Of a stretch of DNA of 64,000 nt, positions 1 to 64,000 are shown one piece after another. How positions within the stretch are numbered: the first letter of the stretch is position 1; each line of letters begins with the position of its first letter. The stretch covers positions 885,585-949,584 of the forward strand of contig CBFDEM010000021.1 of the NCBI GenBank assembly GCA_965603825.1, read 5' to 3'. A program made the translations under genes and the position numbers. Below the pieces are notes generated by a model. The model searched no databases and was not told the DNA's origin. It was given only the letters and a program-made list of their open reading frames with translations. The stretch comes from Blepharisma stoltei ATCC 30299. Its lineage: Eukaryota > Protista > Ciliophora.

Positions 1-367
1 AATCAAATAAACTTTCAAGAGGTATGTGTTAGCAATTTATATAATTTTTACATTTGCAATCAAGCCTTACAATTATCCAAGATTTAGTTGGTGGCAAGGA
101 TTAATTTTAATCTCAGTTGCATGGTTGGCATTTATTTCCACTATCGCTATCTGAATACAGAAATGCTCAAATCCATTATTTGCAATTCTAATTTTTGGAA
201 ATTTTCTTATTATAATTATAGGGTTATATATTCAAAATAAAAAATACCTGAGCTTATTGTTCAGGAAAAAAGCAAAAGATGCTAGTACTTTGTTTAAATT
301 TGCATTCACTTTTGGAAAAAGTACAATTATTTCAAAAGAAAAAGTTATTCCATTTTCAAAAGATTAA
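1..367 (+). pseudogene. 3' end of a decayed VFT/multi-TM receptor paralog
   Basis: Frame from nt 11 reads TFKRYVLAIYIIFTFAIKPYNYPRFSWWQG...SLLFRKKAKDASTLFKFAFTFGK and stops at TAA 365-367, matching the C-terminus of the cluster genes. There is an in-frame TAA at 8-10, and the SQDITHG segment present in all paralogs is missing. Confidence 0.7.
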
Positions 368-1322
368 TATAAACGTAATACTTAATTTTTATATTTTTAT
401 TAGAAAATAAATATTTTAAATAAAAATCGTATTTTAGCCTTAAATTTTAATTAGTGCAGGTCTTTCCAAATAAATATTGTTTATATTATAAATTATCTTG
501 AAGATTTATTCTAAATAAAATTAGTTTAGATCAAGGTATAAAACTTAAGAATGGCTTTGTTTAATATTATAAATTCAAATGCATATTTAAATTTGGTTAA
601 AGCAGAGCGAAATAATAAAAGCCTGTTTTGGGTATTCTAAATCTACTTTTTAAATGAATTTTATGAATTGAGATCTAGTATAAGCCTAGTAATTTTTTAA
701 AAAAACCCTGAGCTTTGATTTTAGAGCGACTTGAAGGAAAAAGGGAATTTTGCTTTAAAAGAAAAGTAAAATCATAAAGAATAAAGTCTGATGAGAAAAG
801 AAATTTAAAATATTGGAAAATTATTTTTATTTTCTTCCTATTTAAGTATCGGTAATATTATAAGAAGATTATTTTTGATTCTAAATAAAAATTTAGGGAA
901 GAATAAAAAATTTAAAATCAAAATATTAATCCTAATTAATTAAGAACCTTTATGTTTTAAATTCAAATTCTTAATTTTCTGATTTTTGTAATTTAAATAA
1001 TCCATCTTAATAAATTTCAGAAAATTACTGTTAGTTATTAAATTTAATTGTTTTCTTAACCTTTTTGTAATTTTATCACATCTGATTATAAATTAAGCGC
1101 TTAATTTATTAATTTCATATAGAATAAAATTAAATTTTAACTATTCTTACTGTATAATGCTTATTTTAATCATAGAAATAGCTGGAAGATTCTTTGGAAA
1201 TCAGGTAATACTTAGCAAATTAGGTTAATATTAAATATTTAGCTTTATAATCTTAAATTGTCTTATTAATTTATTTTTTGTTAAATGTTTTTTTTTGCAT
1301 ATATATTAAAGTTGCATTAACA

Positions 1323-4300
1323 ATGGCATATTTATGAAGACTTCGTCAGAATTTTCAACCCATCATCTTACTATTTACTTTCTTTCAGCTGTCTGTTTCT
1401 TTAGAAATTATTCTTGCTTATGAAGACAATTATAATTTAAATTCCAGAGACTTAAATGTAACATCTCTTCTTGAGGTCACCCAATCACTAACTTCTCAAG
1501 TAGACTGGCACAATTGCAGAATCTCAAATTTGGCTAACTGCGTTGACTATTTCCCGAATTCATTAATTATCTTAGATTTATCTGAAAATTTGGATACCAG
1601 AAATGCAGTTTCCCATTTATGTAAAAGTCATATGATAATCCATTTTGTTTTACAAAGTGATTTTCGATTTCAAGACGACTTGACTTTTTCACTTGCATCT
1701 TCAAAAAATAAGCAAATAAATGCATTTTTGTCAGTTTTAGACTATTTAAATTGAACACAGGGAGTGGCAATTAAAAGTATTGAAAATCATAGTCTCAAAG
1801 AAGAATTAAAAGAATATTCTTCAAACATAGATTTTTTAACTGTTGAGTCACAATCAAACATAGAAGAATTAGTAAATAGAGTTGTTGTAAGACAAGGTGC
1901 TACTGTTTATTATATATTTACTAGCTCATTAGAGTCTTTAGAGCTGCTAAAATGATTTCAGAATGCAAAACTTTTAACTGCTGGTAATGGAATTATTTTG
2001 GATCAAGAAAGTGGGTATCAATGTAATATTAATGGAACTTTAATTGTTACTGAGTTTGGCCAAGAATTCGCAGCTTCTCCTGAGGAGTACTTGAAAAAAT
2101 CTATTATAAATGTGATTTCTTATATTTTAAGCCAAATATCTAACGAAACTGCTCAAGATATATTATCAGTTTTACAAAAATACCAAATTGAATATAAATT
2201 TTCTTTAGTCAATATCCAGAATGGAGCACGCGTCATTGTCGGATCAATTGTAAATAATATTATCTCAATATCAAATAATATGACTTTTCCTGGCAACTCA
2301 AATTCAATTCCAAAATCAACCAAAAAAATTTTAAATTTAAGCATTAATGCTGGGTCTACAAATCCGAATGCAGCTTCATCTACTAGCGGAGAAATCGGTT
2401 CTTGGGGCGCATACTTCGCAATGGACGAAATAAATGAAGGAAACACCTTTTTGCAGAATTTTCAGCTTCAATTTTTTAGTTTTGACTGTGGCGTTACAGT
2501 TTACGATTCACAATATGCTTATAATTGTTATAGCAAAAACATAAATAAATTAGGGCTAGGACAAATTTCACCATTTAGCTCAAGCAATGCAATAGGAGCT
2601 CTCCAGACTTTTAAAAAACTAAATGTGACGTTACCAGTAGTGGGCTGCTCAGTCACTGAGCCATCACTGAATTCTACAACAAGTTATCCTATGTTCACAA
2701 GGGTTTGGTTTACAGCGTCTTATGGATCCTCTTATCTTTCTGTCTTACTTAAAGCTATGGGATGGGAAAAAGTCTCAGTTTTGTATCAAAATAATTCATG
2801 AGGATTCTCTAAATTTTGGTATTTAAATCCAGCAATTGAAAGCCAAGGTTTAGAAATAGTAAACCCGGAAAATACTTGGTGAATCCCTGCAGGGCTTAAT
2901 AGAGAAAGCCTAAAAAACTACACAGATATTGCACAAGGCATTATTAATTCTCAAGCGAGATTACTAGTACTAAGTATAGAATATCCTATGTGTAATTATT
3001 TTTTTGAATTGCTTTATGATTTAGGCTTGAGAAAAGGCGATTTAATTACAATTGCAACTTATCTTGACACTCTCACAGTTATTGGGAATATCGATAATTA
3101 TAGGTATAAAAGACTTGAAGTTGGAATCCCGACGATGAGATTATCTTTGAGTACCTGGGTTGGTACAGTTGGCCAAGCAGCTAAAGCAGCTAAAGCAGAA
3201 GTCACAGCTATTCATAAGCAATCTCCTACTGTCTATACCTGCTCTTTTTATGACGGGACTTATCTTTTAGCTCATGCTTTAGATTATATGATAAACAGAG
3301 GCATAGATTATAAAGATCCTAATAAACTAGAATCAATTATCAGAATCCAGCAATTTATAGGGTGCACAGGAAGAATAGCCACAGACTCAGACAGTAATGA
3401 CAGAATTGTGGATTCCTGAGATATAGAAACTAATGAGATTGATAGTGAAGGAAATGTTACTACACAAGTCATTGGAACTTTTAAGCCATTTTCTTCACAT
3501 GTTTTTACGATATCTAATTCTTTTTTTTATCCTGATGGGACTACTATTAAGCCTAGTGATTTAAGAAATGAAAACAGTAAATGTCCGTTCCCAGAAAAAT
3601 TAGTTAAAACTTTTGCAAAGGGGAGGGCACTGCTATTTGGGATTTGTTTTTTTGTTGCAGTAGTTACTTTTGCTATCACACTATTTATATGGAAAAAATG
3701 ATGGAACATTACAAATGAGGACCTTAAGCAAAAAGAAGAAATTTCATTGCAAGATACAGTAGTAGCAATTTCTATAGTAATTGAATTTTTCCAATATTCT
3801 TCTATGGGGCCGAATTTTTCGATTTTAAGTCCTTTTATCGCAAATTTTTCTGGGGCGTTTTCATTGAATTTAGGAGATATTATAAAATTAGAAAATGGAG
3901 TGTTTTGGATATTAGTCGACATTGTTTTTGGAGGCATATTATTATGGGCAATTCTTTGTGCTGTAATTTTATTGAGACTTGATGAGAAATGGAATTTTTT
4001 ATCAGTCATAAAATTTTTATCGTGGCTTGCAGATTATCTTATGCCTATTTTAGGAAATTTGTGCTTTATTCCTTTTATTTCTATTTGTTTAGATATTTTC
4101 TTATGTGATCAATCCATCGGAGATAATTTTACAGACAGCTTTCTTGCTCGAGATTGCTATTATTTTTGCTGAAAAGATGAGCATTTAACTCATGCAATAT
4201 TATCATTTTTAGCATTATTTTTATATGTGCCCTTCGCTATTTTCTGTAGACCTCTTTGGCAAGAACTCCAAGGAATGCTTCATGTAAAAACAAGTCCTAC

Positions 4301-4733
4301 ATATTTGATGGTAAAAACCATTTTTCAAATAACCCTAATCGTTATGAATAAAACTATAAAAAGGTCTCAAGACATAACTCATGGGTGCTTATTTGTAACA
4401 GTTTTAATTGGTTATATTATTTTTACATTTAAATTCAAGCCTTACAACTACGCAAGATTCAGTTGGTGGCAAGGGTTAGTTTTAATAGGGGTTGCATGGC
4501 TAGCGTTTATTTCTACAATTGCGATAGGAATACAAAATTATTTTACTTCACTACTTGCAATACTTTTTCTTGGGTGGGTTATTATTATAATAGTAGGATT
4601 ATACAAACAAAAGAAAAAATACCCAAGCTTGTTATTCAGAAAAAGCGCAAAAGACACGTCTACATTGTTTAAGTTTGCTTTTACATTTGGAAAAAGTACA
4701 GGTATTTCAAAAGATAAAGTTGCTCCATATTAA
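1323..4733 (+). CDS. Receptor-like protein, copy 1: signal peptide, tandem Venus-flytrap (ANF-receptor/periplasmic-binding type 1) domains, ~9-TM domain, ~1136 aa
   Basis: ORF pieces 1530, 1764, 1998, 2988, 3747 and 4227 share one frame and are joined by TGA=Trp; ATG at 1323 precedes a hydrophobic leader. Motifs LNSTTSYPMFTRV, GWEKVSVLY, YDGTYLLAHAL and FIGCTGRI...DR are typical of ANF-receptor/class C GPCR ectodomains. Confidence 0.9.
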
Positions 4734-5117
4734 TATAAGATTGAATTCTGCTATTTAAGTTTTGCATATAAATTATTTTAAATTTATTTATAATTTAACT
4801 GAATTAATGATAAAATGAAACTTTTTCTTTTTAAATTTATCTCAAATACTAAAATTGATTGAAATAAAATCTTATTGCTTTGGCTAAATATATTTACTCA
4901 CAAATATCATCTTATTCCTCCTTAAGATTGTGAAAATGACTTTACCAGCAAAAAAGCTTTAATTAATATATTTATTTTTTAATCAATTTATTCGAGCTTG
5001 CCTTTACTTTTGGAACTCTGCATAACAAAGACTAGAGTATTATTAGTTAGAAGATTTGAAAAATTATAGCGAAATATTTTAATTGAAAATATTTCCTAGA
5101 AATATATTTAAAATTTA

Positions 5118-5420
5118 AGAGATGATATTAGTTAGCCTTGTTTGACAGATAATTTAATATTAGCTGAGAGCTGATTTTTGTGCAAGTTCTTACTATAATT
5201 GCACAGCTTTTTGCCTAAAAGCTCAAAAATTAAGTATCCAAGCTGATGTATCTACTGCATATTTCAAGCTTTCTTAAAACTATATCCATTCCATTTAAAA
5301 CCATTAGACAAAGAACGGCGTTTTTATACTCCATTATAGAGTTCAGCCAGATCTCGTTTGTCATTAAAGATTATTTTTTATTGCAGCAGTGATATAAAAA
5401 ATTATAAAATACGCTTTGAT
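5118..5420 (-). repeat. Inverted remnant of the 3' end and downstream flank of the Cys-rich gene family
   Basis: The reverse complement contains aagctgtgcaattatagtaagaacttgc...caaggctaactaatatcatctc, similar to 6250-6340. 5340-5415 is similar to the reverse complement of 6380-6478. Confidence 0.7.
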
Positions 5421-5444
5421 AAATGAATCTATTTAATTATTAAA

Positions 5445-6329
5445 TAATGCTGCTTTTCATATGTAAGATGTATATTTAGAATCCTGGTTTTACTTGTTAA
5501 TGTATTGGTATAATGGGCTAATTCATATTGTAATGTTTGGGCAGAATTCACTTATAAAGACTCATAATGGTGGCTATTCAAAGCCAACTGGTACTGTGGC
5601 TCTTGGCTTTGGCTATGGTGTTAGAGCTTACTTGTATGAAATTTCTTGGTTCAGCAGATTTACTTTATCGAGCAATAGTAACCAAATTACTCTATTTGAT
5701 TCGTCTGGTAACCTCAAATATCTAGATGGGACTTGCACAGTAACTTGCCCAGATTCCTGGTGTCATCCTACTCAAAAATGCTTAGGCTTGGCAACTTCCT
5801 GCTCTTCTTGCGATTCAACTGGATGTAAAGCTTGCTGAACAAACAAGGATCCTACAACTTTTTGCAATACTGACTGCCCTCCAATCTGTGCTAGATGTTT
5901 ATCTTCTACAGTATGCTCTCGATGCAATTCAGGGTATTTCCTCTATGATAAATCTGGGGCGACATCATGCGTTGGTAATTTTTATTTAGCTTGTATTGAC
6001 TCCTGCGATTCTTGCACAACAACTCCTGATTGTTTTTACTGTGCTAACTCAATTGCTCAAGATGGGTTGACTTGTAGAGTTGATTCTATTGGGTACCAAC
6101 TCAGCTTCTCTATCCAAATATTGAACTTGATTTTGCTCATCCGCTTGTTTCGACTCTGACTAAAGGCACCATTGAAGTGACTCTAGGTGATGCAACAGTG
6201 ATTGATACCTCAAGCTGGACTCTAAACTCTTGCGTTGCAGGCGCAGTAAGCTGCACAATTACAACTACTAACTTGAGTGCTAGTCAGCTCCCTGCTGAGA
6301 TTAAGGTATCGTTTAACCAAGCTAACTAA
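5445..6329 (+). pseudogene. 5'-truncated copy of a secreted Cys-rich (furin-like CxxC repeat) protein gene
   Basis: CxxC repeats (CSSCDSTGCKAC, CARCLSSTVCSRCNSGYFL). 15-nt intron at 5975-5989. A 1-nt deletion near 6112 relative to the minus-strand paralog (tct-agt-cca) shifts the frame. Stop TAA at 6327-6329; no start or signal peptide. Confidence 0.7.
5975..5989 (+). other. 15-nt spliceosomal intron
   Basis: GTAATTTTTATTTAG matches the heterotrich tiny-intron pattern (GTAA...A at -6...AG). It is conserved in the paralog at 12820-12834(-), and splicing gives C-V-A-C. Confidence 0.8.
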
Positions 6330-6494
6330 TCTCATTTCTTAATATTTTATAAATTATAAATAAAAATATTTCATAAAACCACTTTAGATTTATTATCAAA
6401 ATGCATTTTATAATAATGTTTTAATTCACGCTGTAATAAAACAAGGTCTTTAATGACAAAGCAGCTCTGGCTGAGCTAATTACATTATTTAAAG

Positions 6495-6512
6495 TGATTA
6501 AGGTGTCTAAAC
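6495..6512 (+). repeat. Target-site duplication, left copy (18 bp)
   Basis: TGATTAAGGTGTCTAAAC is identical to 11725-11742; its first 5 nt overlap the tail repeat, so the boundary is ambiguous. Confidence 0.92.
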
Positions 6513-6525
6513 TTTTTTCATTTTT

Positions 6526-9500
6526 ATGAGTCAGCAGAAAAAGAAGATTGTGACACTCAAGGCTGCCCAAGAAGAAATTCAACATTTGGGACTTAGCGGG
6601 AGTGGAACATTTTTCGGATTCCTGGCTCCAAACGAAATTTTGCCTGAAATAGAAGAATCACAATACCTCGAGAACTCAATAAAGGTCTATTTTTCCAAAT
6701 ACAAAAACAGGGAAGACAAAGGTGAAAAAAGGAGCTCTATGTTGCACTCATACTGGCACTGGAAGTTGCGGCAAAACCTGGAGATATCCTGAAGTGCAGA
6801 CAGCTGCCGTCCGGAGATGCAATAGTCATCTTCACCAAGAGCGAGGCTAGAAAGCAACTGCTGCAGGAAGGAAGAATGATGATCCAGCTTTGAAGTCAAA
6901 AAGTAAATGTACCAGTTGGACCAGTCGGTAGAAACGGTGACATTAACTTTCTCAGGTACCTCATGCAAGTGACATTACCAATAGAAATCGGAATTGGAGA
7001 TGTCTTGGAAGCCTTGGAGAGCAGGTGCAGAGTAGTGGAGGTTGTGATAGACAACATAATGAGAGATGAGAATACATGATATGCAGTTCACTTCAACCCC
7101 AACTCGAGGTACAGGATTTATGGAGAGTTTGCGAAACTGGAAGATGCGATAGACCTCCCAGAGGAAATCGTAATAAAAGGTAGGAGAATCTTTATCAATC
7201 ATGCAGCGTCGCTGCTCTGTGGGATCTGTAAGCAGATAGGACATAACGATGAGGGCCACAAAAGGATGGAGATGCAAAGAGAAGAAAGAATACGAGTAGA
7301 TGGTATAAGGAGGAAAAAGAAGGAGGAAGAAAGGAGGGTGCGAGTGAAGGCTATAGGGGAGAATTTAGGATTAAGAATGAAGTTAGAAGACGATAAACAT
7401 AATAACTCTACATATGCTGGGCTGATTAAAGCTGAGGAAGCCAAAACAGAGGCAACAAAAGAGCAGATAGATGGGAGGACGAGTGGACTGGCAAAGAGAA
7501 CTCCGCAAGAAGCAGGACTAGTTGATCCACCAATGAAGCGAGCTAAAATCAGGAAGAATCGGACTATGGCGATCGCTCACCTGAATATACGGAGTAAAAC
7601 AGAAGAAGGAACAGATAGAGAAATTTCTGCAAGAGGTGGGGGTAGAATACTTGGAATAAGTGAGACACACTGCTCAGAAACAGATTTCCTACCAAAAATC
7701 AATGGATTCAACTGAAGCCACAACCCAGGAACAGAAAGAAGTGCGGGTGCTGGAATCTTATATAGGAAAGGACTAGCGATTGAAGAAACCAAAGAATTTA
7801 CTCAAGGAAGGATAGCAGGGATAGTGATTGAGAGTCAGGTAATAATAGAAGCTTACTCACCTAAGGAAGGGGACGAAAAGGCTCTGGATGCTTTCTATGA
7901 GGGTTTAAACGAAGCTTGTGAATGGGGGAGAGCTAGGGGAAAATATCTACTACTATTTGGAGATTTCAATGCTCATATTAGAGGGTGATGATCAGACCAA
8001 ACCAACGGAAACGGACATCTTTTTAAGCAACTATGTGACGAATGAGGGTTGGAGATACTGCCGATGAACAAACCGACTCATTTACACTCAAGTGGATCCA
8101 CATTCTGCCTTGAATACTGCGCGATTGACAGACACATATTAGGCAAAGTGATAAGCTATGAGGACATTCAAAATAACCCGATCAAATCGGATCATTTACC
8201 AGTACTCCTTAAAATATGAGAAGGATGGTGAGAGACGAACAGACAAACAAAGAAAATGCTGAGACTCGATAGGCTCCAAAGCTCCACATACCTCAAGCTA
8301 TATCAAGAAGACGTCAAGCGAGATTTGCAGGACCTGGACATGAATGGAGATGTTGGACAGATCTACAGGGAGATAAACAAGATCGTTCTTGGATCGGCGG
8401 AAAGAGTATTAGGGGTCAAAGATGGGCAAAGAAGTGTGCTGGGAAGAGATTCCTTGTTGCTGCTTCGTGAAGCACGGAGATTTAGGTGAAAAGCGTTAAA
8501 GGCGCTGAAGAAGGATGCTGGAAAGTATGATGAGCTAATGAGAAAGCACAGGCTAAAAATGAAAGAATTTAAAAGAGAAAGGAGCAGGATAGAGGCCCTT
8601 ACAAAAAGGGAGCAGGAAATCGAAAATGCAATCATTGGTGAAAAAGACATGTGAGTCCTTTACAACAGGATCAAAAGACTGAAAAGAACCGAAATAATAA
8701 AGCTTAGTGGCAAAGAGGAAGAAGAGATGGTAGCATGGTGACAGGCCCAATACTCGGATTTGGTGGTTGAGACTGATCTCCCTAACGCAGACCCGATATT
8801 GCCTACCTGGGAAGAGGTGAATTGAGCCATATCTACGCTGGGAAATAAGAAAGCAACAGGCCCTGATGGAGTACCGGCAGAGCTAATTAAAGAAGGCGAG
8901 GAAATCATGAAGGAAATATATTGGAGACTGATCCGAAGGATTTGAAAAGAAAGATACTTACCGGTAGAAATGAAGGAAGCACTAGTGGTTCTGATCCCAA
9001 AAAAGAAAGGTACTAAAACACCGGAGGATTACAGGCCAATAACGCTACTTAACACGGTCTACAAAATATTAGACAAAATAATTGCGACGAGATTGGCGCA
9101 GGAAATAAATACGAAAATGATTATGCACACATCGCAAGCAGGATTCATCACTAATAGGGCGACATCTGACCAGATACATAAATTGGGAACAATAATTGAG
9201 TACTGTCTACTGAAGAAGAGGAAAATAAGATGCGCATTTTTGGACATTAGCAAAGCATTTGGCTCAATAAGACACAACAATTTATACGAGACTATGAAGC
9301 AAAGAGGGATCTCCACAGACAATATACGAATGCTGATAGCAATGTATAAAGAGGCAGAAAGCAGGATAATTATGGACGAACATCTAACCAGATCTATCAG
9401 TATAAAAAAGGGTGTGAGACAAGGTGGAAGTTCATCTCCAGTATGCTTTAATTTTATACCAAACGAGCTAGCATGGAAAATAGACGAAATGAACATAGGG

Positions 9501-11665
9501 GTTACAGTAGATGAAGACCGGCAATTAAAACTGGGGTTGCTACTCTATGCGGATGATATAGTGCTACTCGCACATAAAAAGAAAGAATTACAGGCACTCT
9601 GCGACATATGCGATCAATGAGCAAAGTACTACTCGCTAAAGATTAACCAAAGTAAGTCGGTCGTGGTAGATTACTCGAGTAGAGCCGGAGATCTGCATAT
9701 AGGAGTAAACGGACAGAGGCTAAAGCAAGAGAAACAGTTTAAATACTTGGGCAAAATAATAGCAAGGGGAAAACATAACAAAGCAGACTCGAAGAAAACC
9801 ACGGAGAAGACCAAAGCAGCATGTAGATCGACTAAAGCGATGCTGACAATGATGAAAAACATAAAGGCAACAAAAAAGGCCATCATAGCAAGAGCGTGTA
9901 TAGATCCAACAGCATTGTACGCGAAGGAATGTAGCCAGCAAAACTGAGATGATATTGCGATGAAGGTAGCTGAAAATGAGAGGATGGGAGTAGCAAGAGC
10001 TATACTGGTAGCACCAAGAGGTACAGCGAGAGAAACAGCAGGGCTAGACCTTGGATGAATCAGTTTAAAGAACCAAATGAGAATGCGCACCCTGTTCTTT
10101 AGAAAGAAAATGCTGGAAGCAGAGGACCAGCTCACAAAGGTGATAATGAAAATCAATAAGCACAATGCACTGGCCTGAGAAAAACGATGCAAAGTTTATA
10201 TGAATAATTTGGGAATTGAGGAATATGACAACAAGCAGATTAAGAGGACAGAAGCGAAACAGTGAAAACGAATACTAGAAGAAGCTGTAAAGAGATGTAA
10301 CCTAAAGGAAATGGTGCAGAGACTGGAAGCCGAGACGTACAAAACAACGGACCTCTACAGATGGACGTTTGAGGGAGCCAAGGCTACATACACTCCAGCG
10401 TATGTTCGGCTCAACTTCAATATGCACATGGCAATTGGTGCTATGCACAGTATGAGAGCAGGGTTTAACAGCAGCAATAGCTGTGCACACAAGAGACATC
10501 TGACCAAGACGCATTGTGTAATAATTGCAAGGTGGTGGAAACTGAGAAGCACATGCTAGTGCAATGCCCAATGTATGTGACGAAGAGAACAGAGCTAAAA
10601 AATAGCATAAATAAAGTGTTACAGGATGCACTGATAATGGATGTATCATTGTATGATGACCCGTTGCAAGGTCTGGTAATGCAGGTTGCACAGGTACGAG
10701 AAAAGCTAGGAAAAGGTGTACACATAATAGACAAAAATGAGGCACGGGTTAAGCAAGCATTGAGCGCCAGTGAGAATCATCTAGAGTGGCAAATGCTAGA
10801 ACATGAAGATTTGCCTATTCAAGGCATGCAACTACAAGGCATGCCATATTGTGGGGCGATTATGGACGGGGATACAAATGCAACAGCTGAGATGCTAGTG
10901 CAAGACACGCACATAATTGACAAAAAAGAGGCACTTAGCGACAGTGGCACACAAGGGAATCATATGGAGTGACGGATGCCACAACATGAAGATTTTCTTA
11001 TGCAGGACATGCAATTACAAGACATGCCATATTGTGGGGCGATTATGGACGAAAATATTGAAGAAATTATGGCGTCTGCAGGTACTGATGCTACACTTGG
11101 AACACAACTACAGCCGGTGCAAGCACATGCTGCACATGATATACAGGTGGCACATGATATGCAAGATGCACATGCACACACAAATGCAGCACCTGAAATG
11201 TTAATACAAGATGCACACATATCTGATGAGGAAGAGGCACGGATGAAGCAAGCATTGAATGACAGCGCTATACAAGGGAATCGTCTAGAATGGCCGATGC
11301 TACAACAGGAAGATTTGCTCATACAGGACATGCAACTACAGGACATGCCATATTATGGAGCGCCGATGAGTGAAAATACACAAGCTACGCATGAAGTTGA
11401 AATGCAGGACGGTTGGCAGTGAAACTATAACAAAATAGAAGCAATGGATTTACTGATGTGTACGTGAAGATATGAAATGATAATAGACAACTGAAGTAGG
11501 GAAGGGAAGCATGAAGTGGCGTTGGAGGTGGATCGACTAGTTAAGAAATTCCATGCAGCGACACTGAAGGAAAGAGCGGTGAAGCATCTTGAAGAATCAG
11601 GAAGGAAAGATGAAGTGGAATTAAGACAGAGAAAGATTACCTACTGATTTAAAAATGATCCATAA
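6526..11665 (+). CDS. LINE polyprotein (gag-like region with Zn knuckle, APE, RT, CCHC finger, repeat insert) with two apparent -1 frameshifts
   Basis: With TGA=W one frame is open from 6597 to TAG 10557-10559 and includes track ORFs 7266, 8256, 8970, 9663 and 10311. The ATG at 6526 is in another frame (shift by ~6730). CNNCKVVETEKHMLVQCP continues in a third frame from ~10514 to TAA 11663-11665. Confidence 0.8.
10720..11375 (+). repeat. Three imperfect ~50-codon repeats inside the LINE C-terminus
   Basis: HI(I/S)D..EA....AL....N(H/R)(L/M)EW.M...ED..(I/M)Q.MQLQ.MPY.GA.M occurs at about 10720-10870, 10905-11050 and 11210-11370. Confidence 0.9.
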
Positions 11666-11697
11666 GGATCGTTGGGCGGTTAATTGCCGCTAGATAA

Positions 11698-11698
<1 letters not shown>

Positions 11699-11729
<31 letters not shown>
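11699..11729 (+). repeat. (ATTG)n 3' tail of the LINE
   Basis: attgattgattgattg... runs directly into the right TSD. Confidence 0.92.
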
Positions 11730-11742
11730 AAGGTGTCTAAAC
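11725..11742 (+). repeat. Target-site duplication, right copy (18 bp)
   Basis: Identical to 6495-6512. Confidence 0.92.
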
Positions 11743-12475
11743 CACGCTCCTAATAAAGGGACAAAGGTTTTACAATAAGGCTTTTTAATTTCATATAAAA
11801 TTTTATTAGCTATCAAAAGCTAAGAGTAAGACACTATTTGTCGAATGTTGAATAAAAAATAGTGCAAATCGTTTATTAGCATAAGAAAATTGTTTAACTT
11901 CGCTGTCAAACGAATCTTGTAAAAAATATTTGCTTATCAAACAACTATAATCTGTCTTATAAGAAGATTAAAAGATGAAAGTTCAAGATAAAGCTATTTA
12001 TTAAGAAATAAAAAAAAATAGCATATGGAGGTCAGCCTTGAAATTCAATTATATGAGGGAAAAAATTACCTTTTTAAAAGATATAATTTTAAAATATAAT
12101 AATCGATATAAATTTAAATAGAATCCTGCTTATATATTGATAGATATTTTTTATTCTCGCATTTCTTTTCGAAGAAACTAAGATAATATTACGTTAAAAT
12201 AATGAGTTAATAAAATTTAACTAAAAAATTCAATTTTGTTATTATATTTAATTTAAAAATCAAAATATTTTCTAAAAATTTAGGAACAGCTTGAATTTCT
12301 GCTCTATTTATAGATTTTTTGAGCTTCAGCCAGAGCTGATTTGTCATTAAAGATCTTTTTTGATTTCAGCGTGACATTAATAATTATTAGTAAAAGCATT
12401 TTGATAAATAAATCTATTTGATATTTAAGCTGATTGTAATATTTTTATTTATAAGTCAAAATATTAAGAAATGAG

Positions 12476-14257
12476 ATTAGCGCAGTAAGTTGCACAATTA
12501 CAACTAATAACTTGAGTGTTAGTCAGCTCCCTGCTGATATTAAGGTATCGTTCAAGCAAGCCTAGCCTGCAACGCAAGAGTTTAGAGTCCAACTTGAGGT
12601 ATCAATCACTGTTGCATCACCTAGAGTCACTTCAATAGTACCTTTAGTCAGAGTCGAAACAAGGGGATGAGCAAAATCAAGTTCAATATTTGGACTAGAG
12701 AAACTGAGCTGATACCCAACAGAATCAACTCTACAAGTCAACCCATCTTGAACAATTAAGTTAGCACACTTAAAACAATCAGGAGTTGTTGTGCAAGATC
12801 TGGCAGGAGTCAGTACAAGCTAAATAAAAATTACCAACGCATGATGTCGCTCCAGCTTGATCATAGAGGAAATACCCTGAATTGCATTGAGTGCATACTG
12901 TAGAAGATGTTCATTTAGCACAGTTTTGCAGGGGAGTTAGCATTGCAAAAAGTTGAAGGATCTTTGATGGTTGTTCCACAAGCTTGACATCCAGTTGAAT
13001 CGCAAGAAGTGCAGGCAGCTGCTAAGCTTAAGCATTTTTGAGTAGGATGGCACCAGGAATCTGAGCAGGTCCCTGTACAAGTCCCATCGATGTTTTTTTA
13101 TTTTGTCCGAGAAATCAAATGCAATAATTGAGTTAAAAGGAGTCCAGATACTAGCTGAACTGAACCAAATAAGTTCATACAAAATGAGCTTTAACACCAA
13201 AACCAAAGCCAACAGCCCCACCAGTTGGAGAATAATAATCACCATTACGGCTGTTTGTTATTGAATCCTGCCCAAACATAATAATCATAGTGTTCATGTC
13301 ATTCCAAAACATCACAATAAAAATCCAGGAGTCTAAATATACCTCTCGCAGATGAGAAGCAGCATTATTTACTAATTAAGATAAGCTTAGGAAAGTGTTA
13401 AGATAAGATGGCCTTATGATTTCAGTTTTAACAAATAGAAAAGTATTTAAGGATCAACAGCTGCCCTTTATAAACTGTTCCAGCTAGAAATGAACTTCTA
13501 GTTAGTGCATTTTCCAACTAGAACATTGTTGAAAGTAGAGCTATCTAGCGTTAAAACCTTTTTTTCAAGTGCCACTGAAAGAAAATGCTGGGCGAGCGAT
13601 GCAAAACCTGCCCGAACACAATTTCCTATTGCTTTAGACTCAATTTTCTTCTCTTTTTGGTTTCTGACAGCAGCAAACTCCTCAACTCTTAACAAGCCTA
13701 GAAGAGAAAGGGTAATCGTCAATTTATTTGAGTGTTTAAATTTTAGATAAATATTTTTTTTATGGCTGTGGCTAGATTTATATGGCAAATACTTACAGAA
13801 TAAGTATAAAAATTACTTCTTGGAACATTAAAAGAGAATGATTTGCTCTTTGTACTGCCACTACCGTCTATATAATCAAAATCTAAAGTACCTTCAGTTG
13901 TTGATTTTCCTATATAAGAATTAGAATTGAAAGCAGAGTTTCCAATTTTCATTACTTCTGTGCTAAGGGTTGATTAAGAGATGCATAATTGCCACAAGGT
14001 GTGAAGTTTATGAGTCATCTCCACGAGAAGTTGTTCATATGGACTGATGAGCAACTAAAAGCTGGTTCCACATCTGAATTGGCTTGAGCAGGGCTTGTGT
14101 TAGCAAAATGAGTGCTATCTTGTTTTACCTTGACATCTGAGCTAGAGTAAAAAGGTTTGGTAAAAATAAGGTCAAAGCATGGGGTGAAAGTATCTGATTT
14201 GACCATAGAGGAAAGCAAAAGGACGAGGAAAGTATTCAGTGATAGGGAATAAACCAT
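12476..14257 (-). pseudogene. Disrupted copy of the secreted Cys-rich protein gene (inverted paralog of 5445-6329)
   Basis: Starts with MVYSLSLNTFLVLLLSSMVKS (signal peptide-like) and has frameshifts and stops (e.g. near 13955). 12565-13375 is the reverse-complement homolog of 5445-6242. 15-nt intron at 12820-12834; the terminal 84 bp (12481-12564) are inverted. Confidence 0.75.
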
Positions 14258-15177
14258 TTATAAGAGAAAAAAATTTATTAAATTTATGCACATTTTTCCT
14301 AATAAAGTTTTTTGCGAATCATAAGGAAAATTAAAATTTTTGACCTTCTTAAATTTTAAAACTTATTTTAATTTAATAAAATACTACATTCAATAAATAC
14401 CCAATTAAAATATCTACTTCTCTGATTTTCTAAATTTTTTCTAAAGTTAATAAACAAAAAAATATCGAAGCGAAAAAAAAAATTTCTCTAGAGACTTTAA
14501 ACATTTTTCTTAATCTAATACTTAAATATCTCTCTTTTACTAAGAATAGACAGATATTAAAGTAAACCTCATATCTATCTAATAAAAAGATAGGGCTGCT
14601 GAAAATTTAAGATTTCAAAACCTTATTCAATTCCTTAAAAAATGCAAAAAATTGAAGCTCAAGATAAAGTGAAATCATTTATTTTGGAAAAGGGATCCAG
14701 CTTATCAATCTAAAAAACGAAAATTCTAGATTTTTGAAGCTTACATGAAAACCAATTATTATTTCAAACAAATATCGATTTTGAAATAGAGATGAATAAA
14801 TATGAAAGGCAAAAAGGACTTTCTTTGCAAAAATTATTCAACAAAGAATAAATAAAACGCGAATTAGGATCAGAGGGTAAATATATATTTAACTTCTATT
14901 CTTTAATATTCCCCAGAATTTTATTGCACATTTTAAAAAATATAGAGGAGCTTTTACTTGGAAAATAGAAAAATGCGAAAGCAGCTTGCTATTTTTTCAA
15001 TTTCCCCTATATTAAATTCATAAGCAAACAGCTAATTTTATTTTAGATTTATAAAAAATTATTTGTTGAATATTGGATAAAATTTATTAAAAATGTTTAG
15101 CTAAATCCTTGAAAAATATTCACTTATCAGATAAGTGCTGATAAATTTATATGAGGATTAAGCATGCGACTTAATTA

Positions 15178-15562
15178 AGAAATAAGAAGAAATAGGCCTC
15201 TATGATCAATCTTGAAATCCATTTTTTGCCTGCAGATTTTGATAGAGATTAAGTATTAAAATTTTAATTTATTTGATTTAATAGAATTGAGCAATTTAAA
15301 GCATGCAATTCATGACAAAATCAAATATTCTGTCGAAAAAGAGAAGAAAATTTCCTTAGTTTCTACGAAATAAAATGCGAGAATAAACAATGCATATAAT
15401 TTATAAGCAGGACTCTATCTAGATTTATATTAATTTATGATATTTTAAAATTTTTTTCCCTTTTATTTCCTTTAAAAAGGAATTTTTACTTTCATATAAA
15501 TCTAGCGCCAATAAATTGAATGTCAAATTTGGTCTTCAGAGACCTATTTCTTCTTATTTCTA
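15178..15562. repeat. ~385-bp segment bounded by imperfect ~50-bp inverted repeats, related to 11998-12185
   Basis: agaaataagaagaaataggcctctatgatcaatcttgaaatcca (15178+) pairs with the reverse complement of 15507-15562 (tagaaataagaagaaataggtctctgaagaccaaatttgacattca). 15355-15450 is the reverse-complement homolog of 12090-12182. Confidence 0.6.
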
Positions 15563-15924
15563 GGTAAAAAGCTATATATTTAGTTTTATTTCTTCCAAGC
15601 CTTTTTAGCATTGAGTTCACGTTTAGCCAAGCCTAACTAATCTCATTTTTTTAATATTTCGGATTATAAACTAAATCTATTTCATTTTAAATATTTATAG
15701 TTCTTAATATATAGGTTTAAATAATTAAATAAATTCATTATAAAACGTATTTGTAATAAGCTTTTATATCACGCTGTAATCTTTTACCTTTAGCTTCAGC
15801 AGCTATGCTGCCACAGGAATTATCGATCCCCAGCATTTCTTCCGGTTTCTACCACAGATTCTCCTCAGTTTTTCCAAGTTCTCTTTATTTTCCCTTCAAC
15901 TTTTGTTGAATTTGTCTCAATTGG

Positions 15925-16830
15925 CTTTAGTATTTCATATTTGAGCTCAATTTAGGAAAATTCAGCAATTACTGACTCTAGAATTAACATATATTAAAAA
16001 ACTCGAAATGGGGTGCTTTTAGCTGTGCGTGAATTTATAATGCTTTGGATTTTTATGTGAATTTTTCGTTTAGATGAAAAATCAAAGTTTGTAGACTTTG
16101 TAAACTGGCTTGGGGATTTTTTGATGCCGATTTTAGGATACTTGGGCTTTATTCCTTTTATTTCAATTTGTCTTAATATTTTTGTGTGCGATAAGCCAAT
16201 AGGAAATAGCTTTGCAGATAGTTTTTATCATATGACTGCTGTTATTTTTACTGAATAAAAATGAGTATTTAGCATATGCAATTTTATCAATTTTTGCTTT
16301 ATTGTGTTATAAGCCACTTGCCTTTTTTAGGCTGGTTTAGCTGATGCTCCATGTAAAAGCTGCTCCTTCTTTTTAATGATAAAGACAATAGTCCAAGTGT
16401 CTTTAATTGTGATGAATAAAACAGTAAGACGAGCCCAAAAATTATTCATGGAGTTTATTTATTTTTTTTTATGGATTTTTATATTACTTTTCTTTTCACC
16501 TTAAGCCTTACAGCTATTCAAAGTTCAATTTGTGGTAAAATTTAAGTTTAATGGGCGTTGTATGGCAAGCAATTCTATCTACAATTGCATTAGGCGCAAA
16601 AGGAATTCCATAATTTCAACAGTGTTTTTGTTTAGTGGATGGTTTATTATTATATTATTTGAATTGTATTGTACATCCAAAGAAAAAAGTATCCAAATTT
16701 ATTATACAGAAAAAGCTTCATGATACAACAAGTTTATTTAAATTTGCTTTACATTTGGTAAGACCTCTCATAAAGCGTTGACTAAAATAGCTCCATAAGC
16801 AGCTCGTCAGAGCGCCAAAAAATAAATAAT
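15925..16830 (+). pseudogene. Decayed membrane-domain half of a VFT/multi-TM receptor paralog
   Basis: Recognisable LMPILGYLGFIPFISICLNIFVCDKPIGNSFADSF, LHVKAAP, IVMNKTVRRAQ and TSLFKFA segments, broken by many indels and stops; closest to copies 2 and 3. Confidence 0.85.
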
Positions 16831-17515
16831 GGAAATCGTTAAAAAGAAATTAATATATGAAAGTAAAAAGGTCAAACTGTAAAGGTTAAGCAGATTTTAA
16901 AATTCACAACAAAACTTATGGTAAAACTTTTTTTATAATTCAGAATATTCCCAGAAAGATGCTTCAATGATGCTATTATGCAGCTAAATCTTGAGATTAG
17001 TTAGCCTTGCTTAAACACTTTGATTTGAGGATAAAATTATAATTTTAAGAAGATTAATTACTCTTGCTTAAACGATTCACTGATTTCAGCTGAAAACTTG
17101 CACTCAAGCTATTAACTGTAATAGTGAAGCTCCAGCACTCCCAACACAAGAGTTTAGAGTCTAGGCAAAGGTAGGTTTAACTTTAAAAATACAATCGGCT
17201 GATATAAATATAATTAAAAATATAAAAATTACATTTCTTTTTTAGAAATACAGAATTTTTTTATTATCGTGAAAAATATTAAAAAGCATCTCTTTTAAAT
17301 CTATTTATTAAATAAAATTATTAATCGATATTTTATTCTTAAGATTGTTTTTTATTTATAGCGGATTTTACTTTACTTCTTTCATTGGCAAGATGCTCTA
17401 ATTAATCATAATTTTAGCTGGTCAGTTTTCGACAAAAAGCGCTCAGATTGCTTCACAAATAATTATTTTTATTCTTATTCAATTTTAGTTTAACAAGAAA
17501 TTAATTAAAAAAACA

Positions 17516-20500
17516 ATGCCACTGGTGCTAAAACAGAAATCTTTTATGAAACTATTCTATTTAGCGTGATTTATTAATCTTGCAGTTTCCATAGAAGTCA
17601 TTATTATTCAAGATAGCGACGACAAAAAAGACTTTTTATGAGATGCCACAACTATAACCTCTTTTCTTCAGAATTCTGCTCCTCAAATCGACTGGCATAT
17701 TTGCCAACACATATCAGCCTACCAATGTATAGATTCATATCCAAACGCTTATATACTGCTTGACCTATCCCAAGACCTAAGCACCCAGCTTACAATATCT
17801 CAGCTCTGCCAAGAGTCAAAAAGAGTGCACTTAGTTATCCAAGACGAGTTCAAATACTTCGACGATAGGACTTATTCAGTCATTTCCTCCAAAAATCACA
17901 GATTTAATGCTTTCTTTGCAGTCCTAAATTATTATAGCTGAAGCAAAGGGACAGTTTTTACGACTTGGGAAGACGAAGAAAGGTTTTTGAATTTTACCTC
18001 AAATTTTGAATTAATGATTATTGAATCGTGAACTGACATGGAGAATTTAATAATGAGGGTTGTGCCTCCTTTGGGATCGACTCTTTATTATATTTTCACA
18101 CAAAATAATGAATCCCTTTCTATACAAAATTACTTAGAAAGTGCACATTTATTAACGGAAGGAAGTGGGATTATTTTTAATCAAAAAAGTGGGTATAAGT
18201 GTAAAACGGAAGGTGCTTTAATTGTCACTGAGGAAGGACAAGAAAATGTCGATTCTGAAGAAAAATATTTGGAAAATTCTATTATGAAATTTCTAAATGC
18301 TATAATAAACACTCAGAATTATCTTGAGGCAATTACAATATTGAGCAGTAACTGGAAATCTCATTATGGGCAAGATGCATTTTCGCTTGTCAATGTGCAG
18401 GCTGGAAAAAGAATTACAATTGGATCTGTTATTAATGGGCAAGTTATAATCCGTAATAGCACAATTTTCCCGGGGGAAACTACATCGATCCCAAAATCCA
18501 ACAAAAAAATCCTAAACCTCAGCATTGAAGCAGGAATTACAAATCCAAATTATTCTCCTTCTACAATAGGATCTGTAGCAGCTAGAGGAGCTTACTTAGC
18601 AATAGACTATATAAACGCAGGCACCTCTGGAATGCTACCAAATTATCAAATTGACATGTTTAACTATGACTGTGGGGTGACTATTTATAATGCAACCTAT
18701 GCTAAAGCTTGCTTTAAAAAAGACTTTGATAGCTTTGGCCTAGCCCACATTGTATCATATGCATCCTCAATGGCTCTCGGGGTGTTAAAATTATTCAAGT
18801 CTTTAAACTGGACTATTCCAATTATCGGGATTAATTCAGATCCTTCTTTTAATTCTTCAACCCTTTACCCATTTTATCAAAGGGTTTGGCCTTCAACTTC
18901 ATTTACTCTCCCTTTAATCCCTGTTTTATTAAGATCTCTTGGCTGGGAAAAAGCAGCTGTCCTCTATCAAAATGATAGCTGGGGGCAGGGTGGGTACTAT
19001 TACTTAAAAGTCGGAGCAAATACACACGATATGCTTTTTGTGAATCCTGACGAGACAAGAGCGATTCCTACAGGACTTGACAGGGCAACAATAAAAAATC
19101 ACTTAGATATTATACAAGGAGTTATCAATTCAGACGCAAGGCTAGTCATTTTTATTATTCAGGTTCCATTAGTGCAATATGTAATCGAAACTTTCTATGA
19201 CTTAGGCCTAAGAAGGGGCGATATATTAATATTTACAGCTGTTCCAGATATTTTGACTAATATTTTGACAAGTGACGACTACCTTTATAAAAGGCTGGAA
19301 ATCGGAGTCCCTATGATGACTTTTTTTGGGGAGCAATGAGTTGGGGAATTTGGCCAAGGCGCCTATACCAAGATTGTGAAGCAGTATAATGCCACTCCAA
19401 GCTCATTTGCCTGCCATTATTTTGACATAATTTATTTAATAGGCCATGCTCTTGATTTTATGATTAACCGTGGGCAAGATTATACAAATCCTTATAAGCT
19501 GGAAAGTGTTATCAGAAATACACAGTTTACAGGGTGCTCTGGGCGCGTGATAATCGAAAAAGGAACCAATGATAGAATTACATCAGTCTTAAACGTCCAA
19601 GCAGATAAATTTGATATAAGTGGAAACGTAATTCCTTATTTTATAGGAGTGCTAAAGCCTTTTAGCACACAAATTTTGCATATTACTAACCCACTTGTCT
19701 ATCCTGGTGGGACTACTACAAAGCCAACAGACCTAAGAAACCAAAATAGTGACTGTCCTTTTCCTGACGATAAAGTAAAAACCTTCATTAAGGGGAAAAT
19801 CCTGATTTTTGGCATTTGTTTTGCAATAGCCTTGGTATCAATGATAATAACATTTGTTATATGAAAAAGATGATGGAATATCCCTATAGAAGAGCTCAAA
19901 GAAAAACAAGAAATTTCTTTCCCAGACTTGATTGTAGCTATTACAATCGCGATCGAGTTTTTCCAATATGCGTCGATGGGGCCTAATATCTCATATTTAA
20001 GCTCAGTTATGAATAATTTCAGCAATTCTCTGACTTTGGAGCTAACAAACATCATAAAGCTCAAAAATGGTGTCTTTTGGATAATTGTTGATGCTGTATA
20101 TGGGTTAATCCTCCTATGAATTTCTATGTGTGCAGTTGTTCTTTTCCGCTTAGATGAAAAATATTCCCATTTTTCTATTTTTCGGTTTGTAGCTTGGCTT
20201 GCTGATTATATGATGCCGATTTTAGGAAATTTGTGCTTCATTCCGTTTATTTCGATTTGTCTTGATATTTTTGTATGTGATCAGTCAATCGGAGATAATT
20301 TTACTGATAGCTTTCTATCATTTGACTGTTATTATTTTTGCTGAAAAGATGAGCATTTAGTATATGCAATTTTGTCATTTTTCGCTTTATTGTGCTATGA
20401 GCCGCTAGCAGTATTTTGTAGGCCGCTTTGGCAAGAATTGCAGCTGCTTTTGCATGTAAAAGCAGTTCCTCTTTTCTTAATGGTCAAGACGATTATCCAG

Positions 20501-20953
20501 GTGGCTTTAATAGTGATGAATAAGACAGTAAAAAGAGCACAAGATATTACTCATGGGGTGTTGTTTATCGCTGTGATGATTATTTACATTGTTTTTCTTT
20601 ATAAATTCAAGCCTTATAATTACTCAAGGTTCAATTTATGGCAAAATTTGAGTTTAATTGGGGTAGTCTGGCTTGCAATATTATCCACAGTTGCATTGGG
20701 TACAAAAGGAAACTCTGTGATCTTGACTATATTTTTATTTGTTGGATGGCTTATTATTGGCCTTATCGGGCTGTATATACAAAGAAAAAGGTGCCCAAGT
20801 TTACTTTTTAGAAAGAAAGGCCATGATACAGCAAGCCTGTTTAAATTTGCTTTTACTTTTGGTAAGAGTTCACGAAAAGCTTTGAATCGGATAGCTCCTT
20901 CTAGTGGCTCACTAGAATCTCAAAACAAAAATAAAAAACTTAATAGCAGATAA
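17516..20953 (+). CDS. Receptor-like protein, copy 2 (tandem VFT, ~9 TM), ~1145 aa
   Basis: ATG at 17516 is in frame with ORFs 18038, 19376, 19928, 20126 and 20372 when TGA=W; same motifs as copy 1. Confidence 0.9.
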
Positions 20954-21024
20954 TTTTTTATATATACTAAGACTTTTTTTAATTCTTTTTTAATTGATAT
21001 AATTGCAAATGGTATTATAAAAAC

Positions 21025-24000
21025 ATGCTAAGAATGTGGTTTATTTTACTTCGAAGACTTTTTTTAAAGCTCTTTTTAGTCGCATTGCTCCTAAACCTTT
21101 CGCTTTCTCTAGAAATTATTTTAATCCAAAGTAATGAAAATTTCAAAGGCAATTTGTGAAATGAAGAGACTTTGATTAATTATTTAGTAGATGCCAGTCC
21201 TCAAATAGACTGACATATTTGCCCATACATTTCAGCAGCTAAATGTATAGAATTTTATCAAGACTCCTACATTTTAATTGATCTATCGCAAGACCTAACC
21301 ACCCAAGCTGAAATATCTGAGCTTTGTAGGGAATATAAAAAAGTTCATCTAGTAGCTCAAGACGAGTTTAAATACCACAATGACTTGACTTTTTCTGTCA
21401 TTTCGTCTAAAAAAGCCAAATTTAGTGCATTTTTTACTTTACTGAACTTTTATAACTGAAGTAAAGGGACAATTTTTACAAATTGGTACAACCAGGAAAT
21501 GTTTTTGAATTTCACCGAAAGCTTTAATTTATTAACAATTGAATCAATGATTGATATGGAAAATTTAATCATGAGAGTTGTGCCACCGTTAGGATCAACT
21601 CTTTATTATATTTTTACTCAGAATAATGAATCGATTTCTATACAAACTTATTTAATAGAGGCAAATCTATTAACAGAAGGGAATGGAATTATTTTAAATC
21701 AGAAAAGCGGCTACAGGTGTAAAATAGAAGGAGCCTTGATAGTAACTGATATGGGTAACGAGTACGCTGACTCTGAAGAAAAATACCTGGGCTCTTCTAT
21801 TTTAACTTTTCTCAAGGAAATCGAAAACTCTGAAAATTTTCTCGATGTGGTAAATATATTAGAAAAAGAACATAATTCTCATTATGGGCAAAATAAATTT
21901 TCTATTATCAATATACAAGGTGGGGAAAGGGTTATAATTGGATCGATTATTGAAGGAGTGGCTTTTATGCCAAATAACCCAATTTTCCCAGGAAATACTA
22001 CGTCTATTCCAAAATCACACAAAAAAATCCTAGATATCAGCATTGAAGCAGGATCTACAAACCCGAATTATTCACCCTCAACTGTCGGCCCTCTTGCAGC
22101 TAGAGGTTCATATTTAGCTGTCAGCTATATAAATGCGGGTACCTCAGGAATATTATCAAATTTTCAAATTAATATGTTTAATTATGACTGTGGTGCTAGT
22201 GTTTATAATGCAACATTTTCCAAAGCTTGTTTTCAAAAGGATTTTGATAGTTTTGGCTTAGCTCACATAGTATCATATGCATCCTCAATGGCTCTCGGCA
22301 CTGTAAAACTATTCAAGTCACTAAATTGGAATTTTCCTCTTTTAGGTATTAATTCAGATCCTTCATTTAATTCCTCCACATTATATCCATGGTATCAAAG
22401 GGTTTGGCCTTCATCATCATTTACACTTCCCTTGATCCCTGTCTTATTACGATCTCTTGGCTGACAAAAAGCAGCAATTCTATACCAAAACGACAGCTGA
22501 GGCCAAAATGGCTACTATTTTTTAAACCTAGGCGCAAATACCCATAATTTGATTTTAGTGAATCCTGACAATACCAGAGCAATTCCTATAGGACTTGACA
22601 GAAATACCATAAAAAATCATTCAGATATCCTACAAGGCGTAATAGACTCAAATGCAAGGCTTGTTATTCTTCTAGTCCAAGTCCCATTAGTACAGTATGT
22701 AATAGAAGCTTTTTATGATTTAGGCCTAAGGAGAGGCGATATACTTATCTTTGTTTCTGTCCCCGATATTCTGTCCAATATTTTGACGACTGATGACTAC
22801 CTTTATAAAAGGCTGGAAATCGGAGTCCCTATGATGACTTTTTTTGGGCAGCAATGAGTCGGAAAACTTGGCGAGGGCGCATATTCAAAAATTTTGCAAT
22901 TATATAATAACACTGCGCCCAGTTCTTTTGCGTGCCATTATTTTGATATAATTTATTTAATAGGCCATGCTCTTGATTTTATGATTAACCGTGGGCAAGA
23001 TTATACAAATCCTTATAAACTGGAAAGTGTAATAAGAAACACACAGTTTATAGGCTGTTCTGGAAGCGTGATTATAGAAAAAGGCAGCAATGACAGATTT
23101 GTGTCAGTTTTAAGCGTCCAAGCAGATAAATTTGATATAAATGGAAATGTTGTCAAGTATTTTATAGGAGAATTAAAGCCTTATAGCACTCAGATGTTAC
23201 AAATCTCTACCCCACTTATTTATCCTGATGGGACTACCATAAAACCTGCAGATTTACGAAACCAAAACACTGACTGCCCTTTTCCTGATAGCGAGATAAA
23301 AACCTTTGTGAAAGGAAAAATTTTGGTCTTTTGCATTTGTTTTGCTATTACTCTTATATCAATTATAATTACTTTTATTATATGAAAAAGGTGATGGAAA
23401 TTTTCAATTGAGGAGCTCAAAGAAAAACAAGAAATTTCTTTCCAAGACGCCGTAGTCGCTGCGACGATCGCTATCGAATTTTTCCAATTTGCTTCGATGG
23501 GGCCTAATATGTCATATTTAAGCTCGGCTTTAGGAAATTTCAGCAACTCTTTAACTTTGGAAATGACAAATATCATAAAACTCAGGAACGGGATGTTTTG
23601 GATCATTGTTGATGCAGTTTATGGATTGATAGTTCTATGACTTTCTATGTGTGGAGTAATTCTTCTTCGCTTGGATGAAAAATATTTGCATTTTACGCTG
23701 TTCAGGTTTATAGCTTGGCTTGCTGACTATATGATGCCGATTTTAGGAAATTTGTGCTTCATTCCGTTTATTTCGATTTGTCTTGATATTTTTGTATGTG
23801 ATCAATCTATTGGAGATAATTTCACTGATAGTTTTTTATCGTATGACTGCTATTATTTTTGCTGAAAAGGAGAACATTTAGCATATGCAATTTTGTCATT
23901 TTTCGCTTTATTGTGCTATGAGCCACTTGCAGTGTTCTGCAGGCCTCTTTGGCAGGAGTTCCAATCTTTACTACATGTAAAAGCAGCCCCTCTGTTTTTG

Positions 24001-24456
24001 ATGGTAAAAACAATTATTCAGGTGGCTTTAATAGTGATGAATAAGACAGTAAAAAGAGCCCAAGATATTACTCATGGAGCTTTATTTGTTTTGGTAATGA
24101 TCATTTATATTGCTTTTCTATTTAAGTTCAAGCCTTATAACTATTCAAGATTCAATTTATGACAAAACTTAAGCTTAATCGGAGTGGTGTGACTAGCAAT
24201 ATTGTCAACAATCGCACTAGGCGCTAAGGGAAACTCTGCAATATTAACAGTATTATTATGTGCTGGATGGGCCATGATTGGAATATCCGGGCTTTATATT
24301 CAAAAGAAGAAATGCCCAAGCTTACTTTTCAGAAAGAAAGGCAATGACACAACAAATCTATTTAAATTTGCCTTTACCTTTGGAAGAAGTTCACGCAAAG
24401 CTTTGACTAGAATAGCGCCTTCAAGTGCCTCATCAGAGCTTCAGCACAATAAATAA
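21025..24456 (+). CDS. Receptor-like protein, copy 3 (tandem VFT, ~9 TM), ~1143 aa
   Basis: ATG at 21025 (alternative 21034) gives the leader MLRMWFILLRRLFLKLFLVALLLNLSLS, in frame with ORFs 21499-24456 when TGA=W; closest to copy 2. Confidence 0.9.
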
Positions 24457-24529
24457 ATTATAAATAGTAAAATAATGATATATTTTTATTATCTGAAGAA
24501 AAATGAGACAATTAATTATTTATAATAAG

Positions 24530-27500
24530 CTAGTCAGCACTTTTGATCTCAGTCGGCATTATTTTTTTCGAAAATGCGCCTTTTCCAAAAGTAAAGGCAA
24601 ACTTAAATAAAGTAGATGTATCTTTGCCCCTCTTTCTAAATAATAAGCTAGGATATTTTTTCTTTTGAACATATAATCCAATAGCAACAATGATAAGCCA
24701 CCCACCTATTAAAACGACAAGCAAAGGAACAAAATTATCTTTTATCCCAATAGCAATTGTAGATAACAAAGCCAGCCACACAACTCCAATCAAGCTTAAT
24801 TCTTCCCATCAGCTAAATCTTGGATAATTATATGGCTTAAATTTAAATGTAAAAATAATATAAATAATCATCACAATGACAAATAAAACTCCGTGTACAA
24901 TGCTTTGAGATCTTTTTATTGTTTTATTCATCACAATTAAAGTAATCTGAAGAACACTTTTTACCATCAAATATAGTGGAGTTGTTTTCACGTGAAGCAT
25001 GTGCTGTAATTCTTGCCAAAGAGGCCTGCAAAATATTGCTAACGGGACATATAAAAGTAATGCAAGAAATGAACCTATTGCATATCCTAAATGCTCGTTT
25101 TTCCAACAAAAATAATAGCAATCCCTTGCAAGAAAGCTATCAGTAAAATTATCTCCAATTGACTGGTCACATAAGAAAATATCAAGGCAAATTGAAATAA
25201 ACGGAATAAAGCACAAATTCCCTAAAATAGGCATAAGATAGTCAGCAAGCCATGACAAAAACCTAAAAACAGAAAAAACCCTCCACTTCTCGTCCAACCT
25301 TAGCAAAACAACAGCACAAAGAAGTGCCCATACCCCGACCCCTCCAAAAACAATATCTACAATAATCCAAAAAGTCCCTTTATCGAAATTCAAAATATCC
25401 CATAGACTTAATGATAAAGCATCAGAAATTTTTGCAATAGCAGAGCTCATAATATCGAAGTCAGGCCCCATAGCAGTATATTGGAAAAACTCTATAATAA
25501 TAGAAGCCGCTACTATTGTGTCCTCTATAGAAATTTCTTCTTTTTGTTTTAGCTCTTCAATTGAGATATTTCATCATTTTTTCCATATTATCACTGTAAT
25601 ACCAAGAGAAATTGCTGCAACTGCAAAGCAAATTCCGAATAGCAGCCCTCTTCCTTTATCAAAAGTTTTTATTTCTTTATCAGGGAATGGGCATTTGCTG
25701 TTTTCATTCCTTAAATCGCTTGGCTTATTGGTAGTTCCATCAGGATAAACAATAGGATTTGTGATACTTAAAATTTGCGAAGAAAACGGCTTTAATTTAC
25801 CTATAAATTTTGTGGTAATTTTACTAGATAAATCGACCTCACTGACCTCAATATCTCACCCATCAACAATCCTGTCATTCGTCCCTTTTTCTATTGTCAC
25901 CCTTCCTGTGCATCCTTGAAACTGCTGATTCCTTATGACTGCTTCTAGCTTTTTAACGTCAGTGTAATCCTGCCCTCTATTTATCATATAGTCCAAAGCA
26001 TGAGCCAAAAGATAAACTCCATCATAATAAGGGCAAGTAAAGGCATTTGTAGGCTCTTTATAGATTTCCATGACCTTTGCTTTGGCTTTTCCCCCAATTT
26101 CCCCTACCCAATTCTGTTGTATCATTCTAAACATCGGAACTCCAACTTCTAGTCTTTTATATAGAAAAGTGTCATTAGTCCCAATAATGGTCAGCATATC
26201 CAAATAAGTCGCGAAAATTAGCATATCGCCTTTTCTCATGCCTAAGTCATATAAAATTTCTAGCACAAAATTGCACATAGGAGACTGTACCGTTACTATC
26301 AATAATCTTGCTTGGGAATCTATGATTTTTTGAAAAACATTGGTGTAGTTTTTTATAGTGGTTCTGTCAAGATTTGCAGGAATGTACCAGGTGCTTTCTG
26401 GGTTCATTATTTCTAAGCCTTGACTTGCGATAGCTGGGTTTAAATACCAAGACCTTGAAATTGCCCATAAATCGTTTTGGTATAAAATCGCGATTTTTTT
26501 CCATCCCATAACTTTGATTAAAACTGAGAGTAATGATGAAGCATAAGCTGTGGAAAAACCGACTCGGGTGTACATAGGATAGGTTTGGGTCACATTTAAA
26601 GAAGCATCAGAATTGGTGCACCCCACAACAGGAAAAGACACATTAAGGGATTTAAAAGTCTGCAATGCCCCAACAGCTATACTTGAGCCATATGATGAAA
26701 TATGACCTAAGCCGAATTTATCAATGTCTTTTAAAAAGCAGCTATAAGCAAATTTCGCGTTATAGACGGTAGCTCCACAGTCATAATTAAAAAACGCAAG
26801 CTGGAAATTCGATAAAATGCTGCGGCCTTCATTTATTTCGTCTCTTGATATCCATGCACCTCTGGCGCCGATTACTCCACTTGTGGCTGGCAGTGCATTC
26901 GGGTTTGTGGGCCCAGCATTTATGCTTAAATTCAAAATTTTTTTGGTCGATTTTGGAATTGTGCTTGACTTTTCAGGAAAAGTCAAATTATTTAAAATAA
27001 AAACGTTGTTATTTATAATCTCTCCAACAATGATTCTTTTGCCATTCTGGATGTTGACTAAAGAAAATTTGTTTTTGCCAGGATCATTTTTAAGCACTGT
27101 GAGGAGATCTTCAGTAGTTTCCTTTGAAATATGGCTTAAAATGTAAGAAATGACATTTATAATAGAATTTTTAAAATATTCTTCAGGAGAACCAACAAAT
27201 TCTTGCCCATAGTCAGTAATAATTAAGGCTCCATCTGTATGGCACTGATGCCCACTTTCTTGGTTTAGAATGATTCCATTACCGACTGATAATAGTTTTG
27301 CTTGTTTTAAGTGCTTTTGGATCTCAAGTGACTCTGAGGTATGAGAAAATACACAATACACTGTAGCTCCTTCTCGAAAAACGACTTTATTTACAAGTTC
27401 TTCAATGCTTGATTTTTCCTCAACTGCTAAAAACTTAAATTTACTTGAAAAATTTTCAACATTTCCTTTAAAATCATAATTCTCTTGATTATAAAACGCA

Positions 27501-27943
27501 ATCCCTTGCGTCCAATCCAAATAGCCTAGAGCTGCTAAAAACGCATTTATTTGGTCAGTTTTTGATGATGCTAGGGAAAAAGTCCAGTCGTCAGAAAATT
27601 TCAAACTGCTTTCTAGGACTAGGTGAATTATGAAGCTACTGCTGCATAATTGGGAAATTTTGTTTTGGGTGTCTAAATTGCTGGATAAATCAAGGAGAAT
27701 TAATGAGCCAGGAAAATTGTCTATACACTCAGCAATGACTGAAATTTCGCATCTGTGCCAGTCAATTGAGGAATTTAGCGATTGAGTCACTTCAAGAATA
27801 GAGGTTTCATTTCACTTGCCAGAATTTGAATAATTACTATCTGTATAGGCAACTATAATTTCTAATGAAATTGATAATTGTGATATTGCAAATAATAACA
27901 GAAGTTTTCTGAAATAACGCTGAAGAACGCCTGAAGCTGTCAT
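24530..27943 (-). CDS. Receptor-like protein, copy 4 (tandem VFT, ~9 TM), ~1137 aa
   Basis: ATG at 27943 (MTASGVLQRYFRKLLLLFAISQLSIS) is in frame with ORFs 25856-27790, 24809-25471 and 24530-24793. Confidence 0.9.
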
Positions 27944-28920
27944 ATTAAAATTATGTTATTAATATTAAAAAAAAATTATGTTTTAAGAAAATTTACTTAA
28001 AATCGGACTGATAAGCTTTCAGATTCAGTGAGGCTTTCTAATTAGATGATAGCAGCATTGCTTAGCAGCACATAAAAAAGTTTTATGAAGAAATACCCAT
28101 GAAAATACAAACTGGAGTTAAATATTGACTTGCAGCTTATTTACCATGAAGAAGAAAGAGATTGATAAATATTTAAAATAAGTAATAAGATAAGATTTCA
28201 AAGAAATAATTTTTTGCCCTCATACTATCACTTAATAACTATTATTTGAAGCTATCTACTGATCTGTAGTAATATTTTTCTAGCTTGTCTAATTAAAGTG
28301 AATGTTGACCATATCAACTCTTTTTGAAAATTTCAAAAGTTGTCTGCTGAGCTGAACATTTTCCAAGCGGAAAACTTCCGATTATGCAAGAGGATATTAT
28401 AAAAATTGAGAGAGAAAGAGGCTAAAATAATCGCTTTAAAATCAAGCTGCTTTAATAGACCTTATATAAAACATGCATGAAATTAAAAATTAAATATTGG
28501 CACTAAAAACAAATAATTAGCTATGAATTTTTACATGATATCACTGGCATTTTATATAATTGTATTTATTTTTAAATTAAAATAATTTTAAATTGAAAAG
28601 AAATATTATTATTATTATTATAAATTTTTATAAAAATGGTTTAAATATTTCTAATAATTCTTATTAATAATGGAATCGTTTATAGCTTTCCTGATTAAGT
28701 CAAATGCAATCGCATAAATAATGGGCTGTTTTTTATCTTTATCTTTATGTATTAGCCTATGTGCGTAAGACAGGTTTGATAATTAATTTATGCTTTTTCT
28801 TTAATAAATTTTAAAAGTAATATTTTAAAGTAAAATTTATTTAGGTGAACACTAATTTTTATTTAAATGGTGCTTTGTCTAAAAATAAAGATTACAATAA
28901 AACTAAAAAATTATAATTTA

Positions 28921-31900
28921 TTAAGTAATTTTTTGTTCTTTTGGGAATATTTTTCCCTTTGAAAATCCAACACTTTTTCCAAAAGAAAAAGCAAATTTAA
29001 ACAAAGTTGATGTATCTTTGGTACTTTTTCTAAATAGCAGACTGGGATATTTTTTCTTTTGAATATAGAGTCCAACAATGGCAATAATAAACCAGCCAAA
29101 AATCAAAACTACTAAAAGCGGAATGAAATCATCCTGGATCCCTATAGCAATCGTAGATATAAAAGCTAGCCATTCAACACCAATTAGGCTTAAACCTTGC
29201 CATCAGCTAAATCTTGGATAATTGTAGGGCTTAAATTTAAAAGTAAATATAATATAAACCAGCAGGACTATTATAAACAAAACACTATGGGCTATTTCTT
29301 GAGATCGTTTTATAGTTTTATTCATCACAATTAATGAAATCTGAAAAATACTTTTTACCATCAAATATAAGGGAACGACTTTGACATGAAGCATTAGCTG
29401 CAATTCTTGCCAGAGCGGCCTACAAAATATAGCCAAAGGCACATATAAAATCAACGCCAAACAAGACAGTATTGCATATACCAGATGCTCATCTTTTCAG
29501 CAAAAATAGTGGCAATCTCTTGCAAGAAAGCTGTCTGTAAAATCGTCACCAACAGATTGATCACATAAATACACATCTAGGCAAATCGATATAAAAGGAA
29601 TAAAGCACAAATTCCCTAAAATCGGCATGAGATAGTCAGCAAGTCATGATAAAAATTTAAAAATAGAAATAAACTGCCATTTTTCATCAAGCCTTAACAA
29701 AACAACAGCACATAGAACAGCTCAGAGCCCAATCCCTCCAAAAACAATTTCCACAACCACCCAAAATACCCCATTTTCCATCTTTAAAATATCATCTAAA
29801 TTCAGTGACAAAGAATTAGCAAATTTCGAAACTATTGAAGAAAAAATTGAAGTTTCAGGCCCCATCGACGTATATTGGAAAAATTCAACGATTATTGATA
29901 TTCCCACGATTAAATCTGGGACTGAAATTTCTTCTTTTTTCTTCAGCTCGTCGACTGATATATTTCATCATTTTTTCCATATTAAAACAGTAATTCCAAA
30001 TGTAACCAAGGCAACCAAAAAGCAAATCCCAAAAAGCAGTCCTCTCCCTTTAGGAAAAGTCCTTATGTCCTTATCAGGGAATGGGCATTTATTATTTTCA
30101 TTTCTTAGGTCGCTAGGTTTAATAGTAGTTCCATCAGGATAAATGATGGGGTTTGTGATACTTAAAATTTGTGAGGAAAAAGGCTTTAATTTCCCGATAA
30201 ACTGAGTTATAACATTTCCTGCGTCGTCGAACTGGTTTATTTCGATGTCTCAGACGTCAACAATTCTATCATTAGTCCCTTTCTCAATTGTCACTTTTCC
30301 TGTGCAGCCTTGAAATTGCTGGTTTCTAATAGCTGCTTCTAGCTTATAAGGGTCAGTGTAATCTTGCCCTCTATTTATCATATAATCCAAAGCATGAGCT
30401 ATTATATATATTCCATCATAATAAGGACAAGTATAGGAATTTGTAGGCTCTTTATACATAGATGTGATTTTTTCTTTAATATTCGCTCCTTTTTTGCCTA
30501 CTCAATTTTGTGGAAGCATCCTAAAAGTAGGGATTCCGACTGCAATCCTTTTTCATGCATAAATATCGTCCTTTCCAGCAGCAGTTAACTGATCCAAATA
30601 AGTCGCAAAAAAAAATAAATCACCTTTTCTAATGCCAAGATCATAAAAAAACTCCATTAAAAAGTTATACATAGGATACTGCATAGTCAAAACCAACAGC
30701 CTAGCTTGGGAGTCAACAATCCTTTGGATCGTGCTTGCATAATTTTTTAAGCCTTCTCTGTCAAGGCCTGCAGGAATATACCAGGTGCTTTCTGGGTTCA
30801 CGATTTCTAGTCCTTGTTTATCTATAGCTGGATTTAAATATCAAGACCTTCCGATCGCCCAAGAATCATTTTGATATAAAATCGCAATTTTTTTATATCC
30901 CATAACTTTGATCAAAACTGAAAGCAATGAATAAGCATACGCAATGGAGTAGCCCACCCTTGTAAACATAGGAAAATTTGCAGTGGAATTCAATGAAGCG
31001 TCTGTATTGGAGCATCCAACTATTGGGAATGTTACATTGAGCAGCTTAAATGTCTGCATTGCTCCAATAGCTACATTGGAAGCATATGATGACACATGGC
31101 CAAAGCCGAATTTATCAATGTCGTTGAGAAAACAGCTATAAGCAAATTTTGCATTATAAACGGTAGCACCACAGTCGTAGCTAAATAGCTCTATATGAAA
31201 ATTAGGCAAAATAGTGTGGCCATCATTTATTTCATCTTTTGCAAAATAAGTCCCTCTAGCTGCAATTACACCCCCTGTTGCTGGCAATGCATAAGGATTT
31301 GTAGGGCCTGCGTTTATGCTCAAATTCAAAATTTTTTTGGTAGATTTTGGAATAGTATTTGAGGGCCCGGGAAAAGTCAGATTATTTGTTATGAGGATAT
31401 TATTATTTACAATTGACCCAACGACTACTCTGTTTCCGTTCTGAATATTAACCAAAGAAAACTTGTTTTTGTTAGGACTATTTCGGAAGCCCTGCATAAG
31501 GATTTGAATATCTCAGGCGGTTTCATTTGAAGTTTGGTTTATAATGAAAGAAACCGCACTTATGATGGAGTCTTTAAAATATTCGTCAGAAGAAATCGCA
31601 AATTCGTGTGCGAAGTCAGTGATTATTAAAGCGCCATCAGTTTCACACTGATAGCTGCTTTCTTGATCAAGAATAATCCCATTGCCAGCTGTTAGAAGTT
31701 TGGATTTTTTTAAGTTTTTTTGGATTTCTAATGACTCTTCTCAGTTTGTAAAGATACAATATACAGTTGCGCCTTCTCGAAAAGCGACTTTATTGATAAG
31801 CCCTTCAATACTTGATTTTTCTTCAACAGCCAAAAAATTAAAGTCATATGAAAAATCTTTTATGGCTTCTTTTACATCATAATTTGCTTTATTGTTAAAA

Positions 31901-32331
31901 GCGATCCCTTGGGTCCAATTTAGGGATCTCAGTACAGACAATACAGCATTTATCTGCTGAGTTTTGGAAGATCCAAGCGCAAAAGTTCACTTATTTTCAA
32001 ATTTCACGTTGTTTTGGAGAACTAAATGAATCAAAATCCGACTTTGGCATAAATGGGAAATTGAGCTTTGTGTCGCTATATCATTTGATAAATCTACAAG
32101 AATTCTCGCAGTGGGAAAATAGTCAGTGCAGCGAGGAAGATTTGAGATGCTGCATTTGTGCCAGTCCACAGAGCCACTTAACGATTGAGTTATGCTTAGA
32201 ATAAAGTTTTCATCTGGATAAAGGCTCTCATCATAGGCAATTATAACTTCTAATGGAGAGGATAAATGCAAAAAAGTGAATAATGTCAAGATTTTCCAAA
32301 AAACGTGTGATCGGATATGTGGAATTATCAT
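28921..32331 (-). CDS. Receptor-like protein, copy 5 (tandem VFT, ~9 TM), ~1136 aa
   Basis: Track ORFs from 31987-32331 down to 28921-29106 form one frame with TGA=W; closest to copy 4. Confidence 0.9.
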
Positions 32332-32859
32332 ATTGGTTTAATTCTTAAAAATAATTGCAAATAAAGATTTTAAATATTAAAGCAAAAATAACTTTTAAAG
32401 ATGCAATTTTGGCTTTAGATTATTGTGGCTCTTATTTTAGGTAATTGTATGTAGGACAATAAAGTATGAGAAAATTTGAGCAAGGAAAGGATTTATACTT
32501 ATTATCATTATATACTTTGTAGCTTGATTATTTTTAATTTGCAATAATATATGAATCAGATAAATATGTATCATCGCGTCTTCATGGTTATGGCATGCTT
32601 ATCATTAGCTTTCTCTTCAACTAGCAAATTTCTTTATCATTTAATGAAGAAATTTTAAATAAACTTTACATTTTTAAGTCTTAAGATCGATTTATTGTAA
32701 AAACCATACAATTATTGGGGAGATATTTCCTAATTATTGTTTAGTATATCATTAACAAATAATAAATGCACCTTTTTGAATTAAAGATATTTAAAAATAT
32801 AGCCATTAGTATTTAAAGATATCTATATAGGCTAAATATATTAGGATACTTTATATTAC

Positions 32860-35800
32860 TTAATCATCTATCAAATAAATACTGCTTTTTAGGCTAAAGT
32901 TAAACGCGAAACTAAATAAAGCAGACTCATTTCTTGGCTTCTTTTTATAAAGCAAGCTTGGGTATTTTTTCTTTTGTATCAAAATGCCAACCAAGCCAAT
33001 CATAGCCCACCCTACAATCAAAATTGTTATATAAACTATCGAGTTCCCACCAGCTGATAATAAAATAACTGATAATAAGGCTAACCATATCACTACAATC
33101 AAACTAAGTGCTTGCCAGAAGTTAAATCTCCCATAATTAAAAGCATTGTATTTTAAAATATACCACACATATGCAGTCATTATAACTATAAAAACAATTC
33201 CATGCGATATATCGCTAGCTCTCTTAAGTGTTTTATTTAGAGTAATTAGCATCATTTGCACGATAGACTTAACCATAAGATAAATTGGCAATGCTTTTAC
33301 GTGGAGGTTTAGCTGCAGCTCTTGCCAAACCGGTCTAAAAAAGACAGCTAGCGGCTGGTATAAAAGCAAAGCTACAATAGAAAGGAGCGCGTATATTAGA
33401 TGTTCGTCTTTTCAGCAGAAATAATAGCAGTCTTTCGCAAGAAAACTGTCGGTGAAGTCGTCTCCTATAGACTGATCACACTGAAACATTTCAAGACAAA
33501 TTGATATAAAAGGAATAAAGCATAAATTGCCCAAAATTGGTATTAAATATTCTGATAATATACCTAAGTTCCTGAATATCCAAATATTATCATATATTTC
33601 ATGGAGCCTCAGCAGAACCACAGTACAGAGAATGACTCATAGCCCAATAGAGCCTAATACAATATCTGCAATTATCCAAAAAAATCCATTTTTAAACTCT
33701 ATAAAATCATTCAAGTCAAAAGATATTGCTTGGCTGAGCTGAGATAATAGAGAGATTAAAGCCTGGAAATCAGGTCCCATAGAAGCAAATTGAAAAGCTT
33801 CAATAACGATAGTGGCAGCTACTATGAAATCTTGCAAAGAAACTTCTTGGCGCTCCACAAGATCATTTATTCTCTCATTCCACCATTTTTTCCTTATCAA
33901 AAATGTGATTATCCCAGCAATTAAGGCCATAGTAAAGCATATCCCGAAAAGCAAGATTCTTCCTTTTGCGAAGGTCTGGATTTTGTTTTCTGGAAATGGG
34001 CATTTACCGTCAGTCACTCTTAAATCAGGAGGCTTAATAGTTGTACCGTCTGGATAAATCAATGGTTTTTCAAAATAAAGCAGCTGTGTGCTAAATGGCT
34101 TTAAAGTTCCAACTAAAGAAATATTTGCAGTCCCTTGTGCTTGGTTCACGTTGGCAACTTCAAATTGGTATAAATCAAAAATCCTATCATTACTATTCTG
34201 TTCTATTTGAACATATCCAGTGCAGCTTGCAAATCTTTGAACCCTGAGCGCTTGCATTAGTTTATAAGGATTCGTATAATCTTGTCCTCTGTTTATCATG
34301 AAATCAAGGGCATTTGCTACAAGATAAGCACCGTCATAGTAATTGCACCCAAAAGTATTTGGTGCTATATTATACATCGCCCAAATTCGTTTTAAAGCAT
34401 CTTGGCCTATATCTCCCAGTCAGCTTGGTGTTATGAGGCGAATCATGGAGTGTCCGATTTCCAATCTTTTTTGCAAAGAAGTATCATTAATTGAAATATA
34501 TGTTAAGGGATCAGGAGTCACTGTAAAAATAATTATATCCCCTTTTCTCATTCCTAAATCGTAAAAGGTTTCTAATGCATAGTTGCACATTGGGCATTGA
34601 AAAACCATAATAAAAAGCCTTGCCTGAGAATCAATAACCCCTTGGAATGCATCTGTATGATTTTTTATGGAGTTTCTGTCTAAGCTAGGAGGGATCGCCC
34701 TCAGCTTTTCTGAATTGATAATTTCCAAGCCTACGCTTTTAGCAGTATTTTGTGTAATGGAATAACTAGCTATCCCCCATGAGCTGTTTTCATATAAAAT
34801 TGCTGCCTTTTTTCACCCAAGTGCTTTGACGAGCACTATATTTTCGATATAAGTCACTGAAGAGATAGTTCTGACATACATAGGATAATTTTGGGAGGAT
34901 TTTAGGCTTATATCACCATTGGTGCTTCCAATGCAAGGGAGACTTATGTTTAGTTGTGCAAAAGTTTTCATTGTGCCTATCGCCATTCCAGATCCATATG
35001 AATTCAGATGTGCCAAGCCTAATTTATCAATGTCGTGGCTGAAGCAAGATTTTGCAAAGGCTGCATTGAATATAGTGACCCCACAGTCGAAGTTAAATAG
35101 CTCTGTATGAAAATTTGGCAAAATATCGTTACCTTCGTTGATTCTTTTCAAGCATGCGTAAGCTCCCATTGATCCTAATTTTTGTGTCATACTTGGTTGG
35201 GCGCCTGGGTTTGTTGTTCCAGCGTTGATACTTAAATGCAAAACTTTTTTAGCTGACTTTGGGGTAGAATATGCATTGCCTGGAAATGTAATATTATTAA
35301 AAATAATGACTCCATCATGAGTAATGGATCCCACAATTTTTCTTTTGCCTTTTTGAATATTAACAATCGAAAAGTTACGCTTATTATTAGGAGTTGACAT
35401 GCTTGAGTCAAGTAGAATCCTGATTTCATCATACGTTCCTCTTGATGTAGTATTTGATATGAAACCAATAGTATTTATAATAGAATGTTGAACATATTCT
35501 TCAAATGATAAGTCGTTCTCATAGCCCATCTCAGTAATAATTAAAGCGCCTTCAAGCTCACATCCATAGCCACTTTCTTGGTTCAATATAATTCCATTAC
35601 CAGCTATCAAAAGTTTTGCACTCTGCAACGATTTTTGTAAAAAAAGCGACTCTGAAGGCTCCAAAAGTACATAATAAAGCGTCGCACCCAATCTTGAGAC
35701 CTCTCTGTTGACTAAATCATCAAAACTTGTCATTGTTTCTACAGATAAAATTTTAAACTCAGCTGAAAAACTAAGAAAATGTTTTTTGGCTTCCAAATAT

Positions 35801-36255
35801 TTTTGATTAATAAAAGCCACTCCTTGTGTTCAGTTAAAGTAGCCCAGCAGTGAAAAAAGCGCACCCTGTTGCTCATTCAGTGAAGATGAAATTGAATAAG
35901 ATTGCTGAATTGAATATTTAGAAAATAATTGATATGACAAGTGAATTAAGCGGTTATCAAGGCAAAGTTGGGAAATTGCATATTGATTTCCATAATCAGT
36001 TGATAAATCAAGGAGAATGACAGCATTTGGGAATTCTTCTAAACAGTCCTTAACCTCAGAGTAATAGCATGTGTGCCAATCTACGTCAGTGCTAGCTTTA
36101 TTTGACAGAGAGAATTCTGATAAACTATTATTTTTTTCAGGAGTATCACCTCTATTATCAGGGTAAACAATTATCACTTCCAGACTGCTTGATAAAATAA
36201 ATAAGCTCCAAAAAAAAAGGGACTTGCTCTGATGATAAAAGTTAATTTCGATCAT
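32860..36255 (-). CDS. Receptor-like protein, copy 6 (tandem VFT, ~9 TM; most divergent), ~1131 aa
   Basis: ORFs 35830-36255, 34813-35820, 34420-34728, 33637-34377, 33412-33621 and 32860-33369 are joined by TGA=W. Motifs YPMYVRT, YDGAYLVANAL, FASCTGYV...NDR. Confidence 0.9.
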
Positions 36256-36539
36256 AATTTTTTTTTAATTTTAAAGATATAGTGCTTTTTTAAACAAAAA
36301 TTAAGCTCAGCTTTTAATAATAGATTGAAGATTCTTGAAGCAGAGAAAATAATATTTAAAAAAATAGCCTTATCTTTATAACAAAAAAAAATGACAAAAT
36401 TTTATTTGGGAGGACTTTTAGATTTATCAACAATGCAATATGATAAATAATGGAAGTCATAACTTAGAGCTGTCCAAATATCAAATTTAATTAATTTTTA
36501 CTATGCTTGCTCAAATGATTTAATCCTATATCTATTAGT

Positions 36540-37103
36540 TTATTCAGGAAACACAAGCCACATTGCTTCCTTTTCTCTTTTCTTTATGTACTCATTAAAC
36601 TCCTCCTTAATCTTTTCGAAATCCTCTCCAAAATACGTCCTCTTCAGCGCTATCTCAGTCTTGGTATCTTTGACTCCATCAATTTTTTTCTTATGCCTGC
36701 GCTCATAGGTTAAATTGTTTCTCTTTGGCTTTGGTATGACGGCTCCGCTCTTTTTGGAGACCCTGACCCTTGTCCCATCTTCCAAATATCCAATTTTCAC
36801 ACGAGTCGGCTTCTTTGTTTCTGGATCTGAAAGAAGCATATTGGACACATGAATCGGGGATTCTTTTTCATAAGTTGTCGTTGACTCTGAGCTCATAACG
36901 CCCGCCCGCTTGTGTCTGATCCTCAAATTAACCCCATGCACTATCACTTGGTTTCTCTTTTTCAAGACACACACAACGCGTCCATGCTTGCCCTTCTCGT
37001 GGCCTGAAATAATGTGAACGTGGTCGCCTCTGGTGATATTCCACTTCTTGAACGGAACCTGCTTCGGCTTGAAAGAGAAGGCTCGGAATAAAGCTGTAAG
37101 CAT
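36540..37103 (-). CDS. MRPL24: Mitochondrial ribosomal protein uL24
   Basis: KKWNITRGDHVHIISGHEKGKHG (KOW motif), VIVHGVN, ESPIHVSN, KPTRV, GTRVRVSKKSG. First true ATG at 37103 gives a presequence-like MLTALFRAFS. Confidence 0.93.
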   Translation of the reverse strand: MLTALFRAFSFKPKQVPFKKWNITRGDHVHIISGHEKGKHGRVVCVLKKRNQVIVHGVNLRIRHKRAGVMSSESTTTYEKESPIHVSNMLLSDPETKKPTRVKIGYLEDGTRVRVSKKSGAVIPKPKRNNLTYERRHKKKIDGVKDTKTEIALKRTYFGEDFEKIKEEFNEYIKKREKEAMWLVFPE

Positions 37104-37114
37104 TTTATTAGGCA

Positions 37115-38185
37115 ATGGCACAAAATTCTATGGAAAACTCAGTGTTTTTAACGCTGCCAAGGCGAGCGTCCTGCCATCAAATGAATCCTCAGAAAAGCAG
37201 GCATTTTATGACTTTTTCACCCAATTTTGAAAATCGGCATCAGTCATTTAACGTGAAACCAAGTTCAAGAATCAGCTTAATTTTTGGGCTACCGTTTAGA
37301 AAATACAATGAACGGCTTATAAGGGACGAAGAATTCCAGACCTATGCTATTAATCAAGAACTGACACTTATTGAGTCAAAATCCAAAGAATTGAACCAAA
37401 AATTCAATAATGTAAAATAAATTCAGGAAGAAATTGTAGAGCTATTTAAGAAACTTTCTTATGAAAGCCAAGTAACTTTAAACCGAAGCTTAGAGGAAAC
37501 CTTAGGCCTTTTAAAAGAAATTTCAACTATGGTCTTGCATGGTAATTCTCGAGTAGAGCATGGAAATTCTCCTGAAGAAATCGGCCTGCCCAGCATTCCA
37601 AGCTTATTCTTCGAGCTCAAAGAAAACGACGAGCTCAAAGTTTTCAAGCAAAATAAAAAGCTGCATTACTATATGTTTAAAGCGCTAAAAGGCGCTATTG
37701 GTGCTTATAATATATTAAATAAACAAAAAGACCACAAGAAGTTCGACACCTCTGCATGCAATCTTTTATTTCAGTATCTCGCCAGGGTAAGGCTGCTACA
37801 AAACAAATTAATAGAAATTATTAACATCCACAAAGAATCGCACACAGAAAAAATCACGTATACAAAAGAACCCCCAAAAAAGAAACTCCTAATCCAGCTG
37901 CAGAAAAAGAGGCCATCCAGGATAAAACTGCCAAGCTCTTATTCGTCAATTCAGCTAATCCAAGAAAATGCATCGTCTCCTATAGAAGCAAATACGTCGT
38001 TTAATAACATTTCAAATTTATTTTCAAACCCAAACCAAACAGGCAATATACCATTGCCGAAAAGCTTGTATACTGTTAATAAAAAGCGAGATGTGAGAAA
38101 TGCTATAAGGCTGGGCAAAAAATTAGCTAGAGATCCTGCACTTGTATATAGGTTCCGCAGTATGGACTCTATTAGATTATGTTAA
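37115..38185 (+). CDS. Hypothetical protein (~350 aa) with one 15-nt intron (37412-37426)
   Basis: Removing GTAAAATAAATTCAG deletes the in-frame TAA and joins ORF 37115-37420 to ORF 37529-38185 in frame. Start uncertain (37115, 37130 or 37180). Confidence 0.8.
37412..37426 (+). other. 15-nt spliceosomal intron
   Basis: GTAAAATAAATTCAG, phase 0, contains an in-frame stop. Confidence 0.88.
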
Positions 38186-38215
38186 TAATTAAGATAACTA
38201 ATAAATTTAGCTTAA

Positions 38216-39658
38216 CTATGCAGTTGAGCTCGCTTTAGCTGCAATCCACTGGCTGATTAAGATTTCTTCGTGGTTTCTTGCGTACATGAGGGTTTGAGGA
38301 TCATTTGGGGAAGGAGTTCTCAGATCGACTGCAGTTGTGGCGTTTCTGATGTAGAAAACTGTCGTTTGAGGGTTAATTTCGTCTTGAATGCAGGAGTACT
38401 TGAATGGATCAAGCTGTCCATAAGAGAAAACGATATTTGAAGCGTACTGCAAGGTCTCATTTACGTTTGCTGACATCCCGTAGTTCACAGAAATCCAACT
38501 TGGCTTAGGGGTCACGCCGAACACGCTTTGGCACATTTGGATAAATTGGGCAGTGCTCCATGGCCTGACTGGGAACATGTCATTTCCTCCAAGAGGGTTG
38601 GAGGCAGTTTTTATAGGGCCGTATTGTCCCATAGGCATCATAAGCTCAGTGCATTGTTGGTACATCCATGGTTGTCCTTCTTCAAAGACGTTGTAAATAT
38701 CAAAACAGGTAGCTCTTCCAGTGTAATTTAAATACAAATTAGCGACTTCATACATCCCTTGAAGTGTTGACCACTGATTAACTGGAGCCATGTTGTATTT
38801 TTGAAGCAGCTGGCAAGCCACGTTGACAGGCCATGGTGGGAGAGGGCCATAGACATTGGAAACATAAGGGAAGTTGTATAAAGCAATTGACTTGATAATA
38901 GAAGTCAGCCAATCTTGAAGCTGGACAATGTCGCCCATGTCATTTAAGGACTGGCAAGTGTGGAAAGTGTCTTCCAGTGCAGTGTAAAGGGTAGGGCGGC
39001 TGATAAGGTTGCTCAAAATGTTGAAACCATCAGTGATCCAGATGTGGCAGAGCTGATTTACGTTGCTCATTGAGTAATCATAACTCACAACTCTGGAGAA
39101 GCCAGTCCCTTGTGTATCAAGTTGGGCAAGCAGAGGTGCTGAGCTTGCAATGGCTCCATCAATTATATGAGGGTACTTAATTCTCATGAAAGCAGCCAAC
39201 ATCCCACTGTAGACGCTGCCAAAGGCAATGACAGCTGTGGTGTTAGATGGGACGACTTGGTCTAAGATGTCAGCGAAGTCATAAAGGGCTTGGCTCGTCG
39301 TCAGGTATTGGTAGTCTTCTTCACTTGGAACTGAGTCGCCGTAGTATCTATGCTCAATGAATATCACAGTCGCGTTTAATTCAAGCTGCAAGTACTCAGT
39401 GATGAACCCAGCGCCTTGGAATTCGTATTCAATTGGATGATTCCCTCCTGTATAAACAAAAACTGGCCCTGAAGGGCTTCCGTTCATAATCAAAGCTTTG
39501 ATGTTGATGAAACCTGAATCACGATTCATATGGTCAATCGGTTCTGTAAAATACTCAACTTGGTAGTTTGGATTAAGCAAAAAAGTCTCTGCATTGCCGA
39601 CTCTGATGGAGTTCACACCTAAAAGAAGTCCTGCGATAAGGAAAAGCGGAAGAACCAT
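38216..39658 (-). CDS. Peptidase S28 family (PRCP/DPP7-like) homolog, probably catalytically inactive
   Basis: Signal peptide, PIDH, PVFVYTGG, IEHRYYGDSVP, YLTTSQALYDFA, KYPHIIDGAIASSAP, YQQCTE, SNIVFSYGQLDP. Confidence 0.92.
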   Translation of the reverse strand: MVLPLFLIAGLLLGVNSIRVGNAETFLLNPNYQVEYFTEPIDHMNRDSGFINIKALIMNGSPSGPVFVYTGGNHPIEYEFQGAGFITEYLQLELNATVIFIEHRYYGDSVPSEEDYQYLTTSQALYDFADILDQVVPSNTTAVIAFGSVYSGMLAAFMRIKYPHIIDGAIASSAPLLAQLDTQGTGFSRVVSYDYSMSNVNQLCHIWITDGFNILSNLISRPTLYTALEDTFHTCQSLNDMGDIVQLQDWLTSIIKSIALYNFPYVSNVYGPLPPWPVNVACQLLQKYNMAPVNQWSTLQGMYEVANLYLNYTGRATCFDIYNVFEEGQPWMYQQCTELMMPMGQYGPIKTASNPLGGNDMFPVRPWSTAQFIQMCQSVFGVTPKPSWISVNYGMSANVNETLQYASNIVFSYGQLDPFKYSCIQDEINPQTTVFYIRNATTAVDLRTPSPNDPQTLMYARNHEEILISQWIAAKASSTA

Positions 39659-39897
39659 TTTATTCCACACCTGAAATTAGTTGGCATGAAAAAGTGGTGA
39701 GGAGTTTTATGGAAAATTTCACCAGAGACTGAATAAGAAAGAGACTAAATATAGCAAGCTGTGAAGAGAAATACACAAGGGATATTTTGTTTAAAGATTA
39801 ATTGGGAATTATGACTATTCATAATAAAGCAAGTTTATTATAAAAGTTTTGCATTTAAATTGTTTTCTAATTAATTTCACCGTGTTTATATAAAAAG

Positions 39898-41064
39898 ATG
39901 TGGATTCTTTTAGTCGTTTTGGCCTGTGATGCAGCACTTGTAAGTGTGGTAGAGACGTTTAGACATGGAGCCAGGTCTCCAGTGAAGCAATTTTCATGGG
40001 ATAACGCTGTTTGGCCACAAGGCTACGGAGAATTAACTCCTGAAGGAATGAGGCAGCATTACTTAAACGGGGTGGAATTTAGAAGAAGATATATAGAAAC
40101 AGCTCAGCTCTTAGGCCCAAACTACAGTGTTGAAGATGTTTATGTCCGCTCAACTAACTTGAATAGAACTCTCATGAGTGCTGAAAGCCAGCTATTTGGT
40201 CTTTTCCCACAAGGCGCTGCTATAAAAAATCAATTTTTAGCTCAAAAAGCAGTCCCTCCTATTCAAGTTTCAGGATTAGCTAATGCCCAAGCGGAGCTTG
40301 GGCTAAATGCTGTAGCTAACAGATATCAAATGATTCCTATAAACACAGTAACTGAACCATATGATAACATGCTCAGCGGCTATCGTCTTGCAAATTGCCC
40401 AAGATTTGCAGAAATCCAAACAGAGCAGCAAGGCACCTCGACCTATGAAAGAAAAGTGACCCAATACAACGACGGCCTCCAGCAGCAGGTTTTAGAAGTT
40501 TTCAAGGTAAATGCTACTTTTTCTGAGTGCGGGGTGTTCAGTGATACCTTGCACTCTATGAAATTCCATGGGTATGATTGGCCTGCTGGAGTTACTGAAG
40601 AAATGTACAATTCTATGGAAGAAGTCCTCACTTATCAGTATTCCTATTATTGGACCTCAGAAGCAACAAGTCTTTCGTCTACTGAATTTATGGAGGCTAT
40701 TTTCAGTCAGTTTGATTCTACCATTAATGGGACAGCAGCTCCCAAAATGTCCTTATACTCTACCCACGATGTTACCTTGATTGGATTTTTGATATTTTTG
40801 GGGATTTGGGATAACATCAACCCTCCTTATGCTTCATCTCTCATTTTTGAGCTATACGACAATAATGATGTATACCAAATACAAGTCTTATACAATGATG
40901 TCTTGCAGACAATTCCTGGCTGTGGAAATCCTTGTACATATCAAAGTTTCAAAAATCTAATTACCCCAAAGCTAACTCCTGACGTAAGAAAAGCTTGCCA
41001 GCTGCAAGGAAGTACGACTGAGTTTGACCTCGATCCTTTATCAGTAATTTATCAATATACTTAA
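39898..41064 (+). CDS. Histidine acid phosphatase (lysosomal/prostatic type)
   Basis: Signal peptide, RHGARSP, GELTPEG, RTLMSA, YSTHDVTL, PPYAS. Confidence 0.95.
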   Translation: MWILLVVLACDAALVSVVETFRHGARSPVKQFSWDNAVWPQGYGELTPEGMRQHYLNGVEFRRRYIETAQLLGPNYSVEDVYVRSTNLNRTLMSAESQLFGLFPQGAAIKNQFLAQKAVPPIQVSGLANAQAELGLNAVANRYQMIPINTVTEPYDNMLSGYRLANCPRFAEIQTEQQGTSTYERKVTQYNDGLQQQVLEVFKVNATFSECGVFSDTLHSMKFHGYDWPAGVTEEMYNSMEEVLTYQYSYYWTSEATSLSSTEFMEAIFSQFDSTINGTAAPKMSLYSTHDVTLIGFLIFLGIWDNINPPYASSLIFELYDNNDVYQIQVLYNDVLQTIPGCGNPCTYQSFKNLITPKLTPDVRKACQLQGSTTEFDLDPLSVIYQYT

Positions 41065-41130
41065 TAATTTGCATTAATTTTCATTTACCGCCTTTAGAGA
41101 TATTTTTGGCTGAATTTTTCAATTGTATAA

Positions 41131-42381
41131 ATGGAAAACTCAGATCATCATTCCTCACGCACGATTTTCGACCCAATTCATGGTCACGTCACATTTTCAT
41201 CAAAGATCTGAACTTTTATAGACAACCCAGTCTTCCAGAGGTTGAGAAATGTAAAGCAGCTCGGCACATCCAATTATGTGTTCCCAGGGGCAACTCATAG
41301 CCGCTTTGAGCATTGTTTAGGCGTTGGATATTTATCAAGGAAGCTCTTAGCCACCATCAAAAAAAAGCAGCCAGAGCTCGAAATCTCAGAGAATGATCTC
41401 ACAAATATAACCCTTGCTGGAATCATGCATGATCTCGGACATGGACCTTTTTCGCATGTTTTCGATGCAGAGGTCGTCCCAGCTCTTGGGATCCACAATT
41501 GGACACATGAAGAAGCTTCAGTCAGCTTGCTCAGGTATATGATTGATACTTATAACTTGGACATAGAGCAAGAAGATATAAGAAAAGTATCAAATTATAT
41601 AACAGGGGCAGGATGCGGGTTTATGGACCAAATAGTAAACAATCGACTGAACTCGATTGATGTCGACAAATACGATTACATTAAAAGGGACTGCTACTGC
41701 TTAGGCTTCCGAGAGTTTCCTCTAGATATAGACAGACTTATGAAAAACTCCAAAGTTATTGACGACACTATTTGCTATCATGAAAAAGTGGTCCATAGCG
41801 TCTACAGTCTGTTTCAGAACAGGTTTTCACTGTTCCAGCAGTGCTACTCACATAGAGTGGAGCAGTCTATCGGATTAATGTTTACTGATGCCATTGTAGC
41901 TGCCGAGTCTGTGCTGAACATCAAAGAAAGAATAGCTGATCCTGCACTTTATTATCAGGTGACTGATAATATCATCAACGAAATTATGATAACCAAAGAT
42001 AGCCAGCTTGATTCTGCAAAAGAGATTATCAATAGGATCCAGAGGAGAAATCTATATAAGCTTGCAGGAGAATTGATTTATCCAGCAGATGTGTCAATTC
42101 AGAATATAACTCGAGAAAACATTGTAAGCTATAATCCGACTTCTGAGCCTTTGTCTGTGGACGATATCATAGTAAAGCCGTTTACGTTGACATATGGGAA
42201 TCCTGCTGACAGGGTGTGGTTTTATAAAGGAGACTCAAAATTCTTGATTCCTCGAGAAAAAGTTAGCACGTTAATTCCTGGGAATTATTGTGATAAATAT
42301 GTGAGGGTTTTCGTAAGAAACCCTGAGAAGCAAGAAGTCGCGAAAAAAGCGTTTGAAGCCTTCTGCCAAAAAGAGAGATAA
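41131..42381 (+). CDS. SAMHD1-like HD-domain dNTP triphosphohydrolase (no SAM domain)
   Basis: With TGA=W the ORF extends 5' to ATG 41131 (IFDPIHGHV...FQRLRNVKQLG). Motifs ATHSRFEHCLGV, HDLGHGPFSH, HE, DVDKYDYIKRD. Confidence 0.95.
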
Positions 42382-43235
42382 ATGATTAATAATATTCTAT
42401 AAGTAAGTATTTTAAAAGGAATTTGATAGAAGCTAACTTCTATAAAAAACTTATGAATTTTGATTTGTTCAATAATAACTGAATTATCATTTAAGAATGT
42501 TTAATAATTCCTGAGAAAAAATTTGCAGAGTCAAAATCAAATAATTGCTTTATATTTTGCCAACAATATATAACTGAATCAGTCTCAATTTGGTGCTAAA
42601 ATTGCTTCTCTTGTATTTAATAAATTAGGGCATAAACAAACAATCTATAACTTCTCCTATTATTGAGTCAAATATTAAATAAACTTCCTTATATTAAATT
42701 TTGGGAGAATCATGGGCTTTAGATCATGATCATATTATAGTACAATTGAAAAGTTTTGATTTTTCAAAAATGGAAGCTTTGCTAGTTCCTAAATGAATGA
42801 TCATAGATTAATTATATTTTTCTATAACTTAATTTGAGTTAATAATTTTTTATAATGAAAGCATAATTAATTAGCTTATAAAGATAGAATAACTTCTTTC
42901 ATTGAATTTAGCAATATGAATAATGCATATATTTTTCAGTTCACTCCCTATAAGACTCAAAATAATTTTAACATCATAATTCCTAATAAAAATTGTAGAG
43001 TTTATAATTATCTAGTAAAAGACAAATAATCTATAATTTTTGCTACTGAGCTTTAAATTGCTTTATTCTAATTGTTTATTAGAATAATTTATAAAATGCT
43101 ACATAAGCAAATTATGAAGAATTACTAGCAGTCTTCAGACATGACTCGCAACGCCATACTGATAACACCATTGAAAACCATTTATTTTGGAAAATGGAAA
43201 CTTTGTAGTTTCATGAATAAATAATTATATCTAAG

Positions 43236-43544
43236 TTAGTAAATAGCACAAGCACACGAGCACTTTCCTCTTGGGATGATTTTTGAGTTAATTAATTTGT
43301 CTAAATCTGTTTCTGGTCTTTGAGAAATATCTGAACAAAATGATTCCATTACACTGGTGTCCAGTCCACTATCAAACTTCTTTATTGGTAAGCCTAGCGA
43401 ATCACTCATAGCTGATCTGAAAAAATCTGGAAATTTTCCGTCTTTGTGCAATAAAGCTCCATTCAAAGTATTTGACCGTGAAGGAGGATTGCTGATTTCT
43501 CTTGCTTCAGATATTTCGGAGATTACGCTGAGTCTTGCATTCAT
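43236..43544 (-). CDS. Small Ser-rich protein with C-terminal CxCxCaaX (CSCACAIY)
   Basis: Paralogous to 45030-45344 (LSVI.E..E.REIS.P.S.SNTL; D...DTS; RP.TDLDKLI.SKI). Confidence 0.8.
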   Translation of the reverse strand: MNARLSVISEISEAREISNPPSRSNTLNGALLHKDGKFPDFFRSAMSDSLGLPIKKFDSGLDTSVMESFCSDISQRPETDLDKLINSKIIPRGKCSCACAIY

Positions 43545-45029
43545 GATTAGCGATAAATTTATAGTTTATATTAACATAGAGATGGAGAAATAATAGCCAT
43601 GCTCAAATAATGCGAGGCCTACATATAAATATGATATACAATTAGAGGAATTATTAAAATAGCAAACTTCTTCACATTATATATGACATTCTAGAATATT
43701 CATGCTAATTAATGAAATACAAATGCTTACTTTGTGATTAATTAGAAAGACAAGAAAATTTAAATTATCAGATTAATTATATATGGCTTTCGAATTTCCT
43801 CAGAAAATACTTAATTGAAGAAGGATGCCTTCCAGCTGCTTCTGAAAGCAGATCTTGGACATATTTTGTCTGCTAGCTTTAATTAATTTGTGTTTTCATA
43901 ATTAATTGCTAGAATTTGTGTATTGCAAGCCTAATAAACAGTTTTTTAAACGTCAAGAATCGATTCCAGTTTATGAGAGGACTTAGATTATTTTAGTTAA
44001 GTGATATTGAGTAGTTCTTGGCACGCTAGAAAAGTGATTTAAATGCTTTTCTTCATCTTCAGTCAGCCAGCATCCGAAAGCAGAATCCAATTCGTGGATA
44101 AATCGCCAGTCGAGCTGTAGAGCTTCCCTAATTACCACATGCCTAAAGCAAAGCGGCCCGGTTGTTCTCATGTCGCGTTTGACATAAACTGCAAACCTCA
44201 AAAGTTTGAAAAAAAAATTCTTGCCAACTTCGGGATAATGGGATTTCGAAGGTCAGGCTGCTGCACCCAGTATGACGCTTGGAAAGTGCATGAACGACAT
44301 AATGAAATTCTAGTTTTTACTAGGCACTCACAATTTCAAGTCTCATAATCTCATGAGAAAAAAATCCAGCCTTGGAAATGAACCGTTATGCTCTTAACGC
44401 TGGCAGGTTGCTTAGCATGGCTTTCATTTTCCAATGAAGAAAATAAGAGATTATCAAAAGGAATTTTTTTCACATATTAACTAATGATTTTATAGATTAT
44501 AGAAGAGTTTAAGCTTTATAAAGAATTAATTTCAATTTATGATAAAAGTACCCTATGACTCAAGCTGCTCAAATGTTCTATTTTTCCACTTTTGCATATT
44601 TTTCTCAAAAATGAAAAATATTAAATTGTATTTATCAGCTTTCAGATATATCTTCCATTAATGCCTTTTATCAAAAATCCAGTTTCATTTTAAGAATTTA
44701 TTGTAAAATAGATCAATATAAAAGCCAGAAAATGAAAATTTTTCTAAATCCCTAATTTCTCGTCCAAGCAAATTCTATATTTTCAGCCGTTTCTTATCTG
44801 ATAATTTTTTAGGTTAATCAATTTCTATGTAACAGCAATTTCAAATTTTCAAATATTTTTATTGCCAGTTTAGAAAGTCTTATTCTTTGCTTTTATATCT
44901 AAGAGTTTTATATAAAGATATCTTTTCAAGTTAATATTCACCCCTGCATTAATAAAATTTATATAAACTAAAAAAATCTTACATATTAAGTGTGTATTTT
45001 TGGATGCATTCGATTAATAATTACAAAGA

Positions 45030-45344
45030 ATGAATCGAACTTTGAGTGTGATTCTTGAACAAACAGAAGAAAGAGAGATAAGTGAGCCCCAATCTCCTTC
45101 AAACACTCTAAAAAGCGACTGTAAACAAAGCGATCGATCTTCTTTAACTGATGTGACGTCCAAGCGTGCTTCTTTGGCGTTCTCAGTTAGAAAAGTTGAT
45201 AGTAACATAGACACATCCCTTCTGGACTCATATATTTATGATAAGTCTCCAAGAAATCAGCGGCCAGATACTGATTTAGACAAATTAATTAAATCAAAAA
45301 TTGTGTCTGGTGATAAATGCTCTTGTACATGCAGTATATTTTAA
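45030..45344 (+). CDS. Small Ser-rich protein with C-terminal CxCxCaaX (CSCTCSIF)
   Basis: Paralogous to 43236-43544 and divergently oriented. Confidence 0.8.
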   Translation: MNRTLSVILEQTEEREISEPQSPSNTLKSDCKQSDRSSLTDVTSKRASLAFSVRKVDSNIDTSLLDSYIYDKSPRNQRPDTDLDKLIKSKIVSGDKCSCTCSIF

Positions 45345-46530
45345 TTTATGATTATGAGATTTTAATTTACTTTATTGAAATATCTCCACCTAAAGTTCAA
45401 ATATTCCAAGACCCATTTTTCACTTAAGACTCTAATTAAATTTTTACAAATTTAGTTATATCTCCTTTGAGATCCTGCCTAAACAAATAGTTGCGAGAAA
45501 TGCTCGATAGATACAGAAAGATCAGCAGTGCATATAAAAGATTTTCATATAATGCATGGAATTTCTTCTTATTATTAATTCAAAGAGCATAATTATTAAG
45601 CATTCTCTTAAACACTGCCTTCTCCCTCACAGTTTCTTCTAGCGATTTTCAAAAATTAGCTTGAAGTGCAAGGCCATCAGTGCAAATTTGCCTTGTTTTT
45701 TTGAAATCTGATTAAAACTGGAATCGCAGCAGTAGCATATAAAGAAAATCTTAAGCCCTGCACATCGCGAACAGTCTTAAAGCATTTAGAGCTTTAACAA
45801 ACATTTTGGTATTCTGTGTATCAAGAAAGCTACTCTATCTGCAGATTAACCTCTTTTAATCAGACAGCATAGAGATGATATTGAAAGTCCAGAACTCATT
45901 TATTTTAAGCTGTCAATATAATAATTTTAACTTTTTCCAATTTTTGATGACCCTGATAAATCAGTCTTTAAGCAGAGGATCAGATTTAGCCATTCCAGGT
46001 AGATTTATTTCCATTTAGAATATTTTAGAAAATATTTAAATGCTTTATTTCAAATACTCAGTAATACTAAAAGAGCTTTTTTTAAATTTCAGCTATCATT
46101 ATTCTTTCAACTTAATCACCAATAAAAATTTTGGCGAAAATTATTCAAACTATATTTGCAGGAAAGCATGGATGGAGGAAGTATTCATAATCAAGGATAA
46201 TGATTAGGTAGCTACTGGCTTTCATTCAATAGCTATTTAAATAAGATTTAATTAATAGCAGTGAGGATAATTATTAATTTAAAACCTTTGATTATTAGCC
46301 AGGATCATTATCCTCTGACAAAATTTCCTATTCCTAGGGTTTCTCCAATTTCCCTCACATTGAGCTAAAATTTCAGGTCCAAAATTAATCGCTTTTTTAC
46401 CATATATCTAAATTGTTTGATTATATTTAAAACCTAAAAGAGGTCTATCTAAGTTTAGCTATATCTTTTGTTTTCTTAAAATCATAATATCTATGGTAAA
46501 TTTTATATATATTAATTTACAACAACCAGC

Positions 46531-48042
46531 ATGTCGATTTTTGATAATCTTAACAGTGAGGATTTCTGGGTGAGCATCAAAGAGCCAGCCGAACAGCTCT
46601 TCAGCGATCTTATTTACCAGGGAACATTGTGGGAACTCGTGGAGCAGGGCAGAATCATTTGTAAAACCATCATGCTTTCAGGGTATTGTTTCTATTCACT
46701 AAATAATGATATGGAAACTGTTGGCAAAATGGCCATATTGAATTGGACAACAATAGAACCTTTTTCAGAAAGCTGTGAAAGCCATACAAGGTTTGGCTTC
46801 AGGCTTAAGAGACGCTCAATTTTCAAAGACTTTTATACTGAAAACAGTGAAGAACTCGATAAGTGGCTTGACTGTTTATCGAAAATTTGTATAAAAAATG
46901 ACATTGAAGATGACTATGAATTTGTCAAAGAAATTGGGAAAGGGGGCTTCGCAGACGTAAGGCTAGCCAAAGAAATAGAGAGCGATGAGATGTTTGCAAT
47001 AAAAGGAATATGCAAGGCCAAGGTCATGGAGTTTGGCAAGAACTTTGACCCAATCGTAGATGAGATCCAAATCATGAGATCGCTGAATCACCCAAATATT
47101 GTTAAATTGCATAGAGTTTATGAGAGCGAAACCCATGTTTATTTGGTCCTTGATTACCTAGAAGGCGGAAACCTTCTCCGAAGGCTAAAAAGCAAAGGGT
47201 TTTACTCAGAAGAATTAGCTAGGAAAATAACTCTTAAACTTCTTGAAGTGCTTGAATATTTGCACTCCAAAAATATTGTCCACCGTGACATCAAGCTTGA
47301 AAATATTCTTTTGGTTTCCAAAAGTAGCGACATCGAGATCAAAATTATCGATTTCGGCCTTGCCTGCGAAAGCAATGGAAGTTTAACAATGAGATGCGGC
47401 TCCCCAGGCTACTTAGCCCCAGAAATTTTAAAACTTCAGCCTTACAATGAGAAGGTTGATATTTATTCCACAGGAATTGTACTATATACGCTATTAAGCG
47501 GAATCCATCCTTTTGAAGGATATTCCGGTGATAAAAAATTATCACAAAATCGAAATGGCAGATTATTTTTCGACGAGCATTGCTGGGGACATGTATCAAA
47601 GGCAGCCATAAATGTCATCAATTTACTGGCAAATCCTGATCCTATAAGCAGATTAAATGCAAGTGAAGCTCAGAAAATCAAGTGATTCCAAGTCTTAGGG
47701 TCTGGGGTAAGAGTCAATGTATTGCAGAGGACTCCGCCTGAAATCAGGTCGCCTCTAACCAGAGGGAAATCACTTGAAAAATATAAAGCTCAGAAAATAA
47801 AAGCAAGCAGAAGATTGTTTATGAGCAGAGAAAGCATTGAAGAAGATGCTAAAACTGCCATTGTGGAGGTTGGGGAAAATAAATCTCCAGAAAGAAAAAG
47901 AAGGGAAGTAAGCTCCAGGACTGAAGTGCTCCCGAAATCACCTAGTAAAGGGAGTAAAAATAGAAAGAAGCACTTGAAAATTCTGGAAGAGCTTGAGTTG
48001 GCGGATGATGTCTGCAAAGAGAAAAGGAGGTGTAAAAAATAA
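46531..48042 (+). CDS. PH-like domain plus CAMK-group Ser/Thr kinase
   Basis: FYTENSEELDKW (PH C-terminal helix), IGKGGFADV, AIK, HRDIKLEN, DFG, CGSPGYLAPE. TGA at 47683 is read as W and joins ORF 47722-48042. Confidence 0.93.
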
Positions 48043-49183
48043 CTGTATTAAAAGTATTAATTTAATAAGCTTGCCAGATAGGGGATGTTTTATCTGTTGA
48101 AAGGGTCATATTAAGGTTTTATATTTGATTTTTTTCAATAATACTTTGTTTAATATAAGGCTGCTAAGTTGTGAAGTTTCCTGATGTTTTATACTTAAGT
48201 CGTGTTTTCAAATTTTGATTTGGGTTTCATAGCCCAAGATCGCTTTAAAAAGTGGGAAATAGGAGAAGAGTCGTTAGTATTTTCACAGCCTTCCAATTTA
48301 TAAATTTTAGCTTGAAATATTTCTAAAAGAAGCTAAAGACTGATAAAATATAAAAACACAATAAATTATTGTTTAAGTTTAAATTATTTTATCATTTTTA
48401 TTAAGTGCAACGGTATTGGTCTTAAATGATAATTACTCAAACTTTTGAATAAAATGGAATAGTTTATCGCTGATTTACCTTAAATTGGCTAAGAGTAAAA
48501 TGAGCTTACAATGGCCTGAGACCGAATTCAACATGATTTGGTTCTAAAGCTTTAAAATTTTGTGTTCTATTTTGACTTTATCTAATCCAAAGACCGATTT
48601 AAAATAATAAGATTATAAAATGTTGAATTTTTGTGTTTTATTTGATATATATATCTACATCTAACGATATATTTTTCCAATGAGGGCTTGAATCGAAGAT
48701 TTTCATTTTAAATCAAAGTTACTCAAACTGCTAGTTTATAATTAAAGACTAAAAATTTTCAACTGAGTTATTATTCAATAGGTTGTGAATATTAAGCAAT
48801 TGCTGGAATTCTTTAATACATTTTTAATGGGTTCTAAAGAAATCCATAAGAAATTTTGCATGCATATTATTTACTAAAATTCGGCATTTTTTTTTAATTA
48901 ATCAGTCAAAAATTCTGCAAAACAATCTAATAAGTTTAATTCTACTTAAAATGCATCTTATCTTCTGAATTAATGCAAAATCGCCCGCAAATTCTCTAAG
49001 AATTTCCCATTTATCGACTTATTTTAAAAAATAATTTTTCCATTTTCATTTCTCATTATATATAATAATTTCATACAATAAATATGCGACACTTGAAACT
49101 TTTTTTTATGCCTTAAAATTTCTTCAGTTATTCAGATCTTATGGCAATTTCTTTAACTCCATTTGTAGGTTTTTTATAAATTA

Positions 49184-50656
49184 ATGCAAACCATATTCGA
49201 GAAGTCAGACATTTCAAAATCAGGGGAGTTTTGAACCCCAACAACAGAAGCCAAGGAAAAATTAACGAAAAGCTTGGTTTATCAAGGAGTCCTATGGGAA
49301 TTAATTCAGCCAGGACTTATTAAGAAAAGAAATATTTTGGTTTCTGGCAAAGCTCTTTTTGTACTCAAAAAGGACCTGAGCGTAGCCAAAAAAATGGTAA
49401 ATCTTGAATGGAAAATAGTGGAACCTTTTGTTGAAACTTGCAATGAAAGATCTCGATATGGGCTCCGAATTCTATATAAAAGCCATGGATTTGACTTTTA
49501 TGCAGAAAGCAGCGAAGATCTTGACCATTGGGTCGAAAATTTATCAAAAATCGCCATCATGACTAACGTCGAAGATGATTATGAATTCGCCAAAGTCATA
49601 GGCCGAGGCGGTTTCGCGAAGATTTACCTCGCTAAAAATATCGAGACTCAGCAAGATTTCGCCATAAAATCCATCGAAAAATCACAAGTGGTGAATTTCC
49701 CGAGTAATTTCGCACAACTTGTGAGCGAAATCAAAATCATGCGATCACTTGACCACCCAAATGTTGTAAAACTGCACAAAGTCTATGAAAGCGAAACTCA
49801 TATACATTTAGTGCTTGACTATTTGGCTGGCGGTGATCTTATGAAAAGGCTCAAATTGAAATCCTTTTACCCTGAGGAGTTAGCTGCAAAACTTGTGTAT
49901 AAACTTTTACAAGTTTTGAGCTACTTGCACTCAATGGGTATCACACACAGAGATATAAAGTTGGAAAACATAGTTTTGCTGTCTAAGTCAAATGATATTG
50001 AGTTCAAACTTATTGACTTTGGGCTTTCATGTGAAAATACTGAAAGTATGAAACTCAGGTGCGGCTCTCCTGGGTATGTAGCTCCAGAGATTTTGATGAA
50101 GCAGCCATATACTTCAAAGGTTGACATTTATTCAGCTGGAATACTACTATATACTTTACTGTCAGGAGTTTTTCCTTATTGTGAAATAGGATGGAATCAA
50201 AAATCGATAGCTAAAAGCAAGGATTTCAGGCTATTTTTCGAAGATGAGCAATGAAGCCATGTATCAAGGGCAGCAATCCAAATGGTGATTTGAATGACAG
50301 ATCCTAATCCCTCATGCAGGATCAGCATAGAAGATGCCCTGACCTCAAAATGAATTTCATCATTCATTACAGGCATAAAAATAAATGACATACATAGGAA
50401 CAGCAAACTACGAATAGGCAAAACAAGGGGCGAGATCTCCAGAGTAAAAACATGCCACACAGAAAGAGATCTTGCATTAATCAATGAAAGATCAAAAGAA
50501 AGTCCAGCCACTGACAAATCACCAAACAGCCGAGAAGAACACAATAGAAACAAGCAGATAGAGCTAAAAGAAGCACAAACTCCAAAATATAATGCGAGCA
50601 TAAGGAGGAAGTCTTTGCATATACTAAAAGACTTGAGAAAATTTGAAAATAATTAA
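49184..50656 (+). CDS. PH-like domain plus CAMK-group Ser/Thr kinase (tandem paralog)
   Basis: ATG at 49184 in frame; IGRGGFAKI, HRDIKLEN, DFG, CGSPGYVAPE; reads through TGAs to TAA 50654-50656. Confidence 0.93.
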
Positions 50657-50689
50657 TTTAATGTAGAATCGTGAGGCATTAAATAGTTT

Positions 50690-52726
50690 TTAGTATTCTG
50701 TTAACTGTTCTTTCAATAGCTGAATTATTGCATTCCTCAATTCGATTATTTCGCATCTGCATGCAAGTCTGACCATCCTTTTCTCTTCATCTACCTCTGC
50801 CATCACAAAAATAAGCTTCTCTTTCTGACTTACCCCAAATAGCTGATTCGCTGCAAACGTGCTTACTTCATTTGAAGTCAAAATCTGAAAAACTCCATTG
50901 AATGACAGATCTTTGGCGATTTTCTTTAATGGTCTGGGGTTTTGCAGTTTTATTGAAATTTCTCTATTTGTCGAAGCCACCCTTTCCCACTGCGCAAAAA
51001 TTTCATTAAGAGAAATTTCTGGACACTCAAGAAATCTAGCTAAGGTTATTGGGATATTTAAAGAAAGTTCTTTTAAGTGGCCTTGTCTAATCCTGATTTT
51101 CATTTTTGGGACTGTGCCTGTCACTCGAGTAGATGTTGCATTTAGCCTTCTGTTATCTTGTGAGCCTTGAGGCGTGATATTGGTAGAACTTATTGGCGTG
51201 ACATTGATCGTAAGCCCTTCCCTTGAGTAGTCAGGGACTTCTGTAATTAGCTCAGTGATTGGGTCTGAGCTTTTGTTTCCTATATAAATCATCCCAACAA
51301 CTTGATCGTTTGATTTGGCGACCTGAATGCCAATCTGCACATCTTGGTTTTCGTATAAAATCCCTTTGCTTTTTCGGTTGCACTTTTTATAGAATTCTAT
51401 GTTATTTACTAGAGCTTCATCTTCTGAGCTGTCACTGCTCATAGAATCATAAGGATCTGGCTCTTTGCCTTTCTTTGGAGATTTGGCTTCTTCTTGGCCC
51501 ACCCGCAACTGGATTTCTGGGTTCACTCTTGGCTGGACCTTTCCGCTTAAGTTTTGTATCTGTTGGTCTCTTTCTGCTAGCTGAACTCTCAAGTCTTCTT
51601 TTTCTTTTTTGAGTTTATTTATTTCTGCTTGTAGCTTTGCAAGCTGGGATTTATCAACGGAGTTCTGTTCGCGCAGCTGCATAGCGTTTCTTAAGGTCTT
51701 ATTTTCGTTTCTTAAGTCTTGAAGCTCTTTTTCCAGGGCAGCATTGTTTGGGTTGCTAGACATCCCAGGGGCGGGGCCTTGTAAAGGTCTGGATGCTACA
51801 ATGTCTTCATCGACCTCTTGTTCTGAGTCAGATCCTTTTTTTAGATTTTTATAAGTTTCTAAGGCTGATGTTATTCTGTCGTTCAATTCTAAAAGTTCTC
51901 CAGCACCAATATCATCTCCTGAGTTCACAGCAGTATTAATTCTGTTAGCGATTTCTTTTTGAGTTTTATCTAAGTTTTTTGCAATGTCATCTAGAGTCTC
52001 TCTCTCATCTTCTGGATATTGGGTGATCTCTGAAAAGAAATTCAGCATGCTGTCAACCTCAGTTTTAAATTCAGATATAGGCTTTTCTTTTTGACGTTGA
52101 GAGGGCTGCGGATGGGAAATTGAGTGCCTAGCTGACGGAGGAGAAGGAGAAGGCAGAGAATGTTGATAATTCTGAGAGTTAAGGGCAGGGATATTTACTG
52201 ATTGAGAACGATTTTGTGGGTTTGGGAAATGAACTCCTTCTTTGGTTAGTGTATTGTAAGAAACATAATATTGACTTGGCTTCCCATCTGGGCCCATTCC
52301 ATATGCTAATGCCCAAGCTTGAATTCTGTTTAATAACAGCACTAAAAATCTTTTGGAAGCATCCTGATTTCCTGGAGAAGAAGTGCTCATTGGCCCAAAA
52401 ATGTCATTGCCTCTATCTGGATTTGCGCTTTGCTTTCTGTGACGACCCAAAATTGTAAGCCGACTCATAATCTTTTTTTGAGCAAAACTCAAGAAATTAA
52501 CGTTTGAAGTCATCATACATTGGTCAAATAATTCTAATGCTCGCAGTTTTGAAGGCGGATCGACATGCTTGTCTTTAATTGCTTTTTTAACTGCTGTTAT
52601 GACATCTTTTGCTTGAGCTTGGCTGGCCTGTCGGATTACTTCTACAATTGTTTGAGCATTGGCATCATATTCTTCTTGAGATGAAATTGCTGTCTTTACT
52701 AAGGGCTGAAGCTTAAGAGTACTCAT
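50690..52726 (-). CDS. VHS/GAT-like membrane-trafficking adaptor with an alpha-adaptin-type appendage
   Basis: N-terminal helical VHS-like region (KLRALELFDQCM, LLNRIQAWA, YNTLTKEGVHFP). GAT-like ELLELNDRITSALETY and a coiled coil. C-terminal GILYENQDVQIG...IYIGNKS and IPITLARFL...IFAQW resemble the AP-2 alpha ear. Confidence 0.85.
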   Translation of the reverse strand: MSTLKLQPLVKTAISSQEEYDANAQTIVEVIRQASQAQAKDVITAVKKAIKDKHVDPPSKLRALELFDQCMMTSNVNFLSFAQKKIMSRLTILGRHRKQSANPDRGNDIFGPMSTSSPGNQDASKRFLVLLLNRIQAWALAYGMGPDGKPSQYYVSYNTLTKEGVHFPNPQNRSQSVNIPALNSQNYQHSLPSPSPPSARHSISHPQPSQRQKEKPISEFKTEVDSMLNFFSEITQYPEDERETLDDIAKNLDKTQKEIANRINTAVNSGDDIGAGELLELNDRITSALETYKNLKKGSDSEQEVDEDIVASRPLQGPAPGMSSNPNNAALEKELQDLRNENKTLRNAMQLREQNSVDKSQLAKLQAEINKLKKEKEDLRVQLAERDQQIQNLSGKVQPRVNPEIQLRVGQEEAKSPKKGKEPDPYDSMSSDSSEDEALVNNIEFYKKCNRKSKGILYENQDVQIGIQVAKSNDQVVGMIYIGNKSSDPITELITEVPDYSREGLTINVTPISSTNITPQGSQDNRRLNATSTRVTGTVPKMKIRIRQGHLKELSLNIPITLARFLECPEISLNEIFAQWERVASTNREISIKLQNPRPLKKIAKDLSFNGVFQILTSNEVSTFAANQLFGVSQKEKLIFVMAEVDEEKRMVRLACRCEIIELRNAIIQLLKEQLTEY

Positions 52727-53495
52727 TTTATAAAATTATGGAGATTTATGTTTGAATAAGGTAAGTTTTATTATTTTAATAATTTGATCTATAATATCTT
52801 ATTGTAAAATATCTTTGATAAAGAATATTTGGCATTCAAAGCTATTAAAATTATTAAATATATTAGGTTTTAACAAAAGATTTAAATTTTCACAAAATAT
52901 ATTTAAATTTCTAAAATTAATTCAAAATTATTCTTTAAATAAGCATAAATGAAAAATTTCTGATTAAAACTCAGCTTGGCTCATTATTTATTAGAATTCA
53001 ATATTTTTGTAGGCAGCAATCTAAATTGTTTTAGGAACAATAAAAATATATATGAAGCATCTGATTATGAAAATCTATCAATCTTAAAATATCAATATAA
53101 TCGGAATAAATCATTTTGCCATTTGAATTTTATCTTTATAGCGTTTCAATTAAGAAAATAATTTATGCCTAATGCCAATTTATAATAAATCTAGATTATC
53201 CTCTTTATGCGGGTATACTGAAAAGAATTGCAAATCAATTTAGCACATTTTAAAATTTGTATCTGTCTACTTTGATTACTATGCTTTCTTTAAACAAGAG
53301 GCACGCATATTTAATATAACAAATATAGTTCCTAATCGTAAATGAGATAACTAATATAAGCTGCTAGGTTATAGCAAAAGATGAGGCTTAAATTCAAGGT
53401 TATAAATGCTAAATTCTAAATTTAATTCTTTTGGTGTGAAAGTATGCTCACAAAAAATATAGGTTTTGAAAAATTATTAAATTAGTAAAATTGCA

Positions 53496-54535
53496 ATGAA
53501 AAAGTTCTTTAAAAAAGCTGAGAGAGAAACCAGAAGAATTGATCATCAGGTAAAAAATTTGTTGCATATTGCAAATCACCCAGAAAATATTAGTAAATTG
53601 CAAAAAAAGCTTGATGATACCACGAAAAAAATTGAAGACTTAGATAATCAAAAACAAAGGTGAAGGTATGGCGAATCAAAATATGAGCATGATCCAGAAT
53701 TATTAGAGCTTGAAAATAAAGTAAAGTCATTAAGCTATAGAGAATTAATTGAGTTGAACGACAAGATTGAGAATTCTAAAGATCCCTTGAACAATGGTGG
53801 CATATCTCGCCCAAATGAAAAAAGTGAAATAGTTAGTAAAGAGATGAAATTTAGAGAGGATAGGATAATTGACAATATAGAAATTCCAAAAATGATCGAA
53901 AATTATAAGACAGATTTACAATACTATAAGAACATTGAAAGCGAATGTTTAAGCTTATTAGAGCAAGAGAATGGAATTTCTAAAGTTAGAATGCTAAAAG
54001 AAGCACATAAAAAAGATAAACTCGCTTCAAAAATTATTAACGATATACTTCAGGAAGAAGAAAAGCGCTTTTCAAAGCAAATGGATGAGCTTCGAGCATC
54101 GAGGATTAGAAATAAGCTGTTTTTAAAAGATGATGATGAACTGCGTTTTTATGGGAGTAAAAAATGTAATGATAAGCTGATAAGCAGATTAGTTAGAGAA
54201 GAACAGCAACTTAGAAGCGAAGAAAAAAAAATCGATTTACAGATGAATCAAAAAATAATAGAAATAATAGACTCTTACTTTGAAAAGGTGGCAAATAGCC
54301 AGCTGAAAAATTAGTTAATGAAAGCATTAATGAAGAAGCCGTTCAAGATTTTCATAAAATCCGTCCTCCAGAAGAATTTAAGCAGGAAAAACCAAAAACT
54401 GTAGTTCCAGCTGCTAAAGATGATAAAGAAAATGGTCCTTTCAATAGGAACCCAGAAAAGGAAATTCGAAGCATTCATGAAAGTGATATCGTGTATGATA
54501 ACATCCATAGAAGAGATGAGTGTGCGCTATTTTAA
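53496..54535 (+). CDS. Coiled-coil protein, probably ending in CaaX (CALF), with an apparent -1 frameshift at ~54306-54311
   Basis: ATG at 53496 is open (TGA=W) to TAG 54312-54314. The -1 frame continues LVNESINEEAVQDFHKIRPPEEF...RRDECALF to TAA 54533-54535. Confidence 0.65.
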
Positions 54536-54930
54536 ACTGCATAATCTATATATAAATGGTCTAAACAATTCTTTATTATCTAATATAATTATATTTAGTA
54601 AAATTTTATAGTTTAAACTGTAAAATGCTTCTTTTAGGCTTATTGAATAATAATTTTAAAAGAATTTATTCTTATATATTAATAATTTAATATAAGCACA
54701 CACTAACTTAAGCCAAAAATAATGTAAGCAATGTTTTAATTCAGCACAATAGCTGAGGCGTCAATTTAGGATATGTACAACTATAGTAATTATATTTCGT
54801 TTTGACAGAAAAGCTTTTTCGTCTACGTCTTAGTTTTTTACTAGAATTTTAGCTTTTGAGCATATAAAATGCGTTTTTTACAATTTATGGATTTACACAC
54901 CTTTAGCTAAGCTGAACTATCTACAAATTA

Positions 54931-57900
54931 ATGGTTTTTGTAATGTTTTCAAAATGGAGTATAGTTAATATACTTCTTCTGTCCTGGTGCTGTGCAAATC
55001 CAAATTTTCGTACAAAAGGACTAAACTTTGTCCATTCTTATCAAGAGCCATCAAAGTATGAATATACAGCAAGAAGATTGGAAGGCTGTGGACAATTTTG
55101 TAATAGCTGCGATTCTTCTTGATGCAATTCATGTATTCTACCAGATCAAATGATGCAAGATCCAAACGACTATTCTAATTGCATTTGCTCCAGTGGAACT
55201 TACTGTTCTTATGAAAATGTCTGTATTACCTGCAACTCTTACTATTATCCTTATTGTAGCTCTACAGACTCTGGATGCCTTGCTTGTGGAGAGAAATGCA
55301 AAACCTGCTCTTCAAGCAATTCTTGTTCTGAATGCGCCCAGCCTGATTTAATGCATATTGTCAGTTCTTTAGGAAGCTGTGCTTGCAATGAAGGCTACAC
55401 AAGCTACCCATATGATAATAACCAATGCGTGAGCTGCCCAAATTTATGCTCTGCCTGCTCAAGTTTGACACAATGCACTGCTTGTAAACAAAATGCAGAA
55501 CTTGGCAGTAATTGGCTATGCCAATGCAAATTTGGGTATTATTTGAACAACTCAAATAAATGTATAGCCACTTGCAACTCGCTATGTACCTCCTGCAGTG
55601 AAAATGATGGGAATTTTTGCTATGGATGTGTGCCAAATGCTGAATTAAAGGGTAATTCTTGCTCCTGTACTGATAATTCATATTTTGATGCTCAAAATCT
55701 GGCCTGCAGTTGTAGAAATGGGTACTATTTGTCTCATAGCAAATGTATCACATGCAAAAAATATTTATCAAATGCACTGATTAGTGGCGCTTTCTTTTCG
55801 CCATCAATGAGTTTTTTATATGTAGCCTTTTATGTAAATGTGGACATTACAGTTGATGCAGCATGTGATAAAGTACTGCTTGATTCCTCTTTAGAGAAAA
55901 TGGGGAAAAATCCGATTTGCACATGGGTTGATTCCAGAACTTTAAGGATTTCATTAGGATTAGATTTTACACAGAGAATAGACGAAATCTTATTAAATGG
56001 ATTATATATAATTAAAAGTGGAGAAGACAAATGCACACTAGACTACGAGCCACTAGCAGTCAAACCCAAACTTGAAGAAAGCATATACCCTCAAGCAATT
56101 TTATCAGGCCCTTCTTATTTTTCTCTCTGCGGTATCGATCCTCTTATATTTTCTGTAGACCTATCTACAGGATTTATTGGCTCATCTTTTAGCTACCAAT
56201 GAAGTGCGGTTCTGAGCCCATCGAATTCTCTAGTGTCATCAAAAATCGCTGAAAACAAAGATTCCACAATTTATATTTCTCAGCTGTGATTTAATTCCAA
56301 TATACCTGTGACTTCCTTAAACACGACTATAACCCTTACGAATATATTGGGATTATCTAGCAACTTTACGATGGTTACCAAAGTTGTGAAAGAAGACACC
56401 CTTTCAGTCCAGTTTGACCAGGGCAGCAATATGACAATAAAAGCTAGCGATCAAGTTACCTTAAAACCACGAATCGTCCACATGTGCGGCGATTCTACTG
56501 AGAGCATTGACTGAATTTGGACTTTCCAAAAACTAAATTCATCGAATCACTCGCCAGCTCAATTTTTTGGGAGCAATTCTGACAAATTCACAATATACCC
56601 TGGTTTGCTTGAAGTAGGAATGTCTTATATTTTCACTGCAATAGCTTCTCAATTGTCTAATGGCATAAATGTTCTGGGAAATGCTTCTATTTCAATTCAG
56701 GTAACAGATTCTCCGCTATATCTTCAATTGTCAAGGTCCAGCGGAGATACTTCGCCCAATAGAGATTTAATTCTGAGTGCTAGCGAATCTTTTGATCCTG
56801 ACTCTCCATCATCAACTATATTCTATGATTTCTCTTGCAAGAATCATGCAAACGGATCAGAATGTTTAGATTCAAATGGCGAAAAATTGTTTGCCACCAA
56901 TAATTTCTCAAGTACTATAATTCCTTCGTCTAGGTTAATAAAAGGAGCCCAGTGAGACATTAAAGCAAAAATTTATAGAGGTGAAAGATCAGAATCGAAA
57001 GATATTTCTATTCATGTCCATGACCAAGATTCTAGCATAACAGTTGAAATTCCTACTGATAATATAATGATCAACAGTCAGCAATTAAATATATTTTCAG
57101 CTGCAGTTTCAGCAAGACAAGGCTCTGAGATGTGATGGAGCCAGATTTCTGGAAGAGGGGTTAAACTTTCTCCCAATTATTTGTCCACAATTTCTTTTCC
57201 AGCTTACACTTTCAATGAAGGAGAGACATATATTTTTCAACTATATATAATGGAAAATTCTGTTGTTTTCCGATCTCAATTGAACATTACTACAAACTTG
57301 GGTGCCGTTTGCAGAAAATCCACATCAATCGTCCCAGATTCAGGGAGAGCACTATATGATTTTTTTACAATTTCAATATTTGGGTGCTATGATCGTGACG
57401 AAAGTAATTATCCTCTATATTATACATTCCAAGACACCTGAAACGGACTTAACTATACGCTTGGACATGCATCCCAAAGCAATAAAATTACTACTTATTT
57501 ATATTCTGGGACAAATGTGCTGAATGCTCACGTATGTGATCAACTTCTAACTTGCTCAGACTATCCGCTAAAAGTTACTATAAATCCATATGATGCAAAA
57601 CTTTGGCAAAACTCTTCATTGGCATATGCGTATTGGAAAAGCACGATTGATACTGATAATATTCCATCTTCTATTGCGCTCTTTTGCAGCATGTCTGTGC
57701 TTGATTGAAATATATTTGATATCATGTGGAATGATCTGCAGAAATACGTAAGAAATAGTAATATAGTAAATAACAGCATATTGAGCTTAGTTCTAGATGC
57801 TACGCTTTCTTTAACGCTCCAAACAGGCTTGGTGAGCTTAGTCTTATATCATGGAATTTTCAATTTGCTTGGAGGCATATTGGCTAATAATCCATCGCTA

Positions 57901-59475
57901 ATTCCTACAGTTCAGGATATTAAAAAAATCGTTTTAATTGGAGAAAATTATTTGCTTTATGGTAGAAATAGTAAATATCGAGATCAAGCATTTGAAAAGT
58001 ATATTTGGACACTAGACCAGTTTTATAATCAATGAATAGTTGCTTCCACAGCTCTTGATTTAGTGACACAAAGCTCGCTAAATGGCAGCCAAAATACAGA
58101 AAATACTCTTATTTATAATTATAGAAATTTTCAAAGCAAGTGATTGAATTGAACCATGAATCTTGGAAGCTCTGGGTCTATCAAATTCCCAGCATCACTT
58201 TCTTTCGACAATACAGATATCATGAATTTTAGAGTTATTTATTACAATAGCTCAAAAGAGGACAGTCAACATTTTGGAATTATTTCACTTGGATTTTCAA
58301 ATTCAGGAAGCTATAGCAATTATGCACTATTAACTCATAAAGCAGACGCTAAACCTTATTCAACTGTTCAATATCCTTTTACCATTGAGCTACCCATTTA
58401 TAAAAAATTTAATTCAGAGCTAAATTGCTTTTTTTATAACGAAGCTATCTCCAATTGGACAAGCTCGTATTGCTCCAAATCTAAAGTTAGCAATTCCAGT
58501 ATTTCTTTTGCAGTTACCCATTTTTCTATGTATAAAATTTCAGAAGATCCAGCAACAATTCCTAATAAAGATGACGATGATGATAAAGATGATAATAAAG
58601 ATAAAGAAAAAGATGATAAGCATAATTACGCCCCCATCTTTATCCTTGTTGGAACTATAATCTCTCCTTTTATCCTTATTCCTATTTTCATGTTCTTTGA
58701 CTTTATTATCCATAAAGGCATAAATTGCAACAAAAAATCAAAAGATCGTAAAGAAAACCCAAGTGAAATAAAAGATCTGGATATATACAGAATACAAGCA
58801 GGTGGTGATTCGCCAGAAACTGCTTATAGAAGCAATAGTATTCGATCTCCTCAAGAAGAGGGTCCAAATTGAACTGAAGGTTCATTTGCAAAGCATAATA
58901 AAATTGAGCAAGAGGAAGAAGAAAATCCCAAGTCAAAGTGTAAAAAGTTCGAGACTGTGCTGGAGAAGCTGATTGAAGGGCATTTGGTACTCGGATTTCT
59001 AGCTTTATACAGATCCACTCTTTCAAGGCTATTAAAACTTTTTACCATCATGACTATAATTTTGTTTGAGTTATTTTTGGAAGGGCTTTTCTTCTATATA
59101 TATGAAGACACTGAAACCTTAATAGCAAAATCCACACAGTCCTTGTTTATCCGTTATCAAGCCCACTATTTTCTTTATACGGTTTATGCACTTTTAATAA
59201 CTTTCCCTATAGAAATACTCATGGTTATGACGCTATGCATCGATTATTCACCAAAAAGTTTTGGATTCAGATTTTCTATTGTCTTGGGGACTATTTTGCT
59301 TTCTGGCTCGATTGTGGGAATCCCTATCCTAAACAAATATATTATGCGCTCCTGATGTGGGTTTTGGGCAATTAGTTATTTATATGGAGCTTTAATCGAG
59401 ATTTTTGGTATTCAAATGGTTTGGATGATGTTCAGATACATTTTTGTTTATTGCATGCCAAAGATTAAAAATTAA
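54931..59475 (+). CDS. Polycystin-1-like surface protein: signal peptide, furin-like Cys repeats, REJ-like region, GPS, ~5 TM (~1514 aa)
   Basis: All track ORFs in the 54931 frame up to 59355 join with TGA=W; stop TAA 59473-59475. Motifs LSASESFDPD (REJ/PKD), GPS CFFYNEAISNWTSSYC...VTHFSMY, and PKD1-like EGHLVLG...SRLLK...GLFFY. Confidence 0.88.
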
Positions 59476-61346
59476 TCAGTATAATATTTGAATTTGCCAT
59501 AGAAATAGGAGAAAATGCGGAAAGCAATTAATTTTAATATTTAAATAGGTAATATGCCGGGTGACTGCTCAAGAGCATCTGCCATTTTTAAAAGTGTGCC
59601 GATGGTCTACCAAGAGAACTAGCTTTGATAGAGAGAGCATCTTCGAATTTTTTGTAGACTTTGACGGCTCAAGAGTGAGTTTTCTGTCTTCCTTGAGGCT
59701 GGCTCCTTCACTACCATGGATAAAAATTTTGAACTAGATTTAAATAGATATATCCGATTATTTACCATTTAGCTAATAGAAATAAAGGATTATTTGCTTT
59801 TTAGAACAAGAATTAAGCAGGCTAAATTCATAAAACTAGTGATTTTTAATAATAAAGTTTGCCTAAAGTGCATATTGCCTAGCATAAAGTCTAAATAATT
59901 ATTCTTTTCCGTTGAAACCTGTAAAATGCTGATTAAAGTTTCAAAGCAAGATATTTGTAAATTTAGGCCACTTTAGACGCTCATCATATAGAAATTTCAG
60001 CAAGAAAATTTGTTTGCCAATGAGCTAGACTATTTTGGAATAAATATTTTAAATAATAATTTTATTGATGCCAATTATAACTAAAATCAACAAAAGTTTT
60101 CAATAGCATTATAAAAATTGACACTCTAATAAATATTTTCGATTAAAGCAAGCGGCATGCTTAACTATGGGGTAAGTTTTCGTGAGATATGGATAAATTT
60201 GGGAAAACGTTGAAAATCTGTGAAGAGCTCGCTTTATCAAATGTTCGGCATGCTATTAAAATAATTTAAGACTATTTTCTAAATAAAGTAAAATAAATTA
60301 ATCCTCACTGAAATCCTAAATTCCTATCAAAAATTTGCTAGATTTCTAAGAAATTATGATTATTTGCATGGAAACCTGACTCTCTATAATTCAAAGGAGC
60401 TTAGTCTCCTAGAGTTCCTTTGGATACCATTCCAACATTGAAAAACTTTATTTTGCTAGTTTAAAGCTCTTTATAAATCCTAAATATAGGAAGTTTTGCC
60501 TAAAACCTGGCCTGCAAAAATTTAGCACTAAGATGCACAACAAACTCCTTTCTATTTTATCCATTTTTGCTATCAAATTATTTTAAAGATTAAGCGTATA
60601 AATTTAAGTAAAAAACGATGCAAGAGAAACGCTACAGTTATAATAAAATTTAATATAAATTATTTAAATATTCATATCAGGTTGTTTGCAATGCAATTTT
60701 GCATTAAATTTAAAGCAAATTATAATGAATTTAAAAAATATTTATAATTATTAATATGAGCACTGGTAAGGTCAGCACATCTTCTTCCAGCCTAAAATTA
60801 CAGGAAAATAAAAAAGTATTGATAAAAGCAAAGCAATAAATGCAAACTGCTCTTATACAAATGAAAATTACTCAATTGCTCTCTATCAAAACAGAAATTC
60901 ATACAAATTAAGAAAATTTTTCTTTAAATCTACCAAAATTAAGCGATTCTAATGATTTTTGCTTACTAGATTCAAAATATTTCTGTGACAAATCCAAATG
61001 GAAAAAAGCATCGAAAGCATAAAAAAGGTCAAAAGTAGAGATTTTTAATAGAGTTACTGATAAATATTGCTTGCTTGATTCTGATCTTAATGAGCATTCT
61101 CTATGCAAATGTGCAGGTCTTTGCATTTTCCCTGATTCATTAAGCAAGAAGACTGCCTCTTTTAATTTAAGTCAGCGTGCTCTAGCTTTTACCAAGTTGT
61201 CAAGATATATTATGGACTAAACATATACTGACATTCTTATAAAGTTTCATATAAATAAATTAAAAAGAAATTATTGTAGCAATCTATCAAACTCAATAAT
61301 ATTAGCATTAATTAAGATTATAAAAATGCTCCTTGTAAGCCTAAAG

Positions 61347-64000
61347 GGGTGTTAGGGTGTTAGGGTGTTAGGGTGTTAGGGTGTTAGGGTGTTAGGGTGT
61401 TAGGGTGTTAGGGTGTTAGGGTGTTAGGGTTGTTAGGGTGTTAGGGGTTGGGTTAGGTGTTAGGGTGTTAGGGTGTTAGGGTGTTAGGGTGTTAGGGTGT
61501 TAGGGTGTTAGGGTGTTAGGGTGTTAGGGTGTTAGGGTGTTAGGGTGTTAGGGTGTTAGGGTGTTAGGGTGTTAGGGTGTTAGGGTGTTAGGGTGTTAGG
61601 GTGTTAGGGTGTTAGGGTGTTAGGGTGTTAGGGTGTTAGGGTGTTAGGGTGTTAGGGTGTTAGGGTGTTAGGTGTTAGGGTGTTAGGGTGTTAGGGTGTT
61701 AGGGTGTTAGGGTGTTAGGGTGTTAGGGTGTTAGGGTGTTAGGGTGTTAGGGTGTTAGGGTGTTAGGGTGTTAGGGTGTTAGGGTGTTAGGGTGTTAGGG
61801 TGTTAGGGTGTTAGGGTGTTAGGGTGTTAGGGTGTTAGGGTGTTAGGGTGTTAGGGTGTTAGGGTGTTAGGGTGTTAGGGTGTTAGGGTGTTAGGGTGTT
61901 AGGGTGTTAGGGGTGTTAGGGTGTTAGGGTGTTAGGGTGTTAGGGTGTTAGGGTGTTAGGGTGTTAGGGTGTTAGGGTGTTAGGGTGTTAGGGTGTTAGG
62001 GGTGTTAGGGTGTTAGGGTGTTAGGGTGTTAGGGTGTTAGGGTGTTAGGGTGTTAGGGTGTTAGGGTGTTAGGGTGTTAGGGTGTTAGGGTGTTAGGGGT
62101 GTTAGGGTGTTAGGGTGTTAGGGTGTTAGGGTGTTAGGGTGTTAGGGTGTTAGGGTGTTAGGGTGTTAGGGTGTTAGGGGTGTTAGGGTGTGTTAGGGTG
62201 TTAGGGTGTTAGGGTGTTAGGGTGTTAGGGTGTTAGGGTGTTAGGGTGTTAGGGGTGTTAGGGTGTTAGGGTGTTAGGGTGTTAGGGGTGTTAGGGTGTT
62301 AGGGTGTTAGGGTGTTAGGGTGTTAGGGTGTTAGGGTGTTAGGGTGTTAGGGGTGTTAGGGTGTTAGGGTGTTAGGGTGTTAGGGTGTTAGGGTGTTAGG
62401 GTGTTAGGGTGTTAGGGTGTTTAGGGTGTTAGGGTGTTAGGGTGTTAGGGTGTTAGGGTGTTAGGGTGTTAGGGTGTTAGGGTGTTAGGGGTGTTAGGGT
62501 GTTAGGGTGTTAGGGTGTTAGGGTGTTAGGGTGTTAGGGTGTTAGGGTGTTAGGGTGTTAGGGTGTTAGGGTGTTAGGGTGTTAGGGTGTTAGGGTGTTA
62601 GGGTGTTAGGGTGTTAGGGTGTTAGGGTGTTAGGGTGTTAGGGTGTTAGGGTGTTAGGGTGTTAGGGTGTTAGGGTGTTAGGGTGTTAGGGTGTTAGGGT
62701 GTTAGGGTGTTAGGGTGTTAGGGTGTTAGGGTGTTAGGGTGTTAGGGTGTTAGGGTGTTAGGGTGTTAGGGTGTTAGGGTGTTAGGGTGGTTTAGGGTGT
62801 TAGGGTGTTAGGGTGTTAGGGTGTTAGGGTGTTAGGGTGTTAGGGGTGTTAGGGTGTTAGGGTGTTAGGGTGTTAGGGTGTTAGGGTGTTAGGGTGTTAG
62901 GGTGGTTAGGGTGTTAGGGTGTTAGGGTGTTTAGGGGTGTTAGGGTGTTAGGGTGTTAGGGTGTTAGGGTGTTGTTAGGGTGTTAGGGTGTTAGGGTGTT
63001 AGGGTGTTAGGGTGTTAGGGTGTTAGGGTGTTAGGGTGTTAGGGTGTTAGGGGTGTTAGGGTGTTAGGGGTGTTAGGGTGTTAGGGTGTTAGGGTGTTAG
63101 GGTGTTAGGGTGTTAGGGTGTTAGGGTGTTAGGGTGTTAGGGTGTTAGGGTGTTAGGGTGTTAGGGTGTTAGGGTGTTAGGGTGTTAGGGTGTTAGGGTG
63201 TTAGGGTTGTTAGGGTGTTAGGGTGTTAGGGTGTTAGGGTGTTAGGGTGTTAGGGTGTTAGGGGTGTTAGGGGTGTTAGGGTGTTAGGGTGTTAGGGTGT
63301 TAGGGTGTTAGGGTGTTAGGGTGTTAGGGTGTTAGGGTGTTAGGGTGTTAGGGTGTTAGGTGTTAGGGTGTTAGGGTGTTAGGGTGTTAGGGTGTTAGGG
63401 TGTTAGGGTGTTAGGGTGTTAGGGTGTTAGGGTGTTAGGGTGTTAGGGTGTTAGGGTGTTTGGGTGTTAGGGTGTTAGGGTGTTAGGGTGTTAGGGTGTT
63501 AGGGTGTTAGGGTGTTAGGGTGTTAGGGGTGTTAGGGTGTTAGGGTGTTAGGGTGTTAGGGTGTTAGGGTGTTAGGGTGTTAGGGTGTTAGGGTGTTAGG
63601 GTGTTAGGGTGTTAGGGTGTTAGGGTGTTAGGGTGTTAGGGTGTTAGGGTGTTAGGGTGTTAGGGTGTTAGGGGTGTTAGGGTGTTAGGGTGTTTAGGGT
63701 GTTAGGGTGGTTAGGGTGTTAGGGTGTTAGGGTGTTAGGGTGTTAGGGTTGTTAGGGTGTTTAGGGTGTTAGGGTGTTAGGGTGTTAGGGTGTTAGGTGT
63801 TAGGGTGTTAGGGTGTTAGGGTGTTAGGGGTGTTAGGGTGTTAGGGTGTTAGGGTGTTAGGGTGTTAGGGTGTTAGGGTGTTAGGGTGTTAGGGTGTTAG
63901 GGTGTTAGGGTGTTAGGGGTTAGGTGTTAGGGTGTTAGGGTGTTAGGGTGTTAGGGTGTTAGGGTGTTAGGGTGTTAGGGTGTTAGGGTGTTAGGGTGTT
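61347..64000 (+). repeat. Telomeric array (GGGTGTTA)n, i.e. (CCCTAACA)n on the other strand
   Basis: About 330 tandem 8-mers with scattered indel variants; the G-rich strand runs towards the end of the window. Confidence 0.98.

Follow-up and report, generated by a model that had tools for sequence, protein, structure and literature searches.

Venus-flytrap domains have so far been described on class C GPCRs, on ionotropic glutamate receptors (iGluRs), on cyclases and kinases, and on a GPI anchor. The last three attachments, none of them a GPCR, are exemplified by the natriuretic-peptide receptor guanylyl cyclases, the Venus kinase receptors and the GPI-anchored EhVFT of Entamoeba (PMC3703292; PMC12965686). 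The fungal Pkd2/Flc TRP-like proteins (Pfam PF06011), which include Pkd2, Trp663 and Trp1322 of S. pombe and Flc1-3 of S. cerevisiae, are poorly understood. An AlphaFold-based description gives S. pombe Pkd2 a signal peptide, an extracellular domain and a nine-helix transmembrane domain (bioRxiv 10.1101/2022.08.11.503631), and the protein is reported as stretch-activated and Ca2+-permeable (PMC9727806). In the family described here flytraps are doubled, and they sit on a nine-helix domain that appears to be Pkd2/Flc-like. The family is unstudied. We found no publication describing the joining of flytraps to nine helices, and literature searches on Blepharisma gamone receptors and on TmcB gave no description of the family.

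The window analysed is a stretch of 64,000 nucleotides from Blepharisma stoltei ATCC 30299 (contig CBFDEM010000021.1, positions 885,585 to 949,584). It lies near a chromosome end, terminating in an 8-bp telomere repeat. An original prediction, made from the letters of the window, placed six intact paralogs of about 1140 aa between 1323 and 36255, and there are indeed six long ORFs, R1-R6, of 1131-1145 aa (Table 1), and the outer bounds of that span coincide exactly with the start codons (ATG) of R1 and R6. With TAA and TAG as the sole stops, each gene is one uninterrupted ORF with no introns to model, and the six proteins share 47-75% identity pairwise. R3 and R4 are convergent, with 73 bp separating their stop codons. 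When the window was scanned with a membrane-domain profile, R1-R6 came up and no seventh ORF. Full-length proteins entered the searches as database records equal to the window's own translation, and stop-free pieces stood in elsewhere. The intact ORFs are obtained when UGA is translated as Trp, as the prediction had advised; the standard and bacterial codes break the genes into fragments. Support for UGA=Trp is found inside the window itself, as, of the 52 TGA codons that are in frame, 38 align with a TGG in a paralog. The sequence motifs that had been quoted for the family are all present in the R1-R6 alignment: FSLVNIQNG.R..VG...FPG, CPFP, EFFQ..SMGP, MPILGNLCFIPFISICLD.F.CDQSIGDNFTDSFL..DCYYFCWK.EH, RPLWQELQ..LHVK, KPYNY.RF and YPSLLFRK...LFKFAFTFG.

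Table 1. The six receptor-like genes of the window, with the domains and predicted helices of R1 (aa, residues of the protein)
Feature	Position in window	Strand	Remarks
R1	1323..4733	+	1136 aa; identical letter for letter to database protein P0003; 8 in-frame TGA=Trp; TAA stop
R1 first, degenerate flytrap	1404..2327	+	aa 28-335; preceded by hydrophobic leader, aa ~12-27; C-terminal motif FSLVNIQNG.R..VG...FPG
R1 second, canonical class-C-type flytrap	2328..3557	+	aa 336-745
R1 CPFP linker, nine-helix membrane domain and conserved basic tail	3579..4688	+	membrane-domain (A1) profile match; AlphaFold2 model
R1 helices 1-5			aa ~765-793, 809-828, 860-883, 894-924, 952-982; AlphaFold2
R1 helices 6-9			aa ~992-1015, 1017-1037, 1044-1069, 1074-1099; AlphaFold2
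R2	17516..20953	+	1145 aa; membrane domain 19751-20860
R3	21025..24456	+	1143 aa; tandem partner of R2, 75% identity; membrane domain 23272-24381
R4	24530..27943	-	1137 aa; membrane domain 24587-25696
R5	28921..32331	-	1136 aa; identical letter for letter to database protein P0001; 69% identity to R4; membrane domain 28981-30090
R6	32860..36255	-	1131 aa; shares least with the other five (47-50% identity); membrane domain 32896-34005

What are these proteins? On balance we lean toward the view, from what their sequences suggest, that R1-R6 are functional members of a cell-surface receptor family expanded in Blepharisma, with the N terminus outside and the C terminus inside the cell, and that they likely mediate ligand-gated entry of cations. 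The layout is that of Pkd2: a signal peptide (here a hydrophobic leader, found by hydropathy on each protein), an extracellular domain, nine predicted transmembrane helices and a cytoplasmic C terminus.

The extracellular part contains two flytraps in tandem. The second is canonical: residues 364-691 of R1 align to positions 7-338 of the 353 of the Pfam ANF_receptor model (PF01094) at E 1.1e-26 and 94 bits, where the cut-off is 25.4, and the second flytrap of R5 matches at E 9e-23. Against solved structures, the family profile of the second flytrap is nearest to mGluR7 (E 4.9e-16), and it also matches the flytraps of mGluR8, 6 and 4, T1R3, GABA-B1 and CaSR, over a range of E 5e-16 to 1e-10. 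The family motif gSsvAiG aligns on GSSVSI of mGluR7: the second flytrap keeps its lobe-1 serine motif, which falls on the GSS ligand-contact region of the mGluRs. The integrity of the ligand pocket is judged here from sequence. The first flytrap, which had been called degenerate and flytrap-like, can now be placed with its neighbor: residues 93-225 of R1 match ANF_receptor above the cut-off (E 1e-6, 28.5 bits), and the first and second flytraps align to one another by hhalign at 97.9% probability (E 4.9e-13, 221 columns). The second flytrap and the membrane domain are joined by a linker of ~20 aa whose one invariant Cys lies within CPFP, and the Pfam search gave no match to NCD3G (PF07562) in this position.

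Might the flytraps serve nutrition? Peripla_BP_6 is matched as well, though less strongly (up to E 1e-9), and relatives have been named ‘ABC-type branched-chain amino acid transport substrate-binding protein’ by metagenome pipelines. The PF06011 family, moreover, includes the yeast ‘flavin carrier’ proteins, a role once proposed for Flc (PMC9600462). The proteins might then be nutrient transceptors or transporters, in which amino acids or other nutrients are bound by the flytraps, in the manner of bacterial LivK-type binding proteins, and the nine-helix domain moves or reports them. We consider this quite improbable, as no transporter fold was recovered (the LeuT/APC rows of a Foldseek search have TM scores of at most 0.23, which is noise), and a set of over 110 diverged copies, arranged in tandem, is typical of sensory repertoires and less so of transporters.

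The membrane domain differs from those on which flytraps are usually found. The original count of about nine hydrophobic segments agrees with hydropathy and with the nine helices of a confident AlphaFold2 model of the membrane half (pLDDT 94.7, pTM 0.91), built with a 93-sequence alignment; a single-sequence run reached a pLDDT of only 45. Between helices 4 and 5 of R1 is a Cys loop, C..(16)..C...CW...H. Residues C5, C179, C196, C200 and D62 are invariant in the membrane-domain family, and invariant polar residues D62, Q75 and H205 lie inside the helix bundle. The cytoplasmic tail after the last helix is short and basic (~37 aa), with a conserved amphipathic helix. The class C receptors (mGluR, T1R, CaSR, GABA-B) resemble R1-R6 in having an extracellular ANF_receptor-type flytrap before a multi-helix membrane domain, with the lobe-1 serine motif kept, but here there are two tandem flytraps and nine helices instead of seven, with neither 7tm_3 nor NCD3G and no match to a solved GPCR fold. 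The 7tm_3 model (PF00003) gave no match at E <= 10 in the ORF pieces, the full-length proteins or the 93 family members; the same model finds three other loci in the B. stoltei genome. Thus the finding that would have made these ordinary class C receptors, seven helices together with a 7tm_3 match, did not appear. With the iGluRs the proteins share an ANF_receptor-type domain and the direct joining of a PBP-type ligand domain to a membrane domain that is possibly ion-conducting, but the pore-interrupted S1/S2 clamshell is lacking: the Lig_chan model (PF00060) finds six other loci in the genome and none at these genes. Nor did the Pfam search match a cyclase or kinase domain in these proteins, which, unlike the single-pass flytrap receptors and EhVFT, have a nine-helix domain and no GPI anchor. 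The suggestion that the core is neither that of a class C GPCR nor that of an iGluR, and bears no cyclase or kinase, is therefore well founded.

The membrane domain resembles no solved structure. Its profile found nothing at E <= 10 among the sequences of solved structures; Foldseek of the model returned no PDB entry with an E below 0.26 or a TM score above 0.23, the GPCR rows, like those of the transporters, being noise; and in a wide VIA-align search Z rose no higher than 7.1 (Flycatcher1, Mrp subunits, spectrin), which is inside the noise range that the tool states for helical proteins. Because these searches gave noise or nothing, class C GPCRs, iGluRs, canonical six-helix TRP/PKD2 channels, OSCA/TMEM63-type proteins, otopetrin and TTYH were rejected as fold relatives. 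Weak Pfam rows for Na_Ca_ex, S_4TM, Xan_ur_permease and 8xMP were inconsistent across the paralogs and were also rejected.

Where, then, does the nine-helix domain come from? Its closest demonstrable relative is the membrane domain of a protist family that carries beta-helix/PMP and DUF7630 segments, with members on B. stoltei contigs C39, C35 and C30, in Stylonychia (a ‘transmembrane protein’) and in many metagenomes. An alignment of our membrane domains (A1) matched that of the beta-helix/DUF7630 family (A3) by hhalign at 94.7% probability and E 6.4e-8, with a score of 65, where no score above 22 came from the controls (one reversed, 20 with shuffled columns). The matched region is mainly helices 4-8, becoming collinear across the whole domain with relaxed settings, and it includes the F.C...L..D...CW...H loop and the (K/Q)PYN..R.N motif. 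The two families share a juxtamembrane C..CP, a Q in helix 2, the C...CW...H loop and (K/Q)PYN..LN, but identity is about 11-16%, and the ectodomains of the A3 members have Chlam_PMP/beta-helix repeats and a Cys-rich DUF7630 and no flytraps. Ten of 35 A3 members match PF06011 at E <= 0.01; the strongest of these matches (3e-7), like the rest, does not exceed the cut-off. One other Pfam family only is matched, in a single member. In a PF06011 scan of the genome, 17 loci were found, and these fall on the beta-helix/DUF7630 family, none on the flytrap genes. Among 93 membrane domains of the flytrap family just one matches PF06011 directly, at E 0.009, the gathering score being 28.5 bits. The one B. 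stoltei family above the PF06011 cut-off, a Cys-rich/TRP-like family (C43) whose best locus scores 31.7 bits, aligns to A1 by hhalign at 1%; its profile, of six sequences, is too shallow to speak for or against kinship. The predicted fold matches clusters of the ESM Atlas that have Ephrin_rec_like+TRP or LRR/DUF7630, with TM scores of 0.57-0.60 over 288-307 residues, and PF06011 is present in part of the members of these clusters.

The Pkd2/FLC kinship that had been suspected has indirect support: a transitive profile link through the beta-helix/DUF7630 family and similarity of predicted fold speak for it, and direct membership in PF06011 was not found. We take the membrane domain, on sequence evidence, to be a divergent branch of a protist-wide nine-helix superfamily, and PF06011 (fungal Pkd2/Flc) to be its nearest named relative, a placement supported indirectly, via an intermediate family. 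Beyond the transitive link, the fungal proteins are alike in their nine-helix domain of ~370-400 aa, in the signal peptide and extracellular domain ahead of it and in the cytoplasmic tail behind; they differ in having an Ig-like/ML-like lipid-binding ectodomain where a flytrap pair is found here, and in numbering 3-4 copies, against more than 100 copies here, with a tail of ~37 aa. With beta-helix/PMP, DUF7630, Ephrin_rec_like or LRR ectodomains on other members of the superfamily, and now flytraps, the nine-helix module looks like a general ‘receptor chassis’ in protists.

How might such a receptor work? A small ligand, perhaps an amino acid or a compound derived from it, or else an ion, would close the second flytrap; the movement would be relayed through the Cys of the linker and the three invariant Cys of the helix 4-5 loop to the helix bundle; and the bundle would switch state, most likely letting in cations (Ca2+), as reconstituted S. 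pombe Pkd2 is reported to do. If so, chemical cues would be coupled directly to membrane potential and ciliary beating. In ciliate chemoreception, receptors act by depolarising or hyperpolarising the cell (PMC8208649). That the membrane domain gates a cation flux is put forward as a possibility. An unlikely reading, to be taken seriously nonetheless, is that the nine-helix domain relays a conformational change to cytosolic partners that dock on the intracellular motifs RPLWQELQ..LHVK, KPYNY.RF and YPSLLFRK...LFKFAFTFG, with no ions passing through the protein. The strongly conserved cytoplasmic loops and tail helix do resemble docking surfaces, and channel function in the PF06011 superfamily is without structural proof, because no solved relative exists; but the Pfam search gave no known signalling domain or motif, and the invariant polar D62, Q75 and H205 of the bundle, with the Pkd2 precedent, fit permeation at least as well. 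Taken to its fullest extent, cation entry would mean a new class of ionotropic chemoreceptor, in which a class-C-type flytrap directly gates a Pkd2/Flc-type nine-helix cation channel and more than 100 ligand-gated channels are wired to membrane potential in heterotrichs; we are doubtful that so much will prove true. Should the membrane domain conduct ions, the flytrap would offer a natural way, by means of its ligand, to find out if Pkd2/Flc-type proteins are channels at all.

The size of the family bears on its role. A search with the A1 profile, which answers the call for a genome-wide count, finds no fewer than 110 full-length copies of the membrane domain in the B. stoltei genome (41.5 Mb), so the family is indeed expanded; worldwide there are 577 cluster representatives. 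Stentor carries relatives, and a FastTree tree groups 55 copies from B. stoltei into a single clade, apart from those of Stentor. The notion of variable ectodomains on a conserved membrane core takes the form of a gradient, mean identity rising from 44% in the first flytrap to 53% in the second and 65% in the membrane domain. The dN/dS values by domain, 0.08-0.28 with dS of at least 0.9, indicate purifying selection on all domains, with the membrane domain at about 0.1 and the first flytrap evolving fastest; no diversifying or positive selection is seen in these whole-domain values, for which dS is near saturation. Gene number, tandem arrays and the faster divergence of the ectodomains fit a chemosensory repertoire. 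One might ask if a large family in tandem arrays near chromosome ends, expanded in one lineage and with ectodomains that evolve fastest, could instead be a variable surface coat or a set of adhesins without signalling, the flytraps being scaffolds and the membrane domain a mere anchor. This seems very improbable to us: conservation is highest in the membrane domain, down to its invariant polar and Cys residues, a mere anchor does not need nine conserved helices, and the class-C ligand-site motifs are kept in the second flytrap.

A chemosensory function is thus the most likely, judging by sequence features, and the family is a good candidate for the ciliate's chemical sensors. As chemoreceptors, R1-R6 and their relatives would supply molecular sensors for chemical sensing by heterotrichs, and candidate receptors for the Blepharisma gamones. 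Gamone 2 is a tryptophan-derived mating pheromone, and one or more members of the family might conceivably be its long-sought receptor; the gamone 1 receptor is still labelled ‘putative’ in the literature. At R4, the assembled contigs of four public runs are confined to the gene body, which suggests that R4 is transcribed, on our guess that these runs are RNA.

The receptors R1-R6, six double-flytrap, nine-helix proteins encoded in the window, are built of known modules in an undescribed combination. Literature searches turned up no account of a flytrap joined to a Pkd2/Flc-like domain. The B. stoltei genome paper (bioRxiv 10.1101/2021.12.14.471607) does not mention these proteins, and public records give them no name beyond "Receptor ligand binding region domain-containing protein". 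Gamone receptors are still termed "putative" in the literature.

The six genes are uninterrupted reading frames with TAA or TAG stops, encode proteins of 1131-1145 aa that are 47-75% identical to one another, and lie within the originally noted span of 1323-36255, both ends of which are their outermost start codons. A membrane-domain profile matches exactly these six frames in the window and none besides, and all the motifs originally quoted are present in their alignment. R1 is identical to database protein P0003 and R5 to P0001. Under the standard or bacterial code, ORF calling in the receptor region gives only short frames and no intact genes; with TAA and TAG as sole stops it gives six, of 1134-1158 codons. 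At 38 of the 52 in-frame TGA codons a paralog has TGG in the same alignment column, and the published somatic genome, with 64 contigs and 8-bp telomere repeats, likewise reads UGA as Trp (bioRxiv 10.1101/2021.12.14.471607).

Receptor genes and other features of the window, and loci compared with them in the B. stoltei genome (G000)
Feature	Position	Strand	Remark
Window	G000:C21:885585-949584		
R1	1323-4733	+	ORF with UGA=Trp
R2	17516-20953	+	ORF with UGA=Trp
R3	21025-24456	+	ORF with UGA=Trp
R4	24530-27943	-	ORF with UGA=Trp
R5	28921-32331	-	ORF with UGA=Trp
R6	32860-36255	-	ORF with UGA=Trp
R3/R4 convergent intergenic gap	24457-24529		73 bp, stop codon to stop codon
ORF pair between R1 and R2	6597-11665	+	1320 + 394 codons (UGA=Trp)
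8-bp repeat TGTTAGGG	61350-64000		~2.65 kb, occasional variants
7tm_3 (class C GPCR-like) loci include	G000:C57:710934-711596, C3:327093-327845, C34:173942-174703		
Lig_chan (iGluR-like) loci include	G000:C5:823902-824633, C18:1037627-1037956		
Cys-rich ectodomain cluster (C43 type)	G000:C43:500223-543497; C33:1608-5252		L001-L003, L005, L006; L004
Second nine-helix family (F2)	G000:C39:599832-612787, C35:512869-534580, C30:75542-89275		L007-L016; proteins >1200 aa

What is the membrane half of these proteins? Neither a class C GPCR nor an ionotropic glutamate receptor, as had been proposed: Pfam searches of pieces, full-length proteins and 93 family members gave no match to 7tm_3, Lig_chan, cyclase or kinase, and no consistent match of the membrane half to any other family. 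The first two negatives are meaningful because the same models, in the same six-frame scan, find three (7tm_3) and six (Lig_chan) other loci in the genome, none at R1-R6-type genes; conventional flytrap partners thus exist there, in small numbers. Searched exhaustively with phmmer, R1 aa 750-1136 yielded 577 cluster representatives (E <= 1e-3), mostly of ~1100-1240 aa; a 93-sequence alignment drawn from these was the input for AlphaFold2. Hydropathy had given eight or nine segments; the model (pLDDT 94.7, pTM 0.91) has nine long helices, as originally estimated; helices 4 and 5 are joined by a structured, Cys-rich loop, and a short helix lies in the tail. Nine membrane crossings that start from extracellular flytraps put the Cys loop on the outer face and the basic tail in the cytoplasm. 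The alignment keeps the linker Cys of CPFP, three cysteines in the loop and an Asp opening helix 2 without exception, and with few exceptions the Gln of helix 2 (EFFQ), the His that follows the CW motif, and PYNY.R of the cytoplasmic loop following helix 7.

No solved structure resembles this domain. Its profile matched no PDB sequence, Foldseek reached at best E 0.26 with TM <= 0.23, and the best VIA-align Z, 7.1, falls in the range that the tool gives as noise for helical proteins. ESM Atlas clusters matched the model at TM 0.57-0.60 (by query) over 288-307 residues; one carries Ephrin_rec_like in 72% of its members and PF06011, the fungal Pkd2/Flc (TRP) family, in 11%, and the rest carry LRR or DUF7630. 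A language-model search for look-alikes led to the same set, which we treat as no more than a lead.

A PF06011 scan of the whole genome left the flytrap-family genes unmatched and picked out two other families. One has Cys-rich ectodomains, its best locus scoring 31.7 bits in the membrane domain, above the gathering cut-off of 28.5. In the other, F2, beta-helix/Chlam_PMP repeats and a 45-aa Cys-rich DUF7630 precede a membrane domain whose hydrophobic-peak spacing mirrors that of the flytrap family; PF06011 matches to F2 relatives are collinear but sub-threshold (10 of 35 at E <= 0.01, best 3e-7), and only one other Pfam family appears among the 35, in a single member. The two Pfam-matched families are themselves weakly linked (hhalign 54-62%). 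Profile-profile comparison of the flytrap-family membrane domain with F2 gave 94.5-94.7% probability (E 6-8e-8) and a score of 65, against <= 22 for reversed and 20 column-shuffled controls. The aligned core is helices 4-8, with F.C...L..D...CW...H and (K/Q)PYN..R.N in common, and when the settings are relaxed, collinearity extends from the juxtamembrane C..CP through the tail. By sequence comparison, F2 is the closest demonstrable relative; direct comparison with the Cys-rich family, whose profile is shallow, was negative. We conclude that the membrane domain belongs, as a diverged branch, to a nine-helix superfamily of protists, to which PF06011 is probably the closest family with a name. 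The original Pkd2/Flc suggestion has transitive, sub-threshold support through F2, short of strict PF06011 membership.

The ectodomain agrees with the prediction of tandem flytraps. The second, R1 aa 364-691, is a canonical ANF_receptor (E 1e-26). The N-terminal third of R1, searched alone, matches the same family above its gathering score (aa 93-225, E 1e-6); in an alignment of 145 full-length members, this block aligns with the second flytrap over 221 columns (hhalign 97.9%, E 4.9e-13), including the common ending ...VG......FPG/YPDGTT, so that the tandem reading, with a degenerate first copy, is correct. When the second flytrap was compared with solved structures as a 34-sequence profile, class C flytraps came out on top, mGluR7 (4.9e-16) being followed by mGluR8/6/4, T1R3/T1R1/T1R2a, GABA-B1, CaSR and plant GLR3.4. 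The family's gSsvAiG motif, its central Ser kept in all six paralogs, aligns with GSSVSI of mGluR7, the lobe-1 serine region contacting the ligand carboxylate in mGluRs.

While architecture, topology, homology links, copy number and constraint are shown by the data, the mechanism is inferred: the second flytrap would bind a small ligand, and its closure would be relayed through the linker and Cys loop into the helix bundle. By analogy with Pkd2, the most likely output would be cation flux. S. pombe Pkd2 is a PF06011 protein whose described AlphaFold model runs from a signal peptide through an extracellular domain and a nine-helix transmembrane domain of 405 aa to a cytoplasmic tail (bioRxiv 10.1101/2022.08.11.503631); it is reported to turn Ca2+-permeable upon membrane stretch (PMC9727806). 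Such an output would suit ciliates, in which chemical stimuli depolarise or hyperpolarise the cell (PMC8208649). Rival readings are a receptor that signals without conducting ions, a nutrient transceptor and a variable coat protein.

A profile of the 93-sequence alignment detects at least 110 full-length membrane-domain copies in the 41.5-Mb genome, a lower bound since 110 of 299 first-look candidates were scored; many lie in tandem arrays, with more than 20 on the window's contig alone. Stentor coeruleus is the source of the named relatives, all others being environmental or MMETSP sequences. In a midpoint-rooted FastTree of 61 full-length proteins, sampled with a bias toward R1 relatives, the 55 from B. 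stoltei group in a single clade, with support 99, separate from Stentor, and R1-R6 fall into three subclades: (R4,R5,(R1,P0002)), (R2,R3) and (R6,P0215). The proposed variable ectodomain on a conserved core holds as a gradient, mean pairwise identity being 44% for the first flytrap, 53% for the second and 65% for the membrane domain. Nei-Gojobori dN/dS is 0.08-0.28 in every domain, at dS >= 0.9; the copies are old, constrained and not pseudogenes.

In four public runs from a single study, 93-95% of sampled R4 words are present, and assembled contigs span R4 from ~24504-24630 to 27801-27943; the intergenic DNA on either side is uncovered, and R3 coverage is patchy. Transcript assemblies give such a pattern, and R4 transcription is likely rather than demonstrated because the "RNA" label of the runs is marked by the tool as a guess. 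The run contigs end ~26-100 nt short of or past the R4 stop, a sign that 3' UTRs may be very short.

The window is AT-rich; the ORF pair between R1 and R2 lies in a GC-richer stretch (~41%) of strong positive AT and GC skew. The TGTTAGGG array is the heterotrich telomere repeat; the window's end falls within it, and its start is 25-60 kb away from the receptor cluster. The contig's proteins are on record under two contigs, the longer of 1,230,287 bp and possibly a second assembly of this region; in ours, telomere repeat ends the window at C21:949,584.
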